Position numbers and translations under genes: made by a program. A stretch of 52,819 nucleotides of DNA. It comes from Perkinsus olseni (Eukaryota). Each line of letters starts with the position of its first letter. The first letter of the stretch is position 1. The DNA lies in assembly GCA_013115125.1 (NCBI GenBank), contig JABANN010000210.1:1-52819 (forward strand), read 5' to 3'. Positions 1 to 52,819 of the stretch are shown in pieces. The notes beneath the pieces are model-generated. The model worked only from the letters and a program-made list of their open reading frames with translations, made no database searches and was not told the DNA's origin.

Positions 1-390
1 AAGATGCAGATGAAGTCGGTCGAAGCCTTAGAGCAGGAAGACGTGATGACTAATTCATGTATTGCTCGTTATTTAATAACGGTTATTAAGGAACGTTTCA
101 ATCTGAGACCCGAAGATGCAGGTTTTCCCCCAAGTCCAATACCAGCACAACTTCCTACGCCGATTGCTGTCAACCAGCACCTACATAGAGGAGAAGGGAT
201 GCAGCCCGCCGGGCTTCAGCTCAGCCATGTGAGTTTTTATCCGAAAAATTTCCGAAGATTTCGCGAGGGGACAATTCTAGCCGCACTTCTGCGCGATGTT
301 GTTAACTGCGGCAGTTAAACTGCCGTTTTTCATTCCAGTACATAGCGAAGAAGTTCCTTTTCTGGCGTGTCGAAGGGCCGTAACTATTGC
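1..390. repeat. Dispersed repeat, probably TE-derived; 1-95 matches ~7955-8035 and 104-390 matches ~10904-11185
   Basis: Direct similarity, e.g. gaagtcggtcgaagcctt..gaagacgtgatgactaattca and ccaataccagcaca..gggcttcagctcagcc..ccgaaaaatttccgaagattt are shared. This copy carries two extra 14-bp scars (67-88, 303-324). Confidence 0.85.
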
Positions 391-450
391 AAGTTACTAT
401 TGTTAGTTGCAGATTTTCAGCACAGTTTTGAGATTGACGTGTCACGCCGC

Positions 451-652
451 CGCGATGGCATGTGAAAAAAATTCGGTGGATGAAAAACACCTGGGCGAAA
501 AGATACTGGATGAAATAGAACTGGGTGAAATGAGAATTTGCATTTTTGGGCTCTCTTTGATGGATGAAATGAGCCGGATGAACTTGCACTGGATGGAATG
601 GCCGCGGGGGAGATAAGGATGGATGAAATTATACCGGATGAGATGGGTAACA
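451..652 (-). mobile_element. 202-bp transposon-end-like repeat, copy A; terminus ...GGGTAACA at 652
   Basis: Near-identical reverse complement of 4973-5174, with many internal GGATGA(A) motifs. The TGTTA terminus fits the TGTNR ends of Ginger-type DNA transposons (family call is inference). Confidence 0.7.
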
Positions 653-1218
653 TACCACAACCAATGAACCTTCGAGCTCACCTCTTCCCCGATGACTCAC
701 TGGGAAACTGCATCCCTAAGATCGCATCAGAGAAGAGAAAGATTCTCTATCTCAGCGATAGAGATAACAAGCGCATCATTCGCGTTGACTTAGACAACTG
801 GAAGGCTTTCCGCTCGCCACCCATGCGGGGGCTGCCTCTGGTCTCCTATGAGTTTACAGTCCTCGACGGGTTGGTCTTCATTGTGAACATGTTAGGCAGC
901 AGCCTACTATGCTGGGACAGCTATGTTGGACCATCTACAGAGTGGGTGTTGATAACAAGGAGCATCCCAAGGCTTCGCGGGCTCTCTTAGGGTCTGCAAG
1001 GAAGATGCCTTTATGTCAGCAGCGCCCTCGATGAGTATCTCTATCGGGTGGTACTGTATGAAGGGTTCAAAGTGGAGAAGATATGTTACGTCGGTCGAGC
1101 CCAACAGCTGCGCTACAGTCCTCGTAGAGGCCTAGTCGCCCTAGTCAATACATATTTTAATAGAGTTGAGACGTGGCAGGAGACTTGCTGGGTCACGTCT
1201 ACTCGGCAGAGTGCCTAA
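653..1218 (+). pseudogene. 5'-truncated copy of the 321-aa F-box-like/beta-propeller gene
   Basis: Translation matches the C-terminal ~60% of 15617-16582 (PQPMNLRAHLF...TSTRQSA*). In-frame TAG at 988-990; the 5' part is replaced by the 451-652 repeat. Confidence 0.85.
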
Positions 1219-1628
1219 CGTCTTTTGTGTCAACATTTCTGGTACTGTTCTTCGTATTATCGTGTCCTAATGCACTCTGTCATTTTCCGATGGAAAAACC
1301 TGTTGAGTTACGATGTCTCATACATCGATGAGGAGTACGGATGTCGAAGCACTCGAATGGCAAACAGAGGAATGCACCAACTGGACTCTGTGAAGCTCAA
1401 GCCTTCGGGAATATGAGAGGCGCGTTATACATAGTTGTATGCAGATAGAATGTCAAGATTCCGCTACCCATCGGCCGCTCGTTGAGCGGCCTCGAGTTCC
1501 CAATGGTTTATAGTATCCCATGACATTCAGCACAACAACAGTATCACAATACATGAACATCGACAACATAACATGGCGATTCACGCGGTTCATACCTCTA
1601 CCACGGCTACTCATACCACGACTTTAAC

Positions 1629-2437
1629 TTATTTATACCCCTCATATTTGTCTAACCCCGGGTCAAGCATGAACTGGTAGAGCCACGGCATTCTTCCTTC
1701 GTTCTTAAACGGACCGCAAGGGTTATTTTCGATGTATTCGGCGACCTTTGAGCAAGTCTCCTCCGTCACACCAGCTTCAAGTATTGCTTCAACGGGCTCG
1801 AACAGAGAGGAGAGAGGATACTTTGCAGCCAGCTCTTTGCTGATATCGTACTTCTTCGTTGCCTCCGAGATCGCCGCTCCTCTTCCTTCGAGAGGCCATT
1901 CATTGTAATGGTAGGTGGAAAATTGGATTTCATTGGAGTCCCTGAGATACACGGCAATTGGTTGGTGAAAGGGACCGCACATGAGCACCTAAAGAAGCTC
2001 ATGAAGGAGTCTCACCTGTAAGTAATCTCTTGTCTAAAACTTCCATCCTTGTCCTCGCCCGGCTTTTCGACCTTTATCGTGTTTGAATCCTCGGTCGATA
2101 TCTCAACTTCCACGCTCAAGCCCTCGTATTCAATAGTGCAGGTGTCGATGCTGCCGGTGACTTCTGTGTGAGCACACAAATGCATTTCCACAACGTCCGA
2201 ATAGACACTAATATTCGGTCTGAGCAAGCTGACCTGAAGACACGTCACGTGAGTCTCATACCGCTCGACCACAATAGTAGGGTGGCCCTACTAGAGCCTG
2301 GGTTCTTGCACGTCTCTTACTCTTTTTCTCTTAGCTTGGGAGGGGTGAGCCTTCAAAGCCGTTACCGAGACCATAACCGATATGAATGGCAAAAGGCGAT
2401 GAGGGGAGAAAGCGACGGCCATGGCCGCGGCCATTGC
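1629..2437 (-). CDS. Multi-exon hypothetical secreted protein, possibly disrupted
   Basis: Signal-peptide-like exon (LLPFISVMVSVTALKA), then a GTAAGA..TAG intron and protein-like ORFs 2012-2272 and 1629-1988 separated by GTGAGA..TTTAG. That last junction does not obviously keep frame. 5' remnants recur at ~17100-17240 and ~43930-44045. Confidence 0.5.
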
Positions 2438-4307
2438 GCAGGAACGATCAGTAGAGAAAATCGCAACTGGAGAAAACGGAACCAGTGTCTTCAACAGTGG
2501 GCTTGACGAGGAGCCTCCTCCGAGGGGGTTCAGAGGAGATTAGCTGAAGGAAGCTCCAAATCCATGAGAACGTCATCGAAGCCTGTCGAAGAAAGTCTTG
2601 TGGCAGTGAGACCGTGATCTGTGCTGCGTTCGTTGTAATTTAGGCCGTCGATTGTCGCTGACAGCACCGAGGCCTAACTTCTCCCCCAACCTCAGCAGCC
2701 GGCGACCCTGTGTATTGGGCTGACTATGTCCTCATACGGTTCCTTTAACAACCAGGAGTGTTACCACCAGGGATGCAGTCGATGCGCTATGCGTCGGAGA
2801 CGGCACCACAAGGCCGAAGATCGGCACTACCTCACCGCACTTGAGTCCTACAGTAACACGGGAAGAATTCAATCTGAGAGCCGCAGACCTTGAAGGATGC
2901 TCGTTGGATGATTCCACGCCCTCCCGGCGAGAGCTACAGCCTGTAGAGCTAGCGAGAGGCTCCTGCTTGCTGTAGAGCTAGTACAGACATTCATATTGGT
3001 AAGTAGCGGTAACGGAAATCAAAGACAGATGCACGAGGCGACAGCGGAAAAAATTAGGGCTCGAAAGAGCCCGAAGGAGGGGAAAGCTGGAAGACCGCGA
3101 GAGCGCCCGAAGGCTCGCAAGAAGGCAAGAATGTCATACCAGTAGTGGAGCAACACCATCAGTATCAGCATCGTCAGCACCAATGATGGTGCTGAACCAT
3201 TGGTTCATCATTATGTTGCCATCTGACCCAGGGTCCCTCAGGAGCTGTGGGAATTACCTCAAGAGTCTCTTAGCGTAACCTTCATACCTCCTGAGCGGCG
3301 AGACAATGCGAATATTATCATAAGATGGGTATCACCGAGTCCATTTAGGTAGTTTCGAAAATACAGGGGAGAAGGAAATTTTCCAAGAAAGCATCTTCAG
3401 GGGTCTGCTAGCCCTGGGAAACAGTTCGGGGATTTGCCTGCTTCCTCGGGTTCCGAGAGGGGCTACCGCTTTGCCCGTTCCTCCCGCAATACAGAGATCT
3501 CCCGTGTTGCATTTCGCTGACTGTCACGCGCGGGCGGTCTGACGCTTATGGGAGTACTCATGCCCCCCCCCACGCCGCAATATATACTGTACATGAGCCT
3601 ATAGCTCGGCCCCCCTTCCTTTTTTATGACGCCTCGTTATGCGGCACGCGTCACGGTGGCACGTGCTTTAAGCACGGTGCTTAAGAAGCGGTTGACAGAC
3701 GAGACGGATGGTTCATGAAATGCACAGTCTTTTCCATAACTCGTATTAGCTCAACTAGCCCTTTCCTATCATCTTCCGATGGACGCTCAGTCCTGTAATG
3801 TAAGCGGTGCTATTCCGGCACCCACTACTCGCGATGGGGTTGAGTTACAAGCGGTGAACGGAAGGTTTGAGGTTCTGCCCTTCTCCCTTTGATTTTGTCT
3901 GATACCCTACACGAAACCTGTGTAGTGTAGAGTGGTGCAAACATTGGTCCGTGACGCGCTCGCCCAGGTGGCTAGTGACTCCTAGCTATACCTTAGCTCC
4001 TACTGACATAGTCTGTATTCTGTCGTCGCCTGCCCGTTGTAGGGATCAGCGGGGTCAGTCATTGTACGTGTGTATCTGTTAGTTTGGTGAACGTGCTGGC
4101 TCAATTTGCCCACCCTCTGCCACCCGGGTAGTTTTACTGTCTGCATCTGGACGTGCAATCCACAGCTGTCGGTGGATGGCAGTCCGATGGCCCAGATTTG
4201 ATCGGCAAGGCGGGACGAGTCGAGTTGACGAGGTTTGCACTTCACTCAATCATTCGACGCCCTATAAGGAGCGAGAGCAGTTCACGGTGAAGTTCATCCC
4301 CATTAAG

Positions 4308-4972
4308 ATGTCGCCGGCCAAGTCCATCATTATCACTACTGCAGCGGCAATGGTTGTCAATTTAGCTCCTCTCGGTGAGGCAATTGAGGCGGCCGCGTCG
4401 GTGAACCCCCTCCATCTTGAAGAAGTAACCCGCTTCTCTGAGCAGTCCCTTCTTCACAGCGAGGGGGACTTTCTTTAAGAATCCTTCAGGACTTCCCTTC
4501 ACTGCTCGACATGAGCCTCAGGACCGACGGAGATGGTGTGACTTGTTACTACAGCAACGAGAAGACCATGGATGAAGACCCAAAATCATTGAATTTTCGC
4601 CTTGAGCGGAGCACCGAAGACAAGCGAAGACAGACTTTATAACCTGTCCTAAGGGGCAGAAACATTACGGATTCCGAATAGAATTGTAAGTCATCTCCCT
4701 GTCCTTTTGGTTCCTTTCTTATTGATCTCTCTGTGTTGTAGTGGCTTCGATTCCAACGTTCTCAAGAGCTTCTACAGCAACTTCCCACAATTCAACTACC
4801 GCGAAGCAAAACAGCTCTACAAGTTTGAGGATCCTCCGGAACCAACTGATGTGGATCCGTTCCGGAATATCAGTGGGTCAACTTGCAGCCGCGTATTGGA
4901 AGGCGTGAGCTCAGCTGCGAAAGGAATGGATAAACCAGGCGGAAGCTCGGACGGATGGATAACTCAGGACGG
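4308..4972 (+). pseudogene. 3'-truncated paralog of the secreted gene at 18356-19295
   Basis: MSPAKSIIITTAAAMVVNLAPLGEA... and GFDSNVLKSFYSNFP...WITQD match the paralog; cut at 4972 by the TGTTACCC repeat. Confidence 0.75.
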
Positions 4973-5174
4973 TGTTACCCATCTCATCCGGTATAATTTC
5001 ATCCACCCTTATCTCCCCCGCGGCCATTCCATCCAGTGCAAGTTCATCCGGCTCATTTCATCCATCAAAGAGAGCCCAAAAATGCAAATTCTCATTTCAC
5101 CCAGTTCTATTTCATCCAGTATCTTTTCGCCCAGGTGTTTTTCATCCACCGAATTTTTTTCACATGTCATCGCG
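4973..5174 (+). mobile_element. 202-bp transposon-end-like repeat, copy B; starts TGTTACCC
   Basis: Inverted copy of 451-652 with TCATCC motif arrays; truncates a gene on each side. Confidence 0.7.
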
Positions 5175-5177
5175 AAG

Positions 5178-5722
5178 CGGCTTCTGCTATCAGCCCGGAC
5201 GCTTCCCTCGAGCCTGTGAAGTGCACCGACTATCCACTTACGACTTGCCAAGACGTTTGCGACCGTCTCGTCGGGTGCAAGGACTCTGCGTGAACCTCCT
5301 ACTGCAAATCGTGGCAAGACCCTCCTATTTGCTTCGGCATACTGAAGATGTATGATGGGAGTCTGTGCCATCAGTCGGACCCCAACTGTACCGGTGAGCC
5401 TTTCGAGTGTCACTTCGCCATGGGTCCGGTCCAACCGACAGTCCCCAACAAGCCCTCGACCATGCCTCTCCTCCCTGTGTATAACAGGACTACTCCCGCC
5501 AAGGCAATGCCTGGCGGAAGCCCGGGACAAGGTCAACCCTCCATGCCTCCAGTCAGTGGCTACTCGACCGTCAAGATTGAGCCCGCTGTTGCTAATATCT
5601 ACGTGCCAACTGCTGCTGCCGGTACTGGCGCTCCGACTTGGACGACCGCGAGTGCCTCTAATGTGACCAACACTACCGCGGCGCCAGGAGGTGGCTTCTT
5701 CAGCTGGTTCGGCTTCCGTTGA
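5178..5722 (+). pseudogene. Cys-rich secreted-family paralog with Pro/Thr-rich tail; 5'-truncated, premature stop
   Basis: ...LEPVKC..TCQDVCDRLVGCKDSA*TSYCKSWQDPPICFGILKMYDGSLC... aligns with TCQDVCNEMPQCRDSKWGSYCKTWQKPQVCFGII. TGA at 5291-5293 replaces a Trp codon. Confidence 0.8.
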
Positions 5723-6084
5723 AACCCTCATTGTGATAAGGTCTCATTTTTTACAAGCATCGGTATGTCACAAAATATTTCATCTCTTATAATCTGATAG
5801 AGATGTTGTGATGCCTTCTATTTCTTTGTGTGTTCGTGGATGGGAATAGTTTCTTTACGTATCTTCCACTTCGTGTTGAGTTCTTCTGTCGGTGGGAAAA
5901 TGTAGGCGGCTTTTGCGGGAGATTATTCCTCCACTTCAAAACAAAACAAATACGATTGTCGAGAAACTTTGGTTGAAACAGTCCTGTCGCGAAATGTGAC
6001 AACTATGATGAAAAAACCAGTAAGAGTATCATTGTCGGGTACAAAAACTATCTCGTTTGACGGTATGCAGTGTGAAAGCTCCGC

Positions 6085-7295
6085 CTAGGGCCTCGCATGC
6101 TTGTAACTCGCCCAGGAGTGTAACCTTCCCCATGCCCAGAATGCCGGGGTGAATGAGGCTTCTCGGGACATAGGGAATCTGAACTCTTGATCACCCTGCC
6201 TAAGCTGCCATAGCAAGGGACTCTTACCAACGTCGATCTCTCTTCTCCCGTCAGCAAGACCGTCGTCACTGGCATCGGTCACTATGCACAGCTCGTGCTT
6301 CATCCCGCCCTTGCCGCTGTGCTTCGGCCGCCTCACACCCAGCACGCACAGCAGCGGCGGCCCTTCCGGGGTCGGTATCTGAGGAAAAATTTCAACCCAC
6401 GAGTCAGCACTCCAATTTCGATGGCCATACCGAAGGAAGATCTTCCACAAGTGATCTCTTAGCAGGCTGACTAACAGCAGTGACCTGCCGCTGCAGCCCC
6501 GCCAGCTGAACTACGGGAGTGAAAGTTGATGACAAGTCGTACACCGAAACCTGAGAGAACGCACACACTCAACGCTCCGACTCGGAGCCTCCGAGAACGC
6601 CGGGAAAACGAGGACCTCTTACAAAACCGCTCTCGTCTGTGAAGCACCATGCAGTGAATGTGGATGCCGAGAAGGCGACGTGTGAGCAGGGAAGTCCATG
6701 GCCGCCGAGACCCGTGACTGAGGGAATACGCATGAACTACAGCTTAGTAGTGTGGCTATTCGAGACGGGGTTCAAAGATACCGACTCGACGAGAGTTGAT
6801 CCCTAATGAGAATCTATGGCGTACTCATGCACGGCGCGTGATGATATGAGATACCGGTAGGTAATAAGCAGCAGAGACAGCAGGTTGCCACTGTGGGGCA
6901 CCAGAAGGCATTGCTGGTCGGAAAGGGGCACCTACCCAATGGGCTGCCTGGCCGCCGTACGTCGAAGAGGGTAGCGCTATCTGACGCCGTCCCCACTGCC
7001 ACTATGTGGCCTTTCTGGGCGATGGTGCGCGGCATTGGGGGCGCCGATAGTGTACCGATGACCATTGACCTCTCTGAGGAGCGAGGAATATAGCATGGGA
7101 ACGACCCCGGTTCGAACCCCAGCACCTCCTATTCGGGCATCCCAAGCGGCCACTGCGGAGTCTCCCGTAGTACCGACTAAGAACGCAGGGGTGGTAACAC
7201 GATCGAGAGCAACGAGGCCTCCGCTTTCCCATGGCAGGTCCCATGAAGCCATTAACTACGATAAAATTGGTATGAGCAGCTGCACGCATGCACAA
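6085..7295 (-). CDS. Fragments of a possible WD40-like multi-exon gene or pseudogene
   Basis: Peptides FLVGTTGDSAVAAWDAR and IVAVGTASDSATLFDVRRP resemble WD40 repeat ends; exon structure not resolved. Confidence 0.35.
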
Positions 7296-9606
7296 GCACG
7301 GTTAACCTCTCTTGTCTCGAGGTCGAAGACATCCATGCTCCCCAAGCACTGCGGGAAGCACCCCGGCAGACCAGAACTCCGTCCGACGACCACTTGACGA
7401 TCCGGTATGTCCATCGACAGGCCGGCCAGCCAGGAGCTTCTCTCCTGATGAGGAACTCAGTGGGCGAAGGGAGTCCTCAGCATTCTCAGCACCTCCCGAC
7501 AGCCCGATCACTACTTGTCAAGTATCTCTTACTCACTATGGCATTACACAAGTACGAAAGATACTCGATGATGGGACCACTACGTAAAAGGAGGCCCTCG
7601 AGTTACCCGGTGCTCCGTTCGACCGAGGGGAACCCTTCCCAGTAGGTCCAGATTCGGGTCATGGAGGTCTCGCCAGAACAGCGCACCATCCCCTGACCGA
7701 CAAGGTGACCCGACACGATCGGTTAAGAGTGGTACCAGCATGAATGAGGAGGTCCTGGGCGGAGGATGAGTTCATCGGCGGTATGTCCAACAGCTCACAC
7801 TGCCTCTTGCACGGCTTCGACGTCGACGCCGCACGCTTACCTGCTCCGGTACGGAATCGTTACGGATGCAGAAAATACAGTCCTAAGCACGCATGCTTCG
7901 ACGGAGGAAGTGTCCGAGAACTTGCGACTGGGGCGATGACCGCGAGGATGGAGAAAGATGCTGAAGAAGTCGGTCGAAGCCTTGGTGCGGAAGACGTGAT
8001 GACTAATTCATTTATTGCTCGTTATGAAGGACAGTTTTAATCGAGCACGCATCCGTTATGAAACCGGTTGGCAATGTAATTGTAGCATAAATTGGAGTAC
8101 AGCTATCCCACCTCCGTCTATCTGGAAGACGTGTATCTCAGAGTTCCCCACCGTACAAGCTACGATAGACTCGCTGTGGCGGATGCAGCCGATGCCTTCA
8201 CTCAATGGACTGATCACCAAGGACTGCGGTGACCCTACCCGAGGCCCAGCCTAGTACCTCTCAAAGCTGCCGCTCTTGCCCAAGTTGATTGCCATCGTTC
8301 GGGTTGGCCGGGGCTGGCCAGTGGCAGAGAGGGCGATGAAGCCTTCGCTGGAGCTTCCGCCACTCCCCAGGGGCAGCAGCTCCCCTCCATCTGGCGGGTG
8401 GGGATCATTCTGACCGCTTGCTGAGAGCGAGCACACCATTCTCTGGGCAGGGGAGATAATTTCGGTTGTTCCACCATTTCTCGAACGTGTTACTGGATGG
8501 CGTTCCCCTCGCCTTCAAATCGCTTCTACGAATCAGAGAGTCATCAGAGAGACGATCAAAGACGAACCCTCGAACCAAGCCGTAGAGGTACCGTAGTGAA
8601 ACGGTCACTTTTTCGTATGACTGAGGGCCGCCATCGTTGCCTCACTTGCAGTCTTCCTCGATCCTCTATAATGGTCCATAACCGCTCCCACCGCTACAGC
8701 ATGAGCAAAGACGGTCGCCTTCGTGAGGTCCCTGAACTGCGAGGAGGAGGAGAGCGTAGAAGACTCGACCCAACCTTCAGCGGACGAGCGTCAACCAAGT
8801 TCCACATTCCTTCCAGCTTGGGTTGCGAATTTCCGCCCAGTTACGGAAGCTACGTATGCAACTTGCCGCAGATCGCGAATTATTCCCTCCGAGAAATTGA
8901 GATTCAATCGCGATAGTCTCTCCAGGCTACCACCACCAGCGCGGCCGTGCTCACTCGTTGCAGCTCCCAAGGTATCGTCCCCATCGTTGGTGCGGTGCTT
9001 CCCCCTCGCTGATCGGCCTGGTCAGTCGGCCAGAATCTCTCCATCATAATCATCATGACGCGAGGGTCCAGCATGCCGCTACCTGAGCACTGTTATGAGC
9101 TGATCAGCCTCCAGGCGTGGCGGTGGAGAGACGCTCTCGGTGTTGAGATCCACTCTAGCTCATCCGGCAGATAATTGAACTTCGTACGGGATCTATGATC
9201 ATTGCCTCGGTGTTTCTCGCGTCTTGCTTCTCTTCATGCACGTTTGCGAACAAATCGGACGTTTTTACCCGGGCTAAAACGACGTCAGCCTCCCGTCCGA
9301 TGCAGCATGATCAGTTTAGCGTGTTCCTCAAGCCTCCTAAGCCCTCGCGAGGCCATGGCCTTCTCCACTAGAGATGCCCTTTTGGTCGCTATGAGGGTTT
9401 ACACGACAGCACGATATTTTTTATGCTACCACCGCGTTATCAACCACATTTTCTACTCGAATCGCCTCCCTCTGTAATAAGGATCCACATCCATTCGACC
9501 CGCGTGGGTGCGTTGATCGTACCCTCCCTAGTCGAATGAATACCGATTGGGGTGGTATGAGCATTTCAGAACGCCCTACCTCCGCCTTCCCCTCCCTCAT
9601 TTTCCT

Positions 9607-10628
9607 TCATGCCGGTGTATCTACGAACAGGAACTTCAAAAGCATGGTGAAGCTTCGCGCTTCGGCATTAACATGGCTCGGACAGGGTACCCAGGAATGA
9701 AATATGTGTTTCGAAACGTGTGGTAGTCGAACGATGATCGATCTACCCGGTAGCCGGTACCCACGCGCAGACAAAAGCTGCGAAGCCTTGTAAACTATGC
9801 CCTCTCGTGACTTCGTACGCGTGAACATTACATTACTCCGCACCCCACCCTCCCCCTGTGACGATAGTGCGAAGAGATGCCTCGCCCTGGTCTTTCTCAC
9901 TTAGAGCTTGCCAGGGCCACTGCGGTATGCAGGACCTCCACAGGGCTCAAGAAGGACATTATCGTCACCCAGGCATCGGGGCACATAGCCGCCATAGCAC
10001 ACTCCAACGTAGTCGCGACTTGGGATGCCGCTACGTTGGCGCTGCTGAGGTAGGACCGGGAGGACAGGGAAGGGGGACCTGAGGTGATGAAGTCGCCGGT
10101 GGACATGGCCTGACTACAGGCAACGTTTTGTACTGTTCCCCACTCATCGAAGATTGCCAGCTCAGTTGGAGGCCACTTCCACATACTGGAAAGCGGTACT
10201 TATAATTCCCCGAACAAGCGTAGTTACAAAAGCGTGCTAAGGATGGCCGCACCAGTAAAGTCTCCTCATCCCAGTGCTCGAATCCAGCCATTACGTCCGT
10301 TGGGGCACTCCGGCGTCACAGAGCTTCCCATTCTCGCATCCCTCATGTGCGGCTGTCGACGAGCTTCTCGCCGCGACGTGAACAATGTGGTGAAGTCACT
10401 CCACAGGGCCGCGCTGGACTCTCCTGATCGGTGGTGATCGGAGAGGACCTCTACTGGTCCGTGCACTACTACCGCCGTCGCGCGCCCAAACAATCTTCTT
10501 ATCATACTCCACAAAACTGATACTCGGCGAGTCCTCTGCGCTGCTCGTAAAATACTCACCCAGAGGGCGCCTGAGACCGAGGCGGCCGATAAAAAGACGT
10601 TGACGCTGGGAATGTAGCATAAAATCAC
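9607..10628 (-). CDS. F-box-like hypothetical gene (interrupted by introns or frameshifts)
   Basis: F-box-like segments CPDAWVTIMSFLSPVEVLHTAVAL and ILCYIPSVNVFLSAASVSGALW lie in different frames. Confidence 0.35.
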
Positions 10629-12630
10629 CTCTCCAGCGCGGTCATCGACCCTCCGCTTTTTGGTAGTACAGTAGCGTCACCCAGTATGGCCAATCTCAGC
10701 TTGGAGTGATCGTATCTCACGCATCGAGGATCGAATCTTTCACGCAATCCCCGCTGCATAGTTATTTTCTATGAGTGTGACGGCGGTGGCGAAATACGAG
10801 TGAATGAAGCGCCGGGTGAATCTTCGACGTTCTGGGCGAATTTTGGTACGTCTTAAATCACTGGACGAAAAATCAATGCAAGATCAAGTAGCACTACTTG
10901 CATCGAGACCCGTAAAGGCAGGGCCTCCCCCAGGTCCAATACCAGCACAGCTTCTTACGCCGGTTGTTGTCAACCAGCACCTACATATAGGAGGGATGCA
11001 GCCTGCCGGGCTTCAGCTCAGCCGTGTGAGTTTTTTCCGAAAAATTTCCGAAGATTTCACCGGGGGCACTTCTAGCCGCACTTCTGCACGATGCTGTTAA
11101 CTGCCGTTATCCATTCCAGTAGATGGCGAAGAAGTTCCATTTCTGGCGTGTCGAAGGGCGGTTCGGGAGTAGTACGTAACTATTGTAACGACGATGACCA
11201 GTACACGCCGCCGAGCTCCCTCAGTGGTTCGTCAAGGCTTCAAGACCCGCCCCACCGGCGAGCAGCGTTTCCACTACATCCTGGTCACGCGACTTCTCTT
11301 CTCGCACTTCTGGATGAGAAAGATTTCGTACAGATGCTAGTTCGTGAAGATACCATCGAGAGAGTTGTTCTTTCCTATATACAGTTCGGATACGCAGATC
11401 GACAAAAGGCTATCGCCAATAATAATACCACCCGAAAAACGCTTGTCCCCAGCGAGACGAAGCGTAGCTTCCCGCTTCACCTGCTGCCCGCTAACTGGAC
11501 TTTGCCCCAACCTGTGGGGCATCTTTCTTCACTACCGCTCTTCATAGGGTGAGCTGAAGCCCACTGTTAATTATCAACATAAATTAATCATAAATTCCTG
11601 TGAAATACTCTGGCCAGTGATCTTCTAGCATACCGTACTTTATTGAGCGGTGCATCCCCGTTATACTCATCTATCACATATCAAAACAACCACCTCTACT
11701 CGACCCCAAGTGCCCAGCCTGAGCCGCAGTCCCCCGCTCACCGTGAAGCGACTGTGCCGCTGTCCCAGTGAGGCCTCCCTCGCCTTCCCGTAAGATGTGT
11801 CATCGGTCTCAAAGTCGTACTGTATCCTGTTGAGGACGTCACCGATGATGACGTTACCTCCAGCGAGGTCCCTCAGTTCCCGCTTAGTCGGCTGAGTGGT
11901 GTAGTGCTTCGTCTCAAAGGAAGAGACGGCCATGAAAGACAACTGCGTCATGGATTGGACGACGGCTGAGTTCGATAAACCAATTTGGAGACTCAGAACC
12001 GATTCTGGATACCACATTTTACGTGAAAAATCAATTCCAGATTCTGAATCTCAGATTAGGCTTATTGAGTAGGGGAAGTGTACCCCTTGTTGCAAGAGGG
12101 GATACATAAGCATATGAGAAGAGATATATCCTCGCATCAGCACGCATGCACAAAAATGGTGCACGCATGCACAACGAAGGGTGAGTCCTCTGATGCAGTT
12201 TCAGAATAAATTCTGAGCGTCATGATCGGTTTACAGGGAAGCTTCAATCAAAGGCACGTTGACCCTGAACGCTAGGATTACTCAGTCACTCAATTGGATC
12301 ATTCAATGTAAACATTGCTTGGTAGAAGTTGCGTTTATCAGAATAGCAAGTTGCTCAAACATATACAGTACGGAAGAACTTCATATGTCCCACAATCCGA
12401 CCCATTTATGAGGCCGACGCAGATAACGAGGAGAATGAACGTATCCCAGGATATAAATTGCACGTCTCAATGACTGCAACCCGTTGTCATGCACTAACAG
12501 CGACACTGAAGATCCTAACTGACCCATCCTCACTGGTTACGCAACTCCATGTCCTGTAGAGTAGATCACTCTATGATTCGCCCTCGTATCAAAAATAATC
12601 ATCGAAATAGAAACGAAAACAATTGTGATT

Positions 12631-13038
12631 CTAACAGTAATAGGGTTCACCTTCACAGTCATCATCGGTGGGAGCGAAGCAGAGCATGTCGTCGTCCTTC
12701 TTGATAATGCCGAAGCAGACCTGAGGTTTCTGCCAGGTCTTGCAGTACGAGCCCCATTTAGAATCGCGGCACTGAGGCATCTCATTGCAGACATCTTGGC
12801 AAGTAGGCTGAGGCTCCGGGCAGGCGACTGGCTCGAGGGTATAATCATCACAGGAATCCTGCTGAGTCGGCTGGAAGCAGTAACCATCATCCTTATGGTA
12901 GAGGCCGAAGCAGACACCATTGCCCTTGCAGTAGGAACCATACTTCGAGTCAGCACACGCGGCATGACCATCGCAGATATCCTGACAATACTCAGCAGCA
13001 GCCACAATCAGAGTGGTGACAGCGAAGACGAATTTCAT
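12631..13038 (-). CDS. Small secreted Cys-rich protein (135 aa) with two CxxxC..C..SYCK..CFG modules
   Basis: Intact ORF with signal peptide MKFVFAVTTLIVAAA and duplicated Cys module; near-identical paralogs at 47613 and 49918. Confidence 0.9.
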   Translation of the reverse strand: MKFVFAVTTLIVAAAEYCQDICDGHAACADSKYGSYCKGNGVCFGLYHKDDGYCFQPTQQDSCDDYTLEPVACPEPQPTCQDVCNEMPQCRDSKWGSYCKTWQKPQVCFGIIKKDDDMLCFAPTDDDCEGEPYYC

Positions 13039-13433
13039 GAGGATAGAGGTAAAGTCAACTGGCAGAGAGCGTTTAACACACTACGATAAATCGAACTACA
13101 AGTAACTGCTGAGTAGAGATGGTATTGAAGGCGCTTATTAAATCAACTACAAATCACTATCCCATCGCTAGAGGCATCAGCGTAGATTTGAAGTTTGGCC
13201 TGAGCGAATCAAGTGCTCATCGTGAGCTCACATGCTACCAGAAGCTAATTGGGCACTCAACGCAGAGACGAGAAGTTATTCACGTTAGGGAGAGCTCACA
13301 GTTGAATTCATTACTGACTGACTAGGAATGAGAGCAGCCGAAATAATAGGGCAAGCCTATGCCCAATCAGAGTGCTAAGTTTCACTCATCTACGTGGGAC
13401 ACTACGGACATTACGAGAGAGGAGATACGACGC

Positions 13434-14606
13434 TTATGGAAGAATGGTCGAATATTGTGGCACATCAGTAGGCGCCTCGGTGGGAGCATCAGTAGGCGCC
13501 TTAGTGGGAGCATCAGTAGGCGCCTCAGTAGGAGCATCAGTAGGCGCCTCAGTGGGAGCATCACTAGGCGCCTCGGTGGGAGCATCAGCAGGCGCCTCGG
13601 TGGGAGCATCAGTAGGCGCCTCGGTGGGAGCAGCAGTAGGCGCCTCGGTGGGAGCAGCAGTAGGCGCCTCAGTGAGAGCATCAGTAGGCGCCTCGGTGGG
13701 AGTATCAGTGGGAGTTCCGGTAGGAGCCTCAGTAGGGGCCGCAGTGGGAGCCTCGGCAGGGGCGTCAGTGGGAGCCTCAGCGGGAGCTTCGGTAGGAGCC
13801 GCAGTGGGAGCCTCAGTGGGAGCTTCGGTAGGAGCGTCAGTGGGAGCGTCAGTGGGAGCCTCGGTGGGAGCATCAGTAGGAGCCTCAGTAGGATCCGCAG
13901 TGGGAGCCTCAGTGGGAGCCTCAGCGGGAGCTTCGGTAGGAGCCGCAGTGGGAGCCTCAGTGGGAGCCTCAGTAGGCGCCTCGGTAGGAGCATCAGTAGG
14001 AGCCTCAGTAGGGGCCGCAGTGGGAGCTTCGGTAGGAGCGTCAGTGGGACCCTCAGTAGGACCCTGAGTAGGAGCTTCGGTGGGAACGTCAGTAGCCTCA
14101 GTAGGGCCCTCGGTGGGGACATCAGTAGAGGCCTCAGTGGAGGATTCTGTAATCGTTTCACTATCACACTCGTAGGGTTCGCCCTCGCAACCCGCATCCA
14201 CACCTTCATAACAAAGGGTACCGTCAGACTTGACAATTATACCGAAACAGACTGGAGGGGAGATCCACGTCTTGCAGTATGAGCCAGTGGTAGACTCCTG
14301 ACAGCTCACCAGGGAATTACAGACGTCAGAACAGGTCCATATCGAGGTGGTGGAGGCTGTAGAGGTAACAGGGGGTTTATCGTCGCACATCACAGGGCTA
14401 AGTGTTGTATCATCGCAGTTACCACTACCGTCGCCTGGTTGATAACAAGTAGTGGCATCATCGTAGTAGAGGCCGAAACACACACCATTCTCCTTACAGT
14501 AGGAACTCCCACAGCCCTCGGTGAGGGAGCAGTACTCTTCGCAATAGTAGGTCGACTCGATAAGACTAACCAAGTACACTACAACAACAATCGCGCTGAA
14601 CAGCAT
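13434..14606 (-). CDS. Secreted Cys-rich protein with TEAP/TDAP mucin-like tail (390 aa)
   Basis: Signal peptide, two SYCK..VCFG Cys modules, then a long tetrapeptide-repeat stalk. Confidence 0.9.
   Translation of the reverse strand: MLFSAIVVVVYLVSLIESTYYCEEYCSLTEGCGSSYCKENGVCFGLYYDDATTCYQPGDGSGNCDDTTLSPVMCDDKPPVTSTASTTSIWTCSDVCNSLVSCQESTTGSYCKTWISPPVCFGIIVKSDGTLCYEGVDAGCEGEPYECDSETITESSTEASTDVPTEGPTEATDVPTEAPTQGPTEGPTDAPTEAPTAAPTEAPTDAPTEAPTEAPTEAPTAAPTEAPAEAPTEAPTADPTEAPTDAPTEAPTDAPTDAPTEAPTEAPTAAPTEAPAEAPTDAPAEAPTAAPTEAPTGTPTDTPTEAPTDALTEAPTAAPTEAPTAAPTEAPTDAPTEAPADAPTEAPSDAPTEAPTDAPTEAPTDAPTKAPTDAPTEAPTDVPQYSTILP
13465..14140 (-). repeat. 12-bp-unit coding minisatellite (TEAP/TDAP/TAAP)
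   Basis: Tandem units of the cagtgggagcct / cagtaggcgcct type. Confidence 0.95.
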
Positions 14607-15616
14607 TAAGGCGGACGATCAAACAAACCTGAGCAAAGCGAACTCCAGCAAGGATCGTGTGAGGTCACCATATGTGTGGTAATGCATTGCGACTAAGCTG
14701 CGCAACGCTACTTCAGAGATTACTTTTCATTTCTCATTAACCTTCTTAACTTGAGCTATGAATCACACTAAGGAGTAGCTGAGGCGCGGTGCGGTGCGAC
14801 CGCACAACGAAACTGTCGAATCTTGCGGTTTCGAGTACACAACGGTCAGCGCGCTCGTTGTCTTCCAAGCGCGGTGGTCTTCTCCGACATGCTCGGACTG
14901 ATGTCTTTTACTCAGCACATGTTCCGCTCATCGAGGAACTCGAATGATGAGCATCTGACTGATCTAGAGACAGTTGAGCGACTTTAAAGTTATGCCGTGT
15001 GACTTATTCTCGGAATATCAAATCCGCTCTTGACCGGCCTGACCGTTCGCCTGTGAGTAAGCAACCTTCTGTTGCCTAGAGGAAGCATCCAGCTCTTAGC
15101 TGTCAAACTCTCGAAGGTAGCGCAAGCCGAACCCAGTTCCTCAGCGGTTGATTCGAGCGGAGTGGCAACACTAGGCACATGATACGATCCGAACAAGCAA
15201 ACTGGCATGACGATTTCATAGCTTATAAATTGGACTTCATTCGAACTTCACAGAATTTGAGCGAACTTGGGATTGCGCTCGGGGACGAATCATACTCAGA
15301 CAGGGGTAGGTTTTCAGCGGGCTGCGGGAGAAATGTAGACAGGGTCACCCGGTCCGGGTGGTTCAAAGGTGATCAACGCCGCTGAGCCCCGGGGACCAAG
15401 CAGGGTGATGCAAGCCTTGCTGTGTGAGAAATATTTTGCATGCTAGTGATATTGTAGAAAGTGAAAATCGTAGCGAGAGATAGGAATATCGTATCCCGCG
15501 ATAGTCCACTGTGTCGTACTGGTTTGGTAGCATGAATTGCTATCGCATGAATTTGACATGGGTTGTACTCGAGAATATTTATATTGTATTCCATGTTAGT
15601 ATAAGATCGTTTAGAT

Positions 15617-16582
15617 ATGCCCGATTCTAATACGCGTCAATCGTACAGCCGGAAAGACGGTATTAATAGTCATAACTTCGACATCATTGTCAGCCTTGCC
15701 GCTGCCGCGCCATTCACTTCACTTCTACCTCTGGAGATCTGCAGCGAGCTCTGGTCATTCCTAGCACCCTCACCGACTCTCCTCAAAACCAATCACCCGG
15801 AAGCTTATTTTCGCTCCGGTGATTCTGTCAGCGTATCATTTGAATATCATAATTCAATCATATCAAGGAGCCCCTACGTGGTCGGGTTACGTCAGCTCGG
15901 GCAGTTTCCAGAGTTTGCTTGGGCGACTAATTGTGAAGTGCTGAGCACCTGCGGCGTCCAAGACGGCTTGGTGGTGTCCTTAAGCGACAGCCGCTTGCTT
16001 TTGTTGAAATACAAGATGCCACAAGCAATGGACCTTCGAGCTCACCTCTTCTCCGATGACTCTCTCGGAAAATGCATCCCGAAGGTTGCGTCGGAAAAGG
16101 GGAAAATTCTCTATTTCAGCGATAGAGATAATAAACGAATCATCCGTGTTGACTTGGACAACGGCAAGACTTTCCGCTCGCCACCCATGCGGGGGCTGCC
16201 TCTGGTCTCCTATGAGTTTACAGTCCTCGACGGGTTGGTCTTCATTGTGAACATGCTAGACAGCAGCATACTATGCTGGGACCGCTACGCTGGGCCATCT
16301 GCCGAGTGGGTGTTGATAACAAGGACCATCCCAAGGCCTCGCGGGCTCTCTTTGGGTCTGCAAGGAAGATGCCTTTACGTCAGCAGCGCCCTCGATGAGT
16401 ATTTCTATCGGGTGGTACTGTATGAAGAGTTCAAAGTGGAGAAGATATGTTACGCCGGTCAAGCCCAACAGCTGAGCTACAGTCCTCGTAGAGGCCTAGT
16501 CGCCCTAGTCAATACATATTTTAATAGACTTGAGACGTGGCAGGAGACATGCTGGGTCACGTCTACTCGGCAGAGTGCCTAA
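15617..16582 (+). CDS. 321-aa hypothetical protein with an N-terminal F-box-like motif and a beta-propeller-like C-terminus
   Basis: Intact intronless ORF; LLPLEICSELWSFL motif; NHL/YWTD-like strand KILYFSDRDNKRIIRVDL. ORF conserved in the other arm. Confidence 0.7.
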   Translation: MPDSNTRQSYSRKDGINSHNFDIIVSLAAAAPFTSLLPLEICSELWSFLAPSPTLLKTNHPEAYFRSGDSVSVSFEYHNSIISRSPYVVGLRQLGQFPEFAWATNCEVLSTCGVQDGLVVSLSDSRLLLLKYKMPQAMDLRAHLFSDDSLGKCIPKVASEKGKILYFSDRDNKRIIRVDLDNGKTFRSPPMRGLPLVSYEFTVLDGLVFIVNMLDSSILCWDRYAGPSAEWVLITRTIPRPRGLSLGLQGRCLYVSSALDEYFYRVVLYEEFKVEKICYAGQAQQLSYSPRRGLVALVNTYFNRLETWQETCWVTSTRQSA

Positions 16583-18355
16583 CGTCTTTTGTGTCAACAT
16601 TTCTGGTGCTGTCTTGTTCTTCGTATCATCATGGTCTGCCATTTTCAAAGATGTTGAGTTGCGATTTAGTCTCGCCGATCTATGTGTGCGAATACAGAAG
16701 CCCTCGAGAGGCGTGCAAGGAAAAGAACGAACTGAACTTCGCGAAGCTCAAACTTTCTGGAGTAACATTAGCGCATTCCCTAGCTAGTAGCCATACTTCG
16801 TCAACGAGCGGAAGCAGTGATACCCGAATACCCCTGCGAAACGAGCTTTCTGTGACTTTCTATTCGCAATGGGCATCGCAATGAGAACAGTGTATGCGAG
16901 TGATACTCTTTATAGAGGAGCTTCAGAGGAGGGACAAGATCCTTGTTATCCATGACGGAGTCCTCTACTATTCATTGTCTTCGCCCTCCTTCACCACCCT
17001 CAAGTGATTCTCGTATTTTCGCTGTGGCGGCGACCACAGTAGCAGGGAGGCCCTGTTTGGGCCTCGGGTTTCGCGCGCCTCTTATTCTTACCCAGAAGGG
17101 GTGAGCCTTCAGAGCCATTACCGAGACCATAACCGATGTGAATGGCAAAAGGCGATGAGTGGAGACAGCGATGGCCATTGCGCAGTAAGGATTGGCAAAG
17201 AGAATCGCAACTGGAGGAGACTGAACCCTTCCCTTCAACAGACTCCTTGAGAACAAGGAACAGCGGATATTGACGGGAAAGCCCCGAAACCACGTAGATG
17301 CCCAAGCCTGTCCTGTTTCTTGCTGTCATTCATTAATGTCTGGTCGAATGAATTGCTGGTCGAATGAAGTATAGCGTGCAGTGGGACATTCACTTGCGCT
17401 GAGTGCCTCCCAGGCCTCCGATTGACGTTGATGGTGCCACTTTTGAAGATGAAGTTCCAAAGTAAACGTCGGCAAGGAACAATGGTATCGGACTCTCTAT
17501 ATGGGGCCAGGTCTTTGATGTGAGGACCCCTTAATGGGTGGGAGATCCTCCTCAAGGGTCTCAATTGGGAGCCCTGAGCGCTACCACCACGGACTTAGTC
17601 GATGCGATCTCGGAGAACTCAGAGAACTCCATCTGAGAGGCGCAGACATCGACCGAACCCCTCCCGTTAGCTGTAGCTACTGATATCAATGACAGTAGAG
17701 CAGTAACGGAGACAATTGACGGATACACGGAACGATAACGGAAAATGTAAGGGCACAAAAAAGCCCGAAGGATTGCTCGAAGCTGGAAGGCCGGCGGAGC
17801 GCTCGAAGACTCACAAGAAGGCAAGAATATATCATACCAGTATTGAAGCAACACGTACAGTATTAGCCGATCATAAATCAATGATGACTTATTATCACGT
17901 TCCCGCTCACAGCTCCTGCGCAGTACAACAGTATCAACATAATTGTAATCATCGTCGTTGTCATACTGAGCCGCTCGTCGTCGTTCTGACGGAATGTGGG
18001 CGACGCTGACAGCGTCACGCTGTCCGTCTCCATACTAGCGTCGGAGGCGAGCTCATGCCTCGTCGCTGGAATTCCATTTGGATGGAATGGCCTTGGGCGA
18101 GAAAAGAATGGTGGAGTTGAGTAATGAATGGCATTAGAATGGACTCGGGGATCTGTTCGCCCTGGGAAACAGCTCGGGGACCTGGTTGCCTCCTCGGATT
18201 TCGGGAGGGGCTCCCGGTTGCCTGTTTATGGCTTCACCGCAATTCAGGCGCTGCGTTCTGTTGACTATCTCGTGCGGTTCATTGAATTGCGTCCTTCACG
18301 CGATTCATCCGACGTCACATAACTCGAGGAGCGAGAACAGTTCATCCCCATTGAG

Positions 18356-19295
18356 ATGTCGCGGGCCAAGTCCATCATCATCACTACTGCAGTGGCAATG
18401 GTTGTCAATTTAGCTCCCCTCGGTGAGGCAATCGAGGCAGCCGCGCGGGTGAACCCCCTCAATCTTGAAGTAGTAACCCGCTTCTCTGAGCAGTCCCTTC
18501 TTCACAGCGAGGGGGACTTTCTATAAGAATCCTTCAGGACTTCCCTCCACTGCTCGACATGAGCCTCAGGACCGACGGAGGTGGTGTGACTTGTCACTAC
18601 AGCAACGAAAAGAACATGGATGGAGGCCCTAAATCGATCAAGTTCCGCCTCGAACGGGGCAGCGCGGCGAAGACAGAACTCGTAGCTTGCCCTGTGTGGG
18701 GGAAACACTTCAGTTTTCGAGGCGAATTGTAAGTCATCTCCTCGGACTTCCAGTTCCTCCCCTATTGACTTCTCTGTGTTGTAGTGGCTTCGATTCCAAC
18801 GTTCTCAAGAGGTTCTACAGCAACTTCCCACGATTCAACTACCTTGAAGCAGGCCAGATCTACAAGTTTGAGGATCCTCCGGAACCAACCGGCTTGGATC
18901 CACTCCGGAATGTCAGTGCGTCAGCTTACAGTCACGTGCTGGAGAGCGTGAGCTCAGCTGCCAAAGAACTGGAGAAACCAGCCGGAATCTCGGGCGAATG
19001 GATGCCTCAAGATATCCTATTTTCCATGGCCAATGGGATCAACACTTTACGCGAAATGCGGGAAGCTTGTTCGGCTGCGTTGTCGATCATAAGGAAACAA
19101 TACCCCACGTTTATTAAAATCTGTGATGAATACTTTAGACTGTCGGTTAAGACAGTCGATACTACACTCTCAGCCGTGACCAAAGGATGGCGTCTCGAGA
19201 AGAATGCAAATGTCAACACGTTTCGCCGCAGTGCGGGTGGCCGCAGTTCTGGCGAAGGTGTTTTCGGAGCTTTTCTACACAAGTTTGGGTTCTGA
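18356..19295 (+). CDS. Three-exon secreted hypothetical (effector-like) protein
   Basis: MSRAKSIIITTAVAMVVNLAPLGEA leader. Exon 2 reads ILQDFPPLLDMSLRTD...FSFRGEF. The intron GTAAGT(18729)...TGTAG(18784) joins in frame to GFDSNVLKRF...HKFGF*. Confidence 0.7.
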
Positions 19296-19944
19296 TGTGT
19301 GAATGAGACCGAGACGTGAAGAACGTGTGAAATCGTCATTATATTCATCATGATGTTGTTGTCTACTGCTTCTCTCTTGTTGCGTTTAGTAAGGCGGCCC
19401 CACTGAGGCCCTATGAGCGCACCTTTCTCTTCAACAGACGTACAAGAGAGTCTCCCGCATACTGGCTCTATTCACTCAAGTGCGAACTTCCGATGGTCGG
19501 CGGCGGCCGCTGAGAGTCACTAGTATCACCAGTTTGGTAATAGCAACAGGTAGATCAGAAGAGAACCCCGAAATGCAGACAATTTGCAGACCTTTTGGTC
19601 AGACTCCGGGAGAGCATTGACAATACTTTCGACGCTGATATGGCGCTCCTGCCGCGGCAGCGGCGCTGCACCACTGGAGAAATCTTCGTCGGGTCATGGA
19701 CTCTCTACTGACGTTAAGCGTTAGAAGATCGTTGGATGACTTTCCAATCAGACCCTCGGATATGAGCTCAACTTGCCACAGACATGAGCCAGGTCGTCCG
19801 ACGTCCCGCTTGCGAAGCGGCAACTCATTTTCCGTCAACTGAAACCTTCGACTACGGGGATTGGGAGTCGAGGCGGTGGCCGCGACGAGCCTGAAGGCAG
19901 TGAGGGTAACAAGGGAAGACACCGACTGCCTACGTAGTACCTGC

Positions 19945-20036
19945 TGCCTTACGCCAGGCTGGCGTAAGGCAAGCGAAACGGGAGCTGCTGGCGTCGCCAG
20001 CAGCTCCCGTTTCGCTTGGCTTAGCCAAGTTGGCTA
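19945..20036. repeat. Cluster of three abutting perfect palindromes with 1-nt centres
   Basis: 19945-19971 (13-bp arms), 19970-20018 (24-bp arms), 20022-20036 (7-bp arms). Confidence 0.95.
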
Positions 20037-20413
20037 CGCATAGCGTGTACATAACCTCTACGCGTGTAGCGGTCAGCCTGTAGTGAACCGCCTCTCCAGT
20101 TGTTGTTGTTTTATTCGGATACATCATTGTGTTCGATCTGTCTCTATGGCGTGTGCAGGTGCACAATCTTGGTAGCGATCCGCCGAGAGAAGGATCAGCG
20201 GGAGTGAAATTCCTCCCGCAGAGGTCTAGCGTGCGCACAGGTGTGCGCCATGGAGCCCATGTGATGAAGGGTGTTTCAAGCTATAGCTAGTTGTTCTCAC
20301 CCTGAAGAGAAGAAGTTGATACTATAAGTGTAATGTAACTGGCGGATGGACGCTCGACCCAGCCCTCCGCTCCCTGGATGTGGAGGTAGGAGACCACAAT
20401 TTACTGAGCCGGT

Positions 20414-21456
20414 ATGCTCTATGTCGATGATGTCGGCTGGGTGGTCGCGGAAGAGAACGTTCTCTCTGTTCTCACTAGTATTTTGCTTATTGACGAGGCT
20501 CTTGGACTTGACATTTCGTACGAGAAGCTCCATGTGACTACCAAACCTCACAATCTACTAGATTGAATCTAGGTTACCAATGGGACCTTGACAACCTCAC
20601 GGTATCCTTGCCGGATGATAAGCGAGCCAAACTACTCCTCGACCTTGCTCAGATTATCGATAACTATCCGGGCAACTCTATAACTCCCTCGCTCCTTGAC
20701 AAGGTTACAGGACGCTTGACTTGGGCTACCCAAATAGCACCCCTTTTCAGCGCTGAGCTTTCGCCGTTCTACGGCCTGCAGGCGATCGTTCGTAAACTTC
20801 ATTTGCATAAGGCTAAGGTGGGAGATTCCTTGGTGCGGTCTGCCAAAGTATTCCGTGCTCTGCTCCAGAGCTCTACCATGGCGTCAACCACTGCCTCGCA
20901 GTTGCTCGGTTGGGCGTCTTCCCTTGATAGGGAAGCAGTAGTTGTCGCGGATGCTTCGCTTACGGGACTAGGCGGTGTTATCTTCGACACCACTAGCGTT
21001 GCGGGCGCGGATTCCCGCTGTTCTAACTTGGAGTGGTTTACGGTGGACTATGCCCATAATGCTTTGCTTCGGACACTCATCGCCACTTCAGGTGGTCTAT
21101 CGAGCTCCGATATCGGACCTTTGGAACTAGTAGCCTCGGTTATAGGTATACTCCGGGCTCTACAGCGTGGGGCCGACACGGTGACGGTCTTGTCGGATAA
21201 TGTTGCCACTGTTGCTTGCATCAATCGTAGGCGTGCTAAATCGCCAAGGATGAATGAGATTATGTTGCGTCTCCGTCAAGCTTGGCCCAGTCTTGGTTAC
21301 TGTGTTCTAGCTGATCATGTACGTGGAGAGGCCAATGGGTTGGCAGACTTCCTATCTCGTTCTTCGTCGGTGCAGAGAAACCAGATGATGAGCGGGTTGG
21401 GGGTCGAGGTTAATGTTGCACCAATTTTGCAGATGCTGGCCTTGTCCTTGCTGTAA
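20414..21456 (+). pseudogene. Reverse transcriptase C-terminal half plus DIRS-type RNase H
   Basis: MLYVDDVGW...LGLDISYEKL (YxDD motif) is frameshifted by a 14-bp insertion at 20558-20571 into NLGYQWD. RNase H motifs VVADAS..GLGG, LEL, LSDN, HVRGEANGLADFLSR follow. Confidence 0.9.
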
Positions 21457-21548
21457 ATATTATTTCTATGCGTGTTTAAGTTCGTGTGGTGTTGTTCGCT
21501 CGGATCGTTATTTTTCCGTTTGGGCAGTTTAGTTTGAGCTTGCCGGAC

Positions 21549-22730
21549 ATGGGTGATCGCATCGATCCAGCTGTGGAAAGAGAGTTCTATTCGCATCGAG
21601 CTAGTTGGGTCGTGGGGCCCTCACGTCGATCGAGAGCATCTTCGAGTTCGGTGACTGTGTCAGGGAAGGCTGTGGTCACCGAGAGAGCGATTGTGCCTTA
21701 TACTCCAATTGGGGCTGCGGGGCAGCAGCGGAGTCGCGCGGGAGGCTCCAGTAATCGCAGGTTGCCCGATGTTGACGAGATGGATATCAGTTCCCACATG
21801 GAATGTGCAAGGGCGCCCTCCACCAATAAAAAGCGAGGGTCTGTTATCACTAGATATGTAGAATTGTGTGGGCGGCATGCAGTTGAGTCCTTCCCGATTA
21901 GCTCAGCGAGTCTGATACTCTTCGTGGTGTCACTGACGAAGAAGGCGTTGATGTATGAGACGGTGGCTGATTATGTTAATATCGTTAAGGTCGAATCCCG
22001 CCGATATTCCGAGGTACAGTTATCCCAGACTGCGGATGAAGAGGTACGTTTGACGTTGCAAGCAGCCAAGCGGCTTCTTGGGAATAGGAAGAAGGATAGG
22101 ACCGTAACGCTTAACGTTGCGCAAGTGCGTGTACTTTCATATCTCACCCCTGAGTCTGGTCGGCGGCGCAGCACAGTTGCTTACTTGATAGGCATGATGG
22201 GCTTGATGAGGTTGAAGGAGGTTGCCGCACTGAAACTTGGTGACCTAGCCTTTGGTGTACGAGGCGATTATGTGGCAATAAAGATAAGGTCGTCTAAGAC
22301 CGATCAGAGTGGTGTGGGCCGGACAATTTATATAGGTTGCGTATCAGCACCGATCCCTGATAGTTGTACCGAACACGCTTGTGCTGTCCACCGATTACTC
22401 AGGATGATTGAAAGTTTCGAGAGGTTAGACAGGAAGGACTCCCTGTTCGGAGCGTCATATTCACAACTTAGTGAAGATATTAAGTCGTTAGTCACAACAA
22501 CACTCGATGGTAATCTGGACGAGGAAGAAGCTGGGAAAAGAACGTCACACAGTATGAGACGTACTGGGGTGCGTCTACTAGCCGATGCTGGACTGCGCCT
22601 GGAAGACATCGCTGATTATGGGAGATGGAAAGATGTACGCACTGTCCAGAATAATTATATGAGAGATGCTAGTGGACGTCCAGCGCGCGAGAAGTCTTAC
22701 TCCCACAGAATGATGATTGAAGTATTCTGA
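21549..22730 (+). CDS. Tyrosine recombinase of a DIRS-type element
   Basis: Uninterrupted ORF with the catalytic set: GLMRLKEV (R), SSKTDQ (K), HSMRR (HxxR), YGRW (W), NNYMR (Y). Confidence 0.9.
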   Translation: MGDRIDPAVEREFYSHRASWVVGPSRRSRASSSSVTVSGKAVVTERAIVPYTPIGAAGQQRSRAGGSSNRRLPDVDEMDISSHMECARAPSTNKKRGSVITRYVELCGRHAVESFPISSASLILFVVSLTKKALMYETVADYVNIVKVESRRYSEVQLSQTADEEVRLTLQAAKRLLGNRKKDRTVTLNVAQVRVLSYLTPESGRRRSTVAYLIGMMGLMRLKEVAALKLGDLAFGVRGDYVAIKIRSSKTDQSGVGRTIYIGCVSAPIPDSCTEHACAVHRLLRMIESFERLDRKDSLFGASYSQLSEDIKSLVTTTLDGNLDEEEAGKRTSHSMRRTGVRLLADAGLRLEDIADYGRWKDVRTVQNNYMRDASGRPAREKSYSHRMMIEVF

Positions 22731-23057
22731 GCTACTGCGGTACTATTTTACATGTAGTTTGAGCTCAGTAATCCCTTGCAATGATTTGACTTTGAGTGGA
22801 ATTAAGTTCGGGAGTCGAGTTGTGCTGAATTCAGCAGAGGTTGCGAGTGCCGGGAGGTAGGAGACCACAATTTACTGACTCGGTCCTAATTGGATATGGA
22901 GTCCGGTAATTCATGTGGTATCCTACTGAATATTGACTGACAGGTTCTCATCACCTGTTCGAGGTGAGAGACTATCAGTTATAGCGGTGTTACTACACCG
23001 ACGCTGCCAGTCACTATTCACACTCCCAACCTCTGCATCATGGGAATTTCACGTTGC

Positions 23058-23190
23058 AGTAGGTGTAGTTGTAGAACACAACATAAGTAGATTGGGCTCA
23101 TAGTGAACGAGATAGAGCAGATAGAAAGGTGGAGTAGTTGAGAGAATAGAGTGATAATGCGAAGCTAGTATGAGCAGCACAGCTCCATTG
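23058..23190. repeat. ~135-bp repeat; inverted partner at 32741-32882
   Basis: gtaggtgtag..cataagtaga.tgggctcatagtgaac..agtgataatgcgaagctagtatgagc..gctccattg is present as the reverse complement at 32741-32882. Confidence 0.85.
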
Positions 23191-23245
23191 CGTTATGTAA
23201 ACAGTGCACAGGTCAGTGATATCTTAGCGCCCTTTGTGTATTGCA

Positions 23246-24794
23246 CAGGGTGGCTGGTGGAAGGAAAAATAGACATTCTTTCCTGCGGCCTATTTTTCCT
23301 GCTGAAAAATAGGGAAAAATAGGAAAAATAGGCAAAATAGAAAATTTTTCGCTAAGGAGCGATTTGCAAACAAGAGGAATGGATCCAATAGGTTCGACCG
23401 GCCTTCCACACTTCCTGGTGAACTCCGCAGGGGGTACAGCATGGCATATTGGACGCAAGTTATGCCGGTCTTGAGGAGCTCTGCTCAAGAGGTGAACTGT
23501 AAGCATTCCTTCACTCTCTGCGGTCACTTGGACTCTGCAGCCACTGAAACGCAACATGGAGATTCTCCATTGGAGGAGTACTCATGAGGCATAAAGCTTC
23601 AAGAATTATGAATTTAGTATACTTCTTCAACGTGGAATTATCGGTGGCACTCATATTGAGTGACTCGACGAGACGGAATCATCTGTACCGGACGAGCTGC
23701 TGAATACGCGCTCGCGAGAATCACTTCGCACAGCGGCCCCGCGGAACCTCCTTACGGTTGTCCAGCGGAGGAAGGCGCCTCTAAATATATTATTCGTCGA
23801 CAGGTTATCCCTAAGGAAAGCTTGAGCACTGGTGGCACCAGTCTGGTGCTGAGACAATCACAAGTACTACAAACTTGGCAGGTTTACATGGCCACAAATT
23901 TTGTGTGAAGGTCCGGGCTTTGCCTGGAGCAAGTTCAAGCAAGCGTAGCAAGCATCGTTTGTGCGCGAGCTGTTCGCGCGCCCCTGTAATCGACCAGAGT
24001 GGTAGCAACGATATGTTGCGTTCGTGGTTGTAAGGAGCGGAACCCGGTGTGAGAAGGTCTTCCGGGCCGGTTCCGAGGAATTTTTTTTCTTTTACCCTTG
24101 GTTAGTTATCTGGGAGACATTGCCTGTGTGCTTGCGTGCCAGGCAATGTGACTGCGGTGTTGTATTGGCCGCTGGCCCGAGGCGTGTGGGACATCCTGGC
24201 GATGTCTGCTGGTCTTCGGGTCTCGGGCTAATTTACACCATAGTCTCACCCAACACTCCCAGTTGACTGATGCGATGCGGCGGAGCGCGTCTTGAACAAC
24301 TGAAGAAACGCTCTTGTGCAGCCGCCCCGCAGGGAGTTTGTGTGGCAAGGTATAGATAACTGAGTTATCATAACTCCAAATTCCACACTCGTCTTTCACA
24401 CTCCACCAGTAGGGGCAAGGGTCGCACGTTTCTCTCTTTTCCGTGAGCTTCGAGCTTTGATGGACACTCCTGCGCGCCTTAGATCCAACGACGAGCTCCA
24501 TCGATTCCGTCGTTACGAGTGTTTAAATCTTCCGAATGTTTCAGTTATATTTCTGTCAGAACTACGGCACATCTCTATGCCTCTAATCATTGATTAGTGA
24601 TCAATCACATCTCGCTCTTCCTTTTTCACCTTTTTTCTTGAGTTTTTCTCTCTTTTTTCCCAATTTCCTCCAAAATTTCCATTTTTTTTCTATTTTTCCT
24701 ATTTTTCCGGGGAAAAATAGGCATTCTTTCCTTCGGGAAAAATAGCCTTTCTTTCTGAAGGAAAGAATGAAAGAATGAAAGAACGGCCACCCTG
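23246..24794. mobile_element. Non-autonomous hAT-like DNA transposon (1549 bp)
   Basis: TIRs CAGGGTGGC (23246) and GCCACCCTG (24786-24794). Exact 8-bp TSD GTATTGCA at 23238-23245 and 24795-24802. Subterminal AAAAATAG(G) arrays at both ends; no recognisable transposase ORF. Confidence 0.9.
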
Positions 24795-24879
24795 GTATTG
24801 CACTAGCGTGAAGCTAGTAGTTACTATTGAGACTAATCTTATTATATGCATAACTAAGAAGTATCAAGAGCCTTACTTC

Positions 24880-26730
24880 CTTTCCTATGTCACAGTTTCC
24901 GTCGAGTTCTAAGGGTGGCGAGTTTCCTGTCAACTCTAGTGAAAGGCCTGGCCAAGCCGGGAACACCACAGCCCAGCGAGGGCCTACACCTAAATTTCCC
25001 GACTTACCCGAATTCTTGAGGTGTGTCTATGATAGGAAAGATCATCTATTATTGCTTCCGCCAGGCACTTTCGATCATCAAAGGTTGTCATGTTAGGGTC
25101 AGATCATACCTCGGTTACCGGGCCATTGTTGAACCGCTTCCGAGTGGCCTGAGTTCACTCCGGCGTATCCTGGGTTGACCATGAGCGAGGGCAGGAAAGA
25201 AAGATACGCACAAGCAGTGGTTATGCGTATCTTATCGTATCGTACGGTTGTTAAGCACCCTCCTCCGAACTAGCCCAACATCATTGTCGATAACACAACG
25301 ACGACCTCTCAAATCATCCAACGTTACATGATTGGCGTCCAACTCCTCGAATCGGTTGAGAGGAGCTTCGCCTCTTCAAGGTCTGTTCAACAGTACCATA
25401 AATGCCACGACTCATCCCTGGATACCGTATAACATCGCGAGCTGGCCGCTCGTCAAGCAATGCCCTCGTGCCCGATCGGGGCCCATGAGAACTATACGGG
25501 TCGAAGTGTCTAGCTACACTCCTGCTGTTGTTGCCCATCTTTTGAGGGTGTCTCCCCGAACTCGGATGAAGGGCGGGCGATCCTTCATCGCTGACCCGGC
25601 TCACTAGCTTGCTGCTCACGCCGGCCCTCTCTCGGGTGGGCTTCGCTGATTTCCTCGCTTCTTTGAGCGCCTTGGCCGGGATTCGATCCGGAGACCTCTC
25701 GGAATGCACCTTCGCAACTCCCTCCGGCGCGGCTTCGCTCGGCCGAGAGTTCAAAGCGCCACCGCCCCCTGGACTGGACTGCTGAGCAGTGGGTTCACGT
25801 CTGCTACGCTGAGGCGATGGCGGAGGGATCGGGTCAGTGGACGGTCCTGAAAACAGCGATCTTTCCTGAGGGAGGTCACGGCAGTTCATTGCCTGTGTGT
25901 CGTTCTGGTGGAGATGCTTCCACCTGGATTCCCCTGCTGTCTGTTCTTTTGGCTTTCGGCGTGCCTCCGGACGAGAGAGCATACTGAGGTATGAGTCAAA
26001 TGTCCCTCTACAAACCAAGGGAGGGGCCAGCCCGAAGTCTCTTCGACGATCTAGCGAGCCCTTCCAAAGAGACCAAGCGAGTGTTCGCCCAGGCGCTCCT
26101 TGGTAGCCCTACATGGTACGGAGCAGGGCCGCTATAGACGATCATTCACATGTTGCTACGAGAACCAGGGATGAGCACACCTTGTGTAGCAGGAGGCCCA
26201 ACTTTACGATAAGCTTTCTTAGACGCTCGTCTAACTCCTTGACATACCTGAGGAGTCAAAGAAGCTGGTCATACCGAGAAATCCATCAACGCCGAGGAGT
26301 ATTATGCTCCGAAAGGCCAGCACCGGAAGCACCTCCTGGATTCATTAGGAAGAGCAAAAAATATAATGTCGATGTCTCATGTTCTTGCGCACACATCAAC
26401 CAGCAGAGCTCGCTGTCACGAAGGAGCCACTGCTGTCCATTGCTAGTCCATCACCTGGTCCGCCTCTCGCTCCGTGTCCGGTATCGGGCGTATGCAGTCA
26501 GATGCTTCGACGTTCTATCAAGTGCCCTCGATGGAGATGTATCAGCTCTGAGCCAGGCAGCCACTCGAGCGCCTCCGAGCATCCCCGTCCACCCACCCGG
26601 GCCACCCTGAGTGCACCTCCAATCTCCACGCCTCTCGCTCGCCCTCGGCTGCCAGCGCTGCTGCTTGTGACGCCTGCCGACAGCAAACTCGGGCACGAAT
26701 GATTTACGAGGAATGTTTGCAGATCCCATC
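24880..26730 (-). mobile_element. Possible heavily decayed retroelement remnant
   Basis: Stop-riddled frames with a low-complexity gag-like stretch; only weak endonuclease-like hints and no diagnostic motif. Confidence 0.2.
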
Positions 26731-27200
26731 TCGCTCCGCTAGGAAACTACGCTGAAGCTAGCTAAGTCGCTGATGAGTCATCAGTGATGACCCGAGGAGA
26801 ATAGGTCTAAGATCGGAATTTCAAAACCTGGTCGCCGTGTGCTACATCAGCCAGTCTCTTCACACGAGCAACGCCATTACCCACCTGATGGTTGAGCTGC
26901 CTCGCATCAGCGGTTTCTTGGACCAGTCGGATGAGTCGCTCAACCTTCCGATGAAGATCGGCCCGACAAGGACTGTGGGGTTGTTGAGTAAACCGATCCT
27001 GAGGCCTAGGGTCGAACCCGGGACTGCTTCCAACGCGTAAGAACCAGTGCTAGAATCTGTTTTGGTTTTGTGAAGGCACACGTTGGTCGCCGTCATTATC
27101 TAAGCCTCTCACTGAGCACATCAGCAAGAGTCCAACTGAGCCGGAACCAGTGTTGGACTATAAACTCACAACCTTCCAAGGCGATCGAACTCGCGGCATA

Positions 27201-27704
27201 CTAGGTCGGACCCAGTCCCGCCCACCATGGCCGCCTCACCTCTGCTAGGTCGAATGTCTCCTCGCCGTCCTCGCATCGTGATGATACACAATCTTGCTCA
27301 TCGTTCTTATAAATACCGCCTTCGAGGCTCCCTTCCGTTGTCCCCTCGTTAACCCCTACTAACTTCACACACTCCTCAATTCGCTCGCTTTCGTATTCGA
27401 TATCAAGTTCGCTCAAACGCCTCGATGCTTCAACGAGTTGCACCGTCTGCTCCCTCAACTGTGATCGAACCATGGCTAGCTCGAGGCGAAGGGCCGAGTT
27501 GTTCTGCTCAACGCACGGAGAAGCTGCTGGCTTCCTCGACTGTGGCATCGGGAGAACTCTGATCCGAAGCTGAGCCCTCCACAGTGATGCCTTTTCGGTG
27601 CATCGACCTCTCCCTGTAAGTGGCACGGTCGACCTCAAGATTCCCCGAGGGACTAGCGAACGCAACACCAAGACGTAAGAAACATGACGCTTACACAAGT
27701 TCAT
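27201..27704 (-). CDS. Hypothetical coiled-coil protein
   Basis: Heptad-like NSALRLELAMVRSQLREQTVQLVEASRRLSELDIEYE; true start probably internal. Confidence 0.45.
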   Translation of the reverse strand: MNLCKRHVSYVLVLRSLVPRGILRSTVPLTGRGRCTEKASLWRAQLRIRVLPMPQSRKPAASPCVEQNNSALRLELAMVRSQLREQTVQLVEASRRLSELDIEYESERIEECVKLVGVNEGTTEGSLEGGIYKNDEQDCVSSRCEDGEETFDLAEVRRPWWAGLGPT

Positions 27705-29202
27705 CGGTGATGCGTGCGATCTTCTCCCACACCAACCTCAACTCTTCTTCGCATTCGCTCGGTATTAGCGGGCCATCTCCCTCGACCGGCTGATAAAAGT
27801 TGTGCCCCAACCACTCACGCACGAGGGCCGTGGCGAAGCACCCCGGTGGTAGGGAGAACGTGAGCTCGAGGGTATCCTTCTGAGGCCTCGTCCACTTCAA
27901 GTTGATCGGTCTTATCAATATTTCCCTCGCTTCTTTCGCCGGGTTAGCTCGGCCGTTTAGGGAAGGTAAGTAGAGGTCCTCTAGAATCCTGTCCAAGAAC
28001 CTGCCTGCCTTGTTCTGAGGCTTCAAACTGCTATTCACAGGCAAAGGCAGACACACGTGGCGAGCTATCGAGCTCTTCTTGCCGTCCCAAATGTAGGGTG
28101 GGAAGTGATGCACCGAACCACCAGGGCCGTTGATGACCAAGTCTCCTCGAAGAGGTCTAACACCGAGTTCGCTGACTCTGAACTGTACGAGGTAGTTCCA
28201 CAGGAGACTGTGCCATGAGTGAACGTAGCTCGCCCATTGATTTTGACTTATGGCCCGCTTCCAGTCGATGCTGTCACCCGACTGCTTTTCAGCTCTGGCC
28301 AACAAAAGGCGCATCTCGTGAGCCTCATAACCACTACCAAGAGCTTCATACACGGACCGAAGGGCGCCACCTCGAAGTTTCAGACGAACCCAGTCACGGC
28401 CCTTGGGACACAGCCCGATGAGCATGGCAACAACCGCCTCCAGAACGTCACCCTTCTCCAAGTACTGCCCAACGATGGGAGAGTTGAACCGGGGTACACC
28501 AAACCGTTGCAAGCCGAAAAAATTGACGAAGCCCGAGTCGCGTATCTTAGCTAGGACCTCGTCGTGCTTGGGGTGACCGATAATTCTCGAATCGCCGACA
28601 AAGGTGAGCTTGAACCAATTGCCTTCAAGGGCTCCCCACGTCAAGGGGACTTGAACGCCGACAGGATCCCCTAGCTCGAACGGTAGAGCCTCCCCTCGTC
28701 TAGAAGCGAAGAAGAGGTTCTGGAACTGTACTTGGGGAACTGTGATGTACTGCATAGTGTCCGCACCCTTGTCCTTCCGACCAGCATAAGTGAAGACCGC
28801 GGGGTCACACTTGGCAACCTCCGCCATAATCTTGATACACGTGTCGGTCTCGACCTTTGCTTTATGCAAGGTTAAGCGAACATAGGGGGCCGAGCTCACT
28901 TCATGACCGAAACTGTGCGGTAGAAGATACTCGCAAAGATTCGTGTTGAACTCAACCGGCCGGCCGTTGTTGCCAAGGGGGATCTCGCGAACCACGAAGT
29001 GCTCCGGAGCGAGAGTCAAGCCAGCCCTCTTCGAATCAACGCCGTGGCGCGTCCAAAGGAGGTTGCCCTCGAATGGCCGCTCCCAGTCGTTCAGCACAGT
29101 ATCAGTGCACATACCCATCAACTTGTGGAGTTCTCGAGACCCCGTGAGCTTGTGGATGGAGGATGCTGATGTTAGGCGTATCAAACGACGTCTATGCAAC
29201 AT
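27691..29202 (-). CDS. TruD/Pus7-family pseudouridine synthase
   Basis: Family motifs FVVRE, YAGRKDK..TMQ (catalytic Asp), GNWFKL, GFVNFFGLQRFG, YVHSWHSLLWN, LTFSLPPGCFATALVRE. Intronless, 503 aa. Confidence 0.92.
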   Translation of the reverse strand: MLHRRRLIRLTSASSIHKLTGSRELHKLMGMCTDTVLNDWERPFEGNLLWTRHGVDSKRAGLTLAPEHFVVREIPLGNNGRPVEFNTNLCEYLLPHSFGHEVSSAPYVRLTLHKAKVETDTCIKIMAEVAKCDPAVFTYAGRKDKGADTMQYITVPQVQFQNLFFASRRGEALPFELGDPVGVQVPLTWGALEGNWFKLTFVGDSRIIGHPKHDEVLAKIRDSGFVNFFGLQRFGVPRFNSPIVGQYLEKGDVLEAVVAMLIGLCPKGRDWVRLKLRGGALRSVYEALGSGYEAHEMRLLLARAEKQSGDSIDWKRAISQNQWASYVHSWHSLLWNYLVQFRVSELGVRPLRGDLVINGPGGSVHHFPPYIWDGKKSSIARHVCLPLPVNSSLKPQNKAGRFLDRILEDLYLPSLNGRANPAKEAREILIRPINLKWTRPQKDTLELTFSLPPGCFATALVREWLGHNFYQPVEGDGPLIPSECEEELRLVWEKIARITDELV

Positions 29203-29979
29203 TTAATAGAGCTTCACTCTACTATGACAAGACTCACGCCGGTTGAACCTTTAATGGCAGAACACATCTTCGCCGGTCGCGCTGGAAACTCGCACGCGAG
29301 AGCTCCCGGCTGAGATGATCGGAAGGGCAATCCCGACGACTGTCAACGCAACAATCGCAAGACTTATCGTACGCGTCAGCACCGAGGAGGCGACCGACGT
29401 CTTAAAGCGTTCACAGCATCAGATGCCTGGATGACAGCGGAGGCCTTCGAGACCCTCACTGTATATCAGCGAGGTCAATAGGTCAAACGCTAATTAGTGT
29501 TATACTCTGTTAAGTAAGAAATGGCTGTGAGATGCGAAAAAGCTGGTATGAGCAGCAGCAGCTGGTGCTGGCATGCCTAGCAGTAGGGTGAAAGTTCAGT
29601 GAAGCCATCAATGTACGCGACTCAATAATACAAACCATTGGAGGCATAGAAATGATACGACGACGAGAACAAGGATTATGGTCAAACGATTATCACGTCA
29701 GGTTGCTGGCTGATGGTTATCAGCCACCAGAAGCAATCGTAATCAGAGACTCCGTAGCCTCCAGTCGGAAGGCACACAGACATGTACGATTATTGAAATC
29801 GGTGACAAAAATATCAGTCTGGCGGCCCTTGGAGAAGGCAAGCTTAGGGAAGAGATGCTTCACGATCCGCATGCTGAATAAATCGATACATAAATCGACA
29901 ACCTTCGCTCCGCTAACAGGATGGGTGTATCTGCAACACCGTCACACGAACAAGCAGCACTAGACTGACCTTATCCGAC

Positions 29980-30907
29980 TTACCTGCGCATCGAGCAAGA
30001 TTCTCTGCCGAAAGCCTTAGCGATAGCATCAGCATCCTTGGGGCCTTTGACGGGTAGATGTCTAAGAGCCGAGCCCGCAGGTTGGAGGATGAAAGCCAGG
30101 TCAGTCTCCAGGAGTTGGATGAGATCGGTGGCACTGGGGTCGGTCTTGTCAAGGAGAGCGCTCATAGCCGAGATGTCGGCGAATTGATGGAGCGTGCTTA
30201 TCTAAGGATGAAAAATTACTGAATGGCATCTTTGGCTGAAGCTGGGGCCATTCGAGGTAGAAAGGTACTCGATGCTGCTGCTTTAGGGACAACTCACCTC
30301 CATTTCTCCACAAGTGAGGGAGAACACCAAATAAGCTGAACCACTTGAAGTAATCGGCACCATCTCCGGAAAGCGTTGGGTTAACAATCCGCCCTCCGAA
30401 GCAGGCAGGGGCTGTGCTGGTGGGCGAACAACCGATCCTATCTGAGAACAAGCCCGACTAAGAACCCCTTGTCAAGCTGGGTCGAAGCGCTCACCACTGT
30501 TGTGAGAAGCCTGGCCTGGTCACCCATCTCTCGACCGTGACGACCCTCCGACACATCGACCACCTGGACGTAGTCCACAGAGTAAGGTCCAGTGCCGAGG
30601 AGACGATGGCAGGCGGGCGGCTGGCAATCGCTCACCGGCGAGGCCTCTGATTTGGGGGAGCTCTGGTCTGCATACAGTTCCAAAGACGAACACTATCGGA
30701 AGCTCGCATTGAACAACATCATTAGTCGCAACCGTCGATTGTCTTACCAGATCCGGCGATAGTGTCGATTTCTTCACTTGGCGTTTTACCGGCAGCAACA
30801 GTTGTGCCGTCGCCAACTTCACCACGTCGTAAGAAAAGGCCAAGGACCATTAGTAACCCGAGGGAGTAGAGGAAAGTGAGCCTGCGAACAACGGAGTTTT
30901 CTTCCAT
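29980..30907 (-). pseudogene. Frameshifted membrane-anchored hypothetical protein
   Basis: N-terminal TM (LTFLYSLGLLMVLGLF) followed by four overlapping protein-like ORFs in changing frames without clear splice sites. Confidence 0.35.
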
Positions 30908-31780
30908 CCCGTCAGGCTCCTATTTGCAACACGAAGCCGTCTAGCCTAGAATGGAAGTTTCACTCAGTGCTCACAGCAAAATGAGCCGAAATTTTAGCGC
31001 GCGCCCGGCTGATCGATATATGCTCAATATCGGTACGTCTTCATGAATAGCCGAGTCGATTGAGTTGAGTAATTTCTTGGCATTAGCCGCTTACGATGAC
31101 TTCTGAGACCGAGACAGAGTATTGGACGATCTCGACGGGTGTGGCTTGCCGGAATGGTTGGAGCTGTAGGGAGTGCAAAGGACCCATAGTTAAAGGCACC
31201 CCACTAGTCTGCAGGGACGGCCGAAAACTACGTTTCATGTACTTCACTACTTAGGCTCGCCTTTAGTCGTTTATCACTCTGGGCACAGGTATCATCCGAA
31301 GTGCTTCAGTGGTTACTCAGACGTGCGAACACAACCCGCTAACATAAGGTTAGTCAGACTGGCGTCTTCATCCATAGTCAACTGGCTTTTTGTCGTCTCT
31401 TCCGCCCTGCTCATCCTCAGAGATATCCAAGGGAAGTATCCTAACCTTAGCAGAGAGGCTCCAAAGGAGAAGGGACATGGCAAGTGGTCTACTTCCTGTG
31501 GATATGTTGGCTGAGCTCAACAGGAGTTGGTTGAAGTCTTTAATGTCTGAAATAACAAGGCCAGAAATTTTGCTCATTCGCGGACTGGAGCCTTTAGGGA
31601 AACTTTTAAACACAACCGCTTATTCCTTCAGGGATCAACCAGCTTTGGTCTCGGACGGGACCGAAAACTTTTCGTCACACTTTAAGTGTGAAGTCGCAAA
31701 GCACGAGCGAGAGGTGAACAGACTCGCAGTCTTCATTATGACAGGGAAGTCATCGACAGCCATGCGGTACTAGACCATCA

Positions 31781-31981
31781 GGAGTACTTCTTTTCAAGAG
31801 AAGTATTCCGAATAGGACCGCTCGGCGAGCGGAGTCCTGACAGGACTCCTATCACGAGTTTCTCGTTCTACCGAGCGCCGCTCGGAATGCTACTATAACG
31901 GTTATACTACTACCACAGGGCCACTGGACTAGTGGCACTAGTAGTGGTCCACTACTCGCAATTGAAATTCTATCATAGAAT
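31781..31981. repeat. Cluster of short palindromes, mostly with 1-nt centres
   Basis: 31818-31832, 31831-31849, 31871-31885, 31894-31906, 31921-31942, 31940-31956, 31967-31981. Confidence 0.85.
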
Positions 31982-32740
31982 CCCTCGTTAATATCGGCCC
32001 GTTGTGTAAAAGGTGGACAATTCTTATGTACTACTAATATATGCTCACTCAGGGAATCAGTCAGGGTAGCGTAGCCATGTAACGCTATTGATCAGTCTCA
32101 GACGTGGTAGTAACACACGATTAAATAAGTACATATAACACTTCCTATAATACTGTCAACTGTGTGTGCCAGTTTGATTTGCAAATGACCTTTATGCTCG
32201 TATCTAGCTCGTGTGCTCTAGTTTCGGGATGAATCATACTTCAAACGAAAGACAATCATGATGTTAATCGAAACAGTAACCAGGTTCGCATCGATCAATC
32301 GTTTCGCGAAAGATATCACCCAAAAACCGTTTCTTGCCAGGAACCACTGTTCCAATTTCGATATGCAACACAACAAGCAGGTTGAGACTCTAGAATGTGT
32401 AGGAACTCATAGTTTCATGTCAGTCACATGTGCACATATCCTCCCTTGGCCGCGAAGACTTTCTCCAGCCTGCTATCCATCGAATCCGTGAGTTTCCTGA
32501 TCTCTGAGTCAGGGTAGGTGAGGGTGCTGTTAACTTGCACTGCCAGTATTGACTGTGGGTCTGTCCACAGCGACCAGTGGTCGCCGACGGCCATCTTGTG
32601 GTTCGATTCGGCCGGTAGCTCATCGCGAGCTGCCCTTGCGCCATAGGCTGTTGTGAAGAGTCTATGACATATGGACCACACCAGCTCTTCTGTCGGTACT
32701 GAAATCCACTTTGCTCCAGCTTCCTACTGTCTTCAAAGCA

Positions 32741-32882
32741 CAATGGAGCTGCGCTCATACTAGCTTCGCATTATCACTCCATTCTCTCGACTCCTCCTTT
32801 TCTATCTGCTCTATTTTGTTCACTATGAGCCCAGTCTACTTATGTTGTGTTCAACAAGTTCTATACTACAGCTACACCTACT
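32741..32882. repeat. Inverted partner of 23058-23190
   Basis: Reverse-complement similarity with small indels. Confidence 0.85.
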
Positions 32883-33388
32883 AAAACGAGACAGTTCACG
32901 GGGCTCATACCCTGCACTTTGTCAGCACCCGAGACTCGCGAGGTAGAGCCAATTTAATCAATATTACAATGCTCCCATGATGTGGCGAACATTGCGACTT
33001 CCAAGCTCGGATTGTTGCCCAAGGTTCCGCGTCTCAGAATGACTCAGTCTGAGTTGTTACACCACCCAACTGTGCTCCCCGCAGAGTGTCGGACATTCTG
33101 TCCCCCTCGTGAATTTGCATCACGGAAGCTCCGAGCTAGATTGCAAGGAATTGCGGAGGTCCAACAATTATCTGCGGCAGCGAGCCTGAACCTCAGGCGA
33201 TGCGAATGGCTAACCTCATATAAGCGCGCGAAAGGAAGGGAGGCCTGGCTCGCCGTCGTCTCCTCTCTCTACTATACCTACCGGCAACCCACGCGTGCAC
33301 GCTAGTGCAACATGCACGCATATGCACTTAAGTCAAGTCCCACCTGGGATATCCGCGGAAACTGGAGGTTTAGCGCTGCTGTTGGAGC

Positions 33389-34958
<1,570 letters not shown>

Positions 34959-35099
34959 ATGGCAGAAGATGGCTACCAATCTTCTACTGGACCTGCCGGC
35001 GGTTACTTCTCATCCCTTCTCTTGCGAACTTCTAACTTAACCGTCAGAGACTCCAGGGTTTCAAAGCCCTTATCAGTACATCTGTCATCCGGTGAAGGG

Positions 35100-35790
35100 A
35101 CCCACTAGGATTTCAAATTGTTATACATTTAGTCCTCATTCTTCATCAGTCTCGTTATGATGCAGGCCTTTGCTGTCTGTAACCTTGTTGTTATCTACTT
35201 AACCAACTCGGGTGAAAGTCACTTTCACGATTCTTGACGACAGACCAGCGCCTGGTCATTAGTCCCTCTATGTTGTGTTGTTCCCATGCGCTCTTGTGAA
35301 GAGTCATATCCGAACAAATTTGTTCCAGGTAGTGCGATGGCCTTCATGATTTTCAGAATCACAAAATCAGATTTTGTGAACCGTGGTGTACTCTGCCACC
35401 AATCATGGAACTACAGTGATAGAGCATACTTGGCAGCGACCTCAATCACGCGGAAGCATCGTGGCTCCAACGAAGATAGGAACCAAATCGCCGCACGGGC
35501 CGGCTTTAGATTTTTGGCCAGAGGCTCTCCCTTGGAGCTTCACGCGCTGATCGACGTCAGCATCAGGTGGTTCGTCAGGAGGCGGGCCTCAACCCGACTC
35601 GGTCGTCCCAGGCTCGAGTTGGGACGTCCAAGAATTCAACTGGAAGTAAGTACTGTAGCTCACTAGAAAGTTGTGAGAAGCGAGGAGAACTCTAACTTTC
35701 TTCGGCTTGCGCCTTTCCCCTCGAGGGAGCACCCGCGCAAACAGTGCGGCCGATCTCCATTGAGGAAGTCTGTAAGCCAAAAACATTCGT
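35100..35790 (-). CDS. Possible small multi-exon hypothetical gene
   Basis: ATG leader MFLAYRLPQWRSAALFAR (presequence-like) downstream of the AIP1 stop; exons unresolved. Confidence 0.25.
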
Positions 35791-35814
35791 CGTTTGCATT
35801 GAAACATGAATTGA

Positions 35815-38800
35815 CTAAATCTTCCATAACCGTATGAAACCATCTCCTCCGCCGGTCGCCTGAATGAAGCTAAGATTCCACCAGCGCAAGGACGAGCCCC
35901 AACCACTGGAGTGTAAATCACCAGCGTTCCGTCATCAAACCATCTAACGCATGTGACACCGTCCTTGTGGCAGTCAAAAATCCTCGTCACGAGATTTGCT
36001 GTAGCCACATCAAAAATACAAACCTGAATCCGTCGGTAGAAACGAGAAGGGCCTCCGCTGCTCTGGAGAAGCTCCTCACCGTTTTATCGAGACCGGCGGT
36101 GGCCAATCTGCTGCCAGCTGGTAGCCAATCGCAGCTCATGATACGAGAAGTATGGAAGGTCCAGTGTTGCGTCGAGGGCATGGTCGCCCAGTCCGTCGTA
36201 GAGATGACACTCACCGAACCTGCCGGAAAGGGCAGCATTCGCTCGATTGCCCTCCTCGAAAGAACGCCGACTGGCGGCTCACCGTCAACAGCACCAACGG
36301 CGAGGTGCTTCTCATCCCGAGAAAATCGCAGCAAGCAAACGTCTGCCTTGTGACTGGATTTGATCGCTCTGACCTGCCCGAGCAGTACATGCCATCTGTA
36401 GCGGTCGTCCGGAGTGCGCTCACCTCCTCGCCTGCAGAGTTGTAGACATGCACCGCCCGCTCGGTGGTCTGCTCCTGCAGGGAGGATGTCGAGGCTTCGT
36501 AGGCGGCCACGAAGCACCTCAGATCTTCACCAACTGCCAACTGAATTAAGGCGGCCATCACTCAGCGAAGTACGCTACTCCAGTGGCCCCTCCCAAGGGA
36601 AATGAACATCCAAGACACATGATACTTCGTCTACCTAGTGAAACGCGTGGCGCTGTTATGCCCTCTAGAGGCGAGCAGCCCAGCATTCACGTATTCCACA
36701 CCCGAATGCCGTACACGATGCACTTTTGCCACTACACTGGGATGGGGAGAAACGGATTAACGCCCCAGGTAGAACCGGGCGCATGAATCTTCTAAGGAAG
36801 CGAAGTGCCGCGTGAGCATATCGAGAATAACCCTCAGAGTGCGAGCAGCCCCTATTGATCGCGAAGCCTTGCCAACCCAGTTTCACCGCTAGAGGGTCTC
36901 GGGGAAGCTGGACCGTCCATTTTCCATCCGCCGTCTCGAGTCGACATCCCTTGGCCGAAAACAGGATAGGCGAGCCTTCCGAAAAGCCCAACAACTGGGA
37001 GGCATCGGGGATCTGACCGAGTAGCTCCTCTGGACTTGCCCCTCCCCCCCCCCGCGCATAGACACCTGTCCCAGCCTGGTCATCCCTTGCAGTACGGTAC
37101 CGTCCTTATCCACCATCACAAGCCCCGAGCTGCCATTGTGATAGAGAACTCCGGCCGAGGGCCGGATGCCTCTCGCGATGCTGGAAAGGTGCGGTATTCT
37201 CAGCGCTGACTCATGGGTGACTACCAGAGGACTTCATGATTTTCGAGTTTCCACTCATGCACAGCGGAGTCCGTAGAGGTCCAGATCACGCTGGCCCTCC
37301 TCGAAGGGTTGATAGCTAGGCTGCAGACCTGCCTCGAGTGAATGGGAAAATGCCCTGATAGACCTCGACAACTTCGATTGGAGTTTGGTCCTCGCCAAGG
37401 AGCTTCCTCCGTCATGATAGAACCCGATCAGTGTACCTTGCCGCTGCTTCCAACGATCCCCTCAATGAGCTGCCCATCGGATACGCTCCACTTCATCAGC
37501 CGGCCATCAAGGCAAGTAGTGATGACCGAGTCCTTGCCAGCCGCCTGACGGCAGCACAAGCTCGCCAGATGAGACCGACTCAGTGCTGCTTACTGCGACG
37601 CCAACCTGTTGGTCTCCGAGATTTTTCCCGACCTCAACGTCCCAAGTCAGAGTGGCAGCTTCTTGCCCAAGACGGAAGCATCGAACCTGCTAGTGTTGTG
37701 AGATGTGGGAGCATCAGACAGGCATCGCACATGCTTGTCCGCGTACGCCACAACCACAGTGTCGTCATCGGGACAGACCAGGGAGAATGCTGTACAGGGG
37801 AATTTGGGGAAGGCATAGCGAAAGTCGGCAGTAGTCCCTGACAGACGATAGTTGATTTCAGGGAGCGCTTAGGTACGAAAAACGGAAGTTGTGGTACCGA
37901 GTGAGCGGGGGTCTACCACAAACGAGATCATGGTGGTCGGTGCGGCATCCGTAGGACTATCGTCAAATTCAGGCAGGGATGGATGGCAAAATATCCCGTC
38001 TGCCCCCGACCACTGCACGCTTCGGTACCTTCGTAGACATTGACCAGGCCATCACTACCACAGGTGAGCAGGAGGTGGCCACTAGGAGTGAAGGCTGTCC
38101 CCTGTACAAAGTTACTGTGCTTGCCTGATGGGGGAGAATCTTCAGGGCTTACACGACTAAGCGCTTACCAGTGTGAGACATCTTGAACTTAAACGGAGGT
38201 CCCTCGTAAAAATTGACGCACATATCCTCGGACCCTGAAACGAGCTCGATAGGCTGCCCATATGCTACTCGACAGCGGCCGACCTGTAGCGATTCTGAAG
38301 GGCCTTGCTGGACGGAAGGCGATGGTGTTGACTGCCTTCTGATGACCGGACATGTCACCGATCTGAGGATTGTAACGTTTAAACCGCTAACCCTATCCTG
38401 CTCCGATGAGGAGCTACGCTGGAGCTAAGTGAAGTCTTTGATGATGCAGAGACGACAGGTCGAGGACGGGATTCCGGATGTCGAAACCCGGGTGTTGTGC
38501 TCTCAATCAGCCAGGCTCTTCCCAGGATGGCCGGCTGTGATGGAGGCGAATCTGATGACTTGCCTTGTTGCCAGTATCCCACATGATGCACACAGCCGAG
38601 ACCTCTCGTCCACTCCCACAGACGGCGATGCGCTGAGAGTCGGGTGACCAGGAGATTCCCTGCAGGTGGAAGCGTGCCAGGGCAAGCTGTCGGGGGACTG
38701 ACTCTGATCTCGCCACTCCAAAGTCTGAACTCGCCCTTGCTAGGATGATCTCCTTTGGCACCCCAGACCTGTCAGAGTGGTCGAGCGGTGGCATCGAGGC

Positions 38801-39208
38801 GGTCTTACCATCAGAGCGCCCGAGATGTCACCGCTGGCGACCCATTGGCCGTTGGGGGATATTGCAACCGCCTGGACGCGTTTACCAGCATGGCCGACGT
38901 ACATGAACTTAGACGGGAGAAGGAATCGGAAGAGAGGTCCGAGGCCAAGGGGTCTGATTAGCATGGCGAATGAGCTCACCACATCAGCTGCGTCACGGAG
39001 GCTGCGCAGGATGACGTTGTTGCCTGAGGGGTATCTGAGGTCGAAGCATGCCTTCTGCAGTGCGGAGGGATTGGGCGATGCCGGAGCCGCCAGCAGTTGT
39101 CACTGACGCTATTCTGTTCGGGTCAGTCGGGTCCACTGAGATGTTCAGGGGGAATCCTCGCTCGGGAGAGGGCAGAGGCGGGCAGCACGCGTAGAGGGAG
39201 GAGGCCAT
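35815..39208 (-). CDS. AIP1: Actin-interacting protein 1 / WDR1 (WD40), many introns
   Basis: Diagnostic AIP1 segments: PLPSPERG, SPNGQWVASGDISG, ISWSPDSQRIAVCG, GHQKAVNTIAFRPARPFRIATG, SEDMCVNFYEGPPFKF, HSNFV; last exon ATGGGDGFIRLWKI*. Confidence 0.88.
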
Positions 39209-40049
39209 CAGAGTTAGCTGATCAAAAATCTCGTGTGATGTGCAGCCGCCCTCGTGCATCAGCCAGTTTCGGAGATGTGCTTGAGACCACCGGTTACGCG
39301 GGTTGAGGGTGGCAAAAGGTGTTGTTGCGGAAGGCAACGCCGACAATGAGGGCTTCCTCATGACGCGGGTGGTCGACGAGCGGACAGAACGCCCCGTACT
39401 CGACAAGTTTCAGGGTGTTCAAGAAAGCACTGTTCCTCTCTGTTTCAAGTCCAACCTTTGCACGGGAAGTTCAATCGTCGCAAAAGTGCTCCAAAAGCTT
39501 CGGATGGGATGTAGCAAACACCTCTTCGTTTTCGGCTCGGAAGCCTCACAGCCTCTGAGTAAGAGGATAAACGATGAACCACTTCCGTGACGCAGAATTC
39601 ATCTCATATTTGTCAAGTCAATCCTAGAAAGGACTCTTTTAGTAGGAGTCGCTAAACCTTCAGTGTACTAGCCGGGAATTCGGGGGGAGGGTTTTTTTAC
39701 TGTCAACTGTTGCACCGGAGAACTTCTAAGTCTGCACGCATGCGCAAAATCGCGCCTCCTGTGCACGCGTGCAAGGACTTGTTGTAAGTTGGCTCCGCTT
39801 GAACAAGTATGACACGGAGTGAAGGTCCGACGGATGGATGAGCAATCGGCTGCCATATGAGCAGCTCAATGATAGAGCTTAGCGCGGATTCTTCCTATGC
39901 GTAAATTTGGCATCCGGCCGCTAGACCTGTCTATGATAAGTAAAGAGAATATCGTGAAGGTTGCGGTGAAAATTTAGCCTCGACGTGAAGAGAGCCATAG
40001 CGTTACCGAAAATAGGGGGTTCTGCAGTTGTGAACAAGAGAGGAGTTCC

Positions 40050-41354
40050 GTGATGGTCGTCAACACAGTGAAAGGAATGATGATCCTCTCTTTGGCGAGC
40101 CCGGCTCTGACCTATACAGCCATCGAGGCGGCGACGTATCTGTCAGCGATATCCCTAGAAGCCCTACGCGACGGTTTCACGCTCGATATCGAAGATCTTG
40201 TCCCTCCTCTGAAGCTTCTTTACAAGGGACCACAAAAGTCCGGAATTTTCCTGGACGTCGGTGCTCATCTGGGAAACAGCACAAAAACAATGCTGGGTGA
40301 TTTAGACTCGGCCTTAGAGGCTCTCGTGCATCGCAACCTTCTGCCACAGGCGCCGGACGCGACAACCGTCGTGGTAGCGTTCGAGGCGCTTCCTTGGATC
40401 TGCAACGTACTCGAGCGGAAGGCTGAGATGTTTGGCTGGCAGCTGCTCCAACCAGTTCACATCGAGTGTGCTGCGGTGGCAAAGTCTGCAGGAAAGGCGA
40501 CATTTTACTTCAACAATCCCTACGGCCCGACGGCCTCCATACTCCCGAAGCAAACAACGAGTTACTTGAAAAATGTTACAGTACCTACAAGACGCGTCAA
40601 AGATACTCTCGAGGAGTTCGACTACGCGGACCTTCCCGTATTCCTCATGAAAGTTGATACCGAGGGTATGGACGGGTTGATCGTTGAGGAGACTCTCGGA
40701 GATGGTATCAGACCTAGGATCATCATCTTCGAATACAGCCGGATGTGGATGAGTGACGCCGTGAGCATCCCCCTCGGCGATTTCTCCGACCGAATACAGC
40801 GGGAGTACGGCTACTACTGCTTCGCAGCGACAAGATTGGGCGTGTGGGCACCTCTGTGGGGCCTGTGGTACACCGACCTCATAGACGGGGTCTATTCGTA
40901 TGGGAATGTCGTATGCTTCATCTGCTCCGACGTGATCGCAGACTTCTTGTCGGGTCAGATTCACGACCCTGCTGCTCGTGTTTTCGTCGTGAGCGATTTT
41001 CTGAGAGAGTGCGGCTTGCCGAGCCGCGATCCTGAAAGCCTGTACACCGAGTTGGATCGGATATATTGGGGCGCCCTCAACGGCACAGCTTCCTTGGAGT
41101 GGCACATGGCATCGCTAGCTACCTATCGTGGGGACTTCGCGACTGCCTACAGATGGTCAGACAGCGCTGCTTTGAAGGGCCAGTTCGACGCCGAGTTTCT
41201 TATCGGTCTGCAGACGTATTTCGGCGTGAATCGGCGGGGCGTGGGCAATCGAGAGCGAGGCATCGAGTGGTTGAAGAGGGCATCTCGGAAGGGCCATGGT
41301 GGGGCTGCATGGTTCTTGAGTAGAATAGGATACTCATTGAAGCATGATTATTGA
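40050..41354 (+). CDS. FkbM-family (Methyltransf_21) SAM methyltransferase with C-terminal Sel1-like repeat and N-terminal signal
   Basis: FLDVGAHLG, VVAFEALP, LMKVDTEGMD, IIIFEY. Sel1-like AEFLIGLQTYFGV..NRERGIEWLKRASRKGH. Intronless. Confidence 0.85.
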   Translation: MMVVNTVKGMMILSLASPALTYTAIEAATYLSAISLEALRDGFTLDIEDLVPPLKLLYKGPQKSGIFLDVGAHLGNSTKTMLGDLDSALEALVHRNLLPQAPDATTVVVAFEALPWICNVLERKAEMFGWQLLQPVHIECAAVAKSAGKATFYFNNPYGPTASILPKQTTSYLKNVTVPTRRVKDTLEEFDYADLPVFLMKVDTEGMDGLIVEETLGDGIRPRIIIFEYSRMWMSDAVSIPLGDFSDRIQREYGYYCFAATRLGVWAPLWGLWYTDLIDGVYSYGNVVCFICSDVIADFLSGQIHDPAARVFVVSDFLRECGLPSRDPESLYTELDRIYWGALNGTASLEWHMASLATYRGDFATAYRWSDSAALKGQFDAEFLIGLQTYFGVNRRGVGNRERGIEWLKRASRKGHGGAAWFLSRIGYSLKHDY

Positions 41355-41930
41355 AGTCAATTCATTCGGATGGCCTTTGCGTTATATATTCGGGAAGCTC
41401 GCAGGTAAACAAGCTGAGCACTTGCCGCAAGTTGAGCTCATATCCGTCGGAGACGAGGGTGACCCTCGCAGGGTCTGATTGGAAAGTCATCAAAAGATCT
41501 TCTTGCCCTCATCGTCAGTAGAGAGTCCATGACCCGACGAAGATTTCTCCAGTGGTGCAGCGCCGCTGCCGCGGCAGGAGCGCCATATCAGCGTCGAAAG
41601 TATTGTCAATGCTCTCCCGGAGTCTGACCAAAAGTCTGCAAATTGTCTGTATTTCGGGGGTCTCTTCTGACCTACCCATTGTTATTACCAAACTGGTGAT
41701 ACTAGTGACTATCAGCGGCCGTCGCCGTCCATCGGAAGTTCGCGTCAGTAGTGAATAGACCCAGTATGCGAGAGACTTTCTTGTACGTCTGTTGAAGAGA
41801 AATGTGCGCTCATCGGGCCTCAGTGAGGCCGCCTTACTAAACGCAACAAGAGAGAAGCAGTAGACAACAACATCATGCTGAATATAATGACGATTTCACT
41901 CGTTATTCACGTCTCGTTCTCATTCACATA

Positions 41931-42767
41931 TCAGAACCCAAACTTGTGTAGAAAGGCTCCGAAAACACCTTCGCCAGAAATACGGGGAAATTCATTCACA
42001 TTCGCAGTGGTTGTGAAGCGCCACTCTTTGCTCCTAATTTTCTTGATTGTAGTCTCGATTGTGCCGTTCGTCACTCTAAAGTACTCTTCACAGACATCAG
42101 TAAACGTGGGGTATTGATTTCTTATGATCTTTATCGCAGCCGAACAAGCTTCCCGCATTTCGCGTAAAGTGTTCATCCCATTGGCCATGGAAAATAGGGT
42201 ATCCTGAGTCATCCATTCGCCCGAGCTTGCGGCTGGTTTCTCCAGTTGTTTGGCAGCTGAGCTCACGCTCTCCAGTACGTGACTGCAAGTTGATGCACTG
42301 ACATTCCGGAGTGGATCCAAGCCGCTTGGTTCCGGAGGATCCTCAAACTTGTAGATCTGCCGAAGCAACAAGGGAGAAACCCGAAAGTATGAGGAAATGA
42401 CTTACAAATCGCTTCGAAAGTTGAAGTAGATCCCCCGTCGACGAGGACAGGTTATGAAGTCAGTCTCCGCCACCCTGTCCCGTTGAAGGCGAAACTTCCA
42501 TGATTTCGGAGCTTTCTCCATCGTCTTTTCGTTGCTGCAGCCACCTCCGTCGTTTCTGAGGCTCACGTCCAGCAGTGGAGGGAAGTCCTGAGGGATTCTC
42601 ATAGAGTCACTCTCGTATTGAAGAAGGGACTGCTCAGAGAATCAGCTTACGCCATTCAGATTGAGGGGGTTCACCCACGACGCTGCCTCGATTGCCTCAC
42701 CGAGAGGAGCTAAATTGACAACCATTGCCGCTGCAGTAGTGATGATGATGGACTTGGCACGCGACAT
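41931..42767 (-). pseudogene. Paralog of 18356-19295, lacking the intron-2 acceptor and the start of exon 3
   Basis: Exons 1-2 and QIYKFEDPPEP...HKFGF* are present, but the GFDSNVLK...YLEA segment is missing; splicing to the nearest CAG shifts frame. Confidence 0.6.
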
Positions 42768-42950
42768 CTTAATGGGGATGAACTGTTCCCGCTCCTCGAG
42801 TTATGTGACGTGGGACGAATCGCGTGAAGGACGCAATTCAAGGAACCACGCGAGATAGTCAACAGAACACAACGCCTGAATTGCGGTGAAACAGGCCAGA
42901 AACAGGTAACCAGAGGCCCCTCCCGAAACCCGAGGAGGCAACCAGATCTT

Positions 42951-43037
42951 CGAGCTGTTGCCCAGGGCGAACAGATCCCCGAGCTGTTGCCCAGGGCGAA
43001 CAGATCCCCGAGCTGTTGCCTAGGGCGAACAGATCCC
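42951..43037. repeat. 3 x 29-bp tandem repeat
   Basis: cgagctgttgcccagggcgaacagatccc x3; single copy at the equivalent left-arm site (~18147-18178). Confidence 0.95.
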
Positions 43038-44419
43038 CGAGTCCATTCTAATGCCATTCATTACCCAACTCTCTCATTCTCTTCTTGCCCGAGGCCATTC
43101 CATACAAATGGAAATCCAGCGACAAAGTATGCGCTCGCCTCCGACGTTAGTATGGAGACGGACAGCGTGACGCTGTGAGCGTCGTTCACATTCCGTCAAA
43201 ACGAAGACGAGCGGCTCAGTATGATGACGACGATGATGACCATTATGTTGATACTGTTGTACTGCGCAGGAGCTGTGAGCGGGAACGTGATAATAAGTCA
43301 TCATTGATTTATGATCGGCTAATACTGTACGTGTAGCTTCAATACTGGTATGATATATTCTTGCCTTCTTGTGAGTCTTCGAGCGCTCCGCCGGCCTTCC
43401 AGCTTCGAGCAATCCTTCGGGCTTTTTCGTGCCCTTACATTTTCCGTTATCGTTCCGTGTATCCGTCAATTGTCTCCGTTACTGCTCTACTGTCATTGAT
43501 ATCAGTAGCTACAGCTAACGGGAGGGGTTCGGTCGATGTCTGCGCCTCTCAGATGGAGTTCTCTGAGTTCTCCGAGATCGCATCGACTAAGTCCGTGGTG
43601 GTAGCGCTCAGGGCTCCCAATTGAGACCCTTGAGGAGGATCTCCCACCCATTAAGGGGTCCTCACATCAAAGACCTGGCCCCATATAGAGAGTCCGATAC
43701 CATTGTTCCTTGCCGACGTTTACTTTGGAACTTCATCTTCAAAAGTGGCACCATCAACGTCAATCGGAGGCCTGGGAGGCACTCAGCGCAAGTGAAGGTC
43801 CCACTGCACGCTCTACTTCGTTCGACAGGTCTAATGACAGCAAGAACTAGGACAGGCTTGGGCGTCCACATAGTTTCGGGGCTTTTCCCGTCAATCTCCG
43901 CTGCTCCTTGTTCTCAAGGAGTCTGTTGAAGAGACGGATTCAGTCTCCCCCAGTTGCGATTCTCTCTGCCGATCGTTACTGTGGATTGACCATATCTTTC
44001 TCCACTCATCGCCTCTTCCCATTCACATCGGTTATGGTCTCGGTAATCATCGATAACAAGGATCTTGTCCCTCCTCTGAAGCTCCTCTATAAAGAGGATC
44101 AGTCGCATACACTGTTCTCATTGCGATGCCCATTGCGAATAGAAAGTCACAGAAAGCTCGTTTCGCAGGGGTATTCGGGTATCACTGCTTCCGCTCGTTG
44201 ACGAAGTATGGCTACTAGCTAGGGAATGCGCTAAAGTTACTCCAGAAAGTTTGAGCTTCGCGAAGTTCAGTTCGTTCTTTTCCTTGCACGCCTCTCGAGG
44301 GCTTCTGTATTCGCACACATAGATCGGCGAGACTAAATCGCAACTCAACATCTTTGAAAATGGCAGACCATGATGATACGAAGAACAAGACAGCACCAGA
44401 AATGTTGACACAAAAGACG

Positions 44420-45385
44420 TTAGGCACTCTGCCGAGTAGACGTGACCCAGCATGTCTCCTGCCACGTCTCAACTCTATTAAAATATGTATTGACTAGGGC
44501 GACTAGGCCTCTACGAGGACTGTAGCTCAGCTGTTGGGCTTGACCGACGTAACATATCTTCTCCACTTTGAACCCTTCATACAGTACCACCCGATAGAGA
44601 TACTCATCGAGAGCGCTGCTGACGTAAAGGCATCTTCCTTGCAGACCCAAAGAGAGCCCGCGAGGCCTTGGGATGGTCCTTGTTATCAGCACCCACTCGG
44701 CAGATGGCCCAGCATAGCTGTCCCAGCATAGTACGCTGCTGTCTAGCATGTTTACAATGAAGACCAACCCGTCGAGGACTGTAAACTCATAGGAGACCAG
44801 AGGCAGCCCCCGCATGGGTGGAGAGCGGAAAGTCTTGCCGTTGTCCAAGTCAACGCGGATGATGCGCTTGTTTTCTCTATCGCTTAAATAGAGAATTTTC
44901 CCCTTCTCTGATGCGACCTTCGGGATGCATTTTCCTAGGGAGTCATCGGTGAAGAAGTGAGCTCGAAGGTCCATTGGTTGTGACATCTTATATTTCAACA
45001 AGAGCAAGCGGCTGTCGCTTAAGGACACCACCAAGCCGTCTTGGACGCCGCAGGCGCTCAGCACTTCACAATTAGTCGCCCAAGCGAATTCTGGAAACTG
45101 ACCGAGTTGACGTAACCCCACCACGTAGGGGCTCCTTGATATGATTAAATTATGATATTCAAATGATACGCTGACGGAATCACCGGAGCGAAAATAAGCC
45201 TCCGGTTGATTGGTTTTGAGGAGGGTCGGTGAGGGTGCTAGGAATGACCAGAGCTCGCTGCAGATCTCCAGAGGTAGGAGTGAAGTGAATGGCGAGGCAG
45301 CGGCGAGGCTGACAATGATGTCGAAGTTAAGTCTATTGATGCCGTCTTTCCGGCTGTACGATTGACGCGTATTAGAATCGGGCAT
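44420..45385 (-). CDS. 321-aa F-box-like/beta-propeller protein, right-arm copy
   Basis: Intact ORF of the same length and very similar to 15617-16582. Confidence 0.7.
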   Translation of the reverse strand: MPDSNTRQSYSRKDGINRLNFDIIVSLAAASPFTSLLPLEICSELWSFLAPSPTLLKTNQPEAYFRSGDSVSVSFEYHNLIISRSPYVVGLRQLGQFPEFAWATNCEVLSACGVQDGLVVSLSDSRLLLLKYKMSQPMDLRAHFFTDDSLGKCIPKVASEKGKILYLSDRENKRIIRVDLDNGKTFRSPPMRGLPLVSYEFTVLDGLVFIVNMLDSSVLCWDSYAGPSAEWVLITRTIPRPRGLSLGLQGRCLYVSSALDEYLYRVVLYEGFKVEKICYVGQAQQLSYSPRRGLVALVNTYFNRVETWQETCWVTSTRQSA

Positions 45386-46355
45386 ATGAAAACTATCTCA
45401 TACTAACATGGCATACAATATAAAGATTCTCGAGTACAACCCATGTCAAATTCATGACACGAGTAGACTATTACCGGATACAAGATTCGCGTCTCTACTA
45501 TTTTCACATTCTGGAATATCATCGACGCGCAAAAACTCTCACATACACCTGCATTGCACCACCCTGTTTGGTCTGCGGGTTAATCACCTTTGAACCACCC
45601 GGACCGGGCGACCCCGTCTACATCTCACCTGTAGCCTGCTGATAGCCTATCCCTGTCTGAGTATGATTCGTCCCCGAGCACAATTCCAAGTCCGCTCTAA
45701 CTCTGTGAAGCTCGAATGAAGTCCAATTTATAAGCTATGAAATCGTCATGCCAGTTTGTTTGTTCGGATCGTATTATGTGCCTAGTGTTGCCACTCCGCT
45801 CGAATCAACCGCTGAGGAACTGGGTTCGGCTTGCACTACCTTCGAGAGTTTGACTGGTAAGGACTGGATGTTTCCTCTAGGCAACAGAAGGTTGTTTACT
45901 CACAGGCGAGCGGTCAGGCCGGTCACGAGCGGGTTCGATATTTCAACAGTACGTCACACGGCATAACTATAAAGTCACTCAACTGTCCCTAGCTCGTTCA
46001 AATGCTCATCATTCGAGTTTCTCGATGAGCGGAATATGTGCTGAGTAGAAGACATCAGTCCGAGCATGTCGGAGAAGACCACCGCGCTTGGAAGAGAACG
46101 AGCGCGCTCACGGTTGTGTGCTCGAAACCGCAAGATTCGACAGTTTCGTTGTGCGGTCGCACCGCATCTCAATTACCTCTGCGAATGATCCGTGATTCTA
46201 TCAAGAGTGGAAAATGTGCAAGTCGGGTCCCGCCCTAAGTAGCGCTATATAGCTTAGTCGAATCGCCCTTCCACATACATGGCGACCTCACGCGATCAGT
46301 GCCGGAGTTCGCTCTGTCAGAGTCTCCGATCAGGTTTGTTTGATCGTCCACCTTA

Positions 46356-47213
46356 ATGCTGTTCAGCGCTGTCGTTGTTGTGTACTTGGTTAGTCTCGCC
46401 GAGTCCACCTATTACTGCGAAGAGTAGTGCTTCCTCACTGAAGGCTGTGAGAGTTCCTACTGCAAGGAGAACGGTGTGTGTTTCGGCCTCTACTACGATG
46501 ATGCCACTACTTGTTATCAACCGGGCGACGGTAGTGGTAACTGTGATGACGCAACACTGAGCCCTGTGATGTGCGAAGATAAGCCTCCTGTTACTACTAC
46601 TGCCTCTACTACCACGCTGTGGACTTGTTCTGACGTCTGTAATTCCCTGGTGAGTTGTCAGGAGTCTCCTAGTGGTTCATACTGCAAGGCGTGGATCTCC
46701 CCTCCAGTCTGTTTCGGTATAGTTATCAAGCCTGACGGTACCCTTTGTTATGAAGGTGTGGATGAGGGTTGCGAGGGCGAACCCTACGAGTGTGATAGCC
46801 AAACGATTACAGAATCTTCCACTGAGGCCCCTACTGATGCTCCCGCTGATGTCCCCACCGAGGGCCCTACTGAGGCTCCTGAGGTTCCCACCGAAGCTCC
46901 TACTCAGGGTCCTACTGAGGGTCCTACTGACGCCCCTACTGAGGCTCCCACTGCGGCCCCTACTGAGGCTCCTACTGATGCTCCCACCGAGGCTCCCACT
47001 GACGCCCCTACCGAAGCTCCCACTGCGGCTCCCACTGACGCCCCTACCGAAGCTCCCACTGCGGCTCCCACTGCGGATCCTACTGATGCTCCCGCCGAGG
47101 CGCCTACTGATGCTCCCACTGAGGCGCCTACTGATGCTCCCACCGAGGCGCCTACTGATGCTCCCACCGAGGCGCCTACTGATGTGCCACAATATTCGAC
47201 CATTCTTCCATAA
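46356..47213 (+). pseudogene. Cys-rich TEAP mucin paralog with premature stop
   Basis: MLFSAVVVVYLVSLAESTYYCEE*: TAG at 46425-46427 where the left copy has Tyr; shorter repeat stalk (~46820-47185). Confidence 0.85.
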
Positions 47214-47612
47214 GCGTCGTATCTCCTCTATCGTAATGTCCGTAGTATCCCACGTAGATGAGTTCAACTTAGCACTCTGATTGGGCATAGGCTTGCTCTA
47301 TTATCTCGGCTGCTCTCATTCCTAGTCAGTCAGTAATGAAAATCCAACTGTGAGCTCTCCGTAAACGTGAGTAACTTCTTGTCTCTGCGTTGAGTGCCTA
47401 ATTAACTTATGATAGCATGTGAGCTCACGATGAGCACTTGATTCGCTCAGGCCAAACTTCAAATCTACGCTGATGCCTCTAGCGATGGGATAGTGATTTG
47501 TAGTTGATTTAATAAGCGCCTTCGATACCATCTCTACTCAGCAGTTACTTGTAGTTCGATTTATCGTAGGGTCTTGAATGCTCGCTGCCAGTTGACTTTT
47601 CCTCCTTTCCTC

Positions 47613-48020
47613 ATGAAGTTCGCCTTCGCTGTCACCACTCTGATCATGGCTGCTGCCGAGTATTGTCAGGATATCTGCGATGGTCATGCCGCGTGTGCTG
47701 ACTCGAAGTATGGTTCCTACTGCAAGGGCAATGGTGTCTGCTTCGGCCTCTACCATAAGGATGATGGTTACTGCTTCCAGCCGACTGAGCAGGATTCCTG
47801 TGATGATTATACCCTCGAGCCAGTTGCCTGCCCGGAGCCTCAGCCTACTTGCCAAGATGTCTGCAATGAGATGCCACAGTGCCGCGATTCTAAATGGGGT
47901 TCGTACTGCAAGACCTGGCAGAAACCTCAAGTCTGCTTCGGCATTATCAAGAAGGATGACGACACGCTCTGCTTCGCTCCCACCGATGATGACTGTGAAG
48001 GTGAACCCTATTATTGTTAG
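47613..48020 (+). CDS. Small secreted Cys-rich protein (135 aa), right-arm copy
   Basis: MKFAFAVTTLIMAAAEYCQDICDG...EGEPYYC*. Confidence 0.9.
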   Translation: MKFAFAVTTLIMAAAEYCQDICDGHAACADSKYGSYCKGNGVCFGLYHKDDGYCFQPTEQDSCDDYTLEPVACPEPQPTCQDVCNEMPQCRDSKWGSYCKTWQKPQVCFGIIKKDDDTLCFAPTDDDCEGEPYYC

Positions 48021-48234
48021 AAACTGAATGACGACAGTAATTATTTTCGTTTCTATTTCGATGATTATTTTCGATACGAGAGCATAATATTCGCTCCCTA
48101 CCTAATAGAGTTTCGTTGAAAGTGATAACGGGTGTTTATGAATATGGACACCCATACAATCAACTTGCAAACTATTCCTCGTGATGAGTTATTGGATCAC
48201 CGAAGTCGTCGACCGATAATTCATCCTGGCAGCC

Positions 48235-49400
48235 TCAGAGGTGGCTAGTGCAATCCTTCGCCGGCTGCCAGTGAAATGTAGAGTTCCGACGATCGAAGGC
48301 TAAGGTCGCGCCGCATTCGATCCTCAGGGTGGACATGTTAGGGCTAGTTGTTTCCGCATTGTAAGATTTTACTATTCTTTCACCGACTACCCGAGGATAA
48401 GCTCTCATTTGCTTGTGCATCGAACTCTGCGTTGTCTATTATTGAGTATGACAAGTTGGTGGAGATCACCTGCCGGAGAACCACATGGGCCGCCTGCATC
48501 CACGAAAGGTAGAACAACTCCGCCTGGCCACCATGGAAGAGCGGTGAGCCAGAAACGGTTTTGACTAAACCTTCCGCCACCGGCACCATAAGCCGCTGAA
48601 AGACGACTTCGAATCGAGCCCTAAGAGTTCAACAGATCGCTCTAATGTTGATGCCGCTGGGAGTTCAAAGTCACAACTTTGTGAGAACTTACCAAGCAAT
48701 ATCATATCATCGTCGAACGACCCAGTTATCATTGATAACTTATCAAGGTGACGCAATCGCTGTCATTACACGGTCGCTACAAAGGACACAGCACTGCGTC
48801 GGCGCGTCACACGGCATAACCCATGCCCGCCTTGCCAACGTCGTAATAAGCGACGGAGCTGTTTCGTGACGGACGGTGGCGGGGCTGTTTCTTAGCGTGT
48901 CAAACGCAAACGACGTCCACTGTACGCGCTAGAGTAGCGAAGTTCGATTGACTAGCCTGCTGTGTCTAAAGGTAGTCGCAAACTCTTTTCCCTACGACCT
49001 GAGAAAGACTCGAAAATTACCTTGTGACGAGGACCTCGTCGTAGAACCGCCCTTGCCGACCTTTCGCTAGATGGCCCTCCGTCCTTGAGCACTGCCCGAA
49101 CCAGCTCGCAGACGGTAAATATTTCAGAAATAATCAGACCGTCTGATTCAGACGACGAGGAAGAGCAAGTCGAGAACAGCGAACCGCGTTGAACAAATGC
49201 TACAATTGGCAGTGGCAAAAGGCATACTTCAACCTCACAATACCGGAGGACTGCCCACCCACACTCATTCACCGCCTTCGCGACATCGAGGCGATGCACA
49301 ATGGCAGGCCACATCACCCTAGCCCAGTGAGGGGACAAGGATTCGCTGGCGCGCGTTTGCATAGGTTCGCTAGACGAGCTTCCTTGTAGTGAGTAGTAAT
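48235..49400. mobile_element. Possible decayed retroelement fragments
   Basis: Minus-strand SFDDDMILLG...VELLGL resembles RT YxDD and LG motifs; many stops. Confidence 0.25.
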
Positions 49401-49917
49401 GATGTGGTGATGATCTCCTCGTTAATGCTGCTGCCCATTCCATCCCGTTCGAGCGTATGTGCACCAAGCTTCTGTGTTGCTTTATGAAACCGCTCTGAGG
49501 CTCCTCTCCGGCTCGGGTCGTCACTCCAGGTCACTTCGATTGTCTCCTCACTGTCTCCCAATTTTCTTTCCATAAATGACTCCATACTTTCTTCTCGGCA
49601 CAGTAGTGCCGTATTGAAGGTCTTACAGACCTGCTGCCTTCTGCTCTGACCATCACCCATTTCTTATTCATATGATGTTTCCAATCACGTGTCGTAATGC
49701 CTCTCATCTAGTACCACTGATGGCGTCAAGTTCGTGCGTGCGAGCCGAAAAGGATCGCGTGACGCAATCGATTGTTTCTATGCGCTTCGGACATGCTTTG
49801 ATGTCACTATCAACATGCTGGTGGCGCATGAACGTTCCGGTTCTCTCATATCCGTCCACTTCATGTGGAGAGTCTGAGATATGCCAATCCTATCAGTTCA
49901 CATTACATTCGATTCTC

Positions 49918-50328
49918 ATGAAATTCGTACTCGCTGTCGTCACTACTGTGCTCGTTGCTGCTGCTGAGTATTGTCAGGATATCTGCGATGGTCATGCCGC
50001 GTGTGCTGACTCGAAGTATGGTTCCTACTGCAAGGGCAATGGTGTCTGCTTCGGCCTCTACCATAAGGATGATGGTTACTGCTTCCAGCCGACTGAGCAG
50101 GATTCCTGTGATGATTATACCCTCGAGCCAGTTGCCTGCCCGGAGCCTCAGCCTACTTGCCAAGATGTCTGCAATGAGATGCCACAGTGCCGCGATTCTA
50201 AATGGGGTTCGTACTGCAAGACCTGGCAGAAACCTCAGGTCTGCTTCGGCATCATCAAGAAGAACGACGGGACTCTTTGTTTCGCTCCCACCGATCCTCA
50301 CTGCAAAGGTGATCCTTTTTATTGTTAA
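49918..50328 (+). CDS. Small secreted Cys-rich protein, third intact copy (136 aa)
   Basis: MKFVLAVVTTVLVAAAEYCQD...; core identical to the 47613 copy, with divergent signal peptide and C-terminus (TDPHCKGDPFYC). Confidence 0.9.
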   Translation: MKFVLAVVTTVLVAAAEYCQDICDGHAACADSKYGSYCKGNGVCFGLYHKDDGYCFQPTEQDSCDDYTLEPVACPEPQPTCQDVCNEMPQCRDSKWGSYCKTWQKPQVCFGIIKKNDGTLCFAPTDPHCKGDPFYC

Positions 50329-51221
50329 AATGACAATGAAATGATTTTTTCGTTTCTATTTCGATAATTTTTAAGATGATTCAAGGGACGAGGTTGCTCT
50401 TGAGAAGGGCATTTATGTTGCGTTGAGAGTGGTGAGTCGTCACCGGTGAACATTCGACCAATCAAGCTCTGTGCTTAACCTAAAGTCAGCCACAATAGTC
50501 TCCCGTAACTCCTAGACTCGGCTTGGGCACTATCAGGCCCAGTATCGATACGTATCATGATTCTCGTTCGGGCCTCCTCAACCAGACTGCTCCAAAGAGC
50601 GCTCGCGTCCCACGGGGTGGTGCAGGAGTGGCCTCCCGCCGCTGACAAAGCCCATCTATCATCGCGTCGTCTATCCTTGTGCTCCAATCTGAGCCGAGGT
50701 CCCACCTCCCACGCGCCCGAGTCCTTGCTTCGTTATGCGTGCCGCTCATTGAGCTCTTACGAAGTTTGCTGACAAGGCCATGTGCGTCATGGTGTATGAT
50801 CATGGAAGGAACTATGACGATTTTTCCTCAGCTAATAATATATCCCTGTGGGCAAGAGGTTCTTCAACTCAATTCCATGCCTGAAACTCGCCGAGTGCCA
50901 GCTCACCACTTATCCCGCGCGCTATTTCCGACGCTCGAACCGAGAAAGTGGACTGGACGTCTCCGACGGCATTAAGCTGTTCGAGGAGAGAGAATACTCT
51001 CTGGAACCATAGGTAAGAATCGGTTTTTGGCAATAAGAATCGTTTCCTTGATCGGGGGGCATTGTGAATGGGAATCGCCGTGACTTCTCGGGCTGGTCAT
51101 GATAGGCCACTTATGAACACGAGGGCATAATTGAGTGACATAAAGTGACATCAACATCATCGTATGAAAAGCATCAGGAGCCCTCGATAAGTAGGAAACC
51201 CGACTCGGGGGGTCAGCGAAC

Positions 51222-52469
51222 TCAATCTTGCTCCGGTTGATCGCGGCAACTCTTGCAGCGGCGGAACCGGGACTCCTCCCACCACTCTGAGGACCCTATC
51301 TCCTTCACCAAGGGCCTCTTGGAGCTCTCCAGTAGGACAATCTCACGGTCCAAGTCTACTGTGAGATGGTATTCGAGGAAGAAGAACCGGCCCAGGATGA
51401 ATAGATCAGGAGGGAGATTGACAGAACTTGCGTCGATCACTTGCAGTCTACACCAGCCGCTTTCACATACCTGAGCGTGGTTGCTCAAGTGTAACTTGAA
51501 GGTGGACGGTGAATCAGCTTGAATGACTAGTGCAGGAAGCCGTTCGGCGACACTTTCTCGAAACCAGAGGTCGTCCTCGTCATCGATATACGCAGCCAGT
51601 CCCTGCTCATCCGTAGGAGGAGGCCTCCTCGATTTCTTCCAGTTGACGCGATCCGGACCGAACTCTACCTCGAAAGCTTCCAATATCCTCGCGAATATCT
51701 CCGAGGGGACGATAGTTGAATCACAGCCAGTGTCGAAGTGAATGTAATGACAGGCCACCGCAGGGTCGGCGGAGGTACTCGTCACGTAAACTGCAGAGAT
51801 GACGCCTGTGATTGCACCACTCGTTGACGGGAGGTCCACGAGGCGGAGTGATGCTGTGTCTTCAGTTTTCTTCGTCTCTTTGCCGAGGACCAACTGGCCA
51901 GTGATTCCCTCTGACAACCTGGTCGTATGGATCGAAACAATGTAACGGGCAAGCACCTCGGCCTCCACAAGCTGCTCGACGAAAGAGGTTGTCCCGAACC
52001 CTGGATCGAACTTGGGTGGTGGGAGGCCTAGTCCGAGCATGGCGTTCGGTTGGATCTCTTCCTCTACACGCGTGCTATTTATGAGCAGGCCCATCAGAAA
52101 GTGGCTGATATTCCGTCCGGCGATCTCCAACGTCACTTCTCGATAAACAAATACGAGGACCTGTCCGCTACCGTAGCCAACAGTGTGGAAACCTCGAGAC
52201 AGCAAACTGTCTGGGGTACACGGATCAGTTGGGGGGCAGAAGTAGCAACCCGAGACGAGATACTCGCAGGAGCCGACCCCGTAGATGGACTCATACCAAT
52301 CACCGTATACTAGGTATGCGTTGGAGCTACCGGTGTCGACCAGAAGGTTCACCAGGTGCCCATCGGCAGTCATCTCTACTCTATTGCGCTCGATCGGAAG
52401 CGTTAATACCGATGAGGTGAAAGCCGGACTCCGCACTGCTGCCGAGTGGAAGGCGACGGAGCGGAGCAT
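51222..52469 (-). CDS. Pepsin-like aspartic protease (A1)
   Basis: Two catalytic motifs LLVDTGSS and IHFDTGCD, flap YGSG, ILGRFFF; intronless, 415 aa. Confidence 0.9.
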   Translation of the reverse strand: MLRSVAFHSAAVRSPAFTSSVLTLPIERNRVEMTADGHLVNLLVDTGSSNAYLVYGDWYESIYGVGSCEYLVSGCYFCPPTDPCTPDSLLSRGFHTVGYGSGQVLVFVYREVTLEIAGRNISHFLMGLLINSTRVEEEIQPNAMLGLGLPPPKFDPGFGTTSFVEQLVEAEVLARYIVSIHTTRLSEGITGQLVLGKETKKTEDTASLRLVDLPSTSGAITGVISAVYVTSTSADPAVACHYIHFDTGCDSTIVPSEIFARILEAFEVEFGPDRVNWKKSRRPPPTDEQGLAAYIDDEDDLWFRESVAERLPALVIQADSPSTFKLHLSNHAQVCESGWCRLQVIDASSVNLPPDLFILGRFFFLEYHLTVDLDREIVLLESSKRPLVKEIGSSEWWEESRFRRCKSCRDQPEQD

Positions 52470-52819
52470 TACGTAAAGGAAGCTCTACTGCGGACGATAC
52501 GATGTCCAGTCGCGATTTGATGACTACCAGAAGCTTTGACTAGGCAGGTGCGTTCGAACTCAAGGCTAAGCTGCGAATTGGTAGAACCCTTTTGGGTTGC
52601 ACGTTCGCGATTTCTTTGGTCAGAGGAATCGATCTCCAAGGAACCCAGCCGATTCCTAGCGGGGTGGTGGCCAGCACCTTCATTAGGAGAAAACTCCGCC
52701 ACTAAGTGGAGCGGGAGCGGAAAAAATGCGATAGCCCGAAATTGAAATGGAAACCCATAGACGCTGAGGTTGGGAGAGGCATACGCGAAACCAGAACCCG
52801 CGAGAGGGGACACCAGGTG

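Follow-up and report, generated by a model that had tools for sequence, protein, structure and literature searches.

Natural 22-bp inverted-triplication scars in Perkinsus olseni: probable excision footprints of a hAT-type transposon

DNA breakage through hairpin intermediates can leave palindromic sequence behind. In V(D)J coding joints, the hairpin formed by RAG on the flank is opened off-centre, giving palindromic P nucleotides in tracts mostly of 1-4 nt. The P-element has an 8-bp target-site duplication (TSD) and its excision leaves 17-nt 3' overhangs; since these are the element's own ends, P footprints retain letters of the terminal inverted repeats (TIRs). Ac/Ds footprints carry palindromic P-nucleotide insertions, at whose centre stands the complement of the base that adjoined the element (PMC5873905). 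In yeast, their palindrome arms are reported to reach 20 nt and microhomology is found in 88-89% of footprints (PMC5873905, citing Yu 2004, Lazarow 2012, Huefner 2011), and in C. albicans 28 footprint types have been described among 128 revertants (PMC5873905).

A related structure occurs repeatedly in Perkinsus olseni, in a 52.8 kb stretch of contig JABANN010000210.1 (the window), which was scanned in full. The motif is X[1-7]+rc(X)+X[2-8], 22 bp long, in which X is an 8-mer. A sequence-only reading had listed seven perfect and five one-mismatch copies, all of which were found with the coordinates and letters given, and the arithmetic behind its chance figure of about 2e-4 per window is correct. 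The full scan at k=8 returned 12 perfect and eight one-mismatch copies, a density of 20 natural, fixed genomic scars per 52.8 kb (Table 1), while 20 dinucleotide-preserving shuffles gave means of 0 perfect copies and 0.05 at up to one mismatch. The sharp enrichment expected at k=8 was thus recovered: the scan of the window gave 0 perfect and three copies at up to one mismatch for k=7, none for k=9 to 12 and chance-level counts for k=4 to 6. At k=8, enrichment was confined to the (1,1) offset, the other combinations tested giving 0 perfect copies and (2,2) a single one-mismatch copy; neither the mirrored geometry X+rc(X[2-7])+X nor the even geometry X+rc(X)+X had any match in the window at up to one mismatch. 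The observation is therefore confirmed, and is stronger than first reported.

Copies with 0, 1, 2, 3 and 4 mismatches numbered 12, 8, 9, 16 and 53, against 0, 0, 0.3, 3.0 and 30 in shuffles (block shuffles from two mismatches upwards). Up to three mismatches the classes exceed chance by a roughly level margin of about 8 to 13 copies each, the pattern to be expected of a process active over a long time. The two-mismatch candidates are in excess as a class, although each one alone is uncertain. In all 12 perfect scars, the base at the centre of either palindrome is complementary to the one that adjoined the element, exactly as described for Ac/Ds (PMC5873905). The 19 independent target 8-mers share no common sequence and show no clear base preference, with T at the second position (or its mirror) in 14 of 38 cases. 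Ac, hobo and Hermes prefer nTnnnnAn targets, a preference not evident among these 19.

Table 1. Coordinates of scars, longer footprints and the resident element in the window.
Feature	Position	Strand	Basis and remarks
Scar, perfect	67-88	none	Scan; paralog 8020-8027 is a single 8-mer
Scar, perfect	303-324	none	Scan; paralog 11098-11105 is a single 8-mer
Candidates, 2 mismatches (nine)	2277-2298; starts 2507, 31934, 31960, 32570, 33549, 39545, 45596, 49019		
Scar, 1 mismatch	3186-3207	none	Scan
Scar, perfect	3662-3683	none	Scan
Scar, perfect, newly found	6574-6595	none	Scan
Scar, 1 mismatch, newly found	15339-15360		Common to inverted paralog 45596-45617 (2 mismatches)
Scar, perfect, newly found	18002-18023		Common to inverted paralog 43162-43183
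Non-canonical footprint, +43 bp	19951-20001		X[1-7] at 19951-19957, X[2-8] at 19995-20001
Scar, perfect	20015-20036	none	Scan; missing in X8 contig (by eye)
Scar, perfect	20551-20572		Near 5' end of tyrosine-recombinase retroelement ORF
Left 8-bp TSD (GTATTGCA)	23238-23245	none	
Non-autonomous element, 1549 bp	23246-24794	none	
Scar, 1 mismatch	23556-23577		Within resident element; X7 contig 23156-23933 identical
Scar, perfect, newly found	23828-23849		Within resident element; X7 contig identical
Scar, perfect, newly found	24355-24376		Within resident element; scan
Scar, 1 mismatch	24583-24604		Within resident element; scan
Right 8-bp TSD (GTATTGCA)	24795-24802	none	
Empty site	24804-24811		Scarred in X7 repeat copy
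Scar, perfect	26770-26791		Scan; X3 contig 24893-32782 identical
Scar, 1 mismatch	31921-31942		Nested; identical in X3, X7 and X10 contigs
Non-canonical footprint candidate, +22 bp	35347-35376		X geometry as in scars; right palindromic arm 10 nt
Scar, 1 mismatch	41454-41475		Scan; paralog near 19756 shorter by 23 bp
Scar, 1 mismatch, newly found	41816-41837		Common to paralog at about 19389-19410
Scar, 1 mismatch, newly found	43162-43183		Paralogous copy of scar 18002
Scar, perfect	48725-48746	none	Scan
Scar, perfect, newly found	49133-49154	none	Scan

Each scar is a clean net insertion of 14 bp, as the earlier reading had proposed, because a single 8-mer stands at the corresponding position in paralogs and in another isolate. 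The paralog of scar 303 differs by a clean 14-bp gap and that of scar 67 likewise, its single 8-mer differing by one base. A third empty paralog that had been put forward, for scar 41454, did not hold in this form, as the difference is 23 bp and not 14, that is, the scar plus nine unexplained bases. Run X8, from a divergent isolate, omits exactly 14 letters at 23829 (scar 23828); its contig 20406-21174 has 14 gap letters across scar 20551, the exact site not being given, and, as compared by eye, the X8 contig contains neither scar 20015 nor the +43 footprint at 19951. Conversely, the single 8-mer at 24804-24811 is empty in the window, and a repeat copy in X7 has a one-mismatch scar built on it (by eye). 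The scars are spread in age: three are common to paralog pairs, the paralogs being about 90% identical overall, while others are polymorphic.

The window also holds a resident element with a perfect 8-bp TSD and perfect 9-bp TIRs (CAGGGTGGC) starting CAGGG, a short form that fits hAT ends, together with subterminal repeats of GGAAAAATAG type. A search for TIRs beside an 8-bp repeat at up to one mismatch gave one observed case against 0.8 in shuffles, and the chance expectation for a 9/9 TIR beside an 8-bp direct repeat is estimated as a few hundredths per window. That the element is an insertion is shown by read joints and not by the motif alone: copies of the host repeat lacking it are joined at 23240>24803 in X3 and 23243>24805 in X7. 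It is the one element in the window that gives evidence of an 8-bp TSD, and it contains four of the scars. Its family is presumably the culprit for the scars.

The scars are very probably excision footprints of a cut-and-paste hAT-type transposon with an 8-bp TSD, which leaves hairpins on the flanks whose palindromic tails anneal via the duplicated target. Before excision, the insertion would be flanked by two copies of X. The first nick would fall one base into the flank, as is established for hAT transposons. Each flank would be sealed as a covalently closed hairpin, in which x7 is linked to the complement of x8 (left flank) or x1 to the complement of x2 (right flank). Host enzymes might then open each hairpin at some distance from its tip, producing a 3' tail of P nucleotides that repeats the adjoining flank as its reverse complement. 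With one and the same 8-mer at the end of either flank, the tails would be mutually complementary across rc(X), and annealing in register, trimming of overhangs and gap filling would always yield the motif X[1-7]+rc(X)+X[2-8] and leave the site 14 bp longer. Annealing over the full 8 nt, which the sequence-only reading had invoked, is not required: wherever the hairpins are nicked, tails that together exceed 8 nt would give the same 22-mer. Support for excision of an 8-bp-TSD transposon that leaves flank hairpins comes from the geometry of the centres, the resident element with its 8-bp TSD and the existence of both empty and scarred states. A transposase does not prove hAT in particular: the scan covered 440 of the window's 463 ORFs with at least 55 aa (the remainder being 8 PT-repeat ORFs and 15 beyond 50.8 kb) and gave no transposase from any DNA-transposon superfamily. 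If this reading is true, the genome of Perkinsus, a parasite of molluscs, retains a countable record of past transposon jumps.

A single invariant footprint, as was originally suggested, does not describe the window completely, since it contains a longer variant at 19951-20001 and a candidate second one at 35347-35376. In the former, two palindromic tracts, one of 14 nt and one of 25 nt, overlap by CA; each is an exact reverse complement of the flank beside it, and the X geometry and 8-mer frame of the canonical scars are retained. Joining of the opened ends at their tips would produce longer palindromic footprints of this kind. Scar 31921 is nested in an older scar, which becomes visible after 31921 is collapsed. 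The long-tract and nested variants point to flank hairpins that were opened far from the tip. Separately, in a palindrome cluster at 31818-31885 the flank's own bases form the centres, and by eye this cluster does not fit the model.

Systematic inactivation of genes, another part of the earlier proposal, was not seen. The gene-rich 27% of the window has one of the 20 scars, and collapsing the scars restores no long ORF in the window; the scars avoid genes rather than visibly inactivate them.

The uniformity of the footprint could be attributed to loss of classical NHEJ in Perkinsus, leaving microhomology-mediated joining as the sole end-joining route. Loss of Ku70, Ku80 and Lig4 has occurred in many parasitic protists, and such genomes are described as relying on microhomology (PMC6635534); short footprints made without microhomology (centre distance 1-6) are no more frequent in the window than chance predicts. 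The sister species P. marinus (ATCC 50983) is nevertheless listed with Ku70, Ku80 and Lig4, a C-NHEJ sum of 3, scored by EggNOG orthology only, as presence rather than activity, and also with MRE11, RAD50 and a POLA/POLQ-group protein (PMC6635534 Table S1). Ku70, Ku80 and Lig4 were among the repair genes that the earlier reading had singled out for checking and, as they are listed as present, loss of classical NHEJ is a very unlikely explanation of the uniformity.

It is quite unlikely that the scars derive from another flank-hairpin superfamily with an 8-bp TSD, such as Mutator-like elements (MULEs). MULEs form flank hairpins and have TSDs of 8-10 bp (PMC5499845), hAT transposase is among those missing from the scanned ORFs, and 202-nt inverted repeats with GGATGAAA subterminal motifs (451-652 and 4973-5174) are reminiscent of the long TIRs of MULEs. 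However, the 202-nt repeats have by eye no TSD, the scar unit is only 8, with a 9- or 10-nt class absent, and the element that does have an 8-bp TSD carries short, hAT-like TIRs. Moreover, the Muta1 flank hairpin measures 43+43 nt and excision of Muta1 in yeast was precise in more than 90% of cases (PMC5499845), so it would give neither an odd-centred palindrome nor a dominant footprint. Assignment to hAT would be preferred over other superfamilies.

Replication or repair template switching unrelated to any transposon, which produces small inverted triplications and quasi-palindrome mutations, is a highly improbable source. The scars do have the form of an inverted triplication, small inverted triplications born in replication are known in yeast and cancer genomes (PMC13334657), and no element-occupied allele was seen at the scar sites in any run. 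The known examples, however, have units of about 150 bp, spacers and variable junctions (PMC13334657), whereas the scars have a unit of exactly 8 and exact 1-nt offsets in 20 of 20, with nothing beyond chance at other k; the longer variant at 19951-20001 keeps the 8-mer frame, and an element with an 8-bp TSD is present in the window.

Logan short-read contigs X3, X7 and X10, from three different studies, show no difference from the window across scars 20551, 23556, 23828, 26770 and 31921 (for example, X3 contig 20362-22920 across 20551), at least five of the nine scars of the stretch compared, among the matches listed. Exact reproduction of the 14 bp at five scars argues against an assembly artefact, a possibility that had been flagged for checking. 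Although some long-read library artefacts can create palindromes and the best-matching run may be the source of the assembly itself, assembly or sequencing error at short palindromes has a practically negligible probability, given this agreement, scars in common between diverged paralogs with their own substitutions, a divergent isolate lacking exactly the 14 bp and the lack of any reason for an artefact to be confined to 8-mers.

As probable footprints of a hAT-type transposon, the Perkinsus scars can be set beside the described systems. With small inverted triplications they have in common the DUP/INV/DUP arrangement, but those have units of about 148/160/148 bp, 30-bp spacers and an association with FEN1 loss (PMC13334657), against 7/8/7 nt and no spacer in Perkinsus. 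Muta1 and MULEs likewise have a flank hairpin intermediate and a TSD of 8-9 bp, but long TIRs, a 43+43 nt hairpin and mostly precise excision in yeast (PMC5499845); the Perkinsus footprint is fixed and odd-centred, and the TIR of the resident element is 9 bp. The scars also differ from the products of two further systems. The P-element is alike in its 8-bp target duplication, but the Perkinsus scars contain no common sequence. V(D)J joining is alike in palindromic additions from a flank hairpin opened off its tip, but RAG hairpins have an even centre and lack the 1-nt offset, and there is no target duplication that could dictate one fixed product. The Perkinsus footprints resemble those of Ac/Ds in plants, S. 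cerevisiae and C. albicans in their palindrome centres, their 8-bp frame and their long tracts (14 and 25 nt). Unlike Ac/Ds, which gives many footprints per excision site, about 12-20 Perkinsus footprints are of one product and two differ, in a tally of those retaining both target copies, and, unlike the products of Ac/Ds reporter assays, the scars are natural and fixed in the genome.

Scanning of the complete window for the pattern X[1..k-1]+rc(X)+X[2..k] at every k from 4 to 12, 20 dinucleotide-preserving shuffles serving as the control, revealed sharp enrichment at k=8 alone, as the sequence-only reading had anticipated. At this length there were 12 perfect units and 20 with no more than one mismatch, against shuffle means of 0 and 0.05, respectively. 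In the same scan there were no perfect units and three with up to one mismatch at k=7, no matches at k=9 to 12, and counts at chance level at k=4 to 6. The quoted letters of the twelve cases in that reading are exactly present at every position, but the list was incomplete, five perfect and three one-mismatch scars having been missed; these are collected in the table. The scar unit is confined to 8 nt, in a fixed, spacer-free 7/8/7 nt arrangement, and in 12/12 perfect scars both palindrome centres are the complement of the element-adjacent base. Among the other offset combinations tested at k=8 in the window there was no perfect match and a single one-mismatch match, for the pair (2,2). Window scans for the even geometry X+rc(X)+X and for the mirrored one, with the flank's own base at the centre of the palindrome, gave no match at up to one mismatch. 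Units with 0, 1, 2, 3 and 4 mismatches numbered 12, 8, 9, 16 and 53, compared with 0, 0, 0.3, 3.0 and 30 in ten block shuffles. At 2416-2433, in GC-rich sequence with overlapping CCATGG/CGGCCG palindromes, a 6-mer forms a lone perfect X+rc(X)+X unit of 18 nt, which is probably due to chance or low complexity.

Coordinates of scars added by the complete scan, of matching contigs and of larger features of the window
Feature	Position	Strand or orientation	Basis or remark
Perfect scars absent from the earlier list	starts 6574, 18002, 23828, 24355, 49133		complete scan
One-mismatch scars absent from the earlier list	starts 15339, 41816, 43162		complete scan
Contigs of sequencing run X3 identical to window	20362-22920; 24893-32782		short-read Logan contigs
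Contigs of sequencing run X7 identical to window	23156-23933; 31419-33226		short-read Logan contigs
Contig of sequencing run X10 identical to window	31893-32489		short-read Logan contigs
Inverted duplication arms	12622-19800 and 41300-50337	inverted	either side of unique gene block
Third, older partial copy of duplicated segment	1-5200
TruD ORF	27694-29202	minus	98% identity to a partial P. olseni protein; 76% to proteins of P. chesapeaki and P. marinus
Transcribed unit with the deepest coverage in RNA-type runs X7 and X10	29364-30883	minus	poly(A) end at 29364; introns listed: four, 53-96 nt long; no Pfam hit in its ORFs
12- and 24-nt tandem arrays	13346-14606 and 46370-47340		code for Pro/Thr (PT) repeats; several reading frames open on each strand

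That each scar represents a net gain of 14 bp, and that the sites are polymorphic, is supported by paralogs and by a divergent isolate (run X8). A paralog of scar 303 carries the 8-mer only once, at 11098-11105, leaving a clean 14-bp gap, a paralog of scar 67 has a single copy at 8020-8027 with one base different, and exactly 14 letters are omitted from X8 at 23829. Scar 41454, which had been counted with them, differs from its paralog by 23 bp rather than 14, with nine extra bases beside the scar. In X8 a contig has 33 letters in place of window 19931-20029, which by-eye comparison equates with the window minus scar 20015 and minus a +43 event at 19951. A further X8 contig, over 20406-21174, contains 14 gap letters whose exact position is not displayed, consistent with an empty 20551 site. 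Conversely, a copy of the host repeat in run X7 has a one-mismatch scar on an 8-mer that the window has singly at 24804-24811. Three scars (18002/43162, 15339/45596 and 41816/about 19389) are common to both arms of the inverted duplication, with their own substitutions in each copy, and predate the duplication. Degenerate indels between paralogs are also seen at 17333-17354 and 19225-19239.

The possibility that the inserted 14 bp is an assembly artefact, raised in the earlier reading as a potential objection, was checked against short-read contigs. Scars 20551, 23556, 23828, 26770 and 31921 are reproduced without any difference in X3, X7 or X10, accounting for at least five of the nine scars in the 20-kb stretch compared. 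These runs come from three different studies, so that at most one of them can be the assembly's own source. An assembly artefact is very unlikely.

The middle of the window, about 27.2-41.4 kb, contains genes for TruD, a papain-type protease, a WD40 protein and an FkbM-type methyltransferase, and the rest of the window consists of repeats. RNA-type contigs reveal a poly(A) end and GT..AG introns that are 52-96 nt long. The TruD identities place the window in Perkinsus, nearest to P. olseni. The arms of the inverted segmental duplication (about 12.6-19.8 kb versus 41.3-50.3 kb) are ~90% identical over 5542 aligned columns, and locally 96%. Scars are clustered, 14 of the 20 having a neighbour within 540 bp (P 0.004 versus uniform placement; 0.023 without the genic block), and the genic 27% of the window holds only one (P 0.016). 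A scar does necessarily shift the reading frame, as had been claimed, its 14 bp leaving no alternative, but the proposal that scarring systematically inactivates genes is not supported, given this depletion and the outcome of collapsing the scars in silico to single 8-mers, which restored no long reading frame in the window. In the best cases an ORF at 18002 lengthened from 157 to 216 aa and one at 20551, within a retroelement, from 314 to 344 aa. G+C content is 50% in the 19 independent target 8-mers and 52% in the window, and the symmetrised logo of the 8-mers shows no clear positional preference, with at most 0.1 bit at every position and T at position 2 in 14/38. Ac, hobo and Hermes have a weak target preference, nTnnnnAn.

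Several other rearrangements were observed among the repeats. A 3.05-kb insertion relative to other copies, with joints in all four runs, occupies 20156-23208; its ORFs include one of RNase-H-like (RVT_3) and one of tyrosine-recombinase (Phage_integrase) type, so that it is a DIRS- or Crypton-like element, and one scar lies near the start of its first ORF. Inverted repeats of 202 nt at 451-652 and 4973-5174, which are 99% complementary and rich in GGATGAAA-type motifs, enclose 4.3 kb collinear with the duplicated arms; no TSD (target-site duplication) was found for them and no Pfam hit in the enclosed sequence, and they may represent a foldback or MULE-like structure. The ~2.9 kb at 8045-10905 separates blocks that adjoin each other in the copy at 1-290, has no Pfam hits, and represents an insertion or rearrangement.

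One resident transposon was delimited in the window, initially from read joints and subsequently from reading of its ends. Joints in X3 (23240>24803) and X7 (23243>24805) show that other copies of a high-copy repeat are without ~1.56 kb that the window has. The element, 1549 bp at 23246-24794, has a perfect 9-bp TIR (terminal inverted repeat) CAGGGTGGC that starts with CAGGG, subterminal repeats of GGAAAAATAG type at both ends and identical 8-bp flanks GTATTGCA as its TSD. A YARNG-type start is typical of hAT TIRs, and we take CAGGG to be such an end; a short hAT-like TIR start with subterminal repeats was found, in this one element. No coding content was recognised in the element by Pfam or by PDB sequence search, so that it is non-autonomous. 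A strict TSD+TIR scan of the window (up to two mismatches in 14 nt) gave no match, and in a relaxed scan the element was the only structure of its kind. Other CAGGGTGGC-like sites number 19 at up to one mismatch, which is not above chance, and none belongs to an element with a TSD; the 27-nt left end gave no matches in metagenome contigs. Four of the 20 scars lie inside the element (binomial P 0.0025). A 391-bp segment within it, 23905-24295, is missing from the X8 copy, ends without TSD or TIR, and probably marks an internal deletion variant of the element family.

A hAT transposase combines a DDE/RNase-H fold interrupted by an insertion domain with a BED finger and a C-terminal hAT dimerisation domain. 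Among 440/463 window ORFs of at least 55 aa scanned with Pfam (140/148 of at least 90 aa and 300/315 of 55-89 aa), as in a scan of 15 long ORFs, there was no hit to a DNA-transposon transposase, the only match of that sort being a sub-threshold one to DUF4096 (E 0.0067). A PDB sequence search with three ORFs, one of them within the resident element, returned nothing below E 0.8, and tRNA and Rfam scans of the window gave no match. With regard to hAT membership, an 8-bp TSD, flank-hairpin geometry and hAT-like TIRs were found, and no transposase among the scanned window ORFs. The core of the interpretation in the sequence-only reading is supported. The scars are most probably the excision footprints of a hAT-type element with an 8-bp TSD and flank hairpins, made uniform by pairing through the duplicated target.

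Variants of the footprint were sought with a general scan for X[1-7], the complement of x8 to the complement of x1, and X[2-8], at any distance d between the two palindrome centres. At d=7 there were 15 matches against 0.9 expected, 12 with palindromic arms of at least 7 and three chance-like, and at d=1 to 6 there were 0, 1, 0, 2, 2 and 0 matches versus ~1 expected each, with no excess. The claim of a single invariant footprint holds for the dominance of the d=7 product, but longer variants also occur. At 19951-20001 (d=36, +43 bp) the 14-nt left tract and the 25-nt right tract each match the reverse complement of their own flank exactly, and they overlap by 2 nt, CA; end-to-end joining of two hairpins, one opened 14 nt and the other 25 nt from its tip, would give this product. 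A right arm of 10 nt is present at 35347-35376 (d=15, +22 bp). The window contains 46 odd-centred palindromes with arms of at least 7, 14 of them outside scars, and spacers of 0, 2 or 4 nt gave 5-6 only. Rescanning after all scars had been collapsed exposed one older scar beneath 31921, indicating that this site was hit twice. A cluster of odd-centred palindromes at 31818-31885, with centres that are the flank's own bases and a 9-nt-arm palindrome in between, does not fit the scar model.

Apart from the geometry itself, the mechanism that we infer begins with the element flanked by two copies of X. If each flank were nicked one base in and then formed a hairpin, x7 would become linked to the complement of x8 at the left end, and x1 to the complement of x2 at the right end. 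Hermes has such a hairpin geometry, with a one-base offset into the flank. Opening of a hairpin some distance from its tip on the far strand would give a 3' tail whose first base is the complement of the element-adjacent base and whose remainder is the flank's reverse complement. The left tail and the complement of the right tail would read into rc(X) from opposite sides, and tails totalling more than 8 nt could pair in register, after which overhang trimming and gap filling would always produce X[1-7]+rc(X)+X[2-8]. The 22-bp product would be that expected from in-register annealing of the tails. In microhomology-mediated end joining the junction forms at pre-existing complementarity of two 3' tails, and resection or nicking nucleases and a gap-filling polymerase are needed. 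Uniformity would follow from distal hairpin opening combined with a preference for pairing, and both tails need not be exactly 8 nt; the earlier proposal of annealing over the full 8-nt complement is retained as regards pairing through the duplicated target, but not in its need for exact 8-nt tails. The +43 variant at 19951 implies that opening at 14-25 nt occurs and that tips are occasionally joined instead. An appeal to missing NHEJ is not supported: in Table S1 of PMC6635534 the sister species P. marinus is listed with Ku70, Ku80, Lig4, MRE11, RAD50 and a POLA/POLQ-group protein, so that absence of the classical pathway is not the explanation. Full-text searches yielded no main-text statement on Perkinsus and NHEJ or Ku, this supplementary table alone being informative.

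It is an even question whether, in Perkinsus, almost all hAT-type excisions are repaired into one TSD-templated product, every excision leaving a 22-bp mark, a gain of 14 bp, which is eroded by point mutation alone. In that case the genome would be a countable and datable ledger of excisions, recording at least 20 in 52.8 kb, or ~40 after shuffle-background subtraction up to three mismatches. Scars and the element would in turn become targets again, a possibility suggested by the nested scar and by the four scars in the 1.5-kb element, and, outside genes, excision scarring would rank among the principal sources of short insertions in Perkinsus. Excision footprints are usually studied at single reporter sites and are heterogeneous, for which reason past excisions have not been countable in genomes. 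A single recognisable product, with a false-positive rate of ~2e-4 per 50 kb, would make them both countable and datable, and a scar census would permit comparison of excision sites with current insertions. The scar density implies very heavy, long-lasting cut-and-paste activity in Perkinsus, the transposons and DNA repair of which have, to our knowledge, barely been described, and the handling of DNA hairpins in a non-model alveolate, both their opening and their joining, would become readable from the sequence of scars alone. Annotators and variant callers of these genomes should recognise scars as 14-bp frameshifting palindromes.

Two other origins were considered and are unlikely. Mutator-like elements (MULEs) also form flank hairpins, but in PMC5499845 they are described as excising mostly precisely, with TSDs of 8-10 bp and long TIRs; here there is no 9- or 10-nt scar class and the resident TIR is only 9 bp. 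Small inverted triplications born in replication have units of ~150 bp, spacers and variable junctions according to the abstract of PMC13334657, compared with the fixed 7/8/7 nt, spacer-free units seen here. Full-text searches yielded no description of such scars in Perkinsus and no genome-wide census of the footprint, and older reporter assays may include the exact 22-mer. As regards hAT-type excision footprints, PMC5873905 describes Ac/Ds palindromes that have the complement of the element-adjacent base at their centre, yeast footprints with palindrome arms of up to 20 nt and microhomology in 88-89%, and 28 footprint types among 128 in C. albicans, with many types per site. The short footprints typical of plants (d=1-6) are not in excess in the window. 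Compared with Ac/Ds, the Perkinsus scars appear to reflect the same chemistry, but with an unusually uniform outcome, and they are fixed natural scars present at high density.
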